Shown one piece after another: positions 1 to 64,000 of a stretch of 64,000 bases of DNA (positions are counted from its first letter, which is position 1; the number at the start of each line of letters is the position of its first letter). The notes beneath the pieces were generated by a model. The model was not told where the DNA came from and made no database searches. It saw only the letters and a program-made list of their open reading frames with translations. The DNA is from a virus (taxonomy: Duplodnaviria; Caudoviricetes). The DNA is taken from the IMG/VR virus record IMGVR_UViG_3300020577_009322, positions 1 through 64,000 of that record, one strand, 5' to 3'. The position numbers were made by a program, and so were the translations under genes.

Positions 1-495
1 ATGAATGCTGCTTCATTTTTAACAACAAACAACTCAAATATACTTGTTTCTGCATACTTAAATCCAGCAATTCCTCAGGCAAATGGTGCAGGTAATAATG
101 GACGTAATTTAATAATTACCTCTATGACAGTAGCTGCTCAAACAGTTACAACTGTTGTAGCTGGACAGACTGGTGGTATGGGCGGTCAGTGGTTTATGGC
201 TGTTGGTCAAACTGCTGTATCATTGGCAACGACTGATGCTGATGGTACTACAGCTTTAGCACAAAAAGCCCCACGTTTAATTGTTCACCCAAGAGCATTT
301 ACATTTGCTGCTAATGCTGCTGCAGGTACAATAGAAACGGGCTCAGGAGATTTTACTTTACAGTTTACTACACCGATTGTAGTACATCCTGGAGAATACG
401 TTGCAACAGGAATTAGGGAAACCCTAAATCCGTCAGTTGCTGCTACTTCTGGAGTGATTCAAGGTGGTGTTTATTTAAATGGATATTGGGAATAA
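1..495 (+). CDS. C-terminal part of a virion structural/tail-associated protein (probably 5'-truncated by the window edge)
   Basis: Ala/Gly/Thr-rich, beta-strand-like composition; lies just upstream of the lysis genes. Confidence 0.45.
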   Translation: MNAASFLTTNNSNILVSAYLNPAIPQANGAGNNGRNLIITSMTVAAQTVTTVVAGQTGGMGGQWFMAVGQTAVSLATTDADGTTALAQKAPRLIVHPRAFTFAANAAAGTIETGSGDFTLQFTTPIVVHPGEYVATGIRETLNPSVAATSGVIQGGVYLNGYWE

Positions 496-506
496 AAATG
501 TAAAAT

Positions 507-791
507 ATGTCTAATATAGAAGCAACCACAGAAAGTGAAAAAATTATACAGTTAGATGGAAAGATAGACAAGCTAGATAATAAAATAGATGAAGTTTGTA
601 GATCTATAGATAGAGCCGTAGAAGCTATTGAGAAGCTAGAAAGTACTCGTGTAAATGATCAAGAGGATAGAATAAATGCTTTAGAAACATGGAAACATGA
701 ATGGAGTGGGGTATACAAATTTCTAACAATTATAGGATTATTACTTGGTATTATATCAGTTATATTAACCATATATCTTAAACTTAAATAA
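507..791 (+). CDS. Holin/XhlA-like membrane protein (coiled coil plus C-terminal TM helix)
   Basis: Heptad IDKLDNKIDEV..., hydrophobic C-terminus FLTIIGLLLGIISVILTIYL; lysis cassette context. Confidence 0.55.
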   Translation: MSNIEATTESEKIIQLDGKIDKLDNKIDEVCRSIDRAVEAIEKLESTRVNDQEDRINALETWKHEWSGVYKFLTIIGLLLGIISVILTIYLKLK

Positions 792-1015
792 TGGAATATA
801 TAGCATTATATATTGAAACTGGACTATTATTGTTCTGTTCCTTAATAGTAATATGGACTAGCTTATCTATTACTAAATTTAAGCGTTTCATGAATAAGAG
901 AGACGAGATATATCTAAATAGAATTTTAAGTATAGAGACATTAGTAAAGAAGGAATTTAAAGATCTTCTTCATATATTAAAGAAACATCAAGATGACAGT
1001 AAGACAGTGGATTAG
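791..1015 (+). CDS. Small membrane protein of the lysis cassette
   Basis: N-terminal TM helix; coupled to both neighbours. Confidence 0.5.
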   Translation: MEYIALYIETGLLLFCSLIVIWTSLSITKFKRFMNKRDEIYLNRILSIETLVKKEFKDLLHILKKHQDDSKTVD

Positions 1016-1649
1016 TAAGAATTTTGTGGGATTATTAGCAATAATTATATTTCTAATATTTTTTCTATCTACTTGTGGAAAGGGTGGATATTTTTGGGGT
1101 AAGCAAGTACCAGATACAGTATCAGTAAAAACTAATACAATATATGTTCCACAACCCCCTGTTTATATACCTCAATATATACCACAACAAACATCATCAC
1201 AGGCCCCAATAATAATTCCTCCTCAATATCAACCTTCTGCAGATCAGAGTGAATTAATTAAACAGTATCAGGAGTTAGTTAACAAATTTCTTGCTCAAAA
1301 TAGATATAAAGACAGTATAATTCTAAAAGATTCTACAGGAAAGCAGGTAGGTAAGGTGGATTTAGATGACATAGTTAGTGAGAATAAAATAAAGAGTAGA
1401 TCACCATCCTATCAATTAACATTCCCTCACACAACAACAACTATTACCATTAAAGAACCATACAAACCAAAGTTGCAGGGGTATTTAGGGGCGGGATTAA
1501 GTGGAAATCAAACATCTCTAGTAAATGGTGTAGATATTTATGCTTTTTTAAAAACTAAGAGAGATAAAGTATATGGAATAAAAGCTAAAGTTGGATTTAA
1601 TGGAAAAATTGACTATGGTATATATGCAGCATTTAAATTAAAACTATAA
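993..1649 (+). CDS. Spanin-like protein
   Basis: N-terminal TM with lipobox-like FLSTC, Pro/Gln linker, C-terminal amphipathic beta strands; upstream of endolysin. Confidence 0.5.
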   Translation: MTVRQWISKNFVGLLAIIIFLIFFLSTCGKGGYFWGKQVPDTVSVKTNTIYVPQPPVYIPQYIPQQTSSQAPIIIPPQYQPSADQSELIKQYQELVNKFLAQNRYKDSIILKDSTGKQVGKVDLDDIVSENKIKSRSPSYQLTFPHTTTTITIKEPYKPKLQGYLGAGLSGNQTSLVNGVDIYAFLKTKRDKVYGIKAKVGFNGKIDYGIYAAFKLKL

Positions 1650-1652
1650 ATT

Positions 1653-2063
1653 ATGAAAAAGGCATTTAGATATATTGAGCATATCTGGTTAGGAACTGAT
1701 AACAAACCTTCTCTTAAGGCTGTGTTAGCTATAGCATTTTCAGTAAACTTTATGTATAATTTATCTCATGCTATATACAAATGGGATGCCGGTCACTCTA
1801 TGGAAGGATTATCTTTAGTTCTTGGTATAGAGGCTGGCCTTATTTTAGGTATGCTAGGTATTACAGCAATGGCAAATGTAGCTGCCCAAAAGATTGAAAG
1901 TCAAGCAGTTAATCCACCATCTTCTTCTATAAATATAGCCAGAGTAGGAACAGTATCTACAGGAACTACCAAAGCTAATGTTGTTAATGCTGAGCAGGTA
2001 GATACAGTTAACTCACAACAAACAAATATTAGTAAACAACAAATAGATAATCCAGATGCTTAA
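1653..2063 (+). CDS. Putative holin
   Basis: Two hydrophobic helices; overlaps the endolysin start. Confidence 0.5.
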   Translation: MKKAFRYIEHIWLGTDNKPSLKAVLAIAFSVNFMYNLSHAIYKWDAGHSMEGLSLVLGIEAGLILGMLGITAMANVAAQKIESQAVNPPSSSINIARVGTVSTGTTKANVVNAEQVDTVNSQQTNISKQQIDNPDA

Positions 2064-2508
2064 TCAAGATACAATTAATTTGGTAAAATCCTTTGAGGGA
2101 TTACGTTTAAATGCATATCCAGATCCCGCTACAGGAAATGAACCTTGGACTATAGGATATGGAACGACTGTATATAATGGTATACAAAAGGTAAAATCGG
2201 GAGATAAAATTACCCAGAAGCAAGCTGAAGAACTTCTATCTTATGACTTGAATACATTTAGTGAAAAAGTACGATCCTTAATAAAAAGAAATCTAACCGA
2301 AAATCAATTTGGTAGTCTCGTTTCTTTTTCGTATAATGTAGGTATAGGAAACTTTTCATCCTCTACACTCTTAAAGAAGGTAAATTTAAATCCCGGAGAT
2401 CCCTCTATTCCTTCAGAGTTTCTAAAATGGAATAAAGCCAATGGTAAGATAATGGCAGGTTTAACTAAAAGAAGAATAGCTGAAGCTGCTCTCTATACAA
2501 AAATATAA
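2056..2508 (+). CDS. Endolysin, GH24 phage lysozyme
   Basis: FEGLRLNAYPDP..WTIGYG, QFGSLVSFSYNVG, GLTKRRIAEAALY motifs. Confidence 0.95.
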   Translation: MLNQDTINLVKSFEGLRLNAYPDPATGNEPWTIGYGTTVYNGIQKVKSGDKITQKQAEELLSYDLNTFSEKVRSLIKRNLTENQFGSLVSFSYNVGIGNFSSSTLLKKVNLNPGDPSIPSEFLKWNKANGKIMAGLTKRRIAEAALYTKI

Positions 2509-2545
2509 CGTTTCTTGGGTTGACGATACAAATCCATGCTAAATT

Positions 2546-3226
2546 ATGAGAGATAATGGAATTAACAAAGGTCTAGTCCAGTTATTTGAAACTAGTGACA
2601 GACGTAACAAGCACGCTTTTTATGGTTTCAGAAAGATGTTCTGGAGCTATTTAAACAAAATGAATGTACCCTTTTATGATTCTTGCTGTTTAGAGGCAGG
2701 TGATCCTAACGGAGATGATATTTCTCCTGTACGTACATTTGGAGGAGCTCTACAAACATTAGTTGGTGGAGTTTGGACTAATTTTGACACAACTCCACCC
2801 AGTATATCAACTGATAGTATCAGTGAACAAACTGCTGGTAATGGTGTAAATATTGATGGGGCACTAATTAAGGACGGTGGTATTTCTGCAAACTCTATGT
2901 TTGCCGGGTTCTTTCCAACAACAGCTGCTCAAGCTCTTTCAGGAGCCGGTGCTGTTAATGTAACCTCATATCTTACCAAATATACCTCTACAGGTGGAGC
3001 TCAAGCTTTAACTTTAGCTGCAGGTACTCAAATTGGTCAGAGAAAGAAAGTTTCTCATGTAGTTGATGGTGGATCTGGTGTTCTTACTGCAACTTTTGTA
3101 GGTGGAACAACTATCACTTTTACTACAGTAGGTGAGTTTGCTGATCTGTTATGGAATGGAACAGCATGGGCGGTACTAGAATTAGGTAACACAGCGACTC
3201 CTGGTACACCTCCTGTATTAGCTTAA
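2546..3226 (+). CDS. Putative virion protein, paralog of 3252..3824
   Basis: C-terminal ~100 aa shared with the next ORF (QxLSGAGAxNxTSY...DGG.G.LT...TITF...NGTAW). Confidence 0.55.
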   Translation: MRDNGINKGLVQLFETSDRRNKHAFYGFRKMFWSYLNKMNVPFYDSCCLEAGDPNGDDISPVRTFGGALQTLVGGVWTNFDTTPPSISTDSISEQTAGNGVNIDGALIKDGGISANSMFAGFFPTTAAQALSGAGAVNVTSYLTKYTSTGGAQALTLAAGTQIGQRKKVSHVVDGGSGVLTATFVGGTTITFTTVGEFADLLWNGTAWAVLELGNTATPGTPPVLA

Positions 3227-3251
3227 TTACTTAACCCTTTAAAAATTAATT

Positions 3252-3824
3252 ATGTCAGTTTCACAATTTACCACCTCAGGTGGTTTACTATTGGATGGTG
3301 TTAATATATCTAGTGGTACAGTAGATTTAAATGGGACAGCAAATGCACTTATTTTAGATGCAGATGGTGATACTCATATATCTGCTCCAACCAATAATCA
3401 AATAGATATTTCTATTAATGGTGCAGATGATTTTACTATTACTAGTAACTCATTTAATGTATTAACCGGATCTACTATAGCTGGACCATCATCAACATTT
3501 GGTACGTTTATTCCTATTACTGCTCAGCAAACATTGTCAGGTGCAGGAGCAATAAATATTACCTCCTATTATACTGCTTGGACAACTACTGGTGCAAATG
3601 CTGCAACTTTAGCTGATGGAGTAGTAAAAGGCCAATTAAAGAAAATCCAGATGGTTGGTGATGGAGGAGATGGTACACTTACTCCTTCTAATTTATCAGG
3701 AGCAACAACAATTACCTTTGCTGATGCAGGTGATTATGTTATCTTATACTTTAATGGTACAGCCTGGATTATTATTGAGTCAGGAAATCATGCAGATGGT
3801 ATAAGTATGCCTGTAGCAGCCTAG
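3252..3824 (+). CDS. Putative virion protein, paralog of 2546..3226
   Basis: Shared C-terminal domain; Gly/Thr/Ala-rich. Confidence 0.55.
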   Translation: MSVSQFTTSGGLLLDGVNISSGTVDLNGTANALILDADGDTHISAPTNNQIDISINGADDFTITSNSFNVLTGSTIAGPSSTFGTFIPITAQQTLSGAGAINITSYYTAWTTTGANAATLADGVVKGQLKKIQMVGDGGDGTLTPSNLSGATTITFADAGDYVILYFNGTAWIIIESGNHADGISMPVAA

Positions 3825-3846
3825 CACCAGCTAAATGAAAAAAATA

Positions 3847-3880
3847 AAAGAGGACCAGCTAAAACAGCTGGCCCCTTTTT
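3847..3880. terminator. Bidirectional intrinsic terminator at the convergence of the + and - gene blocks
   Basis: Hairpin GGACCAGCT-aaaac-AGCTGGCCC flanked by A and T runs. Confidence 0.75.
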
Positions 3881-4161
3881 GTTTCTTCCCATTTGTATGA
3901 TAATCCATATAACATGTCAATCTCATCAAATTTATTCTCTATATTATTCTCTTTTAGTCTATTTTTAGCCCACTCTTTCCATTTAAGATATTCATTCTCT
4001 GTCTCAAATTTATAGTAATCATACCACATAACCTTTTTCTTCTTTACTTTAATTCCTTCTTTAGGTATATCCTTAAATAATACCTTTACTCCAATTATCT
4101 TAAACTGTTCGTTAATTATTTCGTCAATTAATTCTTCCATAAAAAGAAGGAAGCCCCTCAA
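3859..4161 (-). CDS. Hypothetical protein
   Basis: ORF in the gene-dense - strand block. Confidence 0.6.
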   Translation of the reverse strand: MRGFLLFMEELIDEIINEQFKIIGVKVLFKDIPKEGIKVKKKKVMWYDYYKFETENEYLKWKEWAKNRLKENNIENKFDEIDMLYGLSYKWEETKRGQLF

Positions 4162-4179
4162 TAAGGGGCTTCCTTTTTT
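4141..4179. terminator. Intrinsic terminator-like hairpin
   Basis: AAGGAAGCCCCT-caata-AGGGGCTTCCTT with flanking A/T runs. Confidence 0.65.
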
Positions 4180-4326
4180 GATATATTATTCAACCATTTC
4201 TCTATTTTTTCCTTTTCTTCTTCTTCCCATTCTATTTCTCTTATTCTTTCTTCAATCTCCCATAATGGAGTCTCTCTAATTACTTGCTCCTCTAATTTGA
4301 TAAATAGTTCCTTCATCTTTCCCATA

Positions 4327-4884
4327 CTAATCAGTTGAAAGTGTTTCAGAAGACTCTTTATAGAGAGAGCCGATCTCACCAATCTTCTTCAAATCATCGA
4401 TATTTAGTTCATACTCATCTGCAATGTACTCAATAGGAGACTTTCCCCCTAATAGCTCCATCTTCATATTTGGATGTAATGCAGCATAAATATGTGCTGG
4501 AACTTTATCTTTATTAAAAAGATGATATCTTTCAATTAGATTCTTGGCCTCTTTTGAGAATTTAGAATATTTTCCAGTGAGAAACATTTCTATATCTTTA
4601 GCCCATTCAGACATATCTAATATAAAAATACTTCTATTTCCAATATCATAATTCTCTAATAAGTAACCTCTTCGATCTAAAATAGGAAAAACGTTTCTTC
4701 TACAATACTGTTGAAAATCATCATAATTTTCATAAGTAAAAGACATTATTAACTTATAATCATTTATACTATATCCATTCCAAAATAGATGGCTTCTTAA
4801 TCCCCATTCACTGTCCTTTTTAATTCCAGTTAGCGGGAGTAAAAAAGCATCACTCCAATTCTCTCTCTTAAGTAACTGTATCAT
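4327..4884 (-). CDS. Conserved phage hypothetical protein
   Basis: 185-aa ORF with a GKYSKFS motif seen in Bacteroidota phage proteins. Confidence 0.6.
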   Translation of the reverse strand: MIQLLKRENWSDAFLLPLTGIKKDSEWGLRSHLFWNGYSINDYKLIMSFTYENYDDFQQYCRRNVFPILDRRGYLLENYDIGNRSIFILDMSEWAKDIEMFLTGKYSKFSKEAKNLIERYHLFNKDKVPAHIYAALHPNMKMELLGGKSPIEYIADEYELNIDDLKKIGEIGSLYKESSETLSTD

Positions 4885-4887
4885 GTC

Positions 4888-5256
4888 CTAGTCTTTTAAT
4901 TCGTCTTTCTCATGTAGAGATAATAAGTAATCTCTATATGCTTTTACTTTTGGACACTTTTCTATATCGTTAGTTTTTTTCTGATGAATATCCGGATGCA
5001 AGATAACTATATTTTTCTTAACCATTGCATATTCTGGATATGCCCTTTTATTCTTCTCAAGTACATGATCGTAACAGCATGAGTTTCCTCTAAAGATATA
5101 CCCAGGTAGAGCTCTGCCACTTTCAAAACAGTAGCAGGTACCTGTTTCATCCTCTCTTTCATCCCATATCTCTCTAAAAAGCTGATGTAATTTTTTAGTT
5201 GTTTCCGCTTTTTCTTTATTTTTAATCTGTTGTTCTTCACTTACTTTTCTTATCAT
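4888..5256 (-). CDS. HNH-like nuclease
   Basis: CxCxxSG...DH.LEK...N...LH..H pattern. Confidence 0.5.
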   Translation of the reverse strand: MIRKVSEEQQIKNKEKAETTKKLHQLFREIWDEREDETGTCYCFESGRALPGYIFRGNSCCYDHVLEKNKRAYPEYAMVKKNIVILHPDIHQKKTNDIEKCPKVKAYRDYLLSLHEKDELKD

Positions 5257-5395
5257 ATTTTCTGCATTGCCGATGTCAATGTACAGGAAGTAGATGTTCC
5301 TAATGAACGGTAATTGACATTAGTATTTTCATATATTCCTCTACCTCTTTTATTCCATGACGTCTCACTAGTCATCGGTTTGTCTGTGAGACAAC

Positions 5396-5623
5396 TTAAA
5401 AAGGGCGGATTATAATTTCAACGTCATCAGGATAGACGGCAAACTCATCTGGAATAAGACGTGTTACCTTAAAGGCCACTTCCTTTTCGTCTTTAGCTAA
5501 AATCACAGTTGGATCCAAAATTAATTTGGCATCTTTATAAATTCTTCCTGCTACTGGTTCTCCTTCTTTTGCAGGTTGGTACTCATGCAGTATGACTGCG
5601 TACTGAAATAATTGTTTCTTCAT
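5396..5623 (-). CDS. Small protein ending RPF at a slippery site; -1 frameshift extension to 5253
   Basis: C CCT TTT TAA end; -1 frame open for 48 codons to a TGA overlapping the next ATG. Confidence 0.7.
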   Translation of the reverse strand: MKKQLFQYAVILHEYQPAKEGEPVAGRIYKDAKLILDPTVILAKDEKEVAFKVTRLIPDEFAVYPDDVEIIIRPF

Positions 5624-5634
5624 ATTCTTCTATT

Positions 5635-5961
5635 TTATCTGTTATCACCTGAACCACTAAGAACATTTCTGTCTTGACGATCCTTTAATTTAGCTAAGTT
5701 TCTCTTAGCTACTTCTGTTAAATCAAAATTTAAATCTTTTGCTAGTGCAGCTAGAGCCCACATTACATCTCCCATCTCATCCATGATAGGTTTAAGTAAT
5801 TCTTCAGAAAACTCTCCATTCTCATCTCTTAAGATCTTTCCTATCTTTCCTGCTACTTCTCCTGCTTCACTTGCTAATAGGAGTGATGTATATATAATTT
5901 TGGCTTGCTCTGGATATATGGCTGTTTTCATAGCCATTTCTTGATATGTACTAATTTCCAT
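5635..5961 (-). CDS. mazG: MazG-like nucleotide pyrophosphohydrolase
   Basis: LASEAGEV...DEMGDVMW...N.AKL.DR motifs. Confidence 0.9.
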   Translation of the reverse strand: MEISTYQEMAMKTAIYPEQAKIIYTSLLLASEAGEVAGKIGKILRDENGEFSEELLKPIMDEMGDVMWALAALAKDLNFDLTEVAKRNLAKLKDRQDRNVLSGSGDNR

Positions 5962-7030
5962 CTTCTGTTTTTACTTTTTCTAATTCTTCCTCACTTAATG
6001 TCAAAGGTACATAAGTTTGTTTAATTTTCTCTTTTATTTCTGCAAATATTTCAGGATTATCTTTTAAATAAGATATAGCCTCTACTTTTCCCTGACCAAT
6101 ACTTACATTATTATAATAGAAATAACTACCTGATTTTGTAATTATATCATAATCTGTAGCCATTCTTAGTAACTCATCTTCAGCATATATACCCTCACCA
6201 TACTTTATATTGAACTCGCATTTCTTAAATGGAGGAGCTAGCTTATTTTTCTTTACAGTTACTGTAGTTTGATTACCTACCTTTTCACCATCTTGCATTA
6301 CACTATTATCAACTGTTAATGATCTTCTAATATCTAATCTTATAGATGCATAGAATTTCAGCGCATTACCACCGGTGGTGGTTTCGGGGTTACCGAACAT
6401 TACACCGATCTTCTCACGCAGCTGGTTGATGAAAATTACAATAGTGTTTGTACGACTTATCGAAGCACATATTTTTCTCATTGCTTGACTCATTAGACGA
6501 GCCTGACTAGCCATTACAGCACTTCCTGATTGACCTTCTAATTCAGCTTTAGGTACAATTGCTGCTACACTATCTATTACAACTACATCATAATCACCAC
6601 TTTCTATTACAGCCTGTGTAATATCTAAAGCCTGTTCACCCCAGTCAGGTTGACTAATATCTAATCTATCTAGATCTACTCCTAGTTTTTCAGCATAATC
6701 TGTAGCTATAGCGTGTTCTATATCAATAAAGGCACATAAAGAATCTTTATTTAAATGAGCTTTTGCTATTACTTCTAAGGCTAGAGTAGTTTTACCAGAA
6801 CTTTCTGGACCGTACATCTCTACTATTCTTCCTCTTGGAAGACCTCCGATACCTAAAGCCATATCTAGTCCAATCGAACCTGTTTCAATGACATCACAGT
6901 ATTTAGCCTTCTCATTAGCACCCATGATAGAACCTTTACCAAAATCCTTCTCCATCTTCTTATGAAGAGCTATTCTTCTTTCTTCCTTTATCTCTGATTT
7001 AGCCTCGACTTTCTTCTCTTTTTTTGCCAT
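5951..7030 (-). CDS. recA: RecA recombinase
   Basis: GPESSGKTT, VVIDSVAA, INQLREKIGVMFGNPETTTGGNALKFYASIRLDIR; start moved to ATG 7030, downstream of the promoter. Confidence 0.97.
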   Translation of the reverse strand: MAKKEKKVEAKSEIKEERRIALHKKMEKDFGKGSIMGANEKAKYCDVIETGSIGLDMALGIGGLPRGRIVEMYGPESSGKTTLALEVIAKAHLNKDSLCAFIDIEHAIATDYAEKLGVDLDRLDISQPDWGEQALDITQAVIESGDYDVVVIDSVAAIVPKAELEGQSGSAVMASQARLMSQAMRKICASISRTNTIVIFINQLREKIGVMFGNPETTTGGNALKFYASIRLDIRRSLTVDNSVMQDGEKVGNQTTVTVKKNKLAPPFKKCEFNIKYGEGIYAEDELLRMATDYDIITKSGSYFYYNNVSIGQGKVEAISYLKDNPEIFAEIKEKIKQTYVPLTLSEEELEKVKTEDGN

Positions 7031-7051
7031 ATTTTCTTCTGTTTTGTCCAT

Positions 7052-7059
7052 CAAAGATA
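7052..7059 (-). promoter_or_regulatory. Bacteroidota-type -7 promoter element TATCTTTG for recA
   Basis: Matches TAnnTTTG; same element in similar context at 12288, 35923 and 58455. Confidence 0.7.
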
Positions 7060-7071
7060 CGAATTATTTTT

Positions 7072-7304
7072 CTAATAATCTATATCAATTAATATTTCTT
7101 CCCCTTCTTTTACTTCTGGATAAGTTTTCAGGATCCAATCATCAAATTCCCATTTATCGGCATATTTTTCTCTTTCTCTGAAAGGAGTTATTTTCCAAGG
7201 AATATAGCAATCAGGATGAGTTTCATCAAATCTACTAACCCGCCCTGATATTTCCTCAGGAATTTCACAATAACTAATTACTTTTTTGTTATTTCTCTTA
7301 TCAT
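7072..7304 (-). pseudogene. ~77-aa gene needing a -1 shift at A AAA AAG (not in the ORF track)
   Basis: MIREITKK* then -1 frame VISYCEIPEE...ILIDIDY*. Confidence 0.55.
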
Positions 7305-7732
7305 TCTATTAATTTATTAATACAACCACTTATTAAGTAATATTCATTTAGACACTTATATATTGTTTCTAACTCTATCCAAGCTGCTCTATAGTCATCA
7401 TAATCACCATAATAACCACGATAACTACCTGCATCTTCTTCAATCACCATAGTTTGTATATGATTAATAATTGATTCATCGGTAATTTCATAATGAGATA
7501 GTACTAAACTTAAAGCTTCAAATGGTGGCTTATCGTAAATATATTCCTCATTTATAGTATCTTCATCATCCCAACAACTTCCACCTCTTCCTGCAGAATT
7601 CCACCTCATAAAACATACTTCTCCTTTAATAGAAGTAGGTATATAAGTCGGTTGTACAAAGATACCTTAATCCCATGAACTTGACACTTTTTTATTTATA
7701 CTCTCTATATCTTTTTTGGTTAACTTTTTCAT
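7301..7732 (-). pseudogene. Hypothetical gene with in-frame TAA at codon 22
   Basis: ATG 7732 is in frame with the 7301..7609 ORF; single stop at 7667-7669. Confidence 0.6.
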
Positions 7733-7754
7733 TTCTTTTTGACTTTTCTCTTTA

Positions 7755-10397
7755 TTAACATTTGCTATTTCCACAATCTGAACATACAAGACAACCTTCT
7801 TGCATCTTTAGATTAGTTGATCCACATGAATTACACTTATTTCTACTTACCATTTCTTCCTCTGAGCAATATTTCTTAAGTATGCGTGAAACAGCTTTAC
7901 CAAATGAAACAACTTCTAACTCACATTTATCTATCTGCTCCATAACAAATTGGGGTTTTGCACCGTGTCTTAAGAGAGATGAAATAAGACGTGTTAGCAC
8001 TAGCTCGTCACTTTTAATAGCCATTTGTTGAATATCCTGTATTTCTCCACTATCACATTTAAAAGAATATGAACCTTTCTTAATTTTAATAATCTTTCCC
8101 TCACATGGCTTGGCATTATATTTGTCAGGATCACTAAAGGCAAAAACTTCATATGGTTTTCCATCAACCTTTCCAATAATTACAGCATACTTATTACCTT
8201 TTACTGAGGTAGTAAATAGTTCAGCATCTAATTCTTTAGGACGTTTAGCAGCATCTCTATATTCGAAAGAATTTTCCCTCTTTTCTTTAATCATTACACC
8301 CGTTCTGCAGCCATCTCTATATACAGTAACTCCTTTTAATCCTTTTTCCCATGCATATTTATAAATATCTCCAACTACCTCTTTTTTTACATCATTAGGT
8401 AGATTAAGAGTACTACTAATAGCATTGGTTGTGTATTTCTGTACAATTGATTGAATTTCAATACGTTTTTCCCAATTAATATCATTTGCTGTAGATAAAT
8501 AATAAGGAGACTGTTTGAATAATTCTTCAATAGTTTCCTTGGGTAGATTTTCTATTCCAATAAATGAAGCCTTATCATGAGTTTCTTCAATCCATTCTTT
8601 AAATCCGCCCATTACAACAGGATAGGTCATCCAAGAATCTCCATTCTGATCAGTAAAATCTACCCTAGCATTCTTATCTGAAGGATTAACTTTCTTATTA
8701 CGAAAGTGATAGCAAGAGAATACAGGTTCTATCCCTGCCGAAGTATTAGCCCATTTCTTTAAAAGTGCTACGATTGACACCGTTCCTGTAGGAGCTACAG
8801 TACTCCAACTAACATTTCTTCTACCATACTTGAACATTCTTTTTGCTTGCTTAGGGAATTCATTTACTAACATCTGATAAAAAGAGTTTTTACCCTCTAA
8901 TAAACCTTGTTTGTTAATAAAGAATTCCAAATCTTTATCCCATCCTTCAAATGGACCTCTTTGAATAGCCATATCAATAGTACAATCTAATTCAGCACGC
9001 ATTTTTGTATGCATTACCTTTTCAATGACTTTAATAGCCTCATCACTATCATACTTTAATCCTAGAGCTGCCAGCATATCAGCCATAGCTGTAAATCCAC
9101 AACCGGTTCTTCTGCTTTTACTAGCCACTTCTCTTATATTTTTCCACAGATTTAATTCTGTAGCCTTAATTAGCTCTTCTTCATCATCTGCCTCTATTTT
9201 TTCAATTATTTTATCTACAGCTTCAATTTCAAGATCTACGATATCATCAGCAAAACGTTGCTGAATATAAAATACCTCATATACTTTATCATAATCAATT
9301 TTGGCTGTCTTTTTCCAGTGATTAATCACTACACTAAAAAGATTACCTGCTAATAGTCTACAGGCATCATAGGCCTGCATCCACTGTTCACCGCATGGAT
9401 TACTAGCTATTGGTTTCATGTCCTCATAGACACCCTCTGGACAATAGTTTAGAACTCTATCTATAAATGCCACTCCCGGTTCACCATTTTTCCAAGCCAT
9501 TTCTATTATCAGATCATATAACTCTTTAGCATGAATTCTTAGTACTTGAATTAGCTTAGTTCCTTTCAAGAAACTGCTAGTAATATTAACTATTTTATTG
9601 TAAGGTAGAGGAGGAATAGTGAGTGGATCACATTTAATATTAACTGGGAATGTACAATAGAAATCTTCATCAGCCATTGCAGCTTTCATAAACTCATCTG
9701 TTAACATTGAAGATACATTTGCTCCAGTAACTTTGGTTAAATCCGCCTTCTTACTAACAAATTTAAAAATATCAGGGTGCTTACAAGACATTAATAGCAT
9801 TAGAGCTCCCCTCCTGCCATTCTGGGCAACTTCTCTGGTAGTATTACTATATCTCTCCATAAAAGAGTGAGCCCCTGTAGAGGTTCCTGCTGCATTTTTA
9901 ACAGGTACTCCTTCTGGACGTAATGTATTTAGGTTAGTACCTACTCCACCTCTTCTTTTTTCTAATTGGGCCATTTCCTGATCTGTCTTAAAAATACCCC
10001 CATAACTATCTCTTGGAGGAGGAATAACAAAGCAATTACTTAATGATCCAATAGTATAACTATTTCCAAGCATAGTCATAATAGAACCTTGAGGAATTAT
10101 ATACTTATATCTATTTAAGTACTTAAATATCCAATCCTCTATATCACCTACATTCCCATCTAATTTAGATAATTCTTCAAACAATTCTTTCCCAAATGGA
10201 GATAATTCAGTAGATAGCTTATCAGTTACCCACTTTTGACTCTCAATTTTAGCAAATTCATATGCCATTCTCCAATGCATATGCTCAGGTGTACTTTCTA
10301 GTACATTACCAGACCTATCTTTTAACGCATATTTACCCTGCCACACTCCTGCAGCAAATTCATCTCCATTGTAATAATTCAATAATTCATTTTCCAT
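7755..10397 (-). CDS. nrdJ: Class II (adenosylcobalamin-dependent) ribonucleotide reductase
   Basis: SNCFV, RRGALM, SNPCGEQ, APTGTVS, VTVYRDG motifs; C-terminal CxxC..CxxC. Confidence 0.93.
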   Translation of the reverse strand: MENELLNYYNGDEFAAGVWQGKYALKDRSGNVLESTPEHMHWRMAYEFAKIESQKWVTDKLSTELSPFGKELFEELSKLDGNVGDIEDWIFKYLNRYKYIIPQGSIMTMLGNSYTIGSLSNCFVIPPPRDSYGGIFKTDQEMAQLEKRRGGVGTNLNTLRPEGVPVKNAAGTSTGAHSFMERYSNTTREVAQNGRRGALMLLMSCKHPDIFKFVSKKADLTKVTGANVSSMLTDEFMKAAMADEDFYCTFPVNIKCDPLTIPPLPYNKIVNITSSFLKGTKLIQVLRIHAKELYDLIIEMAWKNGEPGVAFIDRVLNYCPEGVYEDMKPIASNPCGEQWMQAYDACRLLAGNLFSVVINHWKKTAKIDYDKVYEVFYIQQRFADDIVDLEIEAVDKIIEKIEADDEEELIKATELNLWKNIREVASKSRRTGCGFTAMADMLAALGLKYDSDEAIKVIEKVMHTKMRAELDCTIDMAIQRGPFEGWDKDLEFFINKQGLLEGKNSFYQMLVNEFPKQAKRMFKYGRRNVSWSTVAPTGTVSIVALLKKWANTSAGIEPVFSCYHFRNKKVNPSDKNARVDFTDQNGDSWMTYPVVMGGFKEWIEETHDKASFIGIENLPKETIEELFKQSPYYLSTANDINWEKRIEIQSIVQKYTTNAISSTLNLPNDVKKEVVGDIYKYAWEKGLKGVTVYRDGCRTGVMIKEKRENSFEYRDAAKRPKELDAELFTTSVKGNKYAVIIGKVDGKPYEVFAFSDPDKYNAKPCEGKIIKIKKGSYSFKCDSGEIQDIQQMAIKSDELVLTRLISSLLRHGAKPQFVMEQIDKCELEVVSFGKAVSRILKKYCSEEEMVSRNKCNSCGSTNLKMQEGCLVCSDCGNSKC

Positions 10398-10399
10398 AC

Positions 10400-10675
10400 T
10401 TATTTATTTATCTTCTGTTGTGCTACTATCATCATTGCATTACATGCTAAAGCATATAAATGTCCCATTTCCTGTTCATCACTGATATTTCCTTTCATTA
10501 CTTCCATAAAATGTCTTGCTAAAGCGTTCTTTAGTTTTTCTATATCTATTCCTTTTCTCCAGTTATAAGGGGGATATTTTCCTTTATTTAGAGACATTCT
10601 TTTGGCCATTCCTTCAATAAATTCCCAATCCAGCTCATACTCTAATTTTCCATTCTCTTCTTTTATTCCTTCCAT
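10400..10675 (-). CDS. dATP/dGTP diphosphohydrolase-like (DUF5664-type) protein
   Basis: KY..YNWRKG...ALARH...HLYALACNAMM pattern. Confidence 0.75.
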   Translation of the reverse strand: MEGIKEENGKLEYELDWEFIEGMAKRMSLNKGKYPPYNWRKGIDIEKLKNALARHFMEVMKGNISDEQEMGHLYALACNAMMIVAQQKINK

Positions 10676-10685
10676 AACTATTAAT

Positions 10686-10712
10686 AAAAAAGAGGGATTT
10701 ATCTCCCTCTTT
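10686..10712 (-). terminator. Intrinsic terminator
   Basis: AGAGGGA/TCCCTCT hairpin with a U-run on the - strand. Confidence 0.65.
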
Positions 10713-10756
10713 GGTATACGAATATACCATTTTTTCTTCTTTTCTAAAAATAATAT

Positions 10757-10969
10757 TTATTGTTTATGAACATAATTATTTCTTATATTAATTAAATCAT
10801 TTGGTGTAATTTTTTCACCAATCTTTAACACAAGGTTAACATCTAGAAAACATTTTGGTATTGTAAAGGAAAATTTATTACCTGACTCATCTATTCATTC
10901 TAAAAATTCATACACGATTAATGAGTCTGCTTTTCTTTTATTTACATAACCTATCTTCTGAAATTCCAT
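10757..10969 (-). pseudogene. Paralog of 10938..11165 with in-frame TGA at a conserved Trp
   Basis: YEFLE*IDESG aligns to YTFLNWQSESG; both contain IRNNY.H near the end. Confidence 0.65.
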
Positions 10970-11165
10970 GATAATAATTATTTCTTATTTCTATTAATTC
11001 AGCTACTATATAATTTTCAAAAATACATCTATTATTCTTATCAAAATAATATCCTGTTATTTCAGTATGATAATCTCCAGATTCGGACTGCCAATTTAGA
11101 AATGTATATGAATTCCTATCATTAATCTTCTTAATAAGAATATAACCCGGCTTACTGATTTTCAT
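10938..11165 (-). CDS. Hypothetical protein
   Basis: ORF with a tandem paralog downstream. Confidence 0.6.
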   Translation of the reverse strand: MKISKPGYILIKKINDRNSYTFLNWQSESGDYHTEITGYYFDKNNRCIFENYIVAELIEIRNNYYHGISEDRLCK

Positions 11166-12273
11166 ATCTTAAGTTTAACTTAGTTCTTCCGCTATTTAGA
11201 AAGATATCTTTACTTACATTCCATATATTGTTTTCTTCAGCCCAATCTATTTCCTCCATTATTTGATGGACACCTTTATAAGTAGTATATCCTAACTTAA
11301 ATCCATTTAGAGAGGCTTGCAAGTCTTCTTCTGTAGTTTGATAACGTACTGGCCTTCTGTTGTTTGAGGAAGTATCCCCAACAATAAATTCCATTCTTTC
11401 TATAGAGTAGGAGGACATTCCTTCCTCATCTGCCCAATATCTTACTGCTAAGTAATAGAATGCTGCTTGTAAATCATATCTGAACTTAAGATATTGATAT
11501 TCAAATACTTCATTATCATAGATTGTTTTTAAATCTTTTAAATAGATACATTTCTTTACATGATCAATTTTTAATATATCTATTTCACTTTTACAGGAGA
11601 TTTTTTTTCCTGATTTGGTTGTATATATCCATTCTATAGGAAATTTTGGAAAATATTCCTCACTATCATTTTCTACAAAAACTTCTTTAGTAAAAGGGTC
11701 ATTTAATAATGAAATAGCTACCCTCTTTGATTTATCAAGAAGGGATACATCTATTACTGTTTTTCCAGCATTATTTATCTTATAATTAAAGTAATCATAT
11801 GCATTATTTTCAAAATCCTCTAATGCTTGCTCTTCAGTTTTTCCAGAATATCTTCCGATCTCCTTTATTTTATTAAAAGCTTCTGTAAAACGACTCTCAA
11901 ATGAGGTAGTTACCACTCCTTCAATATCAGTATATTTCTGTGTTATGTCAAATAATATATCTGCTAACTGAAATACCTGACCTTTCCCTTTATTTTCCTC
12001 ATACAAAGCAAATTTCTCTTCAAATCTATTATTAAATTCATCTTCATTTGCTCTACAATCTAATAGATAGAAATCTACTAAATCTCCTATACTAAATGAT
12101 ATAGTCTTTCCATTATCTTTAGGACGTCTTCCTAATTTAAATTGTTCAAAAAATTTGACAGGATCACTATCAAATAATTTTATCATAGAACAATTTAAAG
12201 AAGATAGTTGTCTATAATTTATATCTTTTCTCGTTATTTGGGGCTTTTCTCCCATTGAATTTCCTTTAATCAT
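11152..12273 (-). CDS. PD-(D/E)XK exonuclease (RecE/ExoVIII-like)
   Basis: CKSEID..KIDH...I..KDLKT...YDLQAAFY. Confidence 0.8.
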   Translation of the reverse strand: MIKGNSMGEKPQITRKDINYRQLSSLNCSMIKLFDSDPVKFFEQFKLGRRPKDNGKTISFSIGDLVDFYLLDCRANEDEFNNRFEEKFALYEENKGKGQVFQLADILFDITQKYTDIEGVVTTSFESRFTEAFNKIKEIGRYSGKTEEQALEDFENNAYDYFNYKINNAGKTVIDVSLLDKSKRVAISLLNDPFTKEVFVENDSEEYFPKFPIEWIYTTKSGKKISCKSEIDILKIDHVKKCIYLKDLKTIYDNEVFEYQYLKFRYDLQAAFYYLAVRYWADEEGMSSYSIERMEFIVGDTSSNNRRPVRYQTTEEDLQASLNGFKLGYTTYKGVHQIMEEIDWAEENNIWNVSKDIFLNSGRTKLNLRYENQ

Positions 12274-12287
12274 ATCTTCTGTTTTCA

Positions 12288-12295
12288 CAAAGATA
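12288..12295 (-). promoter_or_regulatory. Bacteroidota-type -7 promoter element TATCTTTG
   Basis: TAnnTTTG; downstream AAAACAGAAGA leader shared with recA. Confidence 0.7.
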
Positions 12296-12298
12296 CAA

Positions 12299-12937
12299 TT
12301 ATTTTTTTAACTTTAAATATTCTTGTAGACTTTTTGGCTTAAATTTTAATAATCGTGGGGTTCCTCTTTCTGTTAGAAGATATTTTGTTGGTACAAATAA
12401 TCCTTCAAATATTCTATTTGGTCTAAATAGATTAACATATATATTATGCTTCTGCATTAACCATTTCATTGATTGTACACTCTTTGGTGTAGTGGATGCA
12501 CGAGAGAAATCTGGTTTTACCTCACAGCAAGCTTTATAAAGATTACCTGTATTCTGAGCTACTAATAGATTCTTTTCCCATTTAACACAACTTCCATATA
12601 CCCAGCAAAATATACCAATAGCCTTTTCAGTAAAGTATATATCAAAATCTGGTGTATATGTAACCCCTTGACTGATAGTTTGTGTTACTTGCTTACTTCC
12701 TCTCTTAAGTTTTTCAGCATAACTATGTTGAACAGGATTACATAGAGAATAGGATGGACTTCTTTCTACTCTTTCTACATATCCTAATTTTATTAACTCT
12801 TCTGCAAAATATAAACAAGACAGCTCACAAAAACTTTCATATTCCAATCCCAAGTAAGTTCCTACTTTACCTTCTTTCAGTTTTTTAGTTCTTGGCCGAG
12901 CTGTCTTCCTTGCTGTCTTTGTTCTTTTCTTTTTCAT
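12299..12937 (-). CDS. PD-(D/E)XK endonuclease (resolvase-like)
   Basis: YES..E, YTPDF, EVK motifs; start moved to ATG 12937 after TACATTTG at 12941-12948. Confidence 0.65.
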   Translation of the reverse strand: MKKKRTKTARKTARPRTKKLKEGKVGTYLGLEYESFCELSCLYFAEELIKLGYVERVERSPSYSLCNPVQHSYAEKLKRGSKQVTQTISQGVTYTPDFDIYFTEKAIGIFCWVYGSCVKWEKNLLVAQNTGNLYKACCEVKPDFSRASTTPKSVQSMKWLMQKHNIYVNLFRPNRIFEGLFVPTKYLLTERGTPRLLKFKPKSLQEYLKLKK

Positions 12938-13334
12938 TCTCAAATGTACGATTATTTTTCCGTTCCTGCAAAATTTCTGCCAATTGCATTTCCACTCCAA
13001 CTCTGGCAATTTCCTTTAATGTTCTTTCTTTAGTCCAATACTTATCTGTATCATTCATATGCATAGTATCAAATCCATATACCCAATAATCCTCATTTTT
13101 GTATTTTTCATCTAATTCCTCCCATCTTATTACACTAGCATTGCAACCAAATGTAAATCCACCATGTACATCTATATCAATATCATTATATGCCTTTCCA
13201 AAATAGGGATTATTTTTACTAACCACTACATATCCATTATATTTTCCCCCAAGACTTAATCGTATTCGGCAAGGAAGGGCTTTATAAGTTGCATTATAGT
13301 TCTTTTTAACAAACCAGTCTACTTTATTTACCAT
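12885..13334 (-). CDS. Conserved phage protein (NGYV...VHGG.TF...GFDT.H family)
   Basis: Recognisable motif set; function unknown. Confidence 0.65.
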   Translation of the reverse strand: MVNKVDWFVKKNYNATYKALPCRIRLSLGGKYNGYVVVSKNNPYFGKAYNDIDIDVHGGFTFGCNASVIRWEELDEKYKNEDYWVYGFDTMHMNDTDKYWTKERTLKEIARVGVEMQLAEILQERKNNRTFENEKEKNKDSKEDSSAKN

Positions 13335-13704
13335 ATAAATACCTTTTTATATTTTCCTTCCCAACAGGATTCATACTATGAACAAAATAAGGAGGGTGTA
13401 ATAATTCTCTATCATGACAATATTTAGCTAGCCATTTAGCACAATCTAATCCTGTTTCTTCTACACCCAACTGTTCACTCGTTATATCTAACCAATCCTG
13501 AAATTCTACCGTATAGTGAGAACTTGCTATATCATGATCATAACTAACCACTTCGGGTATTCCTTTTTCTTTAACAATTTTAACAAATTCCGTATAATTT
13601 CTAGCTATCATCCACTCCTCATTATATATTAAATTATTCATATATGTAACACAGTCTACAGGACTCCTTTTATCATCTAAAAATAACTTATACTTCTGTG
13701 TCAT
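13324..13704 (-). CDS. Cyclic-phosphate-processing receiver-like domain protein
   Basis: LFLDD.R.P, SYDHD, TG.DCAKWL, VHSMNPVG. Confidence 0.8.
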   Translation of the reverse strand: MTQKYKLFLDDKRSPVDCVTYMNNLIYNEEWMIARNYTEFVKIVKEKGIPEVVSYDHDIASSHYTVEFQDWLDITSEQLGVEETGLDCAKWLAKYCHDRELLHPPYFVHSMNPVGKENIKRYLYGK

Positions 13705-13857
13705 AACTTTCTTCCCACTCCACTTCAGGGAATCCTAACTCTCTTAATAATTGTAATATATCTTCTTCTGTATAAACTATCTTATTTGGATTTTCCTCAT
13801 TCTCTATTTCTGCATGAGAATGAATAGCAAATAATTTTCTTCCTAATTCTTCTCCTG

Positions 13858-14691
13858 TCATATCTTTACTATTTTATATCGTTTATTTTTATCTACTGAC
13901 CTTTCACCTGTATAAGTTTTCTGTAAAAAAGTATTAAATCCTTCTTGAACAATTTTACAATCAGGATATTCTTCCTGAAGTTGTACCCAGAATCCAAGAC
14001 CTTTACTCGCAAAGTCAGGATAAAATTCTCTCAAATTATCTATAAAGAACCGCCCATCCTTATTACGAAATGTAGGAACGCTATCCATAATACACGCTAT
14101 CTTATGAGCATTTCTTTTAATATCTATATTTAGTAACAATCTCAATGCTAAAATACTCATATCCTTTTCCTTACTATTCATCATTCTATGAAGCCTTATC
14201 CCCATTTCTTCAGTTATATCCTCTTTACCAAAAGATAAATTGATGGGATCATATAAAGGTTTTTCTCCTAAAAGTGATAAATTTCGTGGTGCATCTGGAT
14301 TACGCCAACTATCTTTTATATATACCTCTATTATTCTTCCTCCACTTATTATTCTTTTATGAGAACTATCATCTGTCCAATATCCTTTATCACACTCATA
14401 TAGTTCTTCAGAATATCCACTTCCTACTAAACTTTCTACGTTTGATTTTCTAACTACTACATAATCACAATCCTTAATGTTAGATACCTTAGTAAATCCT
14501 ACCTTATTTAGGTTTCTTATTGGAATATTATCATCCATAATAAATAGCTTACTACTTACAGGAATTTCGTCAACGAATTTAAGATTATTTACTAATCTAT
14601 CCACATCTTCTTTCAAATATACAGTTGCTGTAGAACGTGTCTGTTTTCCATACCAATCTGTTCCAAGTATCTTAATCTTTCTCTCTTTCAT
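13858..14691 (-). CDS. Hypothetical protein with possible BRCT-like region and the shared SxDxE motif
   Basis: Paralogous to 15011 and 16199; RLHRMMNSKEKDMSILALRLL. Confidence 0.6.
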   Translation of the reverse strand: MKERKIKILGTDWYGKQTRSTATVYLKEDVDRLVNNLKFVDEIPVSSKLFIMDDNIPIRNLNKVGFTKVSNIKDCDYVVVRKSNVESLVGSGYSEELYECDKGYWTDDSSHKRIISGGRIIEVYIKDSWRNPDAPRNLSLLGEKPLYDPINLSFGKEDITEEMGIRLHRMMNSKEKDMSILALRLLLNIDIKRNAHKIACIMDSVPTFRNKDGRFFIDNLREFYPDFASKGLGFWVQLQEEYPDCKIVQEGFNTFLQKTYTGERSVDKNKRYKIVKI

Positions 14692-15011
14692 TAATAATAT
14701 GTTTTTACTTTTTCAAACTCTTCCTTTAAATCTAGATACATTTGCAGTTTTTCTTCGTGAGAAGGATTATCTTTTTCTATTAAACGTTTTCTTAACTCTT
14801 TCATTTCACATTTCATTGCTGCATATTTCTCTTTTATATCACTATAACTATCTGATAGTAATTTCTGCCATTCGTCTAGATCTACAGTATCCTCTACAGC
14901 TTGAAAATATCCAGATATATATCCTTCTCTGGCAACATGAAAACAACCCTTTTTCCAAGTAGCTCCGGCATAATCCTCAGCAAACTTTTCTATACGTGTT
15001 AATTCTTTCAT
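14691..15011 (-). CDS. Hypothetical protein
   Basis: Coupled ORF. Confidence 0.55.
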   Translation of the reverse strand: MKELTRIEKFAEDYAGATWKKGCFHVAREGYISGYFQAVEDTVDLDEWQKLLSDSYSDIKEKYAAMKCEMKELRKRLIEKDNPSHEEKLQMYLDLKEEFEKVKTYY

Positions 15012-15649
15012 TATCTTAGATTTACATATTTTTGTTTTAGTGTCTTTACTATACTTTTATAGGTACGAGATTTCTTTATCAAATAAGGTGATTTAATCTG
15101 AGCTAATAATAATACATATTCTTTCTCGTTTATTTGGCTATCAAAGCCAAGTAATATTTCCATTCCTAAATTTAACATCTCTTTGTCTGGAGAAGTAAGC
15201 ATTCCTGCTATTCTATCATATTCTGAATTATCCATTTTCCTTGGAATTTCTCCCTTATAAAGAATATCAGTATCCTTTATGATTGGTTTTCCTGACATTA
15301 CAGCCTCATGACACTTTATTACTTCATTTATATGTTTCAATTTAGTAATTGTATCTATTTCACCAATTTCTCTAGAGTGCCAATTACCACCAAAAAGATT
15401 ATATGGTGTTGATATATATCTTACCTTCTGTGGAAGTAACATAACATCAGCTTCTGCTACATTATATACTATCTTATTATTTGGAAAACTTTTTTTAAAT
15501 TTAGTACGAGGAATATCAGAGAAGGAATCAATATATACCTTTTCACCATCATTTAATTTTCTCTGTAAAAATTTAATATTGTTATGTATATCCGAGTGAA
15601 TCTTATCATAATCTATCTTCTTTATCTTATCTCCTATCTTATATTTCAT
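15011..15649 (-). CDS. Hypothetical protein with possible BRCT-like region and the shared motif
   Basis: RIAGMLTSPDKEMLNLGMEILL. Confidence 0.6.
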   Translation of the reverse strand: MKYKIGDKIKKIDYDKIHSDIHNNIKFLQRKLNDGEKVYIDSFSDIPRTKFKKSFPNNKIVYNVAEADVMLLPQKVRYISTPYNLFGGNWHSREIGEIDTITKLKHINEVIKCHEAVMSGKPIIKDTDILYKGEIPRKMDNSEYDRIAGMLTSPDKEMLNLGMEILLGFDSQINEKEYVLLLAQIKSPYLIKKSRTYKSIVKTLKQKYVNLR

Positions 15650-15659
15650 ATTATGTTCT

Positions 15660-16205
15660 TTAACTTCCTGTAATAAATGAATTAAAACCCTCTTCCTTTA
15701 TCTCCTTCTCTACCTCTATCCCACACGTTTCCATTAAATCTTTAGTATGTTTCTTATTTCCACCAACTGCATATCTACATTTTGCTTCCCATATTACTTC
15801 TAGTGGAGCTACTCTATAGATAAAGTCTTCATATTCAATATGTTGATATCTTCTTCTTGGATCTATTTTAACATCCACATGTACATCTCCTATAGATAAG
15901 AGACAATCAAATTCTTTTCCGACACTGGCTGTTTTCTCTGCTATCATTTCTGCTTTATCAAATAGTATATAGTATGGAACAACTATATCCAAATCTGATT
16001 TACTTGTCTTCCATCTATCTAGTCTTATTCCGTAAAGAAATAATGCAAGACTGCCACCTATAACTACTTCTGGATGCTTTTCAAGCAAGCTTTTAGCCGT
16101 ATCAAGATTAAGATTCTTTTTAATGTCTTCTTCTTCTTTAAGACGAGTAGCTAATGCTTTCATCTCATCATCTCCTGCAAACATTTTCTTTATTTTATCT
16201 AACAT
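15660..16205 (-). CDS. Nucleotidyltransferase (pol-beta superfamily) with N-terminal shared motif
   Basis: VIGGSLAL...SDLDI signature; N-terminal KIKKMFAGDDEMKALATRL. Confidence 0.75.
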   Translation of the reverse strand: MLDKIKKMFAGDDEMKALATRLKEEEDIKKNLNLDTAKSLLEKHPEVVIGGSLALFLYGIRLDRWKTSKSDLDIVVPYYILFDKAEMIAEKTASVGKEFDCLLSIGDVHVDVKIDPRRRYQHIEYEDFIYRVAPLEVIWEAKCRYAVGGNKKHTKDLMETCGIEVEKEIKEEGFNSFITGS

Positions 16206-17071
16206 TCTTTTAGTATTAATTGTTTATCAGTTTTAATATGTGTACGTATCCAGTCGTTAAATGCTGCAATTACAATTACATCATTTGGGCTATCTAATAT
16301 TAGAGTAAACCAAAAAGATGGTGAATGCTTAAGTTCAGTTATATTTCTAAAATCCACCTGTATCTTTCTTAGAATAGTTTTTAATTCTATATTAGTCTTT
16401 CTCTTTGGAGATCTTATCCAGTTTTCCCAATACAGAGCTATCAGTAAACGAATATGACTCTTACATTTATCATAATCGTATCCTGTTAAAATATTCATTC
16501 CCATCTGAATTATTTCAGGATCTGAAGCACCTAACATTTGACCTATACTTTTATAACTTTCCTCAGTAATTACATTATCTGAAGATAAATTAATATCCGT
16601 AATGTCTATTAAACGCTTATCTAATATTTTATCTATTTCTACTGTTCGTTCTACTTCTTTTTCATAATAAGGTTGAGAAAGTATATGACCAAGATTGCTG
16701 TAATCGATTGTATATACATTAGAAGTTGGATCAATACGATAGTTGCCAAACTGTATTTTCCTTTTTAGGAATTCATCTAAAGACATTTTGTCTATTATAA
16801 TTACATCAGCTTTATCTATATCATGTACTATCTTATTCTCTGGAAAACTTTCTTTAAACTTCTTCTTCGGAAAAAGAACATTCGACATAAAATAAACTTT
16901 ATCCCCTTTCATAAGTTCTCTTTCTGTAGTATAACTCTTACTCTTGCTAGTAAAAACTTCATATTCATCTTTTGTAACTACTAGTAGATCCCTTACTACA
17001 TCCTGTCCTTTACCTATTCCATTCTTATAAGAATATTCTATCGTTTTATACTTTATTGTCTGTGTTATCAT
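16199..17071 (-). CDS. Hypothetical protein with possible BRCT-like region and the shared motif
   Basis: SIGQMLGASDPEIIQMGMNILT. Confidence 0.6.
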   Translation of the reverse strand: MITQTIKYKTIEYSYKNGIGKGQDVVRDLLVVTKDEYEVFTSKSKSYTTERELMKGDKVYFMSNVLFPKKKFKESFPENKIVHDIDKADVIIIDKMSLDEFLKRKIQFGNYRIDPTSNVYTIDYSNLGHILSQPYYEKEVERTVEIDKILDKRLIDITDINLSSDNVITEESYKSIGQMLGASDPEIIQMGMNILTGYDYDKCKSHIRLLIALYWENWIRSPKRKTNIELKTILRKIQVDFRNITELKHSPSFWFTLILDSPNDVIVIAAFNDWIRTHIKTDKQLILKEC

Positions 17072-17439
17072 ATTATATTATCTGTTATATTTGTTCTGTT
17101 TAAACGTATATATTCTCTTACTATTTCTCCGACTTCATATGCATTATCTTCCTTAATCAATTCTAATAGTCTTGAAGTATATTTAGTATAATTTTGTAGA
17201 ATACTATATCCTAATAATATCATCTCTCTATCTTCACTATCAATCATTTCCTGAATTTTATTAAGATCAAGAGAAGGATTTCTTCTTCTAACAACATCAA
17301 TCTCTCTATTTATTATTGAGTGTGCCATAAAGTAAACACTTTCATTACTAAGTCCTACTCTAGTCTCAGATGCATACATTTCTGTAGTTAAAAATGGACC
17401 CATACTTGATACAATTCTTATATTATCTGTTATAGGCAT
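17068..17439 (-). CDS. Shared-motif small protein
   Basis: KIQEMIDSEDREMILLGYSILQ. Confidence 0.6.
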   Translation of the reverse strand: MPITDNIRIVSSMGPFLTTEMYASETRVGLSNESVYFMAHSIINREIDVVRRRNPSLDLNKIQEMIDSEDREMILLGYSILQNYTKYTSRLLELIKEDNAYEVGEIVREYIRLNRTNITDNII

Positions 17440-17450
17440 ATTATTAATTT

Positions 17451-17480
17451 AAAAAAGGAGGAAGATTTCTCTTCCCCCTT
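17451..17480 (-). terminator. Intrinsic terminator after the AAA+ gene
   Basis: Hairpin followed by CTCCTTTTTTAAATT; same tail at 48478, 56308 and 59878. Confidence 0.7.
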
Positions 17481-17485
17481 ATTAA

Positions 17486-19698
17486 TTAAGCTGTAATCAT
17501 CTTCAGCAAAGCTGGACGTATAGCAAATTCTTTAAATTTTGGTAATACGCACAATTTCTTTAATGAGATAATACACAAATCTGTAGAAAGCATTCCACTT
17601 TCTAAGATCTCTGCATAATTAGTAACCATTTTCTTGGTATAATCCTTCTCATTAACTAATGCATAATTAAGAAGACGTTTAGTCATAATAGCAGCAATAT
17701 CCTGCCTTTTATCTTTACCTTCTTTAATTACACTTTTCAGTTCTTTCTTACTCCACTCAATATCATTAGTAAGTAACTGATGAGGACTAGCTAACTTATC
17801 CAAACCATTCTTAATAAAGGTAGTGAACAATACAATATGTTCATTTGGAAGTGATCCCATACCTAAATTCATGATCAGATCCAGATCTTTATTAAAGTCA
17901 GGAATACCACTAATACTATCAAAGTATTTAGTCCAAATCCTCAAATTACCTTTAGCTAAGGTATTACCCTCTTTATCTTTTTCTACAGCTCCCTCGATTA
18001 CCTCAGGGTGCTTGAGCATAAAATTAATCAATTCATATTCTCATCAAGCTCTTTATCTTGATCTCTATACCTTTATATATTCGTATAGTTTAGACTATAT
18101 CATCACCTATTTCATTATAGGTGTTGGGCGCTCGTGGATGGATTATATTCTCTTTCGAGTTTCACCATCTAGTCGTTGAACCGGCCATAGCCATTTAAGC
18201 TATGGATAGGCTGCTGATTACCTGTTTCACTACAGGCTTTCCAGCAATTCACCCAATTAAGATGCATTAACAAAAAACTAAAGTTTTACCACGAAACTTC
18301 TTACCAACCTTTATGGCATAGGCTATATTCTGGTAAGTTTTTCTATCTCCATTGGTATATTCAACATATTCTGTGATAGAGTCAAATATTCTCTTGTCTT
18401 CCACTACTAAAATTTTCTTACAAGTACCACTAGTTTGCTTATATTTAGGTATTTTCTTAACCTTCTTATAGCTCCATTGAAATCCTCCACTAGATTTATT
18501 CTTTAATCCATTTTGGACTTGAATACCTAATTGTCTTAGTACTTCTCTACCACTTGACCATTCTTTCAAGAAATTTCCATCTTTGTCATATTGAAAAACC
18601 TTTCTTGATGTAGAAGGGTTGTTCATTTGAGTCGTTGGAGTAAGAACTGTATTATATACAGGATTTAAAGACTGTATAAAACATTCCTCTTCTCTTATTA
18701 AATTTTTATGGTTACTTGAATTTAGATGGAATCTTTCATTATGTAATGATAGTATCTCAAATTTGAAATCATCTTCACCATATTTGTTGAATATTCTTTG
18801 TAATCTACTTACATGACAGTTATTTCTTTTTAGGTTATTTCTATGATCCTTGCACCTTTTTGAAAGGGAAAGAGCACTACCTATATAGAACAAACCATTA
18901 TGTAATGTGGTAATCTTATATATCCCAGATTTATCAGGAATATTTTGATAATCTTTAAACATTGTATATAATTTATACCAAATATAATACAATAAATCTA
19001 GACTATCAAATAATTTTGTATATTTTTTCACATCTGCCATCAACACCGTATCCTTCAGCAAATTCGGAAGCCCAGATATTAACATCTGCCTTCATATTTA
19101 TTTGTAAACGCCTGGTTTTCTGAGCACTATCTTCACTCTGAACCATAAAATCCTGATCACTTGGATTACAAGTTAATACAATTGTTGAACCTTCTGGTAA
19201 AGCCCAAGAGGTATATCTTTGTTCATCAATTAAAGTCATAGTGGCATTAGCCATCATTGGAGTACACCTGTTAAAATCATCCAATACCAATAATACTGGT
19301 TTATCCTCCTTACCTTGGATCCAACTAGGTTTAGCATATGAAGTTCTGCTCTCATTTAATGCTGTATAGCCCATTGTAATATAGTGAGATAATACTTTAT
19401 CTGCAACCCATAAACATTCCTCATTAGCAGTACCATGACCTTTACAGATCTTATACTCATAAAGTGGTAATCCAATCAAGTCGCATACCTCAATCTCTGA
19501 CACGTTTAACCTAACATAATTAAAATCCAATTCCTGACTTAACTGTTTAACTACAGAAGTTTTAGCTGTTCCTGGCATACCCTCAATTTCAATAGCAATA
19601 GGTACCTTCCCCGCTTTAGATAATTTTACGTTATTATCAACGAAATAATGTAATAAATTTTTAACTTGTAATGAGTTTAACTCGTTTTTGTGTGCCAT
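17486..19698 (-). CDS. MoxR-like AAA+ ATPase, spliced (exons 19698-19030 and 18028-17486; ~403 aa)
   Basis: Walker A GMPGTAKT, Walker B LVLDDFNR; junction VDGRC|INFMLKHPE restores a continuous frame. Confidence 0.85.
18029..19029 (-). mobile_element. Group I intron in the AAA+ gene
   Basis: P AATTGCTGGAAA, Q AATCAGCAG, R GTTCAACGACTA, S ATGATATAGTCT; exon ends in U and intron ends in G. Confidence 0.9.
18267..18962 (-). CDS. Intron-encoded GIY-YIG homing endonuclease
   Basis: SGIYKI...FYIGS; NUMOD-like VFQYDKDG; start at ATG 18962. Confidence 0.9.
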   Translation of the reverse strand: MFKDYQNIPDKSGIYKITTLHNGLFYIGSALSLSKRCKDHRNNLKRNNCHVSRLQRIFNKYGEDDFKFEILSLHNERFHLNSSNHKNLIREEECFIQSLNPVYNTVLTPTTQMNNPSTSRKVFQYDKDGNFLKEWSSGREVLRQLGIQVQNGLKNKSSGGFQWSYKKVKKIPKYKQTSGTCKKILVVEDKRIFDSITEYVEYTNGDRKTYQNIAYAIKVGKKFRGKTLVFC

Positions 19699-20048
19699 TT
19701 TCTCTGTTTTAATTGTTTTTTCTGTTCTTGTTTATTTGTTATTACACATGATCTTTCTATAACCTTATGTCTGCCAACTCTTGTAGATGATTCTTCTTTA
19801 TAACAATCTCTCTTTTCTGATAGAAAGGGTTCTATTGTTTTCCTATCTATTGTGTTAAATATTCTGTTAAATATTCCTTGCTCTCTTGATGCAAGAATTA
19901 TTGCTGAAGGATCAAAAAATGTTCGTAATTCCCAATAATCCTCATACTTATTAGTATTATCACAGAATATAGTTACTGCTAGTTCATTCATTTCCTCATC
20001 AGAACTTCTTATCATATCTACAAGTCTATGTATTAACTGCTTTTCCAT
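19677..20048 (-). CDS. Shared-motif small protein
   Basis: RLVDMIRSSDEEMNELAVTIF. Confidence 0.65.
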   Translation of the reverse strand: MEKQLIHRLVDMIRSSDEEMNELAVTIFCDNTNKYEDYWELRTFFDPSAIILASREQGIFNRIFNTIDRKTIEPFLSEKRDCYKEESSTRVGRHKVIERSCVITNKQEQKKQLKQRKWHTKTS

Positions 20049-20253
20049 TTTTTAAATAATTTTCACCTTCTTCTTTACCTAACTGATATGCTCTACCTGC
20101 CAGCAATGCTTTATATTGACTAGTTGAATAATCCCAATCTCTCGATGTTTCGAATTCTTTTCTTAATATAACTTTAGCCAACTCTTGCATTTCTTCATCT
20201 CCATTTAGCATAGCATTTAATCTATTTATTTCAGTCATCATCATCATAATCAT
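20026..20253 (-). CDS. Shared-motif small protein
   Basis: RLNAMLNGDEEMQELAKVIL. Confidence 0.65.
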   Translation of the reverse strand: MIMMMMTEINRLNAMLNGDEEMQELAKVILRKEFETSRDWDYSTSQYKALLAGRAYQLGKEEGENYLKNGKAVNT

Positions 20254-20635
20254 ACCGATTTGTAGATATATCTATAATCTTTTTACTATTCTCTTTTAAA
20301 AATTCACCAACTAAAGTTCTTTCTTTGAAAAATACAGATAACTTCTTTATCTTTTTATATTCATTTTCTATATCCATTAAAAGATATTGTGTTACTGTTG
20401 TTATTCCATTTTTGAGAAGATGTGATAGTAAATTTCTAAGATTCTTTATTTCCCTCTTTTGCTTTAGAAATAGATATTTCCCTTTCTCTCCATAAGAAAC
20501 ACCACCATTTAAATAGAGAAGGATTTTGTCCATGTCATCCATTTTTGCTGGTAACTTCTCTAACATTAGTCTTCCCAGTCTTCTCATGTTTTTATCTTTA
20601 GATATTAACATGTTATTTATCTTAGTGGGGTCCAT
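20231..20635 (-). CDS. Shared-motif small protein
   Basis: KINNMLISKDKNMRRLGRLML. Confidence 0.65.
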   Translation of the reverse strand: MDPTKINNMLISKDKNMRRLGRLMLEKLPAKMDDMDKILLYLNGGVSYGEKGKYLFLKQKREIKNLRNLLSHLLKNGITTVTQYLLMDIENEYKKIKKLSVFFKERTLVGEFLKENSKKIIDISTNRYDYDDDD

Positions 20636-20919
20636 AGTAATTCAAATAATTCTGTTTTAATTTTATCTGTTTCATTCACAAGTTTATTCATCTCAATATT
20701 AATTACTTCAAAAACAACTCTCTTTGCTCTATCTAAAGCATCATTTCTTAATTCAATAGTATAAGATGGTAAGGGCCATAAAATAGACATACCCAGGTCT
20801 TGCATCTCTATATCTTTACTATCGAGCATATCAAGAATCTTTAAATACTTCCTCAAGATTTCTGTAGATGATTCACTATCTTTCTTCATATCATTGTATT
20901 TCTGCAGAAATACCTGCAT
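20617..20919 (-). CDS. Shared-motif small protein
   Basis: KILDMLDSKDIEMQDLGMSIL. Confidence 0.65.
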   Translation of the reverse strand: MQVFLQKYNDMKKDSESSTEILRKYLKILDMLDSKDIEMQDLGMSILWPLPSYTIELRNDALDRAKRVVFEVINIEMNKLVNETDKIKTELFELLWTPLR

Positions 20920-21160
20920 CAGTTAATGCTACTTTTATAGGAAGTAACTCTTCCATACTACCATTTCTAACCATACATTTTCCCTTATAATGAATAAGAT
21001 AAGCACATTGTTCTGCCTGCTCAGGAGAGTGCTTGGCATACTTTATCAAGCACTCTATTACCCACTCAAATGTATTTACATCATCATTCCAGACAATTAG
21101 CTTATTTTCTAACAAATCATCAATAGAAACATCTGATATTTCTTCTACTTCTTTTACCAT
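20891..21160 (-). CDS. clpS: ClpS N-end-rule adaptor
   Basis: LIVWNDDVNTFEWVIECL...QAEQCAYLIHYKGKC. Confidence 0.93.
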   Translation of the reverse strand: MVKEVEEISDVSIDDLLENKLIVWNDDVNTFEWVIECLIKYAKHSPEQAEQCAYLIHYKGKCMVRNGSMEELLPIKVALTDAGISAEIQ

Positions 21161-21194
21161 GATTATCTTTGTTGTTTTAAATGATGTAAAAATT

Positions 21195-21578
21195 TTATCT
21201 CATGTGGGCCAAACGTTTATATTTATTTTTTAAATATTCTATACTTTCTATCTCAGAGGGATACAAAGATTTTTCCAGAATATCAATTTCATTCAAATTG
21301 GTAGGATTATCTTTATTGAATTGTTCTTCCGCTTCAATAATATAATTCTTTCTTTGTTCCATTAATATTTGATTAGCATTGGTCATTTTTAAGATTACTA
21401 GATTATTTTCTTCTATCATTTGAGAAATTTTCTTAATATCTTCATTTCCTAAGATAAAACCTTCTTTCTTCATATTTCTCTCTCCTTCTAACTCTTTTAA
21501 TTTCTCTAATTTTCTCTTCTTATTTTCTTCTCCTGAGGAGAACATTTGTTTCCATTTCATATTTATTCCATTATCCAT
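21195..21578 (-). CDS. Hypothetical coiled-coil protein
   Basis: Coupled ORF; weak motif-like start KWKQMFSSGEE. Confidence 0.55.
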   Translation of the reverse strand: MDNGINMKWKQMFSSGEENKKRKLEKLKELEGERNMKKEGFILGNEDIKKISQMIEENNLVILKMTNANQILMEQRKNYIIEAEEQFNKDNPTNLNEIDILEKSLYPSEIESIEYLKNKYKRLAHMR

Positions 21579-21895
21579 GCACTAATTTTATCATTCTCTT
21601 TTCTTTCTTCTGCAGTATCCATGATTGCTAAAAAGGAAAAAAGTATTTGAAATAAATTTCCTAATACTAAGGGAATCATATACCATCCAGCACCCCTATA
21701 TGCCAGAAAAATTGTAAAAGCAATTGCTATCGTAGTTAATAATAGATGCAGAGAAAAATAAGTTAACATAGATAATCTTACGGGACTCTTTGTATTAAGT
21801 ATCTTAATAGCTAACTCCCTCATTTCACTATCTTCACTCCTGATCATTGGAATTAATCTTTGTAACTCTCTTTTTTCAATTCTTCTGAAAATCAT
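21563..21895 (-). CDS. Membrane protein (2 TM) with N-terminal shared motif
   Basis: RLIPMIRSEDSEMRELAIKIL followed by two hydrophobic helices. Confidence 0.65.
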   Translation of the reverse strand: MIFRRIEKRELQRLIPMIRSEDSEMRELAIKILNTKSPVRLSMLTYFSLHLLLTTIAIAFTIFLAYRGAGWYMIPLVLGNLFQILFSFLAIMDTAEERKENDKISAWIME

Positions 21896-22344
21896 AATTT
21901 GTACAATTTAGAACGTAGATTTTTTAGTTTATTAGCCTCCTTAAAAGGATATTTCTTATCAAATTCTTCTCTTGCTTCCTTTGTATAGGAGACAAGAGAT
22001 TTCTTAGAAAAGAGAACAACTTGCTGTAACTTCTTTATCTGTGTCTCATAATCAGAGATTTGATTTTGAAGGTCCCTTGTAGCTAAGGAAACATATTGTT
22101 GTCTTTTTATTAATCTTTTATTACTTATCTCAATTAGAGGCTTTATTTGGTCTTTTAGGACTTTTCTTTTTTCCTCCTTTATTTTCTCTTTTCTATGCAT
22201 TTCAAGCAATAATTCTTTATCTCTTTTTCTTCTTTCTTCCATAGTTGCTATAGCTAATCTTCTTTTCCAGGCTTTTTCTATTATAGCTAATTCCTGTGGA
22301 GTATTAAATGTTCTTTTAGAGGGAGCATGATAATAACCTACCAT
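21892..22344 (-). CDS. Hypothetical coiled-coil protein
   Basis: Coupled ORF. Confidence 0.55.
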   Translation of the reverse strand: MVGYYHAPSKRTFNTPQELAIIEKAWKRRLAIATMEERRKRDKELLLEMHRKEKIKEEKRKVLKDQIKPLIEISNKRLIKRQQYVSLATRDLQNQISDYETQIKKLQQVVLFSKKSLVSYTKEAREEFDKKYPFKEANKLKNLRSKLYKL

Positions 22345-22345
22345 A

Positions 22346-24608
22346 TTAGTTAATTTTTATCTTTTTGGATGGGTGATTAAATTCAGTACTACCGTTCTGT
22401 GTAATAACCCAAAGCATTGGTATTTTACATAGTGATGGATTACTCTCGATATATCCATCAGTTAAAGTAATAGCACATGTCCAGTTCTTCTTACCCCTAT
22501 GCTTGTTAACATATTCAATAAAACAAGAAGCACGAGTTCCACCACCTCTAGTTCTTTTATATGTTAATTCACCCTTGTATTCATATGGTTCGTCAGCTTC
22601 AGCATCCCATAAGATAATATCAACTTTTACACCAGCTTTCCACATATGTTTTACCTGCCCATAGAATTCTTTTAATTCATGATCACTTACTGAACCAGAC
22701 GTATCCAACCCACAAACTATTCTAATCTTGTTTTTGTATTTATTAGATGGAGCATCTTCAAATCGAAAATTTGGACGTTTTCTAGTCTGATATATATCAG
22801 TAGTCAATGTGCTACCAATGAATCTATTAAAAAGAGTTTTCCAGGAAATTATTGGTGGTTTATTTCCAAAATCCTCTTTAAGAGAATTAGCTATATGAGC
22901 AGGAACAGTACCACGTAACTTTTCAGTTTCATCACCTATCCTCTTCATAATTTCCTGCATCTCCTTCCTAAACAATTCTTTCTCTTTATCACCCATTCCT
23001 TCAGATAACTCTTTCCATTTATCATGCCAATCTCCAATAGCTTCTTCATTATCTAAGAATTTATCCAATTCTTTACATCCACTTGTACCATTTCCATTTC
23101 CCTTTGGACCAGCCTTACTATCTTCCTTCTTTCCTTTAGAAGATTTCTTTTCTTCTTTAGCTTGCTGAAGACGATTATAGTAATAAAGAGATGATTGATT
23201 TTTCTCCAGTTTCAATTCAGAAAAATTCTCAATCATAACTATACCTGTATCCTTTCCGTCAGGAAATGTTAATGGAGCTTCTTCTTCCCCAATGCACTGA
23301 TTAATAGACATATCCATAGCTATATTAGCTATCATTTTGTCAGGAAACATTCCTTGACTTACATCAGATAAGTGCTCTCTTACTACGTGCTCTCACACTT
23401 GTTAATCTTTATATTTCTATAAAGGTCAGACTATTCCTTCAACCATTATTATGGTTGGTCTATTATAGTCGTTGAACCTCTTCTAGGTTGATAATTGTCA
23501 ATATATTCTTTAAATTTCAAGTATTTTCTATATAAATAAACAGAAGAATTCTTATACATATAATTATATAAAGTAATTGTATCATTCAAGCTAAATTTTA
23601 ACTCAAAGATATTTTTACTTTTATAACAATTCTTATTCTTTACTGGAAGATTCTTAGAAACTTCCTTCAAAAATTCTTCTGATCCAGAACAAAAGGAAGA
23701 TTTTAGGATTTTCCAATCACTTCCTTTTATATTAGTACATACTGTAACGCTTCCATCCCCATCAAAATAACCTCTTATAAAATGAGAAATCATATTTGAT
23801 GGTAGTTTTGGAAATCTAATAACTAGTGATTTTCTAGGTATGCAACCCAGATTTATCAAAGAGTCATACATTTTTCTAGAATCTATAGTTATCTTTCCTA
23901 TAGATTTTTTGAATTTCTTATGTACTTCTATTCTTATTGGTCCAGTGTAACTTATACACTCTTTAAAAATTTCAAGCCAAGAAATATCTGTACTAGATAA
24001 AATTACTCTACCTGTACTATTTTTCTTGTTTGTTGAAATATTTCCATCAGCATACATTACTCCTAACCAGTAACAACTCTGTTCATTTAATTCATTAAAA
24101 TACTCTTCATTAACTGAATATTTTCTTTTGTTTTGACCTCTATTATCATTCATATGTTCTAATTTATATATAAGAATATACATAAATTATTTCATATTAC
24201 CAAGAATTTGGCTGCAGATTTTCCAATTTTATCCATTTTTACCTTACCTAAATAATTAGTTTAGCCACACATTCGTTATTTTCTGTGCTTGGTAGAATAA
24301 ACTCTAAGGAGTTCCCTGCAATTTAAGACATTTTACACATACATTACTGTATGAGGAGCCAGATTTACGTTTAGCTCGTGGATCAATGTCCACTTCTTCC
24401 TACTATCATTATGGCACACTTCCTCCCACCACTTTTTACCCAAATATAAGGTAATATTATTTGAATTAATATGCTTACCTACACATGCTGTAGGTAACTT
24501 ATCATCAAATGTTTTGTTCAGTTCTGCTAAGAACAATCCATAAAATATATACTTACTGTCACATAACATAGTAAATATAATATCTTGTAATGATTTTTCG
24601 TGATCCAT
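22346..24608 (-). CDS. HExxH metallopeptidase plus VWA-domain protein (DUF2201-like), spliced (exons 24608-24373 and 23393-22346; ~427 aa)
   Basis: Splicing CT|A rebuilds HELEHVVREHL; ANIAMD; MIDAS DTSGS, GGGT, LTDGY. Confidence 0.85.
23394..24372 (-). mobile_element. Group I intron inside the HExxH motif
   Basis: P AATTGCAGGGAA, Q AATCTGCAG, R GTTCAACGACTA, S AAGGAATAGTCT; U/G junctions. Confidence 0.88.
23449..24183 (-). CDS. Intron-encoded LAGLIDADG homing endonuclease
   Basis: WLGVMYADG and FIRGYFDGDG double motif; lies between Q and R. Confidence 0.92.
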   Translation of the reverse strand: MYILIYKLEHMNDNRGQNKRKYSVNEEYFNELNEQSCYWLGVMYADGNISTNKKNSTGRVILSSTDISWLEIFKECISYTGPIRIEVHKKFKKSIGKITIDSRKMYDSLINLGCIPRKSLVIRFPKLPSNMISHFIRGYFDGDGSVTVCTNIKGSDWKILKSSFCSGSEEFLKEVSKNLPVKNKNCYKSKNIFELKFSLNDTITLYNYMYKNSSVYLYRKYLKFKEYIDNYQPRRGSTTIIDQP

Positions 24609-24613
24609 AATTT

Positions 24614-25039
24614 TTAAGTTAATATCTCGAAACATTCTATTCTATCTGCAACTGAACAAAATGATTGAGACGATTTGTTATAATATTTTGCTTCTACTTT
24701 TGTTATATAAAGAGTTCCTTTATATTCTACGGAAATGGATGTTACTACCATAGTTGGACATCCTTCCATTCCTCTATATCTTACTTTATGTCCAATATTA
24801 AGAATATGTCTATTATCTGCTATATGAGCTAATATCTGATCTTTTGGAGCTGATCCTATACCTGCTTGTGGGCTACTACCATTAAAGGAAGATAATACAC
24901 CCGTGTAATTTAGTAAAGCAGCCCATATAGCAGGATGCTCTATCTTACACACTTCCAGAGCTAAATTTATACTCTCTGGATCTCCTGCTTTTAGTAGCAT
25001 CTTTATCTTTTCTGGAAACTTAGCATCTCCTTTTATCAT
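24614..25039 (-). CDS. Shared-motif protein with a C-terminal SH3-like domain
   Basis: KIKMLLKAGDPESINLALEVC; IGHKVRY...PTMVV. Confidence 0.6.
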   Translation of the reverse strand: MIKGDAKFPEKIKMLLKAGDPESINLALEVCKIEHPAIWAALLNYTGVLSSFNGSSPQAGIGSAPKDQILAHIADNRHILNIGHKVRYRGMEGCPTMVVTSISVEYKGTLYITKVEAKYYNKSSQSFCSVADRIECFEILT

Positions 25040-25293
25040 TATTCTATCTTTTTTACTCGTTTCTTAATAGCGTCTTTTACTGTAGGTAGATATAATTCTG
25101 CCCAATTCTGTAACAAATTTTCCTTATCTTTAAAAGATGATTTACCTGATATATAATCTTCCACAAACTTATCAATATATTTCCTCTTTTGCTCATCACT
25201 TACCTCTGTAGATCGTAATAGGGTAGTTCCTAACTCTTCATTTTCTAAGATTCCGGAAGAGAGTAACTCATCTATCATTTTATTTAATTCCAT
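25039..25293 (-). CDS. Shared-motif small protein
   Basis: MIDELLSSGILENEELGTTLL. Confidence 0.6.
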   Translation of the reverse strand: MELNKMIDELLSSGILENEELGTTLLRSTEVSDEQKRKYIDKFVEDYISGKSSFKDKENLLQNWAELYLPTVKDAIKKRVKKIE

Positions 25294-25651
25294 CTCTTCT
25301 TCTGATTTGATAATCTATTATTGTTTCCCTCAATTCAAACATAGCTATCTTCTGAAAGTTATCCTTGCCATCATTAAGATTCCATACTGCATTTCTTCTT
25401 CCTCCTATTATTTTTCCTTGCGCTACATTTCCCTTTATCGGTATATGTATTCTACGTAGAAAGCGATTACTCCCTAGATATTTAATAAGAAACAATTGAT
25501 GTTTAGGAGTCAACGATTTGGATAGCTTGATTCCAAGGATTATTAGCTCTTGATCCGTAGAGAGAATCATACTTTTTACTTTGCTCACTATTCCATTTGT
25601 CATATCTTTCTTGTAATTTACTAACATCTTGTAGCTTACACTTAAATTCAT
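25280..25651 (-). CDS. Shared-motif small protein
   Basis: KVKSMILSTDQELIILGIKLS. Confidence 0.6.
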   Translation of the reverse strand: MNLSVSYKMLVNYKKDMTNGIVSKVKSMILSTDQELIILGIKLSKSLTPKHQLFLIKYLGSNRFLRRIHIPIKGNVAQGKIIGGRRNAVWNLNDGKDNFQKIAMFELRETIIDYQIRRRDGIK

Positions 25652-26225
25652 GCAATGCTAAAATTCTGCTATCAACATTTACTTCACTTAAATCTTTTAT
25701 ACTTTCTATAGATTCTGGATCTTCTATTAAAGGTAATAAGTTAACTCTCTCCGCTAACATAAATATATATATATTATCCAAAGATAGGTTTTTATTTCTT
25801 AAAGTATAAGATCTATGATAAGATAATATATCTCTTATACTATTAATTTTTCCCTCTATTATCTTTTTACAAAAGGTTGGAGTAGGATATCTAAAGAAAG
25901 GTTTCATCAACTCAATATCACTCTTAAAGTACTTTTCCTTACACAAATCATTAAATACATCCATTCTACTCTTAGAAATTTTTACCTTCTTTGTCTTCTT
26001 ATTATATACCATCCACTGTAATAACTCACTCTTTTTATAGAAGGTTCCTGTATTACTAACTTTAATTGTATCACATATTTTATAGTATCCTATCTTCTCT
26101 TCATTATCTATTTTCTTACTATATAAATTATCTGATAATCCATAATGGAAAAATATGTATTTTTGTAACTGTTTATCTTCCAATTCAAGAAATTCATCTA
26201 TATTCATATTTTCCTTATTTATCAA
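25503..26225 (-). CDS. Hypothetical protein
   Basis: 240-aa ORF coupled to the rIIA-like gene. Confidence 0.6.
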   Translation of the reverse strand: MINKENMNIDEFLELEDKQLQKYIFFHYGLSDNLYSKKIDNEEKIGYYKICDTIKVSNTGTFYKKSELLQWMVYNKKTKKVKISKSRMDVFNDLCKEKYFKSDIELMKPFFRYPTPTFCKKIIEGKINSIRDILSYHRSYTLRNKNLSLDNIYIFMLAERVNLLPLIEDPESIESIKDLSEVNVDSRILALHEFKCKLQDVSKLQERYDKWNSEQSKKYDSLYGSRANNPWNQAIQIVDS

Positions 26226-28473
26226 AATCCATCTTATAATACTTCCAATTCATCTTTATCGTTCTTTGTCTTGCAATATCATGCATGGCACGTATTGATT
26301 TTTCCTGATAAGTATTTCCCTTTTGTACAGTTAACATTCCACCCAAAGCGAAGAAATCAACAAAATCAAATTTGTCAATATCTTCTTTTACTTTATTATA
26401 TGTTTCCCATATTTCACTATCATATAATTTCAATGTATCTACCAAATCTACCAAATCTTTCATAAAATCCTCGTGTCTATGAGATATATCTGTACAATAT
26501 ACTTTGGCATATTTCTGTAATTTTTCTAAATCATCTCTAAATTTAGATGATAGAAAATTACCTATTATTTCCTTATTCCTAAAAGTACTAAGATATTCAT
26601 TCATCATTTTATCTATTAGATAGGCTGTAACCCCTCTCCCAACAGTCTTATGTTTACCCTTGAAGAATTCATCTACTTCCATAAAGTTATGTAATTTTAA
26701 TTGTTTTAGATAAGTTTGCTGTCTTTCTGTAACTATACATGCTTTAACTGTAGTACCATCATGAAATAATCGATAGACTAAATCTAACTTCCTACGTTTA
26801 TCTTCAGTACCATAGACATGAAAAAATGGTCTACTATATAAGTCTTTTACTTTGATTATTCTCTCTTCAAATTTGCATGACCAATCAGATGACCTCTTAT
26901 CCATTGGTTTACAATATTTTACACCAATCTCTCCAGACATATCTACTAAAGATACTTTCTCTTTCTTATTTGGTGTCTTTCTGACTGTTGTGTTAAAATT
27001 AGCAGGAATCTTTATATTACTTACTTTAATCAGATAATCTTTCTCAATAGAATCCTCTACTAGTTTGGCTTGTCTTATTGAATCTCTCCATAGATTTATT
27101 CCTGATGATAGGTAAGTAGATCTCATAGTAGCTTTACTACATAAACCTAGTAATCTTGTATAGGATAAATCTACTTTCTCTAAACATATCTTGTTCTTTT
27201 TATAAAGACCTGCTCCTTTATACTCACTATTTATATAGGATGCCATTTTCTTACTAATAGGAATATCAACTAAAATCTTTTTATCATGCTGCCAGTGCAT
27301 CCAGTATCTAGGTTTTATTTTGGAACCAGTATTACTGATATCATTAATATTAAAATATAGATTCTTTCCATTAGAGGTAGAAGATAGAAATTTCTGAATT
27401 ACTTTATCATTTACATCTTTAAATTCTATCTCCTTACACTTTTCTAAAGAAAATGGTAATAGACTATCAATTATATAGGTAACTCCTTCTATATTAACTC
27501 TTTTAGAAGACCCCACTAACTCAATATATTTCTTAACAGATGTCAACTCATCTGGTATATTCTTGTTATATCTTTTAATAAACCAGGTAGATACCTTCTC
27601 TATCTTCTTCTTGATAATCAATTCATAATCAATAGTATATTGTAGATTTTCTCGAGTTAAATCAGCATTCAATCCATCTGCCATGCTAAATTTTAAACCT
27701 ATATTTAAATGAATAGGTTTCATTCCTAATCTCTCCCAATTAATAGGATAGTAATACTGATCCAGGCAGATATGCATATCTGCATTCTTTGAAAGTGTAG
27801 ATATCTGAATATCATCTGTTTGAAATATTTTAAACTCACTATTTAATGTCAGTAGTTCTCTATAACGGCTAATGAGAGTAGGATCAAACTGAAACATTAT
27901 ATCCTTAAAATAACATAACTTTCTCTTCATGTTTTCTATAAAAAGAGAAATTGTTGAGGTATCATATCCAAGTGAAGATCCTACTAAAACCTCAAACAAT
28001 ACATATTTATCTTCAGTAGTTTCTTCATATTCACTTATGTTATGAGTTAATCCCACTCCCTCTACTTCCTTAAGAATAGCATTGAATTTTCTGCCGTTCT
28101 TTACTACTGTATATTTCCATTCAGGTTTAAAAGCTGATACTGATATACTACCAATACCATGCTCCCCCATCTGACAATTTTCACTACTTGTTTTCTCTGT
28201 AGACTTTTCACTCTCCAGGATAGTACATACTGTTTTCTCAAAATGTTCCCTACTATCAAAGGATTTACCGGTATCCCTCACATAAAATATATAATCACCT
28301 TTCTCTAGTTTTATTCCAACTTCTACAGGATCTGTTTGTCCTATAGAACGATGACTATCTACTGCATTTTGACAAATCTCACTAATAAATGAGTATTTAT
28401 CACTGTATAATTTTTTTCCAAATACCTGATGTAATTTTGCTGTGTTTCCACTTAATCCTAGCTGTTTCTCCAT
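26215..28473 (-). CDS. GHKL (Hsp90-like) ATPase, RIIA-like
   Basis: LYSDK...EICQNAVDSH, VRDTG, MGEHGIG, LTRENL. Confidence 0.8.
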   Translation of the reverse strand: MEKQLGLSGNTAKLHQVFGKKLYSDKYSFISEICQNAVDSHRSIGQTDPVEVGIKLEKGDYIFYVRDTGKSFDSREHFEKTVCTILESEKSTEKTSSENCQMGEHGIGSISVSAFKPEWKYTVVKNGRKFNAILKEVEGVGLTHNISEYEETTEDKYVLFEVLVGSSLGYDTSTISLFIENMKRKLCYFKDIMFQFDPTLISRYRELLTLNSEFKIFQTDDIQISTLSKNADMHICLDQYYYPINWERLGMKPIHLNIGLKFSMADGLNADLTRENLQYTIDYELIIKKKIEKVSTWFIKRYNKNIPDELTSVKKYIELVGSSKRVNIEGVTYIIDSLLPFSLEKCKEIEFKDVNDKVIQKFLSSTSNGKNLYFNINDISNTGSKIKPRYWMHWQHDKKILVDIPISKKMASYINSEYKGAGLYKKNKICLEKVDLSYTRLLGLCSKATMRSTYLSSGINLWRDSIRQAKLVEDSIEKDYLIKVSNIKIPANFNTTVRKTPNKKEKVSLVDMSGEIGVKYCKPMDKRSSDWSCKFEERIIKVKDLYSRPFFHVYGTEDKRRKLDLVYRLFHDGTTVKACIVTERQQTYLKQLKLHNFMEVDEFFKGKHKTVGRGVTAYLIDKMMNEYLSTFRNKEIIGNFLSSKFRDDLEKLQKYAKVYCTDISHRHEDFMKDLVDLVDTLKLYDSEIWETYNKVKEDIDKFDFVDFFALGGMLTVQKGNTYQEKSIRAMHDIARQRTIKMNWKYYKMDFDK

Positions 28474-28772
28474 TATTTTCTTTCTTTTAACTCAATTTTG
28501 TAAATCACCATAGTTTTCATCATCAAATCATTATGTATATCACTTATCTCTCTTATATTATCCAGGAAGAACCATGTATAGTCTCTAAGAATTTTCCATC
28601 TCCCTGCATTGAATTTAACAATATGATAACTTATTCTATATGCATGACATAATTTTTGTCCCAATTTCTTTAACTCTTTATCATCACTAGCAAATAGAAG
28701 AATAATTTTAGAACGGACATTCGTTAGATCTGTCCCAGTCACCTTTGTTCCACATAATCTCTTGTTTTCCAT
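28473..28772 (-). CDS. Shared-motif small protein
   Basis: KIILLFASDDKELKKLGQKLC. Confidence 0.6.
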   Translation of the reverse strand: MENKRLCGTKVTGTDLTNVRSKIILLFASDDKELKKLGQKLCHAYRISYHIVKFNAGRWKILRDYTWFFLDNIREISDIHNDLMMKTMVIYKIELKERK

Positions 28773-29842
28773 TAGCCTTTAGGATTTTGTTTATTCGAGT
28801 AAATACTCTTTTATGTTCCCATTCCATTTTCTTATGAGAAGCTGCAGCAGGGTGTTCTACTTTAATTATGTAATTACCTAATGGATTAATAAATTCTTCC
28901 ATTCTTTCTGATACTTTTCCTGCCAAGACATATATAATCGATGGTTTGCTTCCCATAATGTTCTCAAGAAAATATTTCTGAAATTTCTCCCAATACTTCT
29001 TATGTGAAGAAGTCTTATTCAATTTACATGTCAAATCGGTATTTGTTAGCATAACTCCTTGATTAAGAAGATAGTCTAGATTAAGTGGTTTCTCAATCTT
29101 TGTCCCAGTATCTTTCTCAATTCCTTCATAAAATAATTCCAGAGAGTCTTGTAATTCTCCATCTGGAGAGTTACTACAATCCATAGCTATTCCAGTAGCT
29201 TGTGGTACTTTATTTTTATATCTGCGTGGATATGGCAATTTGTTATCTGTAAAGCTTTTTATCTCTACATTCTATGATTTTCTATATAGTCATAGTTCAG
29301 CATATATCATCACCTGTAATGAGATAGGTGTTGGGCGCTCGTGGATATATTATATTCTCCTAAGAGTTTCAATATCTATGCGTTAGACCTTTTAAGATCA
29401 TTTAAATCTTAACTTGGTACGGGATTGACTGTTTCACTACAGTTATTCCCCGTTTCACCCAATTTTACATGGACCAGTTTATATTTCAGATAATCTGTAA
29501 CATTAGATCTTATCAAGTCGATTAGTTTTGAGCAACTCTTTGAGGATATTCTGATAGTATTATCTGACTTATTATAAGTTGCTCTAATTTCTCAATCTTC
29601 TCTTTCTGTATATCTTTTTATTTTGGTTAATCCATTAAGTACCATACAACTTTAATATCTTCTGGTATTGTCTTGGCAAATACCTTAAAGGTATTATCAC
29701 TATCAGGTAAAATAACCTCTTTCTTAGCATCTTCTTTTATTTTCTCATATATATCAAACATATCTTTACTTTCAATAAAAGGCTTAAACAGTTCTGCCCA
29801 AGCACCAAATTTTCCAGCAAAATCATTATAGTCTAACTGCAT
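28708..29842 (-). CDS. ung: Uracil-DNA glycosylase (family 1-like), spliced (exons 29842-29630 and 29235-28708; ~246 aa)
   Basis: IKVVWYLMD|PYP, QATGIA, QGVMLTNTDLT, EHPAAA. Confidence 0.85.
29236..29629 (-). mobile_element. Group I intron in UDG with a degenerate endonuclease remnant
   Basis: Core elements similar to the other introns (GGTCTAACGCATAG, ATGATATATGCTGAAC); U/G junctions at the D|P catalytic loop. Confidence 0.85.
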
Positions 29843-30050
29843 CTTTATATAATTTATTTATTATTATTATACATAATTCTCTAATCTGCACGTCTTTGCT
29901 ATTTATCATAGACATAAATTTGTAAAATTGTTCTCTGTTTATATCATAGTTAATATACAAATCTCTTATCTTTCTTATTATTAAATCTGTCCTACGTATA
30001 CAAACATTATTTGGACGAGTGTGTTCTAAAGGATAATAAAATCTTGTCAT
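29826..30050 (-). CDS. Shared-motif small protein
   Basis: KFMSMINSKDVQIRELCIIII. Confidence 0.6.
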   Translation of the reverse strand: MTRFYYPLEHTRPNNVCIRRTDLIIRKIRDLYINYDINREQFYKFMSMINSKDVQIRELCIIIINKLYKDAVRL

Positions 30051-30232
30051 TTACCTTTATATTTTCTGGTTTTCTTATCTACACCCCAATATTTCTCCCA
30101 TAATTGATTGAGCATAGAAAATCCTAAATCTCTCATATCACTATTAGAAGAGTATATCATCCTACTAATTGTTTCTGCCTGCTCTTTTGGCAACTTACCA
30201 TATTGTCTTAAGTGTTTCAAGCGAGGATTCAT
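30047..30232 (-). CDS. Shared-motif small protein
   Basis: TISRMIYSSNSDMRDLGFSML. Confidence 0.6.
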   Translation of the reverse strand: MNPRLKHLRQYGKLPKEQAETISRMIYSSNSDMRDLGFSMLNQLWEKYWGVDKKTRKYKGK

Positions 30233-30453
30233 TTTATTATATTATATATCTTCATTTTAGCCATCTTGTTACAAATAGCTATAATTTTATTAGTATTATC
30301 CTGCCATTCCTTCCATTCTTTCTTTTTCCTCTTGTCTGGAGAAGAAGCAAACAATCTCTCTATCTCATCAAAATAATCTATTGTATTTTCTGAATGAAAT
30401 GGTTTTTCCTCTTCTTCCGCTTTGGTAATGGGGTTCTTTTTCTTTTTAACCAT
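30229..30453 (-). CDS. Hypothetical protein
   Basis: Coupled ORF. Confidence 0.5.
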   Translation of the reverse strand: MVKKKKNPITKAEEEEKPFHSENTIDYFDEIERLFASSPDKRKKKEWKEWQDNTNKIIAICNKMAKMKIYNIIK

Positions 30454-30785
30454 AAATCTGTACCAATTTTAACTGCTAATCTCTTTAACTCAGGATCCTT
30501 ACTATAAAACATAGTAGATATTTTATCATATTGTTCTTTGTTTATATGTCCTATATCTAGTAAATAATCCATACCAAATACTACTCTCTGGGATACTGGT
30601 TTGTATGGCAAATTTTTGTCTATTTTATGCAGGTTTGGAAATAATCTATTTTTCATACTTAGAGTTCTATTTCGTAAATTAGTAAAAAGAAGTCTCTTAT
30701 TTGCTCTATTTCTAAGATAATAAAAGCTATATTTCCTACCAGTATTAAAGGTAACTAGATGTCTATTGTTATAGTTCTTTTTCAT
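30378..30785 (-). CDS. Shared-motif basic protein
   Basis: KISTMFYSKDPELKRLAVKIG. Confidence 0.6.
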   Translation of the reverse strand: MKKNYNNRHLVTFNTGRKYSFYYLRNRANKRLLFTNLRNRTLSMKNRLFPNLHKIDKNLPYKPVSQRVVFGMDYLLDIGHINKEQYDKISTMFYSKDPELKRLAVKIGTDLWLKRKRTPLPKRKKRKNHFIQKIQ

Positions 30786-31230
30786 TAGTTATACCTTTTA
30801 ATAACCCCTTACCTAAACTAAATAATTCCTCATCTCCGTTTATCATATTCATTATTTTGGTATATGTCTTTCCTTTAATTCTACCCGATGCTAGTAATTT
30901 CAATAAAGCCACTTCAGCCTGCATCTTCTCCATTTTTTCTATATCCGGAATGACTGCCTCAATATGTCTTGCTGTAACCCATATTTTATTACTTAAGGCT
31001 ATATTTTCTTTTCCACAATTTGTACATCTTATTCCACCTTTTCTACCTCCAGGATACACAGATCCTAACCAGTATAAAGTCCATTTATTATTACTAACGC
31101 AATTACAAGTATCCTCTAGTAAATCGTTTACAATATAGTAAACATCTTTCTTAACTAAATATGTCTTATCAATAAAAGATATCCAATCATCTTTACCTAC
31201 TACCTGTTGACTTTTATAGAATTTTGCCAT
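30769..31230 (-). CDS. Zinc-ribbon protein with C-terminal shared motif
   Basis: CNC...CTNC; KIMNMINGDEELFSLGKGLL. Confidence 0.6.
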   Translation of the reverse strand: MAKFYKSQQVVGKDDWISFIDKTYLVKKDVYYIVNDLLEDTCNCVSNNKWTLYWLGSVYPGGRKGGIRCTNCGKENIALSNKIWVTARHIEAVIPDIEKMEKMQAEVALLKLLASGRIKGKTYTKIMNMINGDEELFSLGKGLLKGITNEKEL

Positions 31231-31677
31231 CTTCTTTTAATTTAATACGTTTCTCTCTGGACATGTAAACAATGTCCATTGCCAAATTTTTTAATTCTGG
31301 ATCTGTACTATTTAGCATTGAGAAAATTTTTTCATTATTATCAATAACTTTTGCATCAATACATTTTTCTATTTCTCTTACAATAAAAGCTTCTCTTACA
31401 GCATTATAAGCCTGATGGTGCTTACCATAATCGTCCCATTTCGGATTCTGGGCTATTTTACCACCTATACTACAGAGTACTATTATTTCACTTTCTGAAT
31501 CAGCCCATAATTTTGCTATACCTTTGATTAGTTTTCTGCTAGCACGTTTTCTTGCTAATTTGTAAGATTTCTTTTCATTTCGTGCTGATCTGAAGATAAC
31601 ATTATGTATAGTTTATCAGCTTCATCCTTTTCTATAATTTTCTCTCTCACTAGAAAATCTATTACAAAATAGCTCAT
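31214..31677 (-). pseudogene. Frameshifted shared-motif gene(s) missing from the ORF track
   Basis: MSYF...KLYIMLSSDQHEMKRNLTN* (31677-31555), and -1 frame ...KIFSMLNSTDPELKNLAMDIV...* (to 31214). Confidence 0.6.
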
Positions 31678-31688
31678 TTTGGATATAT

Positions 31689-32081
31689 TTATTTCCCTTT
31701 ATTTAATGCTTCCAGAATTGTTATAGCTAAGCTACACATTTCTTCATCAGAAGCATCAAGCATTTTAGTAAACTTATCAGCTTGTTCTTTCTCCAGATTT
31801 CTTATATTATAAGGGAATTTTGGAGAACGATCTCCCGTTTTTCTAAATTCCAGCATTCCACTCTCAAGTAACTTATTCACTAATTTTTCTGTAGATGAAT
31901 TTCTTGACAAGTAATCGTTACCTAGATAATCTTGTAATCTGTTATTTGCTTTAGCTTCACTTGTATATACACGAGTATTTCCTATGAATATCTGAGTTCC
32001 AAGAAAATATATACCCCAGCTATCTGCATCCTCTAATCTTAATTGATTAAGACTTTCTATTGCTTCTTTATATTTGTTCAT
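31689..32081 (-). CDS. Shared-motif small protein
   Basis: KFTKMLDASDEEMCSLAITIL. Confidence 0.65.
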   Translation of the reverse strand: MNKYKEAIESLNQLRLEDADSWGIYFLGTQIFIGNTRVYTSEAKANNRLQDYLGNDYLSRNSSTEKLVNKLLESGMLEFRKTGDRSPKFPYNIRNLEKEQADKFTKMLDASDEEMCSLAITILEALNKGK

Positions 32082-32413
32082 TTATAATAATTTTTAAGTA
32101 TTTCTTTACCTAGTTCTTGTAATTCCTCATCTGCAGACGCAAGTAATAATGTGAGCTTTTTTACTATTTTCTTATCTTTACATTTACGAGTAAATTCGCT
32201 CCTTATTAGGAATAACATATCCTCTTCGTCAATAACATCGTTTTTTTCTTTTTCATACAGAGTATTTACATATCTATAATCCATATCAGCCTTATAAATA
32301 TCTATAGGAATACCTAGATCTTTATAATATTTTACTAATTGACGTTTATAGCAATCAACCATCTTTTTTATTACCGTCTTATTAATCATATTATTTCTTT
32401 TTGTAATATCCAC
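32078..32413 (-). CDS. Shared-motif protein, paralog of 32391..32702
   Basis: LFLIR...KCKDK...KLTLLLASADEELQELGKEIL. Confidence 0.65.
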   Translation of the reverse strand: MDITKRNNMINKTVIKKMVDCYKRQLVKYYKDLGIPIDIYKADMDYRYVNTLYEKEKNDVIDEEDMLFLIRSEFTRKCKDKKIVKKLTLLLASADEELQELGKEILKNYYK

Positions 32414-32702
32414 TCATTATTTGTTCAGACAAGTCATGCATTTCTTTATCTTTAGACATTTGCATAAGAGTTATCTTTTCTAAAACATCTTTATCCTTAC
32501 ACTTTTTGGAGAAAATTACTCTAATTAAAAATAATCTATCATCTAGTGATAATCCCTCATCATCCTTAAATGTATTTATTAATACATTAATAAATACATT
32601 ATCAACATCTGATTCATATCCTGTAGGATACATGTTTATTGACTTATAATATTCTTTTACCTCTCTATCATAAGATTTAATCATCCTTAGAAATATATTC
32701 AT
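32391..32702 (-). CDS. Shared-motif protein, paralog of 32078..32413
   Basis: LFLIR...KCKDK...KITLMQMSKDKEMHDLSEQIM. Confidence 0.65.
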   Translation of the reverse strand: MNIFLRMIKSYDREVKEYYKSINMYPTGYESDVDNVFINVLINTFKDDEGLSLDDRLFLIRVIFSKKCKDKDVLEKITLMQMSKDKEMHDLSEQIMSGYYKKK

Positions 32703-33676
32703 TTCAGTAACTTTTTATCTTTCATAAATTTTTCTAATCCACCTAATCCATACTTTCTTGCATATCCATAAGCGTCATTTATTTCCGGAAGTAGATCCTT
32801 GGGAGTATTAATATACTTCCATTTGTTTGTGGAGGTAATTTCCTTACACTTTTTTACTCCATCCCAGTCACTTCCATACCATATCCAAGGACTCTTACTG
32901 ATTCCATTAATCATTTCTACAGTACTCTTGTCAAATATTTTCACAGCCTCTGCTTGAGTAGCTATACAACAAGGTGTAATCATTGTAGTAACAATCATAT
33001 CCTTTACTGATTTTTGTACTATTAAATCATCACACTCCTTCATGTTATTATAATTCCATAGATGATGAAAGGATACATTATTACGAAAACGATCCCCTTT
33101 ATCTCTTTCTGGGAAGTATATCTTTACTGCATCCTCCTCTTCACAGTAATAAGCAAAGACCTTTTCTCCATCTCTTATTTTTACTCTTCTTCTATTTATA
33201 GCCAAATCCTTTACTGCAAAACAATTCATTTTTCTACAGTGAGTCTCTGTAACCCCTGCTTCGTTCCAGTATACATGATGTTCCTTACCAAATGGCTTTT
33301 CTGTAAAGGAAATAGGAATATAACTTCTATCTTCGTCTGGTTGAATAATAATAGAGGATTTTACTATATGAGTACTTTTCCCTAATCCAAACTCATTAAT
33401 TATTTTTTCCTTGGCTTCCTTATGAGTGAGATTAAACAACCTTTCAACAAATGTCATGGCGTTTCCTACTTCTTCTGTAGCCTGATCTTTCCAGAACCAT
33501 ATACCATTTTTAGGAAAAACACCCCATGACAAGTGTCTTTCTTTCTTTCCCCAGGGCCTATTCATTAGACGAGAAGCGCTTCCAAGATACTTATAATAGA
33601 TATCATAACCACCATTTGTAGCAGATAATATATCATCTACAGAGAGATAGTCTTCTCTTCTTACTCCTTTTATCAT
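32699..33676 (-). CDS. DNA primase (crAss-like, Toprim)
   Basis: WKDQAT..GN...FV, KIYFP, KSVKD, SDWDG; position in the replication block. Confidence 0.75.
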   Translation of the reverse strand: MIKGVRREDYLSVDDILSATNGGYDIYYKYLGSASRLMNRPWGKKERHLSWGVFPKNGIWFWKDQATEEVGNAMTFVERLFNLTHKEAKEKIINEFGLGKSTHIVKSSIIIQPDEDRSYIPISFTEKPFGKEHHVYWNEAGVTETHCRKMNCFAVKDLAINRRRVKIRDGEKVFAYYCEEEDAVKIYFPERDKGDRFRNNVSFHHLWNYNNMKECDDLIVQKSVKDMIVTTMITPCCIATQAEAVKIFDKSTVEMINGISKSPWIWYGSDWDGVKKCKEITSTNKWKYINTPKDLLPEINDAYGYARKYGLGGLEKFMKDKKLLK

Positions 33677-33863
33677 TGATAATTATTTTACATAAATTTC
33701 TCATTTCCTCATCTGCAGAAATCATCATAAGATAATGACGATACTCTGCCTCTGTTATTTGTCCTCTTCTTCTATACTTTCTTAAAGTACTGGATAGATA
33801 TTCTACTTCTAGCTTTTCCGAATAAGATTTCCATGTATTAGATCTCCACATCTTCCTTTTCAT
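33633..33863 (-). CDS. Shared-motif small protein
   Basis: HYLMMISADEEMRNLCKIII. Confidence 0.6.
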   Translation of the reverse strand: MKRKMWRSNTWKSYSEKLEVEYLSSTLRKYRRRGQITEAEYRHYLMMISADEEMRNLCKIIINDKRSKKRRLSLCR

Positions 33864-34043
33864 TAATATATTTATCTATAATCTTCATTACCTTTTTATT
33901 TTCCTTTAATAACTTCTCTTTTTCTTTCTTAGATCCTTTTAGATGAGAAAGATTCTCAGTATATCTGCTCTTAAAACTCTTTAGTTGAAGAAGAGACATA
34001 TTTTTAATAGCTTGCTGTAATATTTCCATTTTCTTATATTTTG

Positions 34044-34131
34044 TTACGGGGATACGATTCGAACGTATGCATAGTCATAATGCTATGGCCGGTTTCTCTC
34101 ACCAGTGGGCCAACCACTACCCCACCCTGCC
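34044..34131 (-). tRNA. Degenerate class II tRNA-like element (nominal anticodon GAG, Leu-like)
   Basis: T arm ATACG-TTCGAAT-CGTAT, D arm GGG..TGG..CCC, long variable arm; mismatched acceptor stem and no U33. Confidence 0.55.
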
Positions 34132-34142
34132 GTGTTTAAATT

Positions 34143-34172
34143 AAAAAAGCCCTCCCTTTTACAGGAGGGCTC
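34143..34172 (-). terminator. Intrinsic terminator
   Basis: GC-rich hairpin with U-run downstream of the SSB-like gene. Confidence 0.65.
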
Positions 34173-34191
34173 TCTTGTGATTATTCTAATA

Positions 34192-35073
34192 CTAGTAATT
34201 ACTATTGACTGGTGTAACCACTTTTGTTGATAGAGAGGCTGTAATATCCTTATCTCTATCATATTCTTTAATAGGGGCTAATTCAAAGTAGGCATCAAAT
34301 CCAAAATCTTTATCATTAACTCCTGTTTCAAAACGATTCCAAGCCTTTTTAGCATATTCATTAGGGAATACTTTATCTCCCCTCTTTTCTAACCCTTCGA
34401 TATATTCCATAAAGGATTTTGGAAGAAAAGATTTACCATAAACTTGCTGATATTGCTTTTCACTATCATTCTCATCTGTTCTAACACCGGTTAGAATAAC
34501 AAATGGTGTGTCATATTCTCCATCGATTAAATTTTGCAATTCACTGTAATCTCCGGAGAATAATGCTTTAGTATCAATCAAAACTGAACAATTTAAGTTT
34601 GTCCAGACCATTCTACCTAACCAAGAACGTAGAAAAATAGCTAATTCCTCTTCTCCTAGTAATGCTTTTCTATATTGTTTATCACCTATACTATGACCAT
34701 CCTTTTGAAAGGAAGTAAACCAGGTGGGTAAATTACTCTCTTCATCTGTCCATGCTGTTGTACATGTACAATTTACATATTGAGATTTCAATCCATCTTT
34801 GCTTAATCTTTCTCTATTGGTCAAATTAAATGAGTGAACAAAATAGTTTTTTAGATTATCATCATACAACCAGAATGATAAACGAACTCTTTCATTACCA
34901 TTTTGATCCTCAGACAAATAGACAATCTCCTTATCTTCTGGACTGTCTTCTTTTCCTAGTAATTTGTTTAATTGTGAACGTGTTGGATTAACTGCAGCAA
35001 CCTGCACCTTTGTAAATCCAACATACTTTGTTGTTGCTTTACTGGACTGACCAGTTTGATTTCCTTTTACCAT
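34192..35073 (-). CDS. Putative ssDNA-binding/annealing protein
   Basis: Follows the AAA_24 gene; YVG...V.AVNPT start typical of crAss-like SSB candidates. Confidence 0.5.
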   Translation of the reverse strand: MVKGNQTGQSSKATTKYVGFTKVQVAAVNPTRSQLNKLLGKEDSPEDKEIVYLSEDQNGNERVRLSFWLYDDNLKNYFVHSFNLTNRERLSKDGLKSQYVNCTCTTAWTDEESNLPTWFTSFQKDGHSIGDKQYRKALLGEEELAIFLRSWLGRMVWTNLNCSVLIDTKALFSGDYSELQNLIDGEYDTPFVILTGVRTDENDSEKQYQQVYGKSFLPKSFMEYIEGLEKRGDKVFPNEYAKKAWNRFETGVNDKDFGFDAYFELAPIKEYDRDKDITASLSTKVVTPVNSNY

Positions 35074-35111
35074 ACTTTTCTTCTTTTACTCTTTTTCCTT
35101 TCTCTTGATTC

Positions 35112-35903
35112 TTAAATAAATATCTTATCCCATTCTAAGGGACCGTTGTAACCAGTTAAATGCTTTGCTCTAGTTCCTCCAATCTTCTCCTCAGTTCCAG
35201 TGAAATTTACCTTCAAAGTTCCTTTATCATTATAAACATAACCAATAGCATCTACTTTTCTTGGTAAACTTTCTCTTAATTTTCCAGTTAAAGCTAACTG
35301 TTTTGTAACAACTGTCTCTGTTCTGTCAGGTAAAGGTATGAATTTATCTTCAATATGACATACAAAAATCACACATTTTTTTGCAACTTTCATAAATAAA
35401 TTAAAGATAGTCATTACTTCCTCTCTAGACCACTTGTAACCATAACCATCAGGAAGTGTATGTACACTCTGATAATCATCATCTGCAGGATCGAGGAAGT
35501 CTCCTCCTTTAATAGGATTTCCCTTAGCATCTTTAACTCTATTAAAGGATTTTCCTTGTACACTATTCATATAACGATAAGTACCACTCCACTCTGCCCA
35601 TTCATTTACTTCTGTTAGAGTATCCAATGCTACGTAATCGTATCTTTTTCCTTCACTTATCAATTTTTCAGCCACTTTTTTTAACCAGTTTATCTTACCA
35701 ACTGGTCCTCTATCCTCGGGGACTATTATAGCTTTTGCCCGAGATTTTAGAGATCCTCTTTCTGTGTCCACAATTAGACAATTTTCCAATTCTGATAGTG
35801 CAGTAGTTTTTCCACACTTTTCCTTACCAAATAGAATACATGAGCTCATGTTAATTTCTGGCTCATGTGGCTTATTTGGAAAAATAATTTCTTCTTCTAT
35901 CAT
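35112..35903 (-). CDS. AAA_24 / Sak4-like ATPase
   Basis: FGKEKCGKTT, LIVDTERG, VALDT, DAIGY. Confidence 0.85.
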   Translation of the reverse strand: MIEEEIIFPNKPHEPEINMSSCILFGKEKCGKTTALSELENCLIVDTERGSLKSRAKAIIVPEDRGPVGKINWLKKVAEKLISEGKRYDYVALDTLTEVNEWAEWSGTYRYMNSVQGKSFNRVKDAKGNPIKGGDFLDPADDDYQSVHTLPDGYGYKWSREEVMTIFNLFMKVAKKCVIFVCHIEDKFIPLPDRTETVVTKQLALTGKLRESLPRKVDAIGYVYNDKGTLKVNFTGTEEKIGGTRAKHLTGYNGPLEWDKIFI

Positions 35904-35922
35904 TTCCTTTTGTTTTAGGAAA

Positions 35923-35930
35923 CAAAGATA
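35923..35930 (-). promoter_or_regulatory. Bacteroidota-type -7 promoter element TATCTTTG
   Basis: TAnnTTTG 20 nt upstream of ATG 35903. Confidence 0.7.
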
Positions 35931-35935
35931 AGAAA

Positions 35936-36370
35936 TTATTCTTCATTATCATTATTTTCATCCCTCTTTTTTCTCAGAAATCTTGCTATCATCTCAGAAA
36001 TGTCTCCCAGGCCGCCTATGCCAGTTAATTTCTTTTCCATAGAATGTTCTAGAGAAGCTTTCACGGATTGCATAATCATCATTCTTACCTTCATAGGATC
36101 TGCAGAAGTTATTTTCTCTAGTTCCTCTATTAGCTCTGAAGTTCTCTCACATTTTCTAGAAACATTGGCAAAGTCTTTATTTGCCTGTTCGACTAACTCT
36201 TTGGTAAGACCACAGGCTTCAAAGGAATTCTCTTTAGTGTGATCGTAAGATATAAATTCTACCTCTTTATCCACTAGATTATTACCAATGAATATAATTT
36301 CTTCTGATGTTAACTCTTGATTATCAAAGAGTTTTATCATTATTTGCTGTTTTTTTGTTACTTTTTCCAT
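35936..36370 (-). CDS. Hypothetical protein
   Basis: Coupled ORF. Confidence 0.6.
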   Translation of the reverse strand: MEKVTKKQQIMIKLFDNQELTSEEIIFIGNNLVDKEVEFISYDHTKENSFEACGLTKELVEQANKDFANVSRKCERTSELIEELEKITSADPMKVRMMIMQSVKASLEHSMEKKLTGIGGLGDISEMIARFLRKKRDENNDNEE

Positions 36371-36371
36371 T

Positions 36372-37544
36372 TTAATCTTCTGTTAAATAGTGATAGGTTC
36401 CGCCACTTCTATGACAAATATTTTTTAAATCTCTATTACTCTGCATTAGACAGAGGGCATGTATTTTTATTGTAGGATGAAAAGATGGATCAACAGAATC
36501 ACTTCCATCATTAATTATCATTATCTCAAAATGATCCTCAGATAGTTTATAGGGATCACCCATTCCCTTAAACTTTGGTAATTCTCTCTTCTTTATAAAT
36601 GAAATAGTATCCTTAACACACTGATTAACATCAGTTGTTCCTTTGTTTAAACATATAAAATTCAAGTCGGAATACTTCATTCCTTTCTCAATTTTAACAA
36701 ACCCAAAAACTTCTGTTATAAAAGTACCAATATAAACATTATGTGCTTCACAGTGATCTCTTAGCTTAAGAGTAATTGCTGCCTCTAACATTCCTTTCTT
36801 GATATAGTCACTCATACTACCGCTATCATCTATAAGTATAATGAGATTTTGTGCTCTATCAGCTTTGCTAAAACGGGCTCTTACGTATAAGTCTTTAGCT
36901 GTAAGCTTTCTGGAAAATCCTGGTAAAGCTACTTCTACCAAATCCATATTATGGATCTCTGAGAAGTCTTCCATAGGAGTATATTTAACCATCTTTCCAC
37001 CATTATCCTTTACTTTCCTTCCTGATATTGCCTGAAAGGCCTTTTTTCTTGAAAGTAATGCTAAATATTTTATAAAATTAACATTTAGAGAAAGAATACT
37101 ACCTAAGGAATTATCCTTTTCACCTTCACCTTGATTTTCACGATAGTGATTCAGTATGTTTTTTAGATGATTATCTATATCTCCTTCTCCTTCTCCTTCT
37201 TGTTCTCTGTTCTCAAATTTGTAAGATAATACAGTTGCTACCTTAAGCATATCTGTAAAAGAGAAAGATTCTTTACGGATTTTTTTAACAAACCTCTTCT
37301 CCTCATCTCTTAATTGATGAATACTATCTTTATCCCTCCTAGTTTTACAATTAAAGAAATCATAATTAATATCTTCAACCGTCTTAATATCCTCTCCTGC
37401 CATTGTACAGGAGAGAGAATTATAGAAATCTTTTACTCTATGAGGAGATACCTTTCCCTGAAGATTTTCCTTCTTCAGAAATTCATCTATCTCTTTAGTA
37501 GTAATAGCTTCTATATTAGCCGCTTTTTCGAAAAATCTATCCAT
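36372..37544 (-). CDS. VWA domain protein (ViaA-like partner)
   Basis: MIDAS LIDDSGSM, GTTD, INDG; adjacent to the RavA-like ATPase. Confidence 0.85.
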   Translation of the reverse strand: MDRFFEKAANIEAITTKEIDEFLKKENLQGKVSPHRVKDFYNSLSCTMAGEDIKTVEDINYDFFNCKTRRDKDSIHQLRDEEKRFVKKIRKESFSFTDMLKVATVLSYKFENREQEGEGEGDIDNHLKNILNHYRENQGEGEKDNSLGSILSLNVNFIKYLALLSRKKAFQAISGRKVKDNGGKMVKYTPMEDFSEIHNMDLVEVALPGFSRKLTAKDLYVRARFSKADRAQNLIILIDDSGSMSDYIKKGMLEAAITLKLRDHCEAHNVYIGTFITEVFGFVKIEKGMKYSDLNFICLNKGTTDVNQCVKDTISFIKKRELPKFKGMGDPYKLSEDHFEIMIINDGSDSVDPSFHPTIKIHALCLMQSNRDLKNICHRSGGTYHYLTED

Positions 37545-38532
37545 TTAATATAATATTTGATATTTCACAAATTATTTGTCTCATTGCAGCACCTATAGAG
37601 TCCTTCAATTCTACATATGTAGCATATGTAGAGGATTCGTAAGAACGATTATCCAAATCAGAAATAATTACTCCTAGTTGCTCATACGTTTCCTTAAGAG
37701 ACTGTGTATTAGCACTATCTCTACCTGTGAATAGAGATTTATAATCACCCTCTTTCTTATAAAGAAAGTCTCTTTCTTGTTTTTCTTTCTTTTCCTTTCT
37801 TATTTTGTCAATAATTTCCTCAGTTAACCCAAAATATTTAAGGTTCTGAAGATCATTTGTTGCTTTATATACTTCTGCCATGTGAATAGCTGTACGAGGA
37901 CTAACGAAATCCCCACTCTCATTTATCTTGTGACATATTTGGGCTATTTCTGGATAGTTATTTTTCAAAACTTTTGCAAACATATGATCATAATCATTTG
38001 CTTCATATTTTGGCCACTCAATCTTCATCTCCAGTGGAAAACGTTCCAGCAAAGCCTTAACTGAGTTATCTTCACTTACTTCCTGTTTAGTACGGTTAGT
38101 AAGACATATTACCAATTCAGTACGAATCTTAAACTGTTGCTTACCTTGTCTAAAGATACCTGATGTTAGAATATCTTTTAAAGATAATAATACGTTCATA
38201 CGACTATCCAGTAATTCCTCAAAAACGACATATTTCTTGTTCATAAATGAGTTCTCTACGAGATATTCTATTTCACCAGTCCTCTGAAATTTCTTCATAT
38301 CAATTCCACCAAACATTTTATCTTCAGTCATACCTTCTCCACATGCTTGAACAAATGTCTCTTGACCATTCTTATCTATATACTTTAGAAATTCATTAAT
38401 TATTTCACTTTTAGCATGACCACCTCTTCCATACAAGAAGATATTTTTCTTGGTAAGAAAACCAATCTCTAATATATTAGCCACTTCTTCTGCATATACA
38501 AACTTTTCCAGTAATACGTCTCTTAAATTCAT
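37537..38532 (-). CDS. MoxR/RavA-like AAA+ ATPase
   Basis: YGRGGHAKS, VFEEL, TN, ALLERF. Confidence 0.85.
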   Translation of the reverse strand: MNLRDVLLEKFVYAEEVANILEIGFLTKKNIFLYGRGGHAKSEIINEFLKYIDKNGQETFVQACGEGMTEDKMFGGIDMKKFQRTGEIEYLVENSFMNKKYVVFEELLDSRMNVLLSLKDILTSGIFRQGKQQFKIRTELVICLTNRTKQEVSEDNSVKALLERFPLEMKIEWPKYEANDYDHMFAKVLKNNYPEIAQICHKINESGDFVSPRTAIHMAEVYKATNDLQNLKYFGLTEEIIDKIRKEKKEKQERDFLYKKEGDYKSLFTGRDSANTQSLKETYEQLGVIISDLDNRSYESSTYATYVELKDSIGAAMRQIICEISNIILNG

Positions 38533-38549
38533 TTTTAGTTATTTTTTTG

Positions 38550-39620
38550 TTAAATGTATTTTACTTTTTCCTTATCGAAGAACATCAAAGCTGTTGATAT
38601 TCTATCGATTTCAAAATCCTCATCGCTAACTACTATATGAATAGAAGCTTTTTTCTCAGGATTATCATATTCTAATCCTAGAAAACGACAAATCTTTTGT
38701 GCTGTATCTTCAGGATTTCCTGAAGTATAATTAATTAGTCCTATATTTATAGGAACAATTGTTAGACCAGACTGTGCCATTTTTATTGTTACTAAGCAAT
38801 TACCTTTCCCGTTACAGAAATTAGATAATACTCCCTTTTCTTTATTCTTGGAATGATACACGGGATATCCTAGCTTATCTGCTATCTCAGTAACTCCACA
38901 AAAGCATAGTACTCTTTTTCCAGAGAAGGAAGAGAGTAACTCTTTTGTTTTCTCCATCTTTGCTATAGAATTCTGAATAAGGGATATTTGCTTTAAATAA
39001 ACAAAAAAGGAGTCTTTTTTCTCCTTTTCTAATTTGCTATAGGCATTTTTCAATATCTCGAACTGTTTCTTTTCTGTTCGTTTATTAGGTAGCAACTTAC
39101 TATTATCTAAAGCTACTTTGTGAATGAAAATTTCATAATCACACAATATTCCTTCTTCAACAGCCTGTTCTATAGGATAGTCATAACACACATCAATATC
39201 TGCAAGATTACTTATTTCTTCCTGTGTTTTTTTGGTTATGGTACCACTTAAGGCTAATACCTTCTTTGGATTTATCTTCTTTACAGAACATAGTTGGTTA
39301 GAAGAGCATTCATGTATCTCATCTATAACTAATATATCATAATTGTTAATAGATACCTTATGAAGAGAGCGGTGAGTAGTATATTCTATCTCACCATCCC
39401 ATCCCCATTTTTCTTTGTCTTTTTCCCAACTATCCTTTATATCCAGACGTGGAATAGCTATTAGAGCCTTTTTAATCAAATCTCTCTTAAAGATATCTAA
39501 GGTAACCTTTATTTTTCCAAATCTAGGTGCACATTTAAGCAATGAATGGTATTTTCCACTATAACTATTTACTGCTTCTAACTGTCTTATCTTTCTTATC
39601 CCTTGGTCTTCTATTAGCAT
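38550..39620 (-). CDS. Superfamily 2 helicase
   Basis: APRFGK, VIDEIH, LSGT, QKICR. Confidence 0.85.
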   Translation of the reverse strand: MLIEDQGIRKIRQLEAVNSYSGKYHSLLKCAPRFGKIKVTLDIFKRDLIKKALIAIPRLDIKDSWEKDKEKWGWDGEIEYTTHRSLHKVSINNYDILVIDEIHECSSNQLCSVKKINPKKVLALSGTITKKTQEEISNLADIDVCYDYPIEQAVEEGILCDYEIFIHKVALDNSKLLPNKRTEKKQFEILKNAYSKLEKEKKDSFFVYLKQISLIQNSIAKMEKTKELLSSFSGKRVLCFCGVTEIADKLGYPVYHSKNKEKGVLSNFCNGKGNCLVTIKMAQSGLTIVPINIGLINYTSGNPEDTAQKICRFLGLEYDNPEKKASIHIVVSDEDFEIDRISTALMFFDKEKVKYI

Positions 39621-40260
39621 ATCTTTCTTTCTTTAATTCTGAATATGGTTTAACTTTATTCTCCTCGCTTGTTAGATAAATTAGATAATTTTTGTATTTA
39701 TGATCCTTTTTAGCATATCTATTCAATGTTCTATTTTTGGATCCTATATACTCTCTAAGTAATCCTATACTATTAAATCTTTTGATAAGAATTCCATTAA
39801 GAGTGAAAAGACTAACTTTAATTGAATGAATTTGTACTCGTTTAATAACACGCTTACCTTCTGCTATGGCCTTCTTCATAGATAAAGAAATCCTCTCTCT
39901 TGTAGAAATAGTTGGAGATATTTGATAGTTTAAATCTACTAATCTTCTCTTATTATACTCCGGAGAGATATAATCCATCCAATGTTGCTCACGATCCTTT
40001 AATAGTATTCTAATTTTATCTTTTGATAAATTTTCACAATCTAAAATCTCAAGAATCTTAATATCAAACTTATCAATTCCATATTTATTGAAAGCATTCT
40101 GTAAATGTTTATTATGAATTCTACCCGTCTTGTTAAGACAAAGATAAGTATGTAACCTATTATATAGGTCAATAGAAGATCCTATGTAAGACTTTCTATT
40201 GACCTTATTAATTATCTGATAGATTCCAGATTTGTATCTTATATTTTTCTCTATTTTCAT
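39565..40260 (-). CDS. Free-standing GIY-YIG homing endonuclease
   Basis: SGIYQI...SYIGSS; no intron core nearby. Confidence 0.9.
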   Translation of the reverse strand: MKIEKNIRYKSGIYQIINKVNRKSYIGSSIDLYNRLHTYLCLNKTGRIHNKHLQNAFNKYGIDKFDIKILEILDCENLSKDKIRILLKDREQHWMDYISPEYNKRRLVDLNYQISPTISTRERISLSMKKAIAEGKRVIKRVQIHSIKVSLFTLNGILIKRFNSIGLLREYIGSKNRTLNRYAKKDHKYKNYLIYLTSEENKVKPYSELKKERYANRRPRDKKDKTVRSSK

Positions 40261-40328
40261 AGAATGAATATAAAAAATTTCTAGAAACTTTCCAAATCTA
40301 TTTACTGGGAGCTACCTTTATTAAACCA

Positions 40329-40682
40329 TTATCTTACTATATTACATTTACCTCCTATACATAACTTCTTCAGAGTCTGTAAATTAATATTTCTGATGCA
40401 ATCTCCTGTATTGTGTTTACAGGCTTCTTTTACTTTTACATATCCCAACATGAGATCTTTCTGACTCTTTAGAAATTGACCGTTTATTACTCTTTTAGTA
40501 CCCTTCTTTGTAATAAATGTGGCTGTAAAGAAACGGCCCTTACTAGTAGACATTAGCTCATATGCCCTTTTTCTGGAAATTATATTTTTTACTATTTTAG
40601 GTATAGTAATTTTTGGTATTGGTATAGTAGTTATCTTAGTCTTGTTAGTGGAGACTACTACTGGTTTTAGTTTGTTTTTCAT
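40329..40682 (-). CDS. Conserved phage SH3/WYL-like protein
   Basis: GRFFTATFITKKGTKR...RNINL.TL. Confidence 0.55.
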   Translation of the reverse strand: MKNKLKPVVVSTNKTKITTIPIPKITIPKIVKNIISRKRAYELMSTSKGRFFTATFITKKGTKRVINGQFLKSQKDLMLGYVKVKEACKHNTGDCIRNINLQTLKKLCIGGKCNIVR

Positions 40683-40956
40683 ATTCTAGCTGTTTTTCAA
40701 ATAATTCATCTAATGTTAATTTTCTCTCCCTTTCTACCTTTTTATCATAATTCCTCTTTGGAAAGTATTCTTTATGAAAGTCTTTTTCCTCATATATTAA
40801 ACCCCATTGACCTCCAAATCTTTCATTCATTTTCTCGTATACTCTCTTTCTACCTGATATTCCCTCTATTTCATCAAATTCTATCCAATAATCTCTCATA
40901 CGCTCTCCAGTTATGGGATGTACATGAGAATATCCAAAAGTTACATAGTATTTCAT
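40645..40956 (-). CDS. Hypothetical protein
   Basis: YYVTFG..H...M.ERFG.QW..IY phage family pattern. Confidence 0.55.
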   Translation of the reverse strand: MKYYVTFGYSHVHPITGERMRDYWIEFDEIEGISGRKRVYEKMNERFGGQWGLIYEEKDFHKEYFPKRNYDKKVERERKLTLDELFEKQLEYEKQTKTSSSLH

Positions 40957-41267
40957 ATTTTCTCAAATGTTAGTTTGAATTTTTCACCATTCTTGTGTTT
41001 AAGAACAGCGGAGATATTCTTACCTTTTGCTAAAGAAGCTCTCATTATATGAAGAATTTCTCCCACGCACTCTACCCCTTCAGTAAATAATTCATCTCTG
41101 TTATTTTCAGCTTCCTTCATCATTACGGGATTTTTGGTCACATCTTCTGGTAGGAAATTATCGATTTCTGCAGATAGTTGTTTATCATCCTCTACTACTT
41201 TATTCTGATTTTCTTGTTCGTTTGCTTGCATTGTCTTTATTTTTAATATGTTTGATTTCGTCTGCAC
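40953..41267 (-). CDS. Hypothetical protein
   Basis: Coupled ORF. Confidence 0.5.
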   Translation of the reverse strand: MQTKSNILKIKTMQANEQENQNKVVEDDKQLSAEIDNFLPEDVTKNPVMMKEAENNRDELFTEGVECVGEILHIMRASLAKGKNISAVLKHKNGEKFKLTFEKI

Positions 41268-41424
41268 CTAGTAATACTACCTTCTGCTCACTAATAAATT
41301 CTACCTCATAGTCGTTACCCGTAGGGTATACATGTACTATCGTTCCTATTTCTCCAGCTTTAACATGTTGTCCATCCTTCTTAACCTCAACTATATCTAA
41401 CTCTTTGAAAATATTTCTTTTCAT
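41200..41424 (-). CDS. DUF4926-like SH3-fold protein
   Basis: FKELDIV...AGEIGTIVHVY....YEVEF. Confidence 0.75.
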   Translation of the reverse strand: MKRNIFKELDIVEVKKDGQHVKAGEIGTIVHVYPTGNDYEVEFISEQKVVLLGADEIKHIKNKDNASKRTRKSE

Positions 41425-42365
41425 TAGTACTCTTTTATTGTCATATTCTTGAAATTCTCCTTATAGTGTAGAATAAGATCATTATCACTATTTCTATTCT
41501 TTACTACATGAGCAAATAAATCATCATTTTCTATTGGAAAGTTGACTAATCCCCCTCTTTTTCCATACTGACGTATATTGTATTTGGATGGCTTATTTAG
41601 AACAACAATAGTTTCACTAAACATTGCTGCAGCATCCCCACCATATACATCTCCCTGTCTAGGAAAAGCCTTATCACTTCCATCATCTTGTCTTTCCTCA
41701 AATTCTCTATTAATTTGAGTAAGGAATATAAATGCTACTGGTAATCTTTTCTTTAAAGCATTAGCTGCCATAAGCAAATTAAGTAACATCTGTACCTGAT
41801 TGCCATCAGTAGTAGTCATTTTTGTTAGAAGGGTATGATCAACCCTTACTAATACTCTCTTTCCAGGATTATTGCTACAGAAATCTTCTACAGTCTTAGA
41901 AAAATCCTTAATAGAGAGTGGTTCTTCACAAAAAGTTATTGGTAACTGTCCATAATGATCTCTCAAGAGAGATTTTATTTCTTTAAGTTCTCTATTAGTA
42001 ATAGTATTATTATCTGCAGATATAATATACTTATATGTTTTCTTCAGACGAGCTGATAGTCTTCTAAGTAACATTACCCGAGATGATAATTCCCAATTAA
42101 AATCGAGCAATAGAAAGTTTGGTTTTCCATCACCTCCTAAATTATGCTCAAAACATCCATCAACTATACAGTCTGAAAATGCTGATTTACCAACAGAGGG
42201 TCTACCTCCTATAGTAACTATACTATTCCATTCAATTCCATCGATCATAGCCATATCTAACTTCCTAAAGCCTGTCTTTAAAGAAGTTATACGACCCTCC
42301 ATACGCCCTTCTACATAGTCTATTACTTCATCTATTGCTTCTTTTACCGTCTTTAAATGTGCCAT
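41424..42365 (-). CDS. dnaB: DnaB-like replicative helicase
   Basis: GGRPSVGKS, VDH, LTQINR, VKNR. Confidence 0.9.
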   Translation of the reverse strand: MAHLKTVKEAIDEVIDYVEGRMEGRITSLKTGFRKLDMAMIDGIEWNSIVTIGGRPSVGKSAFSDCIVDGCFEHNLGGDGKPNFLLLDFNWELSSRVMLLRRLSARLKKTYKYIISADNNTITNRELKEIKSLLRDHYGQLPITFCEEPLSIKDFSKTVEDFCSNNPGKRVLVRVDHTLLTKMTTTDGNQVQMLLNLLMAANALKKRLPVAFIFLTQINREFEERQDDGSDKAFPRQGDVYGGDAAAMFSETIVVLNKPSKYNIRQYGKRGGLVNFPIENDDLFAHVVKNRNSDNDLILHYKENFKNMTIKEY

Positions 42366-42970
42366 TATAATAACTTATGTCTGCTCTCCTTTACAGCTGG
42401 TTCTTCTTTTCCTTCACTTTCTAAATCTGTCACCATTTGAGAAAAATTATCCTTTAAGATATAATAATGCATTAAAGGAAACCAATTATCTATAGCGTGA
42501 CATCTCTCTATATGATTTATTAGAGTTCTTTCAATCTTATCATAATCTTTTAAACGATATAACTTCATGGCTTTCTGTATCTTAGCTGAGAAATCTCTAA
42601 CGTTACAGAGAAATGCTATAGATGTTTTTGCATCTTTTTTAATGGATGCTCTTACTTGCCTTAAACCGGTTAATTCGAATATTTTATCCTCACATTTCTT
42701 ATGCATTCTCCCTATACGTGTAGTAAGTGCTATAGATTCCCCTTTTTCCTCGATAATTTTAGGAAAATCACAATTTTCAACCAAATCTATACCTTTTTCT
42801 GTCAATTCATCATTCTCAATATATCCTTTCTTTATTAAGAGATTTAGAAAGCCTTGAATCCTTTTATTTCCTAGTGATTTAACACCATTCTTAATGTTAC
42901 ATAGCAAAACATAATGATCCAGGGTTAATCCATCATCTAAAATCTCGTGATATTTTTTGTCATCTATCAT
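42365..42970 (-). CDS. Putative replication protein with N-terminal wHTH
   Basis: LIKKGYI...LTEKG; directly upstream of the helicase. Confidence 0.45.
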   Translation of the reverse strand: MIDDKKYHEILDDGLTLDHYVLLCNIKNGVKSLGNKRIQGFLNLLIKKGYIENDELTEKGIDLVENCDFPKIIEEKGESIALTTRIGRMHKKCEDKIFELTGLRQVRASIKKDAKTSIAFLCNVRDFSAKIQKAMKLYRLKDYDKIERTLINHIERCHAIDNWFPLMHYYILKDNFSQMVTDLESEGKEEPAVKESRHKLL

Positions 42971-43360
42971 ATTTTCCCTCCTTTTATCTTATCATCAAAG
43001 GTACGAAATCTCCGTTAATTTCGAATCCCAGTAATACAAATCTAGAAAACTTTGGATACTCTTTTCTCAGAAAAGAAATAGCATCTTCTCCACATCCCTC
43101 AATTATCTCCTCAAATTTCTCTTTAGTTTTGTAATCAACTACTCTAAAAACACTTGCAATCTCCATTCTTTTATTATTTAATATTTATTTTTTTATCCAT
43201 TCGAAACATATAAAACTATTTCTATAAGGATGTTGTATATATTTTACTCTTTTATGAAGAATCTCCAGGATACCTGCTATGTAGATTTTTCTCCAATGCT
43301 TTTTGTTTTCCCACTCTAATTCAATAGATGGGAGGAAAATTAATATCCAAAATAATAGTG

Positions 43361-43783
43361 TCATTTGTGACCTTGGTTTTTAAATTGTAATTGAGATTTC
43401 TTCTTGTCATGACGTAAGTCTTGTTTAACAGCTCTCTTCCTAAAAGAATGTTTAACTGACCATTTCTTTATTCTCTCTAAATCTGTCATAGGCTTCTGTA
43501 AAGAATAGAAGTGTTTAGTGGCAATCTCTCTCTTTTCTGGACATTTTCCGGGCTTTGCTATTCTGTATTCTCCGGTAATACCTAAATCCTCTAGAATATC
43601 ATCGGAGAAGGATATAGTGTTATTACAATAATAGGCTGCAATTAACTTAGCCTGATACTCTAATGCAAATGCATCAGCTACAGTAAGAGTTTTCAGTTGT
43701 CCTATTCCAACTATTGATTTTCTTGATAATGTTCTTAATAATATTGTCATAATATAATTGTTATTAAAAGTAACCAAATCCAT
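43361..43783 (-). CDS. Hypothetical protein
   Basis: Coupled ORF. Confidence 0.55.
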   Translation of the reverse strand: MDLVTFNNNYIMTILLRTLSRKSIVGIGQLKTLTVADAFALEYQAKLIAAYYCNNTISFSDDILEDLGITGEYRIAKPGKCPEKREIATKHFYSLQKPMTDLERIKKWSVKHSFRKRAVKQDLRHDKKKSQLQFKNQGHK

Positions 43784-43786
43784 ATT

Positions 43787-45889
43787 TTAGAAAAGACTGG
43801 CTTGTTTAATCTTGAAAGTGTCTGCATAACTCTTAGCCATCTTAGTCTTCTGTATAGCATCTATTCTTTTTAATGTTTCCAGAATATAATAGCTATAATC
43901 TATATTGTAAGATGGCATATCTTTAGCAATATACCTATTAAAATAGGTAACCTTTGGTTGACACATCCAAGGAAAGTCATTATCTTGAGCCTCACAATGA
44001 TTATCCATATAATCCCCTTCATTATTAATACCTCTCTTCTTCATTATATTTCCATCCTTACTAACAAAATATCTTATTAGTTTTTTATGGATACGTGTCT
44101 CTTCCTTACTAACTATTTCTTCATAATGTAATTGTCCAAAAGCTTTCTTTGCAATACAAAAGTCAAAGATATTATTATGATTAGTAATAAAATCGACAGG
44201 GTTTTTACCATGAATAAAATAAGCTTCTAATGCTAATGCAATTATACGTTTATTTTTATTCTTATTTAAAAGAAAGGCGGTTAAGAATTTACCTTTTTTC
44301 TTAACTGATCCATCTATCTTCTTTCCAATATAGCTATTGATAGAGTCCTGCCATATACATTCAAACTGTGCAAATTCTAGCTTGCCCTGTTCTGTATTAC
44401 CTACCTTTTCTTCCCAATCCTTACATATTTTTAGATATTCTTCCCTTTTGTCTGAAGGATACATAGTCATAATACCATCAGTGTTACCACTAACTACTTG
44501 AAAACCAGCTCCTTCCATTGCTTCTATAAGCATTAATATCTCAATTTCATTACCCAGACATACTTTAAGTAGACCCTCTGGATAATGTAGGAAACTACCC
44601 ACCTGTCCTAATTTACCAAATAATCCACCATTATTACATAGCTTTAGCATTTCCTGCAGGCCGGTTAGAGGTCTAGCTTCTTCTTCTCTACCTTCTTCCT
44701 TAAGTATTTTTGCCTTCTTTTTATAATAGGAACGTTTTTCCACATTTCCTTTAGCTATATCAATAATAGTTCTCTTTAGATGAGGAGCATGAATTCCTTG
44801 CTTAATAATAAAATTAGGATATTGTCCACCAACATCAGCATCTTCTAAAGTCCAACCAGGTGGTGGTTTAAGAAGTCGATTCTTCTCGTTACTATGTAAC
44901 CCACCTTTAGCTATTGTATATGTTGTTGATCCCACTTTAAAAGGGAACTCTTGTTCCATATTCTTAACTACCTCTTTACCTAAGTTATCTATAAAGTCTA
45001 TAAATAACTTACTTTTAAAGGAGATAGTAGATGGAAAGAAGTTCTTAAATTTCTGCCCAAAAGGCTGTTTAACCTTCTTAGTGAAGAGAACACTTTCATC
45101 AGTAATTCCTTCAGCTAATTTATAATTTAATTTATTCCAATCTTCTCCAATCTTTACATCTGCCCAATTCAGGCATTTCATTCCTGTTTCTCTCTCAACA
45201 TCGATTCTATCCTGAATCATATTTTTTCCGTTATAATCTTCTAAATGCTCCAGAGATACATTATACCCAAACTTATCTCTAATCAAGCTTCTAACAGCAT
45301 CAAGATTCCCTAACGTAATATATAGAAGACATAGAGTAGCAAAAACATCATGTCTTCTATATATCTTAATTTCTTCTATCTCTTCTTGAGTTAATCCCGT
45401 TTTACTGTGATGAATTGGCATTTCCTCTACATCAATATCTAACATATACTCTACCCACTTTAGAGAAGTACGTTTAGCTTCATTATCAAAGTGATGTATT
45501 TTAAATAAATCAATTACAGCAGTAGAAAAGTTCCATTCTTTATATGGAGAAACTATTCCAAAATTTTGATCTTCAATTATTTTGCCAGCAAAATCTGCTA
45601 TTAATGATGCTATCTGTAGACCACTTAAATCAAACCAATTCTCATAATTATGAATAATATATTCTAGTACCTGATGATCAAATCCGATACCATTAAAAGA
45701 CACCCAATAATCATAGTCATTTTCTGTATAGAACTTTACTATCTTATATAGATCATTTCTATATGCAGATATTTCAAATTCTTCCCATTCCCCTATATCA
45801 GGGTTATATACACCTATATCAAATAATTCCCTATAGGTCTCTATATCCATTACTCCAATCTTCCTGTCAAATCCTTCCGCTAGCTTCAT
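43787..45889 (-). CDS. polB: Family B DNA polymerase with 3'-5' exonuclease
   Basis: DIE, FN...FD, YRRHDV (exonuclease); DADVGGQYP, KLCNNGGLFGK, NTDG (polymerase); C-terminal QASLF. Confidence 0.92.
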   Translation of the reverse strand: MKLAEGFDRKIGVMDIETYRELFDIGVYNPDIGEWEEFEISAYRNDLYKIVKFYTENDYDYWVSFNGIGFDHQVLEYIIHNYENWFDLSGLQIASLIADFAGKIIEDQNFGIVSPYKEWNFSTAVIDLFKIHHFDNEAKRTSLKWVEYMLDIDVEEMPIHHSKTGLTQEEIEEIKIYRRHDVFATLCLLYITLGNLDAVRSLIRDKFGYNVSLEHLEDYNGKNMIQDRIDVERETGMKCLNWADVKIGEDWNKLNYKLAEGITDESVLFTKKVKQPFGQKFKNFFPSTISFKSKLFIDFIDNLGKEVVKNMEQEFPFKVGSTTYTIAKGGLHSNEKNRLLKPPPGWTLEDADVGGQYPNFIIKQGIHAPHLKRTIIDIAKGNVEKRSYYKKKAKILKEEGREEEARPLTGLQEMLKLCNNGGLFGKLGQVGSFLHYPEGLLKVCLGNEIEILMLIEAMEGAGFQVVSGNTDGIMTMYPSDKREEYLKICKDWEEKVGNTEQGKLEFAQFECIWQDSINSYIGKKIDGSVKKKGKFLTAFLLNKNKNKRIIALALEAYFIHGKNPVDFITNHNNIFDFCIAKKAFGQLHYEEIVSKEETRIHKKLIRYFVSKDGNIMKKRGINNEGDYMDNHCEAQDNDFPWMCQPKVTYFNRYIAKDMPSYNIDYSYYILETLKRIDAIQKTKMAKSYADTFKIKQASLF

Positions 45890-46055
45890 ATTACATATTT
45901 ATCTATATTATCTGTCTTTGGTAGATTTACCCCACCACTGTTTCCTAATTCCTCAAAATTAGGAAATTTTTCCGTAACTTTCTCTCTTTTTCCATTTTCT
46001 TCATATATAATTATAGCGTGTCCACAATTCAATATCTGATATGCTATTATCTTCT

Positions 46056-48449
46056 TCATTTTTGTTGTTTTTCATCATATAACATATAGAACCACAAGAT
46101 TTTACTTAAAGGGAATACTTTCTTGTTTTTATCCAAAAACTCATTAAAATACATCTCATAAACAATATAGCCTTGGACATACTCAATACATCTACTGTTG
46201 TAGATACTCTGTAGATTACTTTCTACAAAATGACATCCTGTATCACTTATACAGATAGTTACCCTTACAGTATCTTGTGACATAATCTCTTTTGTATTTA
46301 TAGTTTGTGCAAAAACAAAGTTATGTACAAACATAAATGCTAGGAAAAGTAATTTTTTCATAATTTTCTATTTAATTTAACCTCTTTTATATCTTCAGAA
46401 GATATCTTTTCATGTTCAAATAATTCCATATATGTAGAATTAAATACTTTTCTACCTGTAAGAGTAGTCCCGTTATTCAATTTAACGTCAACTATTTGAT
46501 ATCCCATACCACTCTCCGGAAGATCTAGTAATATTTTTACAAATTTATCACTTAATTCTAATTTTCCCATAAGATTATTATTTTCATTTCTCTTTTTTTA
46601 AAACCAACCGCCTACCAACTCCGCAGCCGCAGGAGTGGAGGAGGCTGCTCCCTTGTATATCCTCCTACATTGGCAGAGTCTTTGGTTGTCATTTTCTTTA
46701 CCCATTCTATAAGCACGTCTGCTGATATCTGTCCTTTTTCAACTTGCCATGCAAGTATTTCCAGTTTTTCAAAATCAATCCCTACATTGGTAGGGGTGGA
46801 CGGGGCTAATTTTTCAATCTGTTTTTCGAGTTCAAAAATCCTTTGCCTTAGAACAACACAAGCCCTTTCATCCATGTGTTTTTCAGCCATTTTCAATATT
46901 GACTTATTTTCATCAATCATCGCTTGTAATATTTCACGATTTTCATTCATAGTGGTTACTGTTTACTGGTTAATTAAAAGCTAAAAGAAGAAGGTAATAA
47001 TACAGGAAGATAGTCTCCTACATCATAACTTTTTCTTATTTCTAACTCTTTTTGGAGTTCTTCGACTGATATGGGATACATTATATCTTTCTTTGGCTTT
47101 TTTATCTTAGTTTTCTTCTTCATATGTTAATTTTTAATGAAAATGGCCACACGGGCCTTTTATTACAATATATTTATCAAATGCCATATTTTCTACAAAT
47201 GGATAAATATTTACTTCACTATAATCTTTATATTTGATACCTAACTGATTTTCATCAAACTCATCTCTCTCTTTTACCCATATAGCTTCCGATGATATTT
47301 CACCTATTACTTTAAATGAACCATATTTAGCTAACATTAAAGTTTCTGTAATCCAACCTCTGCCATAGTGACATTTCACAAATCTATTCATAACTTACTT
47401 TTACAGGTATAATAGTATTTGTTTCTGGATTGGTGATTTTAATAGTGGAACATGAAGGCCATTTGCAATTATTATTTTTTCCACAACTTGCTCCTTCCAT
47501 TTTAATTCCTCCTAAAGAACAATCTAGTGCAAGCTCTATACTTGTAGGAATTTGTTTTGTTTGCAGAGATTTAATTAAATCTTCATAAGATAAATAGTCT
47601 TTATCTGTTGTTAGAACTGAGTTATTCATTCTTCCTTGCTCATAGGCTATTTTTATATCTTCTTCTGTATATTGTCCTTTAGCTTGAGCTGCTTTGTAAC
47701 CAATTTGAAACCCTATAACTTGTGGAAATTCTTTATGATGCTCTGCTATTGTATCAACGTAATATCTTTTTTTATACCATTGTAATGCTTCTATTTCAGC
47801 TTCATCAGGTAATTCTATCATTGGAACTCCTTTAAGTCTTTTAGTTCCTATTGTAGCTATTATTTTAAAACAATTAGCGTCATCACATTTATAAAGTTCT
47901 CGATTTGGGTTAAGAAAATAAAATGTACTTCGCATTGATTTTTTTATATCATTCTTGAATGTATTCCAATGAGTTGGGATTTTATCCTTATCAACCACAA
48001 CTATTAATCCTTCTTCTACAGAAATAATATCTTCTTTATTAAATGTTTTTGTCATCTTATTAAGTGTTTTAAACAATAAAGAATTGCTTGTTCTGTAGAT
48101 TTCTCTAAAGCAGCTTCTACATGAAGTTTAGTAAAAGTTATAAGTCCTTCAACTACAGAGCTTTGTGTTAGTGGTTCACCACTCAATTCCTCTTTAAAAA
48201 ATTCTTCTGCTGTGGGTATATTATTCATTAGTATTGAATTTGTTGTTTAACATTAAGAATAGAATTTCTATCAACAACATGTATCCATTCAGAAGAGTCA
48301 GGGTTTGAATATGTCCGTAATTCTACATTAGCTTCTTCAGCACATTTATCAATAACAACTTCTACTATTTCTTTAATAGCAGTTTGAAAATCAGAGTAGT
48401 TATTATAATCTTCCAATAATCCCTGTTTTGCAAAAAAACTCTTTAACAT
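46056..48449 (-). other. Cluster of small hypothetical genes (46056, 46358, 46612, 47134, 47384, 48228)
   Basis: Closely spaced ORFs; 46056 has a signal peptide; no function recognised. Confidence 0.5.
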
Positions 48450-48477
48450 TTATATTTTTCATAGTTTATATTAATTT

Positions 48478-48507
48478 AAAAAAGGAGATAGGTTTCCCTA
48501 TCTCCTT
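48478..48507 (-). terminator. Intrinsic terminator after the VWA gene
   Basis: AAGGAGATAGG/CCTATCTCCTT hairpin with U-run. Confidence 0.75.
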
Positions 48508-48530
48508 CATCCGAGTATTTATTCTCTACT

Positions 48531-49937
48531 CTATTGAAATTCTGTCTTAACAACGGTATTTAGAAGTGTTGATACCTGTTTAGCCATATCATCAAGATTA
48601 GTTACTATAGTATGGTAGGTATATATCTCTTTCACTTGACCCAATTCTACACCTACACCAACAGTAACAAAGCCATCCCTTTTACATTTTTCAATAGTCT
48701 GCTTCATTTCCATAACAGCTGAACGACCACCATATCCTGAGGCACAGGGTAAACCATCTGAAATAACGATAAAGATAATATTATCGTCAGTAAAAGAACG
48801 AACCTTATCGTAAATGGCTTCAATAACAGGTCCGTCATAGTTTCCACTCCAGAAAGCATTCCTCTGCCATCCGATGGCTCTCTCAAAAATATGGTTGTAC
48901 TTATCATTGTAGATATTTATATGTGGCATGCCAGCATCATCTGTAGAATGACCATATACAAAAATCTTATCTGCAGGAAGGATGGATGATAGACATTTCC
49001 ATAATATCTTCATAATGGAATGCTGACTATCTGCTTTAGTAGAATGGTATTTTCCATCTATTCCTCCCATACTACCACTTTCGTCCATCAAGATACATAC
49101 GGAGAAAGGTTTGGTTGTCTGATTCTCTTGTTCATTATAATAGACATGAAAATTACCAGCTTTAACTTCTGCTAACTTTCTACTATCTAACTTTCCTGTC
49201 TTCAGACCATTTACTCTATCATGTTGCGGATCAAAAGATATATCAAGTAAGTTTACCAAGTGTCCTGCATATAGATTTTCTAATTCATTATACTTACAAG
49301 GTGCTCCCTTCGAAGGTACAACTCTCCATCTTACCTTATCCTTCATTTCACAAATAGATCCTTCTACATCTAACCATTTCGTTCTTCTCGGAATAACTTT
49401 CTCGATAAGTTCTCTGGCATTGTCTAGAGCAGCTTCAATACTCATTTCACCACTATCTCCTTCATCCTCACCACCCCCTTCTCCCCTACTATCCTCCTGA
49501 CCCTCACCTTCATCTCCTTCTTCTCCCTTACCTTCTCCATTTTCCTTTCCATCGTTCATTGGAAAAAGGAACTCACTTTTCTCGATTATACTCCGATAGT
49601 GAGTAAATAAATTCCCCAACTCAGTATCTTTAGCTACACTATCTAACACATTCTTTTTTGCTGTTTCAGATACAGAGAGAAACTTTTCCTCCTGACCAGA
49701 AAATGGATTTTTCCTTTCTATTGAGGTAGCTTTATCTAGAAAGTGATCTATTAACTTATTCTCTTTTATTTTGAGAAGAAATATATCAAGCAACTTGTTA
49801 GCAGAATATCCACTCAACTCTATACTTTTAGGTAATTCCCTCTCAATATCAAAGGGTACTTTAACTTCAGGATAGTCGAGTAAAACTTTATGATAACCAC
49901 CAAAGTAAGAAGATTCCCATTTAGTTGATGATTCCAT
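48531..49937 (-). CDS. VWA domain protein (CobT/CbbO-like)
   Basis: Acidic Gly/Glu linker, TGKLD, LMDESGSM, NYDG, ISDG.P. Confidence 0.88.
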   Translation of the reverse strand: MESSTKWESSYFGGYHKVLLDYPEVKVPFDIERELPKSIELSGYSANKLLDIFLLKIKENKLIDHFLDKATSIERKNPFSGQEEKFLSVSETAKKNVLDSVAKDTELGNLFTHYRSIIEKSEFLFPMNDGKENGEGKGEEGDEGEGQEDSRGEGGGEDEGDSGEMSIEAALDNARELIEKVIPRRTKWLDVEGSICEMKDKVRWRVVPSKGAPCKYNELENLYAGHLVNLLDISFDPQHDRVNGLKTGKLDSRKLAEVKAGNFHVYYNEQENQTTKPFSVCILMDESGSMGGIDGKYHSTKADSQHSIMKILWKCLSSILPADKIFVYGHSTDDAGMPHINIYNDKYNHIFERAIGWQRNAFWSGNYDGPVIEAIYDKVRSFTDDNIIFIVISDGLPCASGYGGRSAVMEMKQTIEKCKRDGFVTVGVGVELGQVKEIYTYHTIVTNLDDMAKQVSTLLNTVVKTEFQ

Positions 49938-52202
49938 TATTTTATCTTTGTTTGTCCTAAAATAGCCTCAATAGACTTTAATCCTTCCTTACTTCCAATT
50001 CCTTTACAGATAGTAAAGAATGAGTCATATATGGTAAAACCATCCCTAACCAATTCTGCTACTAGCTTTAAGTGCCTGATAGACAAATTAAAGGAGATAG
50101 TATACTTATCATGAGCAGTATTTATGTCCTCATAACACTTAACAATTCTGTCAATATCTTTAGGAGATACTGTTGGAGTATGGTAAGTTAATACTTCTTT
50201 AACTTGATTGGTTGTTAGTGGATCAATCTCAATAAGCATGAACCTATCTAATAAGGCTCTATCCAATTTATGTGTACCTGTATACTGACTACCCAAGTTA
50301 GCAGTAGAGATAAATACACATTCAGGATGTACCTTAATTGGCTCACAATCATCAAAACAGTATTCCATTGACAGTTCTTTCCTGAAATCCGTACATGGGA
50401 ATAGGAGGTTATTTGCGGCTGCTGGAGCCATATTGTTATCGTATCGACTCTTTATTCGATACTTCTGTATCTTTATCTATACATACAGTTCAGACTATAT
50501 CATCATGATTTCTCATGTCGGATGTTCGTGGATATATTATATTCTCTTTCGAGTTTCAATATCTAGTCGTTGAACTCGCACTAACCATTTAGATTAGTGA
50601 TAAGCTGCTGATTACCCTCTTCACTAAGGGCTTTCCAGCAATTTATCCGATTTTTTACAAGACGCTACTCCATATAGGAAAACGTGTATTTTTTCCGCAA
50701 AGTTTTACCCTTACCTAAGCAAATTGAAGAAATAGAAGCACAAGTAGAATCAAAGTTGTCATTTGACAGAGATCTGGCTGCTTCTGCTATATTTGCAAAT
50801 ATAGATTTTTTACCAGTTGATAATTCTGTCATGATAACTGACCTCCACTTCCACTTAGAGCGTTCTATCCCATAAGAATAGTTAGGAACTTCTATATAAC
50901 TCCAATAATAACCACCCGCACTAAAAATTTTACCTCTGGCACAAGCAGATATCATGTTATTACATACTTTTGTTTTTCTACCTGCCTCTCTGGTTGAAGG
51001 AAAATTAGCTAATAATCTACCATCTAAAGTATATTGATAAACTTCCTTACTAGTAGATGTGCAATTATTTTGAGTAGTTGGATCCAACTCACAATTAAGT
51101 GTTGGACCTAATAGATCTATCCATTTCTTCTCTATCTTTCTAACTTCAGAAGAATCTTCGGTCTCCAGGATTTCTAGTACTGAGAAATACATATAATCTT
51201 CTCCATATTTATTGAAGATATTCTGCATTCTTGGATTATCCGATTTCCCACCTCTCAACTTTTGCTTGTGTTCAGCTAATCTCTTCTTAATATTTATCGA
51301 ACTACCTACGTAATTCTGCTCCTTTGCTTTAATATAGTAAATACCCGATTTACTAATTACACGTTTTGATTCATCACTAAATAATTTGTACATTGTTTTT
51401 CTTACAATATACAAATATTTGATGAGATATCCTAATTTAATTTTTAACGACTTATTTCATCTAATAACACAATACCTGGTTTCTGAATAACCTCAGAGAA
51501 ACGACTCCTGATGAACTCGGAGGTGGTATGTCCATCTTTTACCTTAATAGCATGGGTTCCAACTAACGACATAACGGGATCACTCATTGTTCCCATATCG
51601 AAGATAGTTAATGGTAATCCCATTTTCTTTGCCAAATTACTAACCAATTCTGTTTTACCTCATCTTGTTATCGTAAAGATTCTTTATTCTTTACTTCTGC
51701 ATCTTTTTATATTCATGCAGTTCAGACTATATCATCACCATTTCTAGTGTCGGGCACTCGTGGGAGAGATTATTGTTGAGCTCACTCTCCTAGTCGTTGA
51801 ACCTTCTAAACTCCTTTATCTCAAGTTTAGCTTGGCTGCTGATTGGCCGTTTCACTACGGCTATTCCAGCAATTCACCCGATTTATACTGGGCTAGGTAA
51901 ACCTAACTCCTTATCCATCTAGTTAATTTCTTACAATGTACGAAAATTATTGACAAATAGGACTATTAGGCTATATTTATTTTAACACCAGTTGGACCCA
52001 ATAGCATACTATTGACGCCCTTCAATATATTCCTCTCCAGAATCTTATACACACCTACTTGTACCTTAAAGTAGTCATTCAAGGATACATAACCATTTGT
52101 AATCTTCAGATCAGCGGTACTTACTGCAGTTTTAATAGGATCTGTTTTTCTTTTTGCTCTTGGCTTACGTACTTTGGTCACCACTTCTCTTTCTGTTGTC
52201 AT
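49937..52202 (-). CDS. CbbQ/NirQ/CobS-like AAA+ ATPase, spliced from 3 exons (52202-51985, 51660-51447, 50428-49937; ~307 aa)
   Basis: Splicing rebuilds Walker A GPTGVGKT and LLDEISR|APAAANNLLF; STAN, DRALLDRF, SIR.L. Confidence 0.88.
50429..51446 (-). mobile_element. Group I intron just after Walker B
   Basis: AATTGCTGGAAA, AATCAGCAG, GTTCAACGACTA, ATGATATAGTCT; U/G junctions. Confidence 0.9.
50665..51414 (-). CDS. Intron-encoded GIY-YIG homing endonuclease
   Basis: SGIYYI...YVGSS; NUMOD1-type repeats. Confidence 0.9.
   Translation of the reverse strand: MYIVRKTMYKLFSDESKRVISKSGIYYIKAKEQNYVGSSINIKKRLAEHKQKLRGGKSDNPRMQNIFNKYGEDYMYFSVLEILETEDSSEVRKIEKKWIDLLGPTLNCELDPTTQNNCTSTSKEVYQYTLDGRLLANFPSTREAGRKTKVCNNMISACARGKIFSAGGYYWSYIEVPNYSYGIERSKWKWRSVIMTELSTGKKSIFANIAEAARSLSNDNFDSTCASISSICLGKGKTLRKKYTFSYME
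51661..51984 (-). mobile_element. ORF-less group I intron inside Walker A
   Basis: AATTGCTGGAAT, AATCAGCAG, GTTCAACGACTA, ATGATATAGTCT; GT|A junction gives Val. Confidence 0.88.
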
Positions 52203-52295
52203 TTTTGATTTTTTAACATTATTAATGCTTTAGTCACTTTTCACTGATTAATAACAAAATAAACCTGTTATTTAGGTTATTTTACAATTTTGTTA

Positions 52296-52673
52296 CTATG
52301 ATCTGAGTTTTCTTTGATAAGTTAGATTTGATAGAGAAGCCACCTTAGCGAATGGTGTTTCATCAAAGATATATTCATTAAACTCACCTTGGCTCAATTC
52401 TACCTCATCCTTTATCTCCCATTCAAACATCGTTACGAGCTTATCATATTCTTCACTATTATCCACAGGACTTACTAGACTTACAGGAGAGAGTTTAGTA
52501 TCTCCTGTAGCTAACTTAGCTAACCTGTCCTCAAGCTGTTCCTTTGCCTCTAATTTATAGGCTTCCACAGCTTTTGCATACTCTACTTTATGCTTTTCCT
52601 TGTTTTCTTTAATTTTTTTAATCAATTCTTGTTTACTTACCATGATCATTCTGGCATCTTCTCTTTGTCTCAT
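52296..52673 (-). CDS. Conserved phage hypothetical protein
   Basis: I.EN..KH..EY..AV..Y...Y....M....V.L...EF..Y pattern. Confidence 0.6.
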   Translation of the reverse strand: MRQREDARMIMVSKQELIKKIKENKEKHKVEYAKAVEAYKLEAKEQLEDRLAKLATGDTKLSPVSLVSPVDNSEEYDKLVTMFEWEIKDEVELSQGEFNEYIFDETPFAKVASLSNLTYQRKLRS

Positions 52674-52692
52674 ATTTTTTTATTCTTTTAAA

Positions 52693-52881
52693 TTAGTTTG
52701 GATTAACTTCCCTTACAAAATAATAGACATCATCACCAAATGACAATGAGGATATTTTTACACTACAGAGCATCCATCCTGCATTTCCCCTTCTATTAAG
52801 AAATTCTTTTTCTTCAATACTACCTGTACTAAGTCTATTATCTCCAGAGAGTCTTACTGTATCATATTCATATTTCTTCAT
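52693..52881 (-). CDS. DUF4177-like small protein
   Basis: KYEY...FLN..G..GW.L....YYF.R. Confidence 0.6.
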   Translation of the reverse strand: MKKYEYDTVRLSGDNRLSTGSIEEKEFLNRRGNAGWMLCSVKISSLSFGDDVYYFVREVNPN

Positions 52882-52895
52882 ATATCTTACTTTTT

Positions 52896-53393
52896 CTATC
52901 TAATCATCTCGATTAATTCCTCTTTGCTCTTTTCCTTCAGTGTATCAGCTATCTCAGAGATAGTAGATTTCTTTATATCCTGAATCTCACCTTTCAGTTT
53001 TTCCCTTACTAACAAAGTCAATTCGTAAGGAATCTCTTTAGCTGAACTATCTGATGTAATAAAGTTACCAACACTTCCACCAGCAATAATTAGTAAAGCA
53101 TCTTTCTTACTTGGAGTAAAAACATACAATGTCCAGGTAACCAGACAGATAGAAAAGAACCAGAAAAATGTTGTCTTGATCGTTTTCATCCAATATTTGA
53201 ATGATTTCTCATCTTCTTCATCCCTAGTAACAGTATTGTCATTGTATATGGCAAATACTATCCAATATACTATAAAGAAGATTATACTAAAAGTTAGTGT
53301 TACATTAGATACTTTGTCAAAGAAGTTTTTTACACCATCGGCAATGGTCACCCAATAAAAAATACGATACCAACTCATACTTAATAAACTCAT
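52896..53393 (-). CDS. Membrane protein
   Basis: Two TM helices; FTPSKKDALLIIAGG. Confidence 0.7.
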   Translation of the reverse strand: MSLLSMSWYRIFYWVTIADGVKNFFDKVSNVTLTFSIIFFIVYWIVFAIYNDNTVTRDEEDEKSFKYWMKTIKTTFFWFFSICLVTWTLYVFTPSKKDALLIIAGGSVGNFITSDSSAKEIPYELTLLVREKLKGEIQDIKKSTISEIADTLKEKSKEELIEMIR

Positions 53394-53403
53394 AATTTTA
53401 ATT

Positions 53404-54126
53404 TTAATTTTTAAAAATCCATTTAAATCCCCCTGCTGTATTTCTATACTTTCGTTTTAGGCAGCACGCACTTATGTGACAAGAGGGTATATTCAATTTT
53501 TTACTTGCTTCAGTTGCACTCTTCCATTCTTTTATAGGATAGCCATTTATGTCTAACTGTATTATTGATTTTTTACTAGATTTAAAATGTTTCTTTATTG
53601 GCTGTAAATCCTCTAAAATATAGGACCATTGATAACCATAGGCTGTATTATTCTTCTTTTTCTTATTACAACAATTATATATGCAATTAGAAGAATAACT
53701 AAGTTCTCTCTCAATATCTTTTCCACATTCCCATTCTTTTTTAAATTTACCATTTAATTCGTACTGGTAAATCTTTTTAGAAAAAGGACTATTTAAACTT
53801 CTAGGTTTAAGATATCCTAAAAGTCCATCTCCACCTTCTGTTAAATTACAAAGTGTTCCGTAATATGATTTTCTACCATATAATTTTATTAATCGTTTTT
53901 CTTCTTCTTTAACATCATTATAGGAGTTTGATTCATAAATAATTTCTACTTTATATTCAGTTTTAGAGACTATTCTTTTCCACACAATATTTCTTCCTTT
54001 TCTTGTATAAGCTCTATAATATTTAGATTTAATAGTATTATAAGCTCTAGATGATTTAGTACCAATACCAATATAGAATATCTCATTGGTATCTAATCGA
54101 ATATGTTGATATGTATAATGTTTCAT
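53404..54126 (-). CDS. Free-standing GIY-YIG-type homing endonuclease with NUMOD1 repeats
   Basis: YTYQH....EIFYIG, L.NLTEGGDG, repeated IYQY..NG...KEW. Confidence 0.85.
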   Translation of the reverse strand: MKHYTYQHIRLDTNEIFYIGIGTKSSRAYNTIKSKYYRAYTRKGRNIVWKRIVSKTEYKVEIIYESNSYNDVKEEEKRLIKLYGRKSYYGTLCNLTEGGDGLLGYLKPRSLNSPFSKKIYQYELNGKFKKEWECGKDIERELSYSSNCIYNCCNKKKKNNTAYGYQWSYILEDLQPIKKHFKSSKKSIIQLDINGYPIKEWKSATEASKKLNIPSCHISACCLKRKYRNTAGGFKWIFKN

Positions 54127-54464
54127 ACTAACAATATACAAATATTTCTATATTCTACCAAATTTCTAGTAGAAAATTTTGTACCAAATTCCTAAAATAG
54201 TTGTCATTTTTTAAAATTTAAATGTTAAGAAGGGGATAGCAGTATAACTATCCCCTGTTTGGACTCCTCATCCGACTGATTCATACTCCTGTTTAAAGGT
54301 CTGCTCAACTATCAGTATTGTTGAGACTGTTTATACTATCGTTTAGTCATCGTGATCATATCCCGGCTGTACATCGTCTGCAGGAAACCTATCTTTTGGA
54401 GGTTTCTCTTTAACTACTGGATCAGGAATAGGTTTGATATCTTTATCCATTTTTATTTTATTTA

Positions 54465-54824
54465 TTAAAAATATACTTTCTCTAATATTTCGAAATCAGC
54501 ATGACATTTCATTACCCCAAGTAATCTACATATAATATTTCCATAAATTATTGCTATACAGAAGTTGTCTTTTATGAAGATTTTTCCATTATAAAAATAA
54601 CGAGAATGGTAGATAGATTCTTTAACTGACTCAAATATAATCTTGTTTTTGTGAGTAGAAATACTTCCGAAAGTTTCTCCATATCTATATATATGAAAAG
54701 GAATTATAATACTACATTCCTCATAATTGCAATTATTTATAAGTAAAGTAATGCCTAATTCTATCATCTCCAGCTCTCTACTCACTATCATACCAGTTAT
54801 CTTCTCTTCAAACTCTTTAGTCAT
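54465..54824 (-). CDS. Shared-motif protein lying outside the main cluster
   Basis: KITGMIVSRELEMIELGITLL. Confidence 0.6.
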   Translation of the reverse strand: MTKEFEEKITGMIVSRELEMIELGITLLINNCNYEECSIIIPFHIYRYGETFGSISTHKNKIIFESVKESIYHSRYFYNGKIFIKDNFCIAIIYGNIICRLLGVMKCHADFEILEKVYF

Positions 54825-54841
54825 TTTCTTTTTGTTAAAGT

Positions 54842-54870
54842 AAAAAAGCCGGCCCTCTCCAGGGCCGGCT
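54842..54870 (-). terminator. Intrinsic terminator
   Basis: AGCCGGCCCT/AGGGCCGGCT hairpin with U-run. Confidence 0.75.
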
Positions 54871-54971
54871 AACTTTAAATGGCCTAATTACAATTCAATA
54901 TTGAATAATTCTTTTATTTTAGCCTTAGTTGAGGGTGAACCAGAAACTATTAACTTGTGCTGATGATAAAT

Positions 54972-56111
54972 TCATTCGTATTCTTTTCTGTTTAATTTAG
55001 TAATATATGGGAATCTCAGTTTACCTGCAGGCGTATATCCAAAGAACTGGATTGTTGCTTCAGTACCAATATAGGTATCTCTATTGTCCCACACTTCTTT
55101 TAAAAAGGAATGGACCCCTTTAACATTGCTTTTACAGCAATTAATTCTTTTCTTCTTATCATAGGGTTTAGATTTATCCAGAATTACCCAGAATTTACCG
55201 ATAGTTCCAGCTCTGCTACCCTTACCTTCTACATAATCAAAGATCTCAAATTCTTCATCAATAAAGTCTTTGTGTTTAAGTAACTGATCACATCTCTTAT
55301 TCTGGTATTCTGCAGTATCTGTACGAATAATGGTTCCTTCGTAACCTTCTTTTAGGAACTTTTTGTGATACTCTAATACTTCTTTATGACTATGTACTTC
55401 ATAAGTAGGTACCAGCTTAATTGAGGAATTATTCTGGGTAGAAAACCACTTTTTAAGAGCTTCATATCTAACCGAGAATACACCCTTTACTGAAGGATAG
55501 TCATAGGCCCAAAATTCCATTACTTTAGCTTCTTCCTTCTGTTCATCTGTCAGATCTTTACCACTTCTTATAAGAGACACAATCTTATTAAAGTCATCAT
55601 TATATGAGTGGGTATACAACTCTCCATCTAACTGAGTGGTATTTTGGTAGAGATGTGGACAAGAGGTAAAAGGCTTACCGTTTCTACTTGTTAGAGTATT
55701 ATTTTGACTATCTGAACGTAATCCATCTAGCTTGGGTTGAACAAATACTCTATACTTTCCCCATTCTACACCTACTCTTCTTTTTGGTTTAGATACTGAT
55801 ACTTCCCCATATGTCTCTGCAAGCATTGGTTCAAAGTAGTTCTTTTTCTCTGTTAGCACCTCATTATAGCTTTTATCTAGCTTACCTTTATGTTTAGAGG
55901 TGGCTTCAGCTAATGCTTGCTGTTCTGGAGTAGTCTCGTTTTTCTTACCAATATTCTTCCCTATGCAAATAGTTGGTTTACTGGTAGTTAGCTTTCCGTC
56001 CTTTATACCTTCAATAGTATAAAATTTATCTCCATCTACCACTATTTGCCATTGTTGGATGGCACCTTTTGTTGTATACTTATAAAGTATAGGAAATTCT
56101 TTCTTCATCAT
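54972..56111 (-). CDS. lig: ATP-dependent DNA ligase
   Basis: PMLA, QPKLDGLR, LDGELY, YEG.IIR, LLKHK, LRFP. Confidence 0.93.
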   Translation of the reverse strand: MMKKEFPILYKYTTKGAIQQWQIVVDGDKFYTIEGIKDGKLTTSKPTICIGKNIGKKNETTPEQQALAEATSKHKGKLDKSYNEVLTEKKNYFEPMLAETYGEVSVSKPKRRVGVEWGKYRVFVQPKLDGLRSDSQNNTLTSRNGKPFTSCPHLYQNTTQLDGELYTHSYNDDFNKIVSLIRSGKDLTDEQKEEAKVMEFWAYDYPSVKGVFSVRYEALKKWFSTQNNSSIKLVPTYEVHSHKEVLEYHKKFLKEGYEGTIIRTDTAEYQNKRCDQLLKHKDFIDEEFEIFDYVEGKGSRAGTIGKFWVILDKSKPYDKKKRINCCKSNVKGVHSFLKEVWDNRDTYIGTEATIQFFGYTPAGKLRFPYITKLNRKEYE

Positions 56112-56307
56112 AAATATATTTCGTTATAATCACCTTGTTTCAACCCTCTTTCTTCAAGCCATTTAAAACATTCATTTCTTGATTCAGATATAAATGAACT
56201 CCTCTTTCCTGCAGTAACTACATCATACCTAATGGAATGGCTACTAATTAGCCAGTATCTTCCTTCATCTTCATCTAGCCAGATTTCATATCTCATGTTA
56301 GTAATTT

Positions 56308-56340
56308 AAAAAAGGAGATCTCTTTATAGAGACCTCCTTT
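56308..56340 (-). terminator. Intrinsic terminator
   Basis: Hairpin with CTCCTTTTTTAAATT tail. Confidence 0.7.
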
Positions 56341-56538
56341 ACATTATGACGACACCAATAAATTAATCCTTCCATTCCACTGCTGGACATTCATTCTTAA
56401 TTGCCTTAAACAGTACCTCAAATATCCTTCCAACGATGCAATGGCCGGGGCTTTTAATCCTGGCGTTTTCTCAATTACTGAGTAGATGGCGTTTAGCTCC
56501 TCGTTTACACCTTCACTCTCGGCTTTAAAATGCACCTT

Positions 56539-56573
56539 TTTTACACCTTCATTTACACCTTCATTTACACCTT
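56539..56573 (-). repeat. 12-bp tandem repeat AAGGTGTAAATG (GVNE) in a foreign-looking fragment
   Basis: tttacaccttca repeated on the + strand. Confidence 0.7.
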
Positions 56574-57268
56574 TAGTGGCTTTGGTTTTGATAGAAAGGT
56601 CTGGGAAAGCCGGTGGGGATGTGAGAAAGTGCCACTACCCCTAAATATCCCAGATATACCAGTAATAGTACTGTAGCAGTAGCTAACAGTATTAATAATA
56701 TCTTGCCAATAGGCTTGGCGTATTTAACAATCTTATTAATACGGTTTTTCCTGGCTATCATGGCCAACCTCTTCTTTTCTTCTTGCTCTCTTATTCTCTT
56801 CTCTCTTTCTAATCGGTACTTCTCTCTTTCTGTCTTTATTTTCTCAACCATTTCCTGAATCTTCTTAATAAAATCTCTGGATAAATTGTCTCCATACCAT
56901 AAATTCTTGTAATTGTCAGGTAAACACTGTCCTTCATACGTACTCATATACAGTTTCTCTGCAAGATCCTTTTGAACAATTTCATCAGAAGAAACTATTC
57001 TGACGAAGTTCTGTACCTTCTCTCTTTTTGCTACAGCCTTCTTAGTTTGGACATTTCTTATCCCTCTATCAATATAGAGCATAAAGTCTCTTACTCCTTC
57101 TGTTACCTTTCTGATAATAAAGTAAGGAACGAATAAGAAAAAGCTCACTACACATAACCAAAAGAATGGACACATATGAGTAAAATCATAGTAGTGAACA
57201 TTCCACATTCATTGTACCATTCGGGTATACCACCCGCTCTTCCTAAGAGTAAATACGTCTTTTATCAT
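56573..57268 (-). pseudogene. Membrane-protein gene with in-frame TGA at codon 20 and a 3' end replaced by foreign DNA
   Basis: MIKDVFTLRKSGWYTRMVQ*MWNVHYY in one frame. Confidence 0.6.
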
Positions 57269-57562
57269 TTTTAAAGTTGTTTAGTTTGTAATCTTAATTT
57301 AGTTAAGTCTGATCTTTACTTTCTGTTTTGAAATTTCCAATTGGCTTTCATTGCAGCCAGTTTTATCTTTTCTTCTGGTGTCTTTTTGAAGACAGAGAAA
57401 TCAATGGAAAACTTCATTGAATTAATTTCTCTCTGAATGATACTCTTCTGAAGAGAGTATGCCTCACTTTCCATAATTTCTTTAAAGCTTGCTTCTTTTG
57501 CCATTTTTATTTGTTTTTAGAGTTAAAAAATGGTCACCTATAAGGATGGCCAAATCTGGTTG

Positions 57563-57995
57563 TGGAGGTGTTGGGTTACGAACCCAAGTCTTTCCCTGTT
57601 TCAATTTGTAAGTTACATGCATGTAGGTTTTTTATTGAGGTAACTACCCTCTATTCCTTGTGAAGGACAACTCTTTGTAATTTTTCAAGGTGATTTATGA
57701 AGAGATTACCAACTCTTCCTCATAACGGATTTCACATTCCTAGACAAGTGAATTGCTGTCTTATCCAATTTTGAAGTTACGCAGCTACTGCTACGTTAGC
57801 AAAAGCCATATTAATTAGCTTTGCACCCTCTGCTTGATGATCAACTGTGTTGTCATTTAATTGTTTGTATAAATTTGTTGGCTTTCCTTAACTTGTCCCG
57901 CTAGATGGGAGATCTCGGTACTTACTTTAGGCACTATATACTTTGAGCCTGCACGCCTACTCTTATTCACATTGAAATCAATTCAACTCACCCCC
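57563..57995 (-). ncRNA. ssrA: tmRNA
   Basis: 5' GGGGGTG pairs with 3' CACCTCC-A including G3-U70; T arm TTGGG-TTCGTAA-CCCAA; internal tag ORF ending VAVAA*. Confidence 0.9.
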
Positions 57996-58028
57996 ATATT
58001 ATTATGCAATATATATGAAACATTTTTA

Positions 58029-59712
58029 TTAGTAGTAAATCTGACCTGCAATTTCTGACTTCCTCTTAAATGAAACTAAGTGATTGTATAATTCTAGATT
58101 CTTTTCATCGTCTCTTTCAGGAGAATATTTAACGGATTGTCTATTAAATGTTCTACATTCAATCTTTGTAAGATTAGGAAATTCATATCCTCCGGATGAA
58201 AGTGGAAATTGAACTGATACTAGTTCCTTTTCAATTTCGGTTATAAATTCTGCCCTATAAAACAAATCAGAACTCTTAATAATTACCCATCTATTTTTGT
58301 TTATATTTACCCACCCTAGTACTTCTATATTAGGATTTCTTGGAATTCCTATATAGTTCATTTGGTTAATTTTAGACTTAGTTAGCTTTGTCGTTTTTAC
58401 TTCAATTTCCATGTTACTACTTTTTGTAAAAATTTTGATTAAATCATTCTACTACAAAGATACTATAATTATTAATATTGAGCAAATTTCTTTACTCTTT
58501 TTCCTTCTCCACTTTTACGGCCTTTATTTCCTTGTGGGTTGAAAAGGATATAGATACCTTCTTTTCAGGATCAAAGTCAGAATGACTATCGTCTAGTAAT
58601 TCCTTGCCTTCCATATCCTTAAAAACAGGATGTTCCATTATTGCGTCTTTATTTTCATTAGCTATTTCTGCTAATTCTCCAAGTTCTTCCTCAGAGCAAT
58701 CATTGATAAATTCTGCCATTAAATGAAGCATCTGAGCATTATTATAATCCTCTTCTGTCAATACATTCTGGCCGCATTTAGGACACGGTTTATTTAACCA
58801 TTCCTTATAATCCTCCATTTTTACACTTTCATTCTCCCAATCACAGTTAGGATTGTCACATTTTAATCCAGTTTCTTCTATCTCTATATTTTTTTCCATT
58901 ATTTTAAGTACTTTTTGAGTGTGTTAAATTCTGCCTATAGGGTTATTTCTGTCATAGTTTATTACTCTAAAGGTAAAGAATCTTTTTAATCTCAGTTCTT
59001 GGTAATTTTTCTACTACTGCTCTGTAAGCTCTTAGTATTCTATCACTATCGACAGGAATATCTTTACCATGAGAAGAACGATAAAAAGAGCATTTGAAGC
59101 CGAGGTAGCTACGAATATCCTCTACTATCTGTAATAGATCCTTACCAGTCTCCTCTTTAATAGCACGTATTTTCAGAAGAGTATCAGTCAATTTACTTTC
59201 CTCAATATTTAAGGGACGATTATAAATAGGCTCAAGAAATTTGTTTATCTCATTTCTACGATAAGCAATATTTTTGACATATTCTCTAGCTATTTTATCT
59301 ACCACCACTATATCATCAGAGCTGTAGATAATAGGGTTTCCAGGTTTTCCTGAATAGAGAGGTTTTCTTTTGGTTTGCATACAATTGACATTTAGATAGT
59401 TATGAAAGTAATACCCTTTATTTCATCTGTCTCAAGATAATCATCCAATTCTTTCTCATTAGTAAAGAATTTAGTATATGTTTTTCCGTCACTCATAGTA
59501 AACTCTATGTGAGGATAATAAAATACTCTCTTTTCCTCAAAGTAACAATTATCTGGAGGTTCCGATAACATATCTTCACTGAAACTAGTATAGAATCCTT
59601 CTTTTTGAGTAATAAATCCGAAGAATCTCATCTCCTTTCTGTATTTATACCAAAAATTTTCTCTTCTTCTATAAATAATTATAGTGGCTACTTGTGATTT
59701 ATTTAACATCAT
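58029..59712 (-). other. Hypothetical genes 58029, 58492 (CxxxxC...CxxC zinc finger), 58967, 59392
   Basis: ORF track; TATCTTTG promoter element at 58455-58462. Confidence 0.55.
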
Positions 59713-59877
59713 AATTTCTTTTTTAGTTCGTTTAATTGAGATATTCTTAGTAAGAGTATTTTATGCCATTTTTCTTTTACATCTTCTTTTACACATCTCT
59801 CATAAATACGAGTTGCATTAATAACGCTTCTCTTCATATACTCCACTTTCTGTTGTATACTTTCCATGATTGAATTT

Positions 59878-59908
59878 AAAAAAGGAGATCCTGTAATAGG
59901 ATCCCCTT
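59878..59908 (-). terminator. Intrinsic terminator
   Basis: Hairpin with CTCCTTTTTTAAATT tail. Confidence 0.7.
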
Positions 59909-59930
59909 ATTTCTCTAGGTACTCTTATTA

Positions 59931-60998
59931 TTAGAATATCTTAAAAGAACTGTGTTTCACTTCTGATTTTCTTATAGAAATCATCATATTTTTGTAGTTA
60001 CTATCATTTCCATTCTTTTTAACAACAAAGTTCATTTTATCAAAGTCGGGCTCTTTCTGGATATAATATACATCACCATCATTGCTTGTAATGTAATTAC
60101 CTCTCTATCTTTTAGTTGCAGTAACTCTTTCAATACAAGAGCGTCCAACTTCTTCATGGATTACCACCTCTTTGCCACCGGAGATTTGAACGATATCATA
60201 AGTAAGATCTTTTCTCTCCAGATTGAAGTGTTCACAACAGGTATATGGCTCCTCCTTGTGGATATTTACTTCACTTACAATAGATTTTACGATATCTACT
60301 GTAATGATTTTTAATGGTTTGAGAAATTCCAGGATATTTTTCTTGAATTTTTTCTCAATGAGACAATCGTCCACGATCTCTGTAATTTGCTTTAGCGAGA
60401 GATCCTTGAAGGTTTTGAGATATCTTATCCTCCCAGGCCTGTTTAACATATTGTCATTGAGCCACAACTCATTAGTAGTCAGGATAAACACCTTCCTATA
60501 TCCCGTTTTGTATACTCCATCCATAAGGGATAGCAAAGTTGGATCACCATTGCTTTTGTCATAGCCGTATTCATCCTCACTGATACTACCCTTAAATGTC
60601 TTTTCGTACTCGTCAATTACAATAGTAACATTCTCCTGTAGATCAGAAAGAAAGCTATTTAATCCAGGATAGTTTGATGTTATTAGGAGGATTGGCTGCT
60701 TTAATTCATTAGCTAGTAATTCTGCAGTAATCGTTTTGCCAGTACCTTTTACCCCGTTCATCAGAACACCAAGATTACCTTTCGTAGAGAGATATGTTTT
60801 GCATACCCTTCTTACAAAGTCTGTCTCCATTCCATATACTTTGAAGTCAAACGTAAACGAGTCTGCCATTTCCTTCAGATATATTCCCTTGATATCATCG
60901 AATTCAATAGTATACACCTTCTTCTCAAGAATAGGAATAGTTCCTGTAATATCTTTCAAGAACAAACAATTTCCAGATTTAGCCCATGTTTTTTTCAT
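59931..60998 (-). CDS. AAA+ ATPase with an in-frame TAG at 60105-60107; frame continues to TAA near 59931
   Basis: GVKGTGKT, IDEYEK, LMDG, TTN, RPGRI. Confidence 0.8.
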
Positions 60999-61001
60999 TA
61001 G

Positions 61002-61739
61002 TTACTTTTTAAGTTTAGTTAATTTCTTGTAATTAGAGGGATCTTCAATGTCACCATTCATAAATTTGTTTATGGCATCTTTAGAATGTCTTCTTTTCTT
61101 ATATCTGAATTCATCTCTCCAGTACCTTTTACCACCAGCACTTCTCCAGTACTCTTCCAAGTTATCCTCAAGAAAAGCCTTCTCCTTGAGTAATTCATTA
61201 TCAATGTCCTGTACCATATTAAGTATTCTCTTCCTTACCCCTACACATATATAGTATTCCGGAATGTTCAATTCATATCTGGTATCTTTGTGTATTTGTC
61301 CACCCCACCTACTTACCCTTTCCACAACCCTTTTAGTAAAGAACTTCTTTACGTCCTCCTCTACTCTTTCATATTTCTTTTCAGTAAGAGAAGATACAGA
61401 AGGTCCACTGTAATAGGTTTTTCCATCTGTATGTGTGTGGGTAAATAATGGTCTTATCTTGGATAATAAGGTATCTTTTCTTATAGTAGATATTTTTGAG
61501 GAGCTTTCTTTACTTACTTTATATCCATTATCACAATATGAGAGTGCTCTGGCCATTCTCTCTCCATCATCTCTCCTCCTAGCTTCAGGAGTTAATTTAA
61601 GAAATAGATTCCAGCCATCTTGAATAGGTATATCTAACTTTCTCCAGGGACTATTTCTAATAATATCCCTTATCTCATTTAGTCTCTTTTCATTAGCTAG
61701 AAACTCTTTTTCTTTCTGTTCTATTGTATCTTCTTTCAT
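61002..61739 (-). CDS. Hypothetical protein
   Basis: 245-aa coupled ORF. Confidence 0.6.
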   Translation of the reverse strand: MKEDTIEQKEKEFLANEKRLNEIRDIIRNSPWRKLDIPIQDGWNLFLKLTPEARRRDDGERMARALSYCDNGYKVSKESSSKISTIRKDTLLSKIRPLFTHTHTDGKTYYSGPSVSSLTEKKYERVEEDVKKFFTKRVVERVSRWGGQIHKDTRYELNIPEYYICVGVRKRILNMVQDIDNELLKEKAFLEDNLEEYWRSAGGKRYWRDEFRYKKRRHSKDAINKFMNGDIEDPSNYKKLTKLKK

Positions 61740-62878
61740 AGTGTTGATATTGGCGGGAATAGATATTCTTCCTGTTGTTGATTTTCTTCCTTATTTTCTT
61801 CACATAATTTTATACGATCAATTGACACCCCAAAGTATGTGTTTGATAGAGTAGAGATATAATTAGAAGGTACTATATGATCTCTATACCATCCTATAGT
61901 CTTCTCTAACTCTATAATTGCCATACTTCCTCGATCGATCAGGAGTACAATAATTGCTTTCTCTGGAATATCATTTTTATTTATAAATGTAACCCTATCA
62001 TACATTTTCATAATTGTGATATTGGTGGAAATAAATAGCTTTCTTTATTGTTGAATATATCTGTATCAGGAGCACTCTTTACTAATTCTAATCTTTCTAG
62101 AGGTATTGCATAGTATTTTCCTGATAGAGAGGGTATATAATCTTCTTCTATTCTGAGATGAGAATTATTTCCAGCTGACCATCCATAATCAGGATTCGAA
62201 GTTTCAATAATACAAATATTACCTCCAATATTCTTTACGAATATTCCCTCTCTATTATCACCTCTTACATAATCACCTTTTTTCATAATTCATTTATTGG
62301 TGGAAATAAATAATCATTATCATGTTCTGTAGTATCATTATTGGAAAGAAATGTGAGATCTTCTCTACTAACAAAGTAGTACAAGTTACATCCCTTACTA
62401 ATATATTCATCAGGTACATCCCTATCTCTAGGCCAACCACGTTTATTTGGTTCACTTAACTCCAGTAAAACATACTCATTATCGTCATCCCTTACAAAAA
62501 ATCCAATTACAGTCTCTCCATATAGATTAAATTTTACTATATCATACACATTCATAACTTAGATATTTCAGGAAATAAATATTCTTCTTCTTTATGAGGA
62601 TCCTTTAAAGGAATCCCTTTCTTAGATAGATGAGGAAAGGACATATAAGATAAGATAATATATGTATTAGTGGCTCTTGATTGGTACTCTCTGATAAGAG
62701 TTGAGCTGTCCCATCCTGATATATTTTCTCCATTTATTACCTCTAATATCATATTACGATAGCCGTCATAGTAGCGAGGTCCATACATTCTTACAAAATG
62801 AAAATCACCTTTACAGTTGCCCTCTCTGTAGAATAATATATCTCCAGGTGATAATTCCTCTATTTCTTTCTTATTCAT
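61736..62878 (-). other. Four tandem paralogous ~90-108 aa genes (61736, 62008, 62283, 62552) ending YLFP[PE]IxxL
   Basis: Shared D.V / GW / YIS.LS..Y pattern and the same C-terminal motif. Confidence 0.8.
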
Positions 62879-62894
62879 TTTTAATTAATTTTTG

Positions 62895-62968
62895 TGATCC
62901 GGATTGGATTCGAACCAATGACCACCAGCTTAGAAGGCTGATGCTCTATCCAACTGAGCTACCGGACC
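62895..62968 (-). tRNA. tRNA-Arg (TCT)
   Basis: GGTCCGG..TAGCTCAGTTGGATAGAGC..anticodon loop CTTCTAA..GGTTCGAATCC..CCGGATCA; CCA not encoded. Confidence 0.95.
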
Positions 62969-62977
62969 AATGTAGAA

Positions 62978-63081
62978 AGGGATGTCTTACTTAAACGACA
63001 GATGATATCCATTCCGTACTTATACATAGCAGGTTTGAGGGTCCGGATCATCTGAAAAGGATTCGAACCTTTTATATCCCT
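62978..63081 (-). ncRNA. Circularly permuted tRNA-like structure
   Basis: T arm precedes D arm; acceptor-like stem closed by a loop; AGGGA/TCCCT outer stem. Confidence 0.45.
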
Positions 63082-63092
63082 TACTTTTTTAA

Positions 63093-63911
63093 TTACTTCT
63101 TCTTCTTTTCTTTCTTTCCTGCTCTTATCTTGTCCTGGTGAGCACGGATAGCCTTCATCTTTATTTTCCTTCTTTCTTTACGGAGAGCCCTGTATTCTTC
63201 GACAGTGGCAAGACCATTTTTTCTCATGTTTCTTAACATTGTTTTGGAATAGCCAAAATTTTTCTTAAATGTTTGGCCCTTTGTTGGCTTAGAAACTACT
63301 GTGTTTTCAGTACTCATGATTGTGGTTTATGTGTGAAATTTTATTTTTTACTAATTTTACCTTCCTTAGTTAGCCTTCGTGTATGGTTGTTGATTTAATC
63401 GGAAAGTCCTCTCTTACAATATTGACTATATCATCTAAGTCAGATTCAGAAAAACCTATTTGGCAGGCCTGTACCTTAGCATATAGTCTTGTATATCTCT
63501 TATCCTTAAGGATAACATGTGTTGATTTCCCCTTTGATAATATTATCTTATCCTTCTTCTGTAGCTTTTGTTTTTCCATTTCTGATTTAATTGCTTGTTG
63601 TGTTTGCGTACTCATAATATGTGCTTGTTTAAATGATTTTAGTACTTTATTCAGAAGATAAGGAAAACTCTCTATTTAACTGATTCGATTAGTTCTCTTA
63701 ATTGTCGTACAGCATGATCGAAATCTTCTGTTTTTTCTATCTCCTGCTTCCCAGAAGTTTTTCCATTCTGAAATTCTACTGATCCTGACCATATCCCGCG
63801 TCCCCAATTACCCATAAAGAGGTTAATATGTGTCACACAGTCTTTTTTGAAGGGATCTTTTATAACAGAAGGTAGTTGAGATTTACCGTTACCTAATAGA
63901 TTATCAAACAT
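63093..63911 (-). other. Small hypothetical genes 63093 (very basic), 63370, 63672
   Basis: ORF track. Confidence 0.5.
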
Positions 63912-64000
63912 ATTTTATATTTTATTAGTTAGGATGTTTTACATGATAGTATCTTCAAATGTTGAGAAAATGCATATAATACGTTAAATATTGCTAATTT

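Follow-up and report, generated by a model that had tools for sequence, protein, structure and literature searches.

Effector-associated domains (EADs) have been described for bacterial vWA-MoxR conflict systems, where they are proposed to act homotypically (PMC7159879). They are the closest described concept to the element analyzed here, a helical hairpin that recurs in early proteins of a crAss-related phage with a 155-kb genome. By definition, EADs have one copy on a core component, whereas the phage core proteins here lack the motif: we scanned the AAA+, DUF2201-VWA, ClpS, and GHKL proteins and found no copy in any of them. A preliminary description of the 64,000-nucleotide stretch of this genome that we analyzed (hereafter, the window) recognized no described system in it. 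This holds for the hairpin family, which has neither a Pfam nor a PHROG model, but not for its logic, which is that of EADs (PMC7159879).

The conserved core of the hairpin spans around 22 residues (30-50 with its flanks), with the consensus [DE]-K-I-x-x-M-L-x-S-x-D-x-E-M-x-x-L-[GA]-x-x-[IL]-L. An iterated 22-position HMM gives a domain E<1e-3 for 18 copies in the 155-kb genome, plus around 6 weaker ones. Our tally for the window is 15 strong copies, around 8 weaker but credible ones, and a doubtful one; the whole genome has around 27, including three near 79 kb that the preliminary description overlooked because they lie outside the window. E values below are from the HMM or from profile A6, as indicated.

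13858..14691, minus strand: class-M carrier paralog, 277 aa; weaker motif at aa 165-186 (own HMM E 0.027, weak)
15011..15649, minus strand: class-M carrier, 212 aa; strong motif at aa 145-166 (AF2 model, pLDDT 79)
15660..16205, minus strand: carrier, 181 aa; weaker N-terminal short-turn motif at aa 3-23 (HMM 0.002)
16199..17071, minus strand: class-M carrier paralog, 290 aa; weaker motif at aa 174-195 (A6 5.5e-13)
17068..17439, minus strand: carrier, 123 aa; strong internal motif at aa 60-81 (HMM 6e-11)
19677..20048, minus strand: carrier, 123 aa; strong N-terminal motif at aa 7-28 (HMM 6e-11; family of 5 clusters)
20026..20253, minus strand: carrier, 75 aa; weaker short-turn variant at aa 9-30 (HMM 1.5e-4)
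20231..20635, minus strand: carrier, 134 aa; strong N-terminal motif at aa 4-25 (HMM 4e-9)
20617..20919, minus strand: carrier, 100 aa; strong motif at aa 26-47 (HMM 1.5e-10)
21563..21895, minus strand: carrier, 110 aa; strong N-terminal motif at aa 12-33 (HMM 5e-11)
24614..25039, minus strand: carrier, 141 aa; weak N-terminal motif at aa 10-31, credible (HMM 0.006; A6 0.003)
25039..25293, minus strand: 84-aa ORF; doubtful, degenerate copy (HMM E ~2)
25280..25651, minus strand: carrier, 123 aa; strong motif at aa 23-44 (HMM 8.5e-9)
28473..28772, minus strand: carrier, 99 aa; strong motif at aa 21-42 (HMM 5.5e-10)
29826..30050, minus strand: carrier, 74 aa; weaker C-terminal motif at aa 43-64 (HMM 0.005)
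30047..30232, minus strand: carrier, 61 aa; weaker motif at aa 20-41 (HMM 3e-4; 'mid' regex match)
30378..30785, minus strand: carrier, 135 aa; strong motif at aa 87-108 followed by a K/R-rich tail (HMM 2.5e-10)
30769..31230, minus strand: carrier, 153 aa; weaker C-terminal short-turn variant at aa 124-144 (HMM 0.07; A6 0.048)
31217..31612, minus strand: 132-codon open frame; strong motif, no upstream start codon (HMM 8e-11)
31689..32081, minus strand: carrier, 130 aa; strong C-terminal hairpin at aa 102-123 (AF2 model, pLDDT 77)
32078..32413, minus strand: carrier, 111 aa; strong C-terminal motif at aa 85-106 (HMM 4e-9)
32391..32702, minus strand: carrier, 103 aa; strong C-terminal motif at aa 75-96 (HMM 3.5e-11)
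33633..33863, minus strand: carrier, 76 aa; strong motif at aa 41-62 followed by a K/R-rich tail (HMM 3e-7; homolog in contig L078)
54465..54827, minus strand: outlying carrier, 120 aa; strong N-terminal motif at aa 8-29 (HMM 6e-11; family of 5 clusters)
79,029-79,602 of the genome, plus strand: two ORFs with three further copies

The short-turn copies (15660, 20026, 30769) share a turn shorter by one residue, G-D-[DE]-E. The match of 29826 to profile A6 is circular, as the profile was trained on this copy among others.

The motif family is real. In the window, the regular expression S.D.E[MLIVF]..[LIMVF][GAS] matches 11 times in minus-strand frames and never in plus-strand frames. An independent HMM, trained solely on 24 copies from other phage contigs, recovers 17 copies here that score 10 bits or more, each on the coding strand and in a coding frame, whereas none of 20 residue-shuffles of all frames gives a copy of at least 10 bits (maximum 9.1 bits). 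With this comparison to shuffled controls, which the preliminary description had called for, the motif stands far above chance at the ORFs listed there, the doubtful 25039 aside. Its conservation at the protein level, also proposed there, is seen in the codons of Ser9 (AGT 10 times, TCT 7 times, AGC once) and of Leu17 (five different codons), and in the 51% mean pairwise nucleotide identity of the 66-nt cores. Since the invariant Ser is encoded by both AGT and TCT, selection acts on the protein.

The sequence and two AlphaFold models leave us very confident that the motif is an ARM/HEAT-type shuffled module, in line with the single hairpin of this type first suspected. The top matches of a PDB profile search are designed armadillo-repeat proteins, 4rv1 (E 2e-4) and 4hxt (3e-3), and Mot1 HEAT is also found; Pfam matches among 146 relatives are limited to sporadic HEAT_2, HEAT, Arm, and Cnd1. 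The motif forms helices 141-151 and 156-167 in the model of 15011, which has a BRCT-like alpha/beta N-domain and a 4-helix ARM/HEAT-like C-domain. The C-domain of this family matches importin-beta, gamma-COP, Timeless, beta-catenin, and designed ARM proteins with Z of 5-6.6, and the N-domain matches a BRCT with Z of 5.4, which lends weak support to the BRCT-like bodies initially proposed for 13858, 15011, and 16199. In the model of 31689, an alpha/beta body is followed by a linker and the C-terminal hairpin (helices 98-107 and 112-128); this body had no match among PDB structures (Z<4).

As judged by sequence comparison, the hairpin is joined within the clade to more than 100 apparently unrelated bodies, in N-terminal, internal, or C-terminal position. 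Searching 1.84 billion representatives exhaustively with the motif HMM, another check suggested beforehand, gave 152 clusters at E<=1e-3, nearly all of small proteins (median length 107 aa), with the motif in the N-terminal third in 79, in the middle in 40, and in the C-terminal third in 35. BLASTP with the motif masked splits the database clusters into 105 components, or body groups, of which 91 are singletons. Within the window, the masked all-vs-all comparison links only 15011 with 16199 (E 1.6e-8) and 32078 with its paralog 32391 (1.4e-5). Profile-profile alignment of three carrier families with hhalign confines the similarity to 30-49 columns around the motif, and the bodies of 15011 and 31689 have different folds. 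The carriers are thus mostly unrelated, as had been claimed. The exceptions include 13858 and 16199, which are full-length paralogs of 15011 (13858 reaches 2e-9 with profile A6 and belongs to the family over its full length in alignment A4). Other carriers have families of their own: 17068 groups with seven database cluster representatives in an 8-member component that includes its own entry, P0003 (alignment A11), and 31689 with 7 representatives and an L078 homolog (alignment A7). Over more than 100 body types, M6, S9, D11, E13, and L17 are conserved at 93-98%, figures inflated because the proteins were picked by the profile; position 6 keeps Met rather than any hydrophobe. The smallest members have 44-61 aa, and therefore the hairpin itself must carry function. 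At least 150 small phage protein clusters defined by one hairpin thus make up a family without earlier description.

The neighboring core genes are the following.

17486..19698, minus strand: MoxR-type AAA+ ATPase gene, two exons (~19698-19030 and ~18028-17486)
18267-19085: GIY-YIG/NUMOD1 homing-endonuclease ORF inside the AAA+ intron
20891..21160, minus strand: ClpS homolog, 89 aa (Pfam PF02617, E 7.5e-16)
22346..24635, minus strand: DUF2201 zincin-like peptidase and VWA gene, exons ~24635-24340 and ~23392-22346
23449-24183: LAGLIDADG ORF within the insert of the DUF2201 gene
26215..28473, minus strand: GHKL ATPase, 752 aa, Hsp90-like N-terminal domain (weak Pfam HATPase_c)

The ClpS and GHKL assignments made previously are borne out, the latter also by a profile of four GHKL orthologs that matches only Hsp90-family chains in the PDB (TRAP1 3.5e-6, residues 7-111); in the Atlas, GHKL finds viral HATPase_c_3 clusters and one 'RIIA' cluster. 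The AAA+ gene and the HExxH-VWA gene (then placed at 22346-24608) are present too, but the coordinates first given need correction: each gene is made of two exons around an insert. In the AAA+ gene, exon 1 matches Pfam AAA_3/AAA_5 and the inserted ORF matches GIY-YIG, and the interruption is a group I intron (RF00028 at 18072-18322, 83.6 bits, E 1.6e-21). The DUF2201 locus has DUF2201_N, DUF2201, and LAGLIDADG_3 matches and is probably interrupted by another group I intron, for which RF00028 gives two halves below threshold, at 24180-24320 and 23407-23548. Both genes are contiguous in the relatives L001, L062, and L078. The 19677 gene and the AAA+ start overlap by 22 nt, and the stop of 28473, which has an L078 homolog at the same position, overlaps the GHKL start.

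Every genomic context that we recovered belongs to one clade of environmental crAss-related phages, so the synteny evidence is not independent. A block of GHKL, a BRCT-like motif protein, MoxR AAA+, and VWA-zincin is common to the clade. In every relative, the gene for the class-M protein directly adjoins that for the AAA+ ATPase, lying upstream of it in L065-L071 and downstream in L001 and L062. G001, a relative with a complete genome of 168.9 kb, carries no more than three copies, which are interspersed among the GHKL and AAA+ genes within 6 kb; at least 13 are packed into 14.6 kb of L078. Most copies here are in small genes that lie amid conserved replication-module genes and are absent from the nearest relatives: those between DUF2201 and AAA+, and those between the primase and the 29627 homolog, are missing in L001 and L062. 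The ortholog of 25039 is kept in these two, the positional counterpart of 25280 retains the motif in L062 and L063, and 21563 has a homolog in L078. The copy number is 4-27 in genomes that have ClpS and 1-3 in the others, a correlation that amounts to around two independent contrasts among partial contigs. The predicted co-occurrence of motif arrays with the AAA+/DUF2201 pair is found inside this one clade but not in three phages outside it: a search that included a positive control detected no motif in AR9, Vibrio phage Va1, or Achromobacter phage phiAxp-3, all of which possess the pair. A Pfam scan of the 146 proteins from outside the window among the 150 best listed matches revealed no fusion of the motif with a domain of the AAA+, VWA, peptidase, or GHKL type.

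Our best explanation, to which we give a probability of around 0.4, is a shared coupling adaptor with the phage module as the best candidate partner. The hairpin would serve in protein-protein coupling as a common handle, in the manner of EADs, with the near-invariant M6, S9, D11, E13, L17, and G/A18 contacting one shared partner, which would gather many different small bodies at the same place early in infection. That the hairpin is such a putative adaptor for a common partner is, in our judgment, an even bet. Synteny only would point to the conserved GHKL/class-M/AAA+/DUF2201 module as this partner, a tentative and rather doubtful identification; the candidate block would comprise a small motif protein, the Hsp90-like GHKL, class-M, the MoxR AAA+, and the VWA-zincin (DUF2201), accompanied by the phage ClpS in copy-rich genomes. 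Conserved synteny within the clade is what remains in favor of the routing to AAA+, VWA, ClpS, and GHKL proteins originally envisaged. In close relatives, the module persists alongside only 1-3 motif proteins, and hence it needs no library.

The hairpin could instead bind one abundant host protein (a protease or unfoldase, RNA polymerase, or a defence hub), in which case the family would be a fast-evolving early takeover or anti-defence arsenal and the AAA+/VWA block a mere neighbor. This is rather unlikely in our view, even if the genes are small, overlapping, and located in the early/replication arm, their number varies strongly between close relatives (1-3 vs 13-27), and the shortest members leave no room for a cargo domain. 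The AAA+/DUF2201 pair without motif in other phages and the presence of ClpS, a host-protease adaptor, in copy-rich genomes also fit host binding. Against it, the exhaustive search turned up the hairpin in no cellular family apart from one generic HEAT-repeat protein, and the copy-poor complete genome retains its three copies in an operonic arrangement with GHKL and AAA+.

Two further readings are improbable to a similar degree. Hairpins of different proteins might pack in ARM/HEAT fashion into hetero-oligomers with class-M as hub, which would be true EAD-like coupling, given the proposed homotypic action of EADs, and equals the hetero-solenoid alternative of the preliminary description. Tandem copies 27-32 residues apart in one protein (genome 79,303-79,602; P0009, P0011, P0017) imply that the units can stack within a single chain, the class-M hairpin is followed by a second one with which it stacks, a lone hairpin, whose helices each bear a single hydrophobic stripe, would gain from having a partner, and PDB 2ru4 is a self-assembled designed-armadillo complex of two fragments. 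However, most carriers have further helices or a body able to cover the hairpin in cis, and copy-poor relatives offer few possible partners. Alternatively, there might be no common partner, the hairpin being a stable folding unit (capping or nucleating) in proteins each with its own function, either as the last recognizable part of ancient paralogs or through reuse by gene fusion and fission. The conserved residues are those of the ARM-repeat structural consensus S-x-D-x-E-V...A..AL and could therefore reflect folding alone; local paralog groups and tandem runs exist (15011/16199/13858, 32078/32391, and five adjacent N-terminal-motif genes in L066), and short phage proteins diverge rapidly beyond detection. 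Yet such strict conservation of the five core residues, even if inflated by profile selection, is unusual for a two-helix element, the folds of the two modeled bodies differ, and the motif is found at either protein end. Lastly, a chance likeness of amphipathic helices in an AT-rich genome, for which only the low complexity of K/I/L/E-rich proteins at 31.6% GC speaks, is refuted by the shuffles, by the lack of matches in non-coding strands and frames, and by the 152 database clusters from the whole library.

A few carriers have further features. The body of 15660 has, by eye, a G-G-S...D-L-D pattern as in minimal nucleotidyltransferases, and that of 30769 reads CxC...CxxC; neither protein had a match in Pfam. 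In 21563, two hydrophobic segments can be read after the motif. The first Met of the 31217-31612 frame is codon 98, and the frame is overlapped by a 40-codon ORF (31555-31677) that ends within a degenerate motif, with a partial motif copy at 31558-31698; it is possibly a frameshifted or decaying gene.

The ~22-residue motif recurs in this genome well beyond chance. The core regular expression gave 11 matches in the minus-strand frames of the window and none on its plus strand, and a 22-position profile, once iterated, retrieved 18 copies at a domain E-value below 1e-3 and about six weaker ones in the whole genome. As a non-circular control, we used a profile trained on 24 copies, all from other phage contigs. 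This independent profile detected 17 copies of at least 10 bits in the genome, every one on the coding strand, versus none in 20 residue-shuffles of every frame (maximum 9.1 bits). The conservation is at the protein level, as had been suspected from codon usage, since the invariant Ser is encoded by AGT (10), TCT (7), and AGC (1), the invariant Leu by five different codons, and the 66-nt cores have a mean identity of only 51%.

The preliminary description listed 24 ORFs as carriers, named here by their lower window coordinate. Fifteen are strong and eight are weaker but credible, two of the latter being full-length paralogs of a strong one and three having a turn shorter by one residue; the remaining one, 25039, is doubtful. 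Three additional copies were found beyond the window, in two ORFs at 79.0-79.6 kb of the genome, one of which has two tandem copies 27 residues apart. The genome total is thus about 27 copies, in N-terminal, internal, and C-terminal positions. A short-turn variant, M-x-x-G-D-[DE]-E-[ML] in place of M-L-x-S-x-D-x-E-M, is present at 15660-16205, 20026-20253, and 30769-31230 (minus strand). One of the listed carriers is an unusual frame:

Window 31217-31698, minus strand: start-less frame of 132 codons with a perfect motif, whose first start is at codon 98; overlapped by a 40-codon ORF (31555-31677) whose stop falls within a degenerate copy of the motif.

The arrangement resembles a carrier gene that has been frameshifted or is decaying, or possibly one with a programmed shift.

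The carriers had been described as mostly unrelated. This is largely true, in that matches between them are limited to the motif, but it does not hold for two sets of paralogs. When the motif was masked, BLASTP among the carriers linked only 15011 with 16199 and 32078 with 32391, and family alignment grouped 13858 with the first pair (hereafter class M, with a BRCT-like N-domain and an ARM/HEAT-like C-domain). Three carrier families with orthologs elsewhere, compared profile to profile, matched each other with E-values of 1e-8 to 1e-10, but over just 30-49 columns centred on the motif. Judged by this span, the shared unit is somewhat longer than 22 residues, and short of a full-length domain. 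It includes a helix N-cap segment, [IL]-[TPN]-x-E-[EQ], to which some families add a short preceding segment. The 10 strongest carriers had no meaningful match in Pfam or PHROG, and the Atlas look-up of 15011 gave scores that were all below 0.9. Profile iteration from three carrier families specific to relatives (c187, c146, and c103) identified no homolog in this genome beyond the motif.

An early suggestion was that the motif resembles a single HEAT/ARM hairpin, and both the profile and the structural models bear this out. Among PDB sequences, the motif profile ranked designed armadillo-repeat proteins first (4rv1, E 2e-4; 4hxt, E 3e-3), with a match to the HEAT repeats of Mot1 as well, and the alignment with the designed armadillo repeats passes through '..K-L-V-K-L-L-T-S-T-D-S-E..'. 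The motif shares its spacing, S-x-D-x-E-[MV]-x-x-x-[GA]-x-x-[IA]-L, with helices H2-H3 of ARM repeats or helices A-B of HEAT repeats. The AlphaFold2 model of 15011, built with 10 family members (pLDDT 79), consists of an alpha/beta N-domain followed by a C-domain of four helices, of which the motif supplies the first two (141-151 and 156-167), the best-predicted part of the model. This C-domain superposes on segments of importin-beta, gamma-COP, Timeless, beta-catenin, and designed ARM proteins with Z-scores of 5 to 6.6, which are middling, yet nearly all the matches are ARM/HEAT proteins. The N-domain matches BRCT (Z 5.4), and a Foldseek search of the model against PDB gave no match at E<=0.001. 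The model of 31689 (8 homologs, pLDDT 77, pTM 0.67) shows an alpha/beta body unlike that of 15011 (residues 1-81), a linker, and a terminal hairpin that is the motif (helices 98-107 and 112-128); a VIA search against PDB found nothing for this body above Z 3.9. The motif is thus predicted, by the models and the PDB profile, to be a pair of antiparallel helices with the hydrophobic and small-residue pattern of ARM/HEAT units. We put the probability that it is an ARM/HEAT-type module shuffled among these proteins at roughly 90%.

The likeness with ARM/HEAT repeats resides in the spacing of the helix-turn-helix, L-L-x-S-x-D-x-E-[VM]-x-x-x-[AG]-x-x-[AI]-L. The differences concern the architecture. 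Canonical ARM/HEAT proteins are tandem arrays forming solenoids, whereas nearly all carriers, and 140 of 154 database proteins, have a single copy. At most two copies can be detected by sequence in a carrier, one database protein (P0133) shows three profile stretches, and class M has two stacked hairpins only. The phage hairpin also differs in sitting on an unrelated small body or standing nearly alone, in proteins of 44-61 residues, and in its preference for Met at two core positions. The Pfam HEAT and Arm profiles gave no match at E<=1 in the 10 strongest carriers of the window.

To assess the spread of the motif, we made an exhaustive HMMER search of 1.84 billion representative proteins using 43 copies from eight phages as a query (E<=1e-3 for the whole library). 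It retrieved 152 proteins, nearly all of 44-330 residues (median 107) and with a single copy. By position, the motif falls in the N-terminal third of 79, the middle of 40, and the C-terminal third of 35. Once the motif was masked, BLASTP split the proteins into 105 components, 91 with a single member. Among the families that recur, class M has 13 members, the 17068-like family 8, and the 31689-like family 7, and four others have five members each (19677-like, 54465-like, the two-copy 79303-like, and c103). Positions M6, S9, D11, E13, and L17 of the motif are conserved at 93-98% in this set, which was itself selected by the profile. The single long match is a cellular HEAT-repeat protein. Pfam found only sporadic HEAT_2 (2), HEAT, Arm (1), and Cnd1 hits in the 146 relatives from outside the window among the 150 best listed matches. 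A word-indexed search for longer proteins with the motif profile returned only proteins of this genome. Scanning viral contigs with a degenerate DNA pattern produced 54 loci, close to the number expected by chance; only about eight of them are real, and these were the source of the first relatives.

The phage genome is complete, with 155,463 bp, direct terminal repeats, and 31.6% G+C, and the window is its first 64 kb. The minus-strand arm that bears the carriers codes for replication and nucleotide metabolism (ribonucleotide reductase, DNA polymerase, DnaB-like helicase, ligase, UvsX-like recombinase, primase, Sak4-like protein, and UDG). The portal protein has a distant kinship with crAss-like phage portals (21-23% identity) and is most similar to that of Leptolyngbya phage Lbo-JY46 (27%). 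Megablast of 8 kb against phage genomes gave no match, and the phage collection contains no close genome.

The carriers surround a block of genes for a GHKL ATPase, class M, a MoxR AAA+ ATPase (17486-19698), and a VWA-zincin with DUF2201 (22346-24635). The preliminary description, which reported the AAA+ and HExxH-VWA genes, was right about their presence, but both are split by inserts with homing-endonuclease ORFs. The AAA+ protein matches Pfam AAA_3 (2.6e-7) and AAA_5 (2.2e-6) on its first exon and, with a VWA gene as neighbour, is of the MoxR class. The other protein has a DUF2201 VWA-like match (2.3e-9), and its gene adjoins the AAA+ gene in relatives. The inserts, and a second VWA gene further along the window, are as follows:

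Window 18029-19029, minus strand: group I intron in the AAA+ gene, core at 18072-18322 (RF00028, 83.6 bits versus a gathering threshold of 50).
Window 23393-24339, minus strand: insert in the DUF2201 gene, with a LAGLIDADG ORF at 23449-24183.
Window 48531-49937, minus strand: another VWA protein, similar to CobT_C (E 3.8e-4, slightly short of the Pfam cut-off).

The AAA+ intron carries a GIY-YIG/NUMOD1 homing-endonuclease ORF (18267-19085), is inserted after '...VDGRC', and ends with a G immediately before exon 2. It was recovered at this score in a 1.1-kb scan; a 22-kb Rfam scan at E<=0.01 had given nothing. The DUF2201 insert is probably intron-like, the LAGLIDADG ORF being flanked by partial RF00028 matches of 33 and 28.7 bits, under the 50-bit cut-off. 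The exons of both genes are contiguous in the related contigs L001, L062, and L078. An alternative genetic code behind the broken genes was rejected, since many stops of all three kinds occur in every frame; the breaks are the intron in one gene and the intron-like insert in the other. A homologous LAGLIDADG ORF is found at a different site of the DUF2201 gene of contig L069 (13630-14295), and this genome has a third homolog at 118,051-118,908 (plus strand). The region of the second VWA (48531-52202, minus strand) also contains short ORFs and a GIY-YIG/NUMOD1 ORF (50665-51414).

The GHKL protein (26215-28473, minus strand, 752 aa) is found throughout the clade in conserved form. Its N-domain is an Hsp90-type Bergerat ATP-binding domain: a profile built from four orthologs matches only TRAP1, Hsp75, GRP94, and Hsp90 chains in PDB (best E 3.5e-6, residues 7-111). 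Neither the Pfam HSP90 profile nor PHROG matched the protein. Its language-model (Atlas) neighbours are viral HATPase_c_3 clusters, and a single one of these is named 'RIIA'; no PHROG match points to rIIA. A phage Hsp90-like or rIIA-like protein beside a MoxR/VWA pair may merit its own study. ClpS (20891-21160) is clear-cut (PF02617, 58.1 bits versus a cut-off of 23, E 7.5e-16). Together, the GHKL ATPase, the MoxR ATPase, the zincin-VWA, and ClpS look like a protein-remodelling toolkit. As in the known MoxR AAA+/VWA pairs (RavA-ViaA, NorQ-NorD, CbbQ-CbbO, CobS-CobT), an AAA_3/AAA_5-type ATPase and a VWA protein are encoded a few genes apart here and side by side in relatives. Unlike those pairs, the phage VWA is fused to a zincin-like peptidase (DUF2201), and in this clade an Hsp90-like GHKL ATPase and a BRCT-like/ARM-like protein accompany the pair.

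We retrieved relatives using the GHKL and AAA+ proteins and one database match. They share the block of GHKL ATPase, class-M motif protein, MoxR-type AAA+, and DUF2201 VWA-zincin, with UDG, primase, and often ClpS nearby. Class M always adjoins the AAA+ gene: it lies upstream with a near-overlap in contigs L065-L071, downstream in L001 and L062, and as three paralogs just downstream in this genome. Both here and in distant relatives, a small motif protein is encoded directly before the GHKL gene and overlaps it. The number of motif copies is very variable:

Motif copies in this phage and its relatives
G001 (complete relative, 168.9 kb, 23% GC): 3 copies, all at most 6 kb from the AAA+ gene
L062 and L001 (AAA+ 77-80% identical to that of this genome): 1-2 copies
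L067: 4 copies
L065: 5 copies
L066: 8 copies
L078 (AAA+ 80-84% identical): at least 13 copies in 14.6 kb
This genome: about 27 copies

In L001 and L062, the DUF2201 gene lies directly next to the AAA+ gene, and the primase gene next to the homolog of 29627, whereas this genome has eight and about ten small genes at these places. Hence, the small motif genes form a layer that is accessory, varies between lineages, and has been inserted among the core genes. Across L062, L063, L065-L069, L078, G001, and this genome, the presence of ClpS tracks the number of copies, phages with 4-27 copies having it and those with 1-3 lacking it (none in G001 or in the L062 and L063 contigs), a suggestive correlation drawn from about two independent contrasts and from partial contigs.

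What the hairpin does was previously proposed to be the docking of cargo proteins onto the AAA+/VWA-peptidase/ClpS/GHKL machine. The motif would act as a shared protein-binding handle. This reading fits best because the key residues are near-invariant, the hairpin is placed at either end of more than 100 kinds of bodies, and some members are barely longer than the hairpin itself. Whether it serves as an adaptor to one common partner is, in our judgement, evenly balanced. That the partner is the phage block itself is doubtful. In its favour is only the conserved operon-like interleaving of motif genes with the block, seen within this clade. In contrast, Bacillus phage AR9, Vibrio phage Va1, and Achromobacter phage phiAxp-3 have the pair and lack the motif in a search that finds 24 copies in this genome; the Leptolyngbya phage lacks the motif too. 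The AAA+, DUF2201, and GHKL frames have no motif copy, and Pfam revealed no fusion of the motif to an AAA+, VWA, peptidase, or GHKL domain in the 146 proteins from outside the window among the 150 best listed matches. A complex prediction for the intact AAA+ protein of a relative and the C-terminal ARM-like domain of class M scored 0.14, below the mark, and bears no weight either way. Literature searches provided nothing relevant on DUF2201 in phages or on crAss-like phages with HEAT/armadillo repeats.

There are three main rival readings. The hairpin may bind a host target; the family would then be a large new arsenal aimed at one host hub. The hairpins may also stack on each other, as the two of class M do within one protein. 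Finally, the hairpin may be a purely structural module, which accounts less well for near-invariant residues on so many different bodies. Returning to the shared handle, the most novel version of it is a phage adaptor network in which the single ARM-type hairpin would be a docking tag. Through it, small proteins of more than 100 kinds, a library that evolves fast, would be plugged into one phage proteostasis hub of Hsp90-like GHKL ATPase, MoxR AAA+, VWA-zincin peptidase, and ClpS. We consider this network improbable; if true, it would amount to programmable remodelling or destruction of chosen host proteins.

The effector-associated domains (EADs) of bacterial vWA-MoxR and related conflict systems are small helical modules that many proteins carry, with as many as 22 in one genome, and have been proposed to couple effectors to a core machine (Kaur, Burroughs, Iyer, Aravind 2020; PMC7159879). 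Like them, the phage motif is small, non-enzymatic, and mostly alpha-helical, sits at one or the other end of many proteins that otherwise differ, with ~27 copies here, and its carriers adjoin a MoxR AAA+/vWA pair. In contrast, EADs always have one copy on a core component, whereas the phage AAA+, VWA-zincin, and GHKL proteins have none; class M, conserved beside the AAA+ gene, has at best a putative core role. Furthermore, the partners of EADs are mostly enzymatic effectors in cellular defence islands, and the phage bodies lack a recognisable enzymatic domain and belong to a lytic-type phage. As judged from the published description of these systems, the EAD logic is the closest one described.

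Another comparison is provided by the ankyrin/PRANC (F-box-like) host-range proteins of poxviruses, which are numerous in each genome, recruit a common machine through a short helical module, differ from one another in their remaining parts, and vary in copy number between close relatives. These are full-length homologs with a host partner, the SCF ubiquitin ligase, whereas the phage bodies are unrelated to each other. The small early proteins of large phages are mostly unannotated, and here ~27 of them and at least 152 metagenome clusters are tied by one structural element, which offers a single experimental handle on a whole class of orphan genes. If the GHKL/MoxR/VWA-zincin block is the partner, the carriers would be, to our knowledge, the first client set of a phage MoxR-VWA pair; that partnership, like the wider network, would make them a viral analogue of the coupling that EADs provide in the vWA-MoxR conflict systems of bacteria. 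With either partner, the family deserves a profile model, which would end its annotation as unrelated hypotheticals.

The carrier genes have other recurrent traits. Consecutive small ones overlap by 22, 23, 23, 19, and 29 nt (19677-20919 and 32078-32702, minus strand), and also by 22 nt at 24614 and 23 nt at 32391, so that the coding sequence for an N-terminal hairpin lies over the 3' end of the preceding gene. Within 29826-33863 (minus strand), four carriers with a C-terminal hairpin (30378, 33633, 30047, and the 31217 frame) have a K/R-rich tail straight after it. A second portable short motif, E-E-Y-L-F-P-[PE]-I, occurs at 61754-61768 and 62570-62584 of the window and at 67,099-67,113 of the genome (all minus strand). 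Two small proteins have it at their very C-terminal end, and a third has it at its N-terminus. This genome may use more than one short shared tag.

Follow-up and report, generated by a model that had tools for sequence, protein, structure and literature searches.

Three MoxR–VWA gene pairs, ClpS, an Hsp90-like ATPase and a putative divergent tmRNA on the minus strand of a crAss-like phage genome

The stretch of DNA analysed here (the window) makes up the first 64 kb of an IMG/VR virus record, which is complete at 155,463 bp and has direct terminal repeats. The terminase of this 155-kb phage matches crAss-like phages only, at ~26% identity, and the genome is that of a crAss-like phage. Its minus strand holds a toolkit of three motor-plus-adaptor pairs (A, B and C), more ATPases, ClpS, an Hsp90-like protein and a predicted tmRNA, spanning one co-oriented 44-kb stretch, alongside genes for RNR, RecA, DnaB and ligase. 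A plus-strand block from ~75 kb onward contains the terminase, portal and capsid genes; the phage also encodes very large virion proteins (3908 and 2170 aa), and beyond the 64-kb window, at 75.7–76.9 kb, there is a BCS1-like fifth AAA+. The toolkit comprises the following features.

17486..18028, minus strand: AAA1 exon 2, C-terminal helical part
18029..19029, minus strand: group I intron in AAA1 (RF00028, 83.6 bits at 18072-18322)
18267-19085: GIY-YIG/NUMOD1 homing endonuclease ORF in the AAA1 intron (GIY-YIG Pfam match)
19030..19698, minus strand: AAA1 exon 1, pair A ATPase (Walker A GMPGTAKT, Walker B LLVLDD)
20891..21160, minus strand: ClpS homologue (PF02617, 58.1 bits, cut-off 23)
22346..23393, minus strand: zincin-VWA exon 2, remaining zincin domain and VWA with MIDAS DTSGS
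23394..24372, minus strand: group I intron in the zincin-VWA gene, two sub-threshold RF00028 halves flanking an ORF
23449-24183: LAGLIDADG endonuclease ORF in the zincin-VWA intron
24373..24608, minus strand: zincin-VWA exon 1, pair A adaptor
26215..28473, minus strand: GHKL ATPase, Hsp90-like, 752 aa, Bergerat motifs
36372..37544, minus strand: VWA2, pair B adaptor, helical N-domain and VWA domain
37537..38532, minus strand: MoxR2, pair B ATPase, bpMoxR family (PF20030 70.6 bits, AAA_5 38.9 bits)
48531..49937, minus strand: CobT-like VWA protein, pair C adaptor, MIDAS DESGS
49937..52202, minus strand: CobS/GvpN-like ATPase of pair C, exons 52202-51985, 51660-51447 and 50428-49937
51984-51661 and 51446-50429, minus strand: group I introns of the CobS-like ATPase (RF00028, 88.9 and 64.1 bits)
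50665-51414: GIY-YIG ORF in the second CobS-like intron
57560..57995, minus strand: predicted tmRNA, divergent, 25-codon tag ending ...ANVAVAA
60105..60998, minus strand: AAA4, stand-alone classical AAA+ (PF00004 41 bits, phrog_2376 9e-53)

All genes listed in an earlier, sequence-only reading of the window are present where it had placed them, and its three AAA+/VWA pairs stand, each VWA partner having kept its MIDAS site. The MIDAS motifs (DTSGS in pair A, DDSGS with T304 and D346 in pair B, DESGS in pair C) are invariant in homologue alignments, and the ATPases of all three pairs show Walker A and Walker B motifs and profile matches of the MoxR-clade type. Each piece of the toolkit is of a known kind, with counterparts in N4 gp24/gp25, phage CobS/CobT, jumbo-phage ClpS and phage tmRNA.

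Two of the pairs had been said to become visible only after splicing, and comparison with intron-less homologues, in which the exons are contiguous, bears this out. Once the exons are joined, AAA1 (403 aa), zincin-VWA (427 aa) and the CobS-like ATPase (307 aa) each read as one open frame that is collinear with the intron-less homologues. In AAA1, TGT closes exon 1, and comparison with the intron-less relative L128 served to set the junction; U is the last base of the 5′ exon and G that of the intron, and the two exons run uninterrupted in L004 (between positions 3484 and 3485), L056, L128, L144 and G005. The U/G rule was used to place the boundaries of the zincin-VWA intron, whose RF00028 halves lie at 24180-24320 (28.7 bits) and 23407-23548 (33 bits). 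An intein at this site was ruled out, because the three pieces are in different frames. Exon 1 ends in ...TLIHEL, and splicing rebuilds HELEH, a complete HExxH motif found at the same position in all intron-less zincin-VWA homologues. The CobS-like exons are collinear in L119, with junctions at 9283/9284 and 9496/9497, and their splicing rebuilds GPTGVGKT and VLLDEISR (DEISR). Every one of the four group I introns detected in the genome interrupts a toolkit gene, a placement that fits targets widely common to related phages.

AAA1 of pair A matches Pfam AAA_3 (2.6e-7) and AAA_5 above their cut-offs, as well as phrog_1297 (2.4e-21), and its partner matches DUF2201_N and DUF2201 above cut-offs and phrog_1314 (5.5e-43). 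Matches to the pair in tblastn searches come from N4-like and PBS1-like phages. AAA1 is the next gene after zincin-VWA in 74 of 80 related loci, with a median gap of 33 nt; in this phage, 2.6 kb separate the two, with ClpS between them, as it also is in the fragment G041. The zincin-VWA gene is present in 29 of 31 ClpS-bearing phage records and in every one of the 13 near-complete records among them, and the only 2 of 22 MoxR2-clade genomes with pair A are exactly the 2 with ClpS. The association of ClpS with pair A is thus a real one and provides a new lead. Aligned with E. coli ClpS (1mbu/3o2b alignment), the phage protein keeps N34, D35, D36 and H66 and has F in place of M40, while some related phage copies are without the pocket residues. 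ClpS genes are known in jumbo phages (Iyer et al. 2021, PMC7824862), and ClpS is absent from the Bacteroides thetaiotaomicron control genome.

In pair B, the VWA2 MIDAS residues D239/S241/S243/T304/D346 are invariant across 24 homologues, 12 of which match the VWA_CoxE or VWA_2 profiles, and VWA domains are among the Foldseek matches of the VWA2 fold. VWA2 lies directly downstream of MoxR2 in 74 of 80 IMG/VR loci, and no other ORF of the window is a conserved neighbour in these 80 loci; Pfam gives no match for the 144-aa ORF that lies downstream. The label ‘RavA/ViaA-like’, proposed earlier for this pair, is valid only generically and fails as a specific assignment, since the RavA NCBIfam model scores 20.5 bits against a cut-off of 681. 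In INPHARED, MoxR2 has relatives only among the MoxR ATPases of Sulfolobus monocaudaviruses, and its cellular homologues are found on chromosomes of Pirellulaceae (Planctomycetota). Its family, PF20030, is that of the bpMoxR-vWA-beta-propeller ternary systems, which are akin to MoxR-vWA ternary conflict systems (Kaur et al. 2020, PMC7159879). A full system of that type was rejected for pair B, as the 80 loci show no conserved beta-propeller or effector component. Pair B is the core cassette of a large clade of 100–166 kb phages; nearly all members of a large clade of environmental crAss-like phages carry a bpMoxR-VWA cassette.

Exon 3 of the CobS-like ATPase of pair C matches GvpN (TIGR02640, 5.6e-7) and phrog_249, and the CobT-like protein matches phrog_1576 and phrog_17276, with CobT_C at 3.8e-4, just under cut-off. 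Residues D285, S287 and S289 of the CobT-like protein are invariant in 28 homologues, and almost every one of 32 loci has CobT after CobS. A cobalt chelatase (CobNST) was rejected for this pair because CobN (PF02514) is not encoded in the 155-kb genome, whereas the same profile detects it in 5 control genomes.

Every Pfam model stays below its cut-off for the GHKL protein, whose Bergerat residues E32, N36, D39, D67, G69, G103, G106 and G108 do not vary among 33 homologues. Structure comparison of residues 3–354 of its AF2 model (pLDDT 84.6) gave HSP90B at Z 17.2 (294 residues aligned), TopoVI-B at 16.0 and MORC2 at 15.0; the predicted fold is therefore closest to Hsp90, but with the other two only 1–2 Z units behind, placement in the Hsp90 subfamily is tentative. 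The protein and its homologues define a family of Hsp90-like GHKL proteins of ~750 aa, without a Pfam model and seen on phage-sized contigs only. AAA4 is present in 396 phage records (tblastn). The tmRNA locus was missed by ARAGORN and gives a full-length RF00023 match of 37.4 bits, under the cut-off of 47 (E 3.5e-13 in a 1.1-kb search); with acceptor and T-arm present and a tag frame ending in AA, it appears to be a real but divergent tmRNA. No SmpB was found in the phage genome.

To compare the toolkit with those of other phages, we counted seven elements (MoxR2, CobT, zincin-VWA, GHKL, ClpS, AAA4 and tmRNA) in 35 large phage genomes picked for at least one toolkit element; a further 20 picked for ClpS brought the set to 55. 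The unusual richness claimed by the sequence-only reading was upheld, this genome having 7/7 elements and any of the 35 at most 3/7, and all three pair types occur together in none of the 55. Across the 35 genomes, MoxR2 was found in 22, CobT in 7, zincin-VWA in 13, GHKL in 14, ClpS in 3, AAA4 in 4 and a tmRNA above the Rfam cut-off in 19, making the last routine in the group. MoxR2 and CobT were not found together in any of the 55 genomes. MoxR2, CobT and GHKL also seem to be present in the closest uncultured relative, which is probably a single 164.6-kb contig; since at least these three elements seem to be shared, the set may have been selected for in the lineage instead of having accumulated by chance. 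In L128, CobS-CobT, zincin-VWA, AAA1 and ClpS all lie inside 12 kb, and in G041 zincin-VWA, ClpS, MoxR2, VWA2 and AAA1 are contiguous; such clustering could reflect cooperation. Overall, the modules are distributed independently, and tight linkage is seen only between the two genes of each pair.

Our observations thus cover gene identities, motifs, splicing logic, pair linkage and distribution, and the reading that we favour, and hold to be probable, is that the early/middle minus-strand block gathered several separate protein-handling modules by independent acquisitions and is not one built-in machine. As regards clients, timing and cooperation between modules, we infer the following. Each pair is a self-contained two-gene unit in which, by analogy with characterised MoxR-VWA systems, the MoxR-class AAA+ ring would supply ATP-driven force and the VWA partner would hold a client protein through its MIDAS metal-ion site; pair A, with its zinc-protease head, could probably also cut its client. 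The Hsp90-like GHKL protein, AAA4 and the BCS1-like AAA+ may provide extra ATP-driven remodelling capacity, ClpS most likely passes proteins with suitable N-termini to the host Clp unfoldase-protease, and the tmRNA would rescue stalled ribosomes with host SmpB. An intact ClpP is not encoded in the phage genome, nor is any proteolysis machinery beyond ClpS and the zincin head (ClpA, ClpC and ClpX were outside the search).

We considered whether the pairs are instead conflict modules, acting in anti-defence, superinfection exclusion or inter-phage competition like bpMoxR in bacterial MoxR-vWA ternary conflict systems. The PF20030 membership and Pirellulaceae homologues of MoxR2, the patchy distribution of pairs, the tandem CobS-CobT duplicates in L126, L134, L140 and L142 and the repeated invasion of pair genes by homing elements are consistent with such a role; however, PADLOC was negative for all pair members, an effector domain and a conserved third component are absent, and the near-universal presence of MoxR2 in its clade better suits a core function, leaving this explanation unlikely. 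Equally doubtful is the suggestion that the MoxR-VWA pairs fold, process or assemble structural proteins as virion assembly chaperones. A virion-assembly role has been proposed for the MoxR/peptidase-vWA pair of jumbo phages, and an archaeal precedent reported in tail development of Acidianus two-tailed virus (both in Iyer et al. 2021, PMC7824862); the monocaudavirus relatives of MoxR2 and the very large virion proteins of this phage point the same way. The pair genes, however, share their strand with replication genes while the structural block is on the other strand, and relatives of the same virion type have pairs A and C only patchily. Less likely still is the earlier proposal of one coordinated programme in which pairs, AAA4, GHKL, ClpS and tmRNA would jointly chaperone and degrade proteins with phage peptide tags: despite the single co-oriented stretch, the clusters in L128, G041 and L125 and the co-occurrence of ClpS with pair A, it is not supported in view of independently distributed modules, the lack of MoxR2 and CobT together in any of the 55 genomes, unconserved neighbours beyond the pair partner, a tmRNA that is common (19/35) regardless of the pairs present, and little proteolysis machinery.

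More speculatively, and with low probability, ClpS might be a functional third partner of pair A in a phage ‘cut-and-degrade’ device. The VWA MIDAS site would grip a client, the zinc-protease head would cleave it, the AAA+ ring would let it go, and the phage ClpS would read the new N-terminus and feed the client to the host Clp protease. The association of ClpS with pair A offers a concrete, testable idea on the N4-type pair. Few phage genes with unknown clients are as widespread as MoxR-VWA pairs. For decades the N4 core genes gp24/gp25 have had no known function, and the function of this type is still given as unknown for N4-like phages (PMC2784036). The role of such pairs could be studied in compact form in one complete genome that combines three pair types with ClpS and an Hsp90-like protein.

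Compared with known systems, pair C shares with the aerobic cobaltochelatase CobS/CobT a CobS/GvpN-class AAA+ with a CobT-like VWA protein after it, but lacks CobN, has CobT_C just under cut-off and carries two introns in its ATPase; its gene order is that of phage ‘cobS/cobT’ (phrog_249, phrog_17276; Rhizobium phage RHEph10), seen in ~30 phage loci. Pair B resembles the bpMoxR ternary system in its PF20030 score and the MIDAS-VWA partner directly downstream, whereas the phage cassette is binary, without a conserved third gene or effector fusion, and MoxR2 is unlike the Pirellulaceae form, a fused double MoxR of 719 aa. The GHKL protein is like Hsp90/HtpG in its Bergerat N-box, G1 and G2; over ATPase plus middle domain (residues 3–354) Hsp90 is its top structural match, though TopoVI-B and MORC2 score nearly as high, and residues 355–752 carry no domain assignment. 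The putative tmRNA has the tRNA-like domain and the tag frame ending in AA of huge-phage tmRNAs (Al-Shayeb et al. 2020, PMC7162821), but differs in its score below the Rfam cut-off, its long tag (25 codons) and a phage without SmpB. The phage ClpS has the N34/D35/D36/H66 pocket residues and an ~18-residue N-terminal extension in common with ClpS, the N-degron adaptor of ClpAP, but F at gatekeeper M40 and N at T38; as an adaptor of this type it would need an unfoldase partner from the host. Pair A differs from the N4-type pair in that group I introns interrupt both of its genes and these stand 2.6 kb apart around ClpS, against the 33-nt median gap elsewhere, yet it has the same two-gene architecture as coliphage N4 gp24 (AAA ATPase)/gp25 (vWFA) and is like the MoxR/metallopeptidase-vWA pair of group 2.2 jumbo phages (Iyer et al. 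2021, PMC7824862).

The window (G+C ~31%) spans positions 1 to 64,000 of a complete IMG/VR record of 155,463 bp with direct terminal repeats. Its minus strand carries the genes from ~3.9 to 75 kb, among them ribonucleotide reductase (RNR), RecA, a DnaB-like helicase, a DEAD-type helicase and an ATP-dependent ligase, and this replication-side block holds every element of the remodelling toolkit, whereas the plus strand from ~75 kb on encodes terminase, portal, major head protein and giant ORFs of 3908 and 2170 aa. Since the terminase matches solely crAss-like phages of Bacteroidota, at ~26% identity, the source is, judged by sequence, a distant crAss-like phage. A 3.9 kb megablast query found no match among 50,697 phage records, and no paper on MoxR in crAss-like phages came up in a literature search. 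In the structural block, a CLP_protease-fold match (108145-108483 of the full record, plus strand; 23.4 bits) contains two in-frame stops; it perhaps belongs to a prohead protease, with the match running across a break. Three ATPase/VWA pairs (A, B and C) are part of the toolkit:

17486-19698, minus strand: AAA1 ATPase of pair A (N-terminal ORF: AAA_3, AAA_5, phrog_1297)
22346-24608, minus strand: zincin-VWA adaptor of pair A (DUF2201_N, zincin; DUF2201, VWA; phrog_1314 at 5.5e-43)
36372-37544, minus strand: VWA2 adaptor of pair B (weak VWA_CoxE match)
37537-38532, minus strand: MoxR2 ATPase of pair B (PF20030 (bpMoxR), 70.6 bits; AAA_5, 38.9 bits)
48531-49937, minus strand: CobT-like VWA partner of pair C
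49937-52202, minus strand: CobS-like ATPase of pair C, three exons and two group I introns (RF00028, 88.9 and 64.1 bits)

The sequence-only reading had called this toolkit unusually rich. We scored seven elements in 35 large IMG/VR phage genomes, each picked for carrying at least one of them: MoxR2 was present in 22 (selected for MoxR2), zincin-VWA in 13 (6 of them selected for it), CobT in seven (selected for CobT, none also with MoxR2), a GHKL protein in 14 (all in the MoxR2 group), ClpS in three, the stand-alone ATPase AAA4 in four and a tmRNA above cut-off in 19. No genome of the 35 held more than three of the seven elements, or all three pair types, and neither MoxR2 nor CobT was found in 20 further genomes chosen for ClpS. 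Across the 50,697 cultured or deposited phage records, the three VWA/MoxR families have their hits in different groups of organisms. On these grounds the richness is genuine. Related loci were retrieved with alignment queries, as single-protein searches gave one locus for zincin-VWA and none for MoxR2. Homologues of MoxR2 (62%), CobT (57%) and GHKL (54%) all come from 164,602-bp contigs, taken as one because their lengths are identical, and the closest uncultured relative probably shares these three elements; another of the nearest relatives measures 153.5 kb. Pairs A and B also occur together in a 17-kb fragment (L002); the set may thus characterise a small lineage.

Two of the pairs had been said to become visible only after splicing, which is borne out for A and C by exons that join into open frames and by collinear homologues lacking the introns. 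The AAA1 gene is split by a 1001-nt group I intron (RF00028, 83.6 bits) containing a GIY-YIG endonuclease gene, and the zincin-VWA gene by a 979-nt insert containing a LAGLIDADG gene, whose ORF is bordered by two sub-threshold RF00028 halves. In both introns, U closes the 5' exon and G closes the intron. Joined, the exons yield an open AAA1 frame of 403 aa and a zincin-VWA of 427 aa in which HELEH is rebuilt, and intron-less homologues (L004, L056, L128, L144, G005, L002) are collinear across both junctions. An intein was ruled out for the LAGLIDADG insert, because the three pieces lie in three different frames, with stops. An intron-free split gene was likewise rejected, as the sole internal ATG follows HExxH and the RF00028 halves border the ORF. 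In the CobS-like gene, intron 1 splits Walker A, while intron 2 comes after DEISR and carries a GIY-YIG gene; the joined frame of 307 aa contains GPTGVGKT and VLLDEISR, and its exons are exactly contiguous in ~25 homologues without introns, for example L119.

RF00028 matches the 155-kb genome five times, each time inside one of three MoxR/VWA genes of the toolkit and at or near the catalytic motifs (Walker A, after Walker B, HExxH); none of the matches falls in the RNR, polymerase-side or structural genes. The group I introns are:

18029-19029, minus strand: group I intron (RF00028)
23394-24372, minus strand: group I intron (two sub-threshold RF00028 halves)
50429-51446, minus strand: group I intron (RF00028)
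51661-51984, minus strand: group I intron (RF00028)

Relatives carry VWA2, MoxR2 and GHKL genes broken into pieces ~1 kb apart (G003 113142-114987; G004 39218-40477; MoxR2 in G024, G025 and G027; GHKL in G011, G012 and G017), with a LAGLIDADG ORF in some of the gaps, which marks these families as repeated targets of homing.

For pair B, the earlier label 'RavA-like' stands in its generic sense and fails in its specific one, since MoxR2 scores 20.5 bits against a RavA cut-off of 681. Its relatives are found on contigs of 100-166 kb. VWA2 lies directly downstream of MoxR2 in 74 of 80 IMG/VR loci, which show no other conserved neighbour. The VWA2 MIDAS residues are invariant across 24 homologues, 12 of which match VWA models, and a structure search with its AF2 model returns VWA domains. 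The cellular counterparts of MoxR2, from Pirellulaceae, are double-MoxR fusions; on the Stieleria marina chromosome (L159 9851-13492) and in other Pirellulaceae loci, a 719-aa fusion is followed by a 492-aa ORF. Matches at 40-46% identity in candidate-phyla-radiation MAGs may be mis-binned phage contigs.

In pair C, the CobT-like gene lies directly downstream of its ATPase, here and in relatives. A cobalt chelatase was ruled out because CobN is absent from the 155-kb genome. The VWA2 and CobT families are not close paralogues, given their weak hhalign match (34% probability). Two tandem CobS-CobT pairs occur in some phages (L126, L134, L140 and L142), among them contigs 206 and 248 kb long.

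Among the remaining elements, AAA4 is a member of the widespread phrog_2376, with hits in 396 phage records. The 752-aa GHKL protein matches sacsin and Hsp90 models weakly in sequence, and its Bergerat motifs are invariant across 33 homologues; its confidently predicted structure (pLDDT 84.6) resembles Hsp90 most (Z 17.2), TopoVI-B and MORC2 following within 1-2 Z units. The tmRNA matches RF00023 over its full length at 37.4 bits, below cut-off, and has a 25-codon tag ending in AA; SmpB is not encoded in the phage genome. A fifth AAA+ lies outside the window:

75658-76854 of the full record: BCS1-like AAA+, two ORFs, both matching phrog_7485

Its BCS1_N part stops at a TAA (76147-76149) and the AAA-part frame opens at 76156 (TTG), the halves aligning to phrog_7485 positions 24-174 and 194-415. 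The gene could be split, or the break could stem from a frameshift or from an error in sequencing.

The proposal of one coordinated chaperoning and proteolysis programme is not borne out: the pairs act like separate cassettes with independent distributions, and we therefore read the genome as a build-up of separate remodelling modules. A purely late role of the pairs in virion assembly is an alternative, against which the placement of the toolkit among replication genes speaks, though not decisively. None of the pair proteins matched a defence system in PADLOC.

A new lead is that the presence of ClpS follows pair A. ClpS (58 bits) retains N34, D35, D36 and H66 of the E. coli pocket. In some phage copies, the NDD and His pocket residues are gone (L031:4083-4337, KNI...N; L138:10945-11154, KTK...N), and therefore not every phage ClpS can bind N-degrons canonically. 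All 11 ClpS-bearing records met via other queries carry zincin-VWA, and within the MoxR2 clade pair A is present in 2/22 genomes, exactly the two with ClpS. Records chosen for ClpS alone have zincin-VWA in 18 of 20 cases, including 10/10 that are at least 90% complete. Their ClpS-zincin-VWA distance is steady at 11-18 kb, so many of them probably stem from a single lineage, leaving few independent events. The converse fails, as genomes with zincin-VWA mostly lack ClpS; IMG/VR has 263 ClpS loci and more than 549 zincin-VWA loci. An 8151-bp fragment, G041 (IMGVR_UViG_3300017978_000430), carries zincin-VWA, ClpS, MoxR2, VWA2 and AAA1 contiguously, with ClpS and the pair B cassette inserted between the two pair A genes; ClpS lies between them here as well.

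Pair A is of the N4 gp24/gp25 type, an annotation found in Achromobacter phage JWAlpha; the type also occurs in PBS1-like jumbo phages and has been described in jumbo phages by Iyer et al. 2021 (PMC7824862). The ATPase follows the zincin-VWA gene in 74/80 IMG/VR loci, the gap having a median of 33 nt and never exceeding 818 nt, whereas in this genome the two genes lie 2.6 kb apart, separated by seven small ORFs that include ClpS.

Follow-up and report, generated by a model that had tools for sequence, protein, structure and literature searches.

Four genes of a crAss-like phage (genome of 155 kb) are interrupted at five places between positions 18029 and 51984 of the window, i.e., of the whole stretch of 64,000 nucleotides that was analyzed, which raises the question of what these interruptions are and how complete proteins could still be made. 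An earlier note had proposed five group I introns at these positions. Our analysis bears this out: judged by their sequences, the five interruptions (I1 to I5) are very likely self-splicing group I introns, located in the early/replication gene block of the phage, and we demonstrate their RNA cores, covariation, exact junctions, and endonuclease domains. All genes involved lie on the minus strand (Table 1), and no second copy of the interrupted genes was seen. Neither region had a megablast match among 50,697 phage records, indicating that there is no close cultured relative.

Table 1. Interrupted genes, introns, and intron-borne or neighboring genes, with positions in the window
Feature	Position	Strand	Evidence
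AAA1, MoxR-like AAA+ ATPase, two exons, 403 aa spliced	17486..19698	-	Pfam; in-frame splice
I1, 1001 nt, in AAA1	18029..19029	-	RF00028, 83.6 bits; IA-like core 18029-18269
GIY-YIG + NUMOD1 homing endonuclease gene, in P1 loop of I1	18267..18962	-	Pfam GIY-YIG, E = 4e-6
Zincin-like metallopeptidase + VWA-like gene (DUF2201_N + DUF2201), two exons, 436 aa spliced	22346..24635	-	Pfam
I2, 979 nt, in metallopeptidase-VWA gene	23394..24372	-	RF00028 halves; junction versus homologs
LAGLIDADG endonuclease gene, in I2	23449..24183	-	Pfam LAGLIDADG_3, E = 5e-7; sequence reading
Family-1 uracil-DNA glycosylase (UDG)-like gene, two exons, 246 aa spliced	28708..29842	-	Pfam UDG on exon 2
I3, 394 nt, no ORF, in UDG-like gene	29236..29629	-	Family HMM, E = 3.7e-23
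CobT-like VWA partner gene, uninterrupted, directly downstream of AAA2	48531..49937	-	Pfam CobT_C, weak; PHROG
AAA2, MoxR/CobS-like AAA+ ATPase, three exons, 307 aa spliced	49937..52202	-	In-frame splice
I4, 1018 nt, in AAA2	50429..51446	-	RF00028, 64.1 bits
GIY-YIG + NUMOD1 endonuclease gene, in P1 loop of I4	50665..51414	-	Pfam GIY-YIG, E = 2.4e-10; NUMOD1, E = 2.2e-9
I5, 324 nt, no ORF, in Walker A of AAA2	51661..51984	-	RF00028, 88.9 bits

We compared the exon junctions with uninterrupted homologs in related IMG/VR contigs, a check that the note had itself suggested. All five joins were in frame and aligned without gaps: GRC|INF for I1 (contigs L010-L013 and L016), HEL|EH for I2, LMD|PY for I3 (contigs L017-L019; LMD|PYP in the phage), ISR|AP for I4, and GV|GKT for I5. 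The exon-terminal T (U in the RNA), the intron-terminal G, and the in-frame spliced product described before were present for all five pairs of coordinates, and in each intron a U·G pair is formed in P1 at the 5' splice site. P1 reads AGAUGU/GCAUCU in I1, GAGCU/GGCUC in I2, AUGGAU/GUCCAU in I3, and AUAAGUCGU/GCGUCUUGU, with one U×U mismatch, in I4. A P10 of 3 to 7 bp was found in I1 (AUUAAU/GUUAAU), I2, I4 (GCUCC/GGAGU), and I5 (AGGUAAA/UUUACCU, 7 bp), while that of I3 is weak.

In every intron, a stop codon occurs 0 to 13 codons past the 5' splice site. This bears on whether the interruptions could be inteins, excised from the protein. In favor of inteins, one could invoke the LAGLIDADG domain of I2, also typical of inteins, and the fact that crAss-like phages carry inteins (PMC7886860). 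An in-frame stop at or soon after the start of every insert already refutes such a reading; in addition, the endonuclease ORFs are out of frame with the exons, Pfam reported no Hint domain, and RNA cores are present, leaving inteins practically no chance.

The RNA cores themselves were searched with the covariance model RF00028 (gathering threshold of 50 bits), as the note had advised, and this search gave matches in all introns except I3. I5, I1, and I4 (three of the five) scored above the threshold, with matches at 51704-51978, 18072-18322, and 50471-50690, respectively. I2 was detected as two halves, 23407-23548 (33 bits) and 24180-24320 (28.7 bits), which flank the LAGLIDADG ORF and fall below the threshold because this ORF splits the core. 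When only positions 17000-31000 were searched with permissive thresholds, two chance-level sRNA matches were returned and I1, I2, and I3 were missed; the whole-genome search recovered I1 and I2, and again did not report I3.

I1, I3, I4, and I5 are members of a single IA-like intron family that is widespread in phages. They are devoid of P2, have their guide sequence immediately 5' of P3, and share a covarying extra helix between the 5' strand of P7 and P3' (alignment columns 105-109/133-137), the place of the P7.1/P7.2 helices of subgroup IA. In a purpose-built model, 29 of 47 pairs were compensated among the four copies. Across 41 family members, 93.4% of the cells were paired and double changes occurred at 41 of the 47 pairs, counts that are somewhat inflated since the alignment used for covariation had been fitted to the model. 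The covariation score of these 41 members was 0.732, compared to 0.178 after shuffling and at most 0.119 with slid partners.

Could some of these elements, I3 and I2 in particular, be decayed relics that no longer splice, the interrupted genes being pseudogenes? Besides being missed by RF00028, I3 has neither an ORF nor a clear P10, and the core of I2, with both halves under 50 bits, is overlapped by its ORF. However, I3 keeps all helices of the family with compensatory changes, P7 included (GACUA/UAGUC to GCAUA/UAUGC), and it matched over its full length an HMM derived from 112 family members taken exclusively from other viral contigs. Likewise, P1, P2, P4, P8, and P9 of I2 were seen in a single-sequence fold of the ORF-deleted RNA. 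Finally, both exons of each gene retain intact conserved frames and catalytic residues (HELEH; DPY and HPAAAS in the UDG-like protein). We regard dead relics as improbable and read I2 and I3, too, as probably able to splice.

I2 is nevertheless a different group I intron, unrelated to the family of the other four. The helix between P7 and P3' is absent, and I2 is therefore not placed in subgroup IA. Over 116 nt, its 5' core is 73-76% identical to unannotated stretches of SPO1-like Bacillus phages. Its LAGLIDADG gene begins after P6 and extends through P7/P3' into P8, and a paralog of this gene is located at 118051-118908 of the genome.

The note had also placed four of the five introns in genes of AAA+/VWA modules, which domain searches corroborate. 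AAA1 exon 1 matched AAA_3, AAA_5, and AAA in Pfam, the gene interrupted by I2 carries the two DUF2201 domains, and an uninterrupted AAA2 homolog (L006) matched AAA_5 (E = 9.7e-14). The AAA_5/AAA_3 domain with Walker A and B and the VWA partner that define MoxR-type modules were found, the CobT_C match of the AAA2 partner being weak (20.6 bits versus a cutoff of 21 bits); PHROG assigned this partner as the CobT subunit of cobaltochelatase. AAA1 and its VWA partner gene are adjacent in relatives and lie 2.6 kb apart in this phage. Uninterrupted homologs are 78% identical to AAA1 and 65% identical to the zincin-VWA protein. For the UDG-like gene, a peptide-pattern search of viral contigs with the exons found no homolog, and homologs were reached via neighboring loci; one of them matched solved UDG structures with an E value of 2.8e-15, and the DPY loop of the UDG-like protein aligns with GQDPY of solved UDGs.

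That the introns sit mostly at catalytic motifs holds for all but I1. I2 splits the codons of HExxH, I3 directly follows the Asp aligned to the catalytic Asp of the family-1 GQDPY loop, I5 splits Walker A (GPTGV|GKT; GGT GT | A GGT AAA ACA), and I4 lies behind Walker B, five residues past its aspartate (LLDEISR|A). I1 is away from known catalytic motifs, in that block of the C-terminal half of AAA1 where conservation is highest (RC|INFMLKHPE). All five junction windows are among the best-conserved quarter of their own genes (percentiles 78 to 99.7). Together with the recurrence at Walker A and B in nine other contigs described below, this fits the statement that homing elements persist at conserved, important sites. 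By the standard logic of homing, the interrupted genes would hence be conserved and important in this phage population, and our data support this view. The note was also right that nrdJ, polB, and recA are intron-free: NrdJ (TIGR02504, 438 bits) and PolB (700 aa) are each encoded in one stretch, and RecA is likewise uninterrupted.

Homing endonuclease genes were identified in I1 and I4 (GIY-YIG) and in I2 (LAGLIDADG) and none in I3 and I5, where a search for endonuclease remnants gave nothing below an E value of 0.1. The whole genome contains six related GIY-YIG and two LAGLIDADG genes. The endonucleases of I1 and I4 are 32% identical (E = 5e-27). The stop codon of the former lies within the P10/guide sequence, and the G of the UAG stop of the latter doubles as the guide-sequence G to which the splice-site U is paired.

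Two GIY-YIG genes, at 39565-40260 and 53404-54141, are free-standing. Such cassettes might have split the genes here as well, the pieces being translated separately as split proteins with no splicing. Yet a complete group I core flanks or follows each interruption, I3 and I5 have no ORF at all, the downstream exons have no start codon at the junctions and begin in the middle of a codon in I2 and I5, and the P1 and P10 guide sequences match each site. Split proteins thus appear highly improbable, and we maintain that the interruptions are introns. The gene at 39565-40260, upstream of a helicase, was also considered as a sixth intron and rejected: there is no RNA core, and the helicase ORF has its own ATG start and a motif I-like sequence. 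Indeed, RF00028, a purpose-built model, and the family HMM found no sixth intron in the whole 155-kb genome; the purpose-built model also matched weakly at 4422-4548 (19.7 bits), a place within an intact 185-aa ORF, and this match was attributed to chance.

Splicing, cleavage, and homing are predicted to proceed as follows. The genes would be transcribed together with their introns, the intron RNA would fold, and the exon-terminal U would pair with a G of the internal guide sequence in P1. An external guanosine would attack at this U·G splice site, P10 would align the 3' exon, and the exons would be joined after the terminal G, restoring the reading frames of AAA1, the zincin-VWA protein, the UDG-like protein, and AAA2. 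Expression of these genes is thereby predicted to depend on splicing. The endonucleases would cut the intron-less alleles of co-infecting relatives, and repair would copy the intron in, which would account for the location of the elements at the most conserved codons. Relatives with 43-80% protein identity carry none of the five introns and represent the mixed population needed for homing. Since I5 has no ORF and is separated from I4 by only 214 nt (the middle exon of AAA2, 51447-51660), it probably spreads by co-conversion with I4; that I3 and I5 are mobile at all is our conjecture.

The same intron family was found in AAA1 homologs of nine other contigs, in eight just behind Walker B and in one (L094) exactly at the Walker A position of I5. 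It also occurs in capsid, tail, DnaB, ThyX, dUTPase, and RNR genes. The contrast drawn earlier with the classic DNA-metabolism targets is therefore weaker than implied, as the family is a generalist and introns in an AAA ATPase gene have already been published (PMC7886860). I5 and the L094 intron interrupt AAA2 and an AAA1 homolog, respectively, at one and the same nucleotide position (GGN NN|N GGN AAA AC). The L094 Walker A intron clusters with the Walker B introns of the same gene (support of 0.99), and I1 and I4 cluster with an RNR intron (0.93). In a tentative and rather unlikely reading of the shared position and these groupings, AAA+ DNA at the P-loop and next to Walker B would be a portable landing site, with one intron/GIY-YIG lineage hopping between nonorthologous ATPase genes and motifs; lineages of this family would then often switch sites instead of keeping one homing site.

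Recent duplication of the four family introns within the genome was considered and found no support, as their cores are only 59-71% identical, the endonucleases have diverged to the extent given above, and the four introns are spread over at least three clades that also contain foreign introns. Tandem intron arrays in contigs L070, L097, and L071 are neither tRNA introns (ARAGORN found no tRNA) nor located in an AAA+ gene, as an 'AINDFRRA' peptide had hinted; Pfam identified the gene as that of the major capsid protein (MCP). AAA2 and the AAA1 homolog of L094 have little in common beyond the P-loop.

The locus has practical implications for annotation. Without intron removal, the four genes would be miscalled as 9 fragments and 'hypothetical' pieces, while the predicted spliced products are a MoxR-like ATPase and its zincin-VWA partner, a CobS/CobT-like pair, and a family-1 UDG. 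It also offers a compact, well-bounded test set, comprising five introns of two families, with and without endonucleases, and with intron-less alleles in relatives, that could serve for studies of homing, and of possible interference competition, between environmental crAss-like phages. The recurrence at Walker A and B in several phages provides a concrete case for a rule by which selfish elements take up residence in codons that their host is unable to alter. Our knowledge of how group I introns work is unchanged by this locus.

Among known systems, the T4 introns td, nrdB, and sunY (subgroup IA2) resemble the present ones in that several related IA-type introns, with extra helices between P7 and P3', share one genome. 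The T4 nrdB and sunY introns have no P2 either, the T4 GIY-YIG endonuclease I-TevI is intron-encoded, and insertion occurs at conserved codons. However, the T4 ORFs are located in P6 or P9.1 loops, whereas our GIY-YIG genes occupy the P1 loop and have their stop codons within the guide sequence, and T4 introns target genes of nucleotide metabolism. No direct similarity to T4 was detected by blastn. Orf142 of Staphylococcus phage Twort has three group I introns in one gene, compared to two in AAA2, but the host phyla and target genes of the Twort and SPO1-like Bacillus phage introns differ from those found here.

In phage ΦPA3, the intron endonuclease gp210 has been linked to interference competition between co-infecting phages (PMC11620839). 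There, too, the endonuclease sits in an essential phage gene of which close relatives have intron-less alleles, and by analogy we conjecture that the present phage may draw a similar competitive benefit.

A close parallel is with the crAss-like phages, which are dense in group I introns (Yutin et al. 2021; PMC7886860), those of the Delta group reportedly carrying them in MCP, PolB, primase, and the AAA ATPase gene ATP_43b (PMC7886860), and with the Jug jumbo gut phages, which average 18.5 introns per genome and in which about half of the tested predictions had metatranscriptome support for splicing (PMC12880540). These phages likewise have Bacteroidota-type hosts, and their core genes harbor numerous group I introns and homing endonucleases. 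In both studies, introns were detected mainly by endonuclease domains or by scanning with models in bulk, and not analyzed site by site. In contrast to the published genomes, the targets here are MoxR-type AAA+/VWA modules and a UDG, with PolB, MCP, NrdJ, and RecA being clean, and the endonucleases are GIY-YIG and LAGLIDADG rather than HNH proteins; I5-related cores adjoin 'intron-encoded HNH endonuclease' genes in cr1_1, cr50_1, and Carjivirus communis. Overall, this locus cleanly exemplifies a habit that crAss-like phages were already known to have; it is not a novel type of element.

An earlier note on this DNA had proposed five group I introns in the window and suggested a covariance-model search. 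Three of them (I1, I4 and I5) scored above the 50-bit threshold of the Rfam group I model, I2 was matched as two sub-threshold halves flanking a LAGLIDADG open reading frame (ORF), and I3 was not reported by this model. From end to end, the core of I3 can be aligned with the I1, I4 and I5 cores, and the alignment of these four sequences contains P3, P4, P5, P6, P6a, a helix intervening between P7 and P3', P9 and P9.1, with 29 of 47 pairs compensated. In P7 of I3 both strands are altered (GACUA/UAGUC to GCAUA/UAUGC). Using a conserved 19-mer, we gathered relatives from IMG/VR (more than 117 matching contigs) and, with a custom model, found 167 copies of this IA-like family in 80 loci. An HMM made from 112 copies in other contigs, with I1, I3, I4 and I5 left out, recovered I5 (E = 6e-44), I1 (2e-39), I4 (7e-35) and I3 (4e-23); the rest of the genome gave no further match except weak ones to the two I2 halves. 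Among 41 family members, 93.4% of cells were paired, double changes were seen in 41 of the 47 pairs and the covariation score was 0.732, compared with 0.178 after shuffling and no more than 0.119 when partners were slid, the pair counts and covariation being somewhat inflated by the fitting of this alignment to the model. The proposal of five group I introns was thus borne out, for I3 by the foreign-only HMM.

With the boundaries proposed for the introns, all five joins are in frame, each upstream exon ends in T and each intron in G. Homologs without interruptions, taken from related viral contigs, served to test each junction, a comparison that the earlier note had also suggested; the predicted joins matched, those of AAA2 without a gap. 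For I4 and I5, the protein context leaves no alternative to the predicted placement. P2 is absent from I1, I3, I4 and I5, whose guide sequence lies directly 5' of P3, while a predicted fold of the I2 RNA with its ORF deleted also contains P2, P4, P8 and P9. The splice-site U is paired with G in each of the five introns, and the RNA pairings agree with the protein-based boundaries.

Introns and other features of the genome, and an intron array in another contig (L numbers, loci from other IMG/VR viral contigs; carets, junctions; percentages, protein identity)
Feature	Coordinates	Strand	Match or content	Join and homologs	P1 (exon/guide)	P10 (3' exon/guide)
I1, in AAA1 (MoxR-like)	18029-19029	-	core 18072-18322, 83.6 bits	GVDGRC^INFMLKHPE; five homologs, 37-78%	AGAUGU/GCAUCU	AUUAAU/GUUAAU
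I2, in zincin-VWA gene	23394-24372	-	halves 23407-23548 (33 bits), 24180-24320 (28.7 bits)	LIHEL^EHV; L010-L016	GAGCU/GGCUC, 12-nt loop	AGA/UCU
I3, in UDG-like gene	29236-29629	-		YLMD^PYP; L017-L019, 53-62%	AUGGAU/GUCCAU	weak
I4, in AAA2 (MoxR/CobS-like)	50429-51446	-	core 50471-50690, 64.1 bits	LLDEISR^APAAANN; L006 (67%), L007/L008 (54%), L009 (43%)	AUAAGUCGU/GCGUCUUGU, one U×U mismatch	GCUCC/GGAGU
I5, in AAA2	51661-51984	-	core 51704-51978, 88.9 bits	LLGPTGV^GKTELV; homologs as for I4	ACUGG(U)GU/GCCCAGU, one bulged U	AGGUAAA/UUUACCU
I3 P1 loop	29475-29629	-	about 155 nt, perfect 8-bp stem GAGCAACU/AGUUGCUC, no endonuclease trace
About nine small ORFs	19677-22344	-	between zincin-VWA gene and AAA1
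390-aa gene	36372-38532 region	-	no family match
Third MoxR-like gene	37537-38532	-	bpMoxR/AAA_5
SF2 helicase gene	38550-39620
Free-standing GIY-YIG gene	39565-40260	-	directly upstream of helicase gene, overlapping its start; no intron core
Free-standing endonuclease gene	53404-54141	-	NUMOD1; distant relative of intron GIY-YIG genes
Further homing endonuclease genes	118051-118908, 125652-126278, 128320-129117
tRNA gene	62895-62968	-	Rfam tRNA, 70.9 bits
L070 array (IMGVR_UViG_3300044846_005229, 279 kb)	L070:37-5356		14 intron-core copies
ORF between two L070 copies	L070:907-1494	-	Pfam Phage_cap_E

The view that the introns sit mostly at catalytic motifs holds for four of them: I5 lies within Walker A, I4 just past Walker B (DEISR^A), I2 within HExxH, and I3 after an Asp whose aligned counterpart in solved family-1 UDG structures is the catalytic Asp of the GQDPY loop, in a protein that also retains the C-terminal HP(S/A)xxS motif. 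It does not hold for I1, which is at no known catalytic motif but in the most conserved block of the C-terminal half of AAA1. Within their own genes, the five junctions are at conservation percentiles 98.5, 85.9, 87.7, 99.7 and 77.7 (12-residue windows), and by our arithmetic the chance of finding all five in the top quarter is roughly 1e-3.

The host genes were correctly described. AAA1 matches AAA_3 and AAA_5, a homolog of AAA2 without introns matches the complete AAA_5 domain (E = 9.7e-14), a CobT-like VWA gene comes after AAA2, and the gene hosting I2 combines DUF2201_N, a putative metallopeptidase, with the VWA-like DUF2201. This gene and AAA1, separated here by small ORFs, are adjacent in L010, L011 and L013. 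The third MoxR-like AAA+ gene is uninterrupted; the 390-aa gene that follows it is possibly its partner. Likewise free of introns, as had been noted, are nrdJ (TIGR02504 in a single stretch, 438 bits vs a 400-bit cut-off), polB (PHROG DNA polymerase, residues 9-686) and recA (full profile matched). All intron-related genes discussed here lie on the minus strand.

I1 and I4 alike carry a GIY-YIG and NUMOD1 gene in the P1 loop, and its stop codon falls within the P10/guide element; the guide G to which the splice-site U of I4 pairs is also the G of the UAG stop. From this overlap we infer that endonuclease translation and P1 formation would be mutually exclusive on one RNA at one time. The LAGLIDADG gene of I2 is placed after P6 and reads across P7 and P3' into P8. 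I3 and I5 lack an ORF, and no endonuclease remnants were detectable in them. Since a mere 214-nt exon separates I5 from I4, I5 could plausibly have spread via co-conversion during I4 homing. Judged from the sequence, translation of an unspliced message would meet a stop codon 0 to 13 codons past the 5' splice site of each intron; splicing itself, along with cleavage and homing, is a prediction.

The source record is complete (155,463 bp, terminal repeat, 31.6% G+C), and the window is its first 64 kb. We accept the phage as crAss-like because its capsid protein is above the Pfam Crass_capsid cut-off, it encodes giant proteins of 3908 and 2170 aa, and its family-B polymerase has, among the matches listed, Maribacter phage Panino ahead, followed mostly by crAss-like gut phage genomes.

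A tree of the four IA-like introns and 37 foreign copies, indicative only because it has just 232 columns, grouped I1 and I4 with an RNR intron (support 0.93) and I3 with a DnaB intron and others (0.92), and set I5 apart, suggesting at least three places for the four. Given these positions, cores 59-71% identical and I1 and I4 endonucleases 32% identical, we rejected a recent duplication. Pfam searches of 61 distinct 3' exons from other contigs found nine major capsid proteins of five families, three PhageMin_Tail minor tail proteins, DnaB, ThyX, dUTPase and RNR; judged by these exons, the family is a generalist.

Despite this habit, AAA1 is a repeated target. In its homologs on eight contigs (L058, L089, L044, L074, L035, L045, L049 and L082), the R-A-D codons immediately behind Walker B (LDDxxRAD^) are followed by a family intron that carries a GIY-YIG gene; in this phage RCT replaces RAD, in its close relatives RCT or RVT does, and no intron is found at that site. 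The AAA1 homolog of a ninth contig, L094, is interrupted by a family intron inside Walker A (GCT GGG AT^A GGC AAA ACC). The position is exactly that of I5 (ACT GGT GT^A GGT AAA ACA), although I5 lies in AAA2, the other AAA+ paralog.

Elsewhere, L070, L097, L071 and L073 each hold 5 to 14 copies of the same core on one strand, mostly 19-112 nt apart. Given the Phage_cap_E ORF between two copies in L070, a single major capsid gene seems to be split into micro-exons by at least a dozen group I introns. One copy is present in only one of L070 and L097, and its boundaries are exact (CGGT^...G^AAGG).

One possible benefit to the phage, by analogy with ΦPA3, would be interference with intron-less co-infecting relatives (PMC11620839). 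At the site level, our analysis adds insertions at catalytic codons of AAA+/VWA modules, a P1-loop endonuclease gene whose stop codon falls in the guide sequence, and a Walker A position common to two AAA+ paralogs. Multiple group I introns per genome, as found here, are known from crAss-like and Jug phages. Introns are reported from the MCP, PolB and primase genes and from the AAA ATPase gene ATP_43b of Delta group crAss-like phages, and the Zeta group has up to 14 per genome (Yutin et al., PMC7886860). Similarly, for the Jug jumbo phages of Bacteroides the mean number of group I introns in a genome is 18.5, 37 of 76 predicted introns having splicing support from metatranscriptome reads (PMC12880540). 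I5-like cores adjoin genes annotated as intron-encoded HNH endonucleases in cr1_1, cr50_1 and Carjivirus communis, and also occur in Clostridium and Staphylococcus phages. Overall, the five introns therefore represent a phenomenon that is already known, here in a new and well-resolved example.
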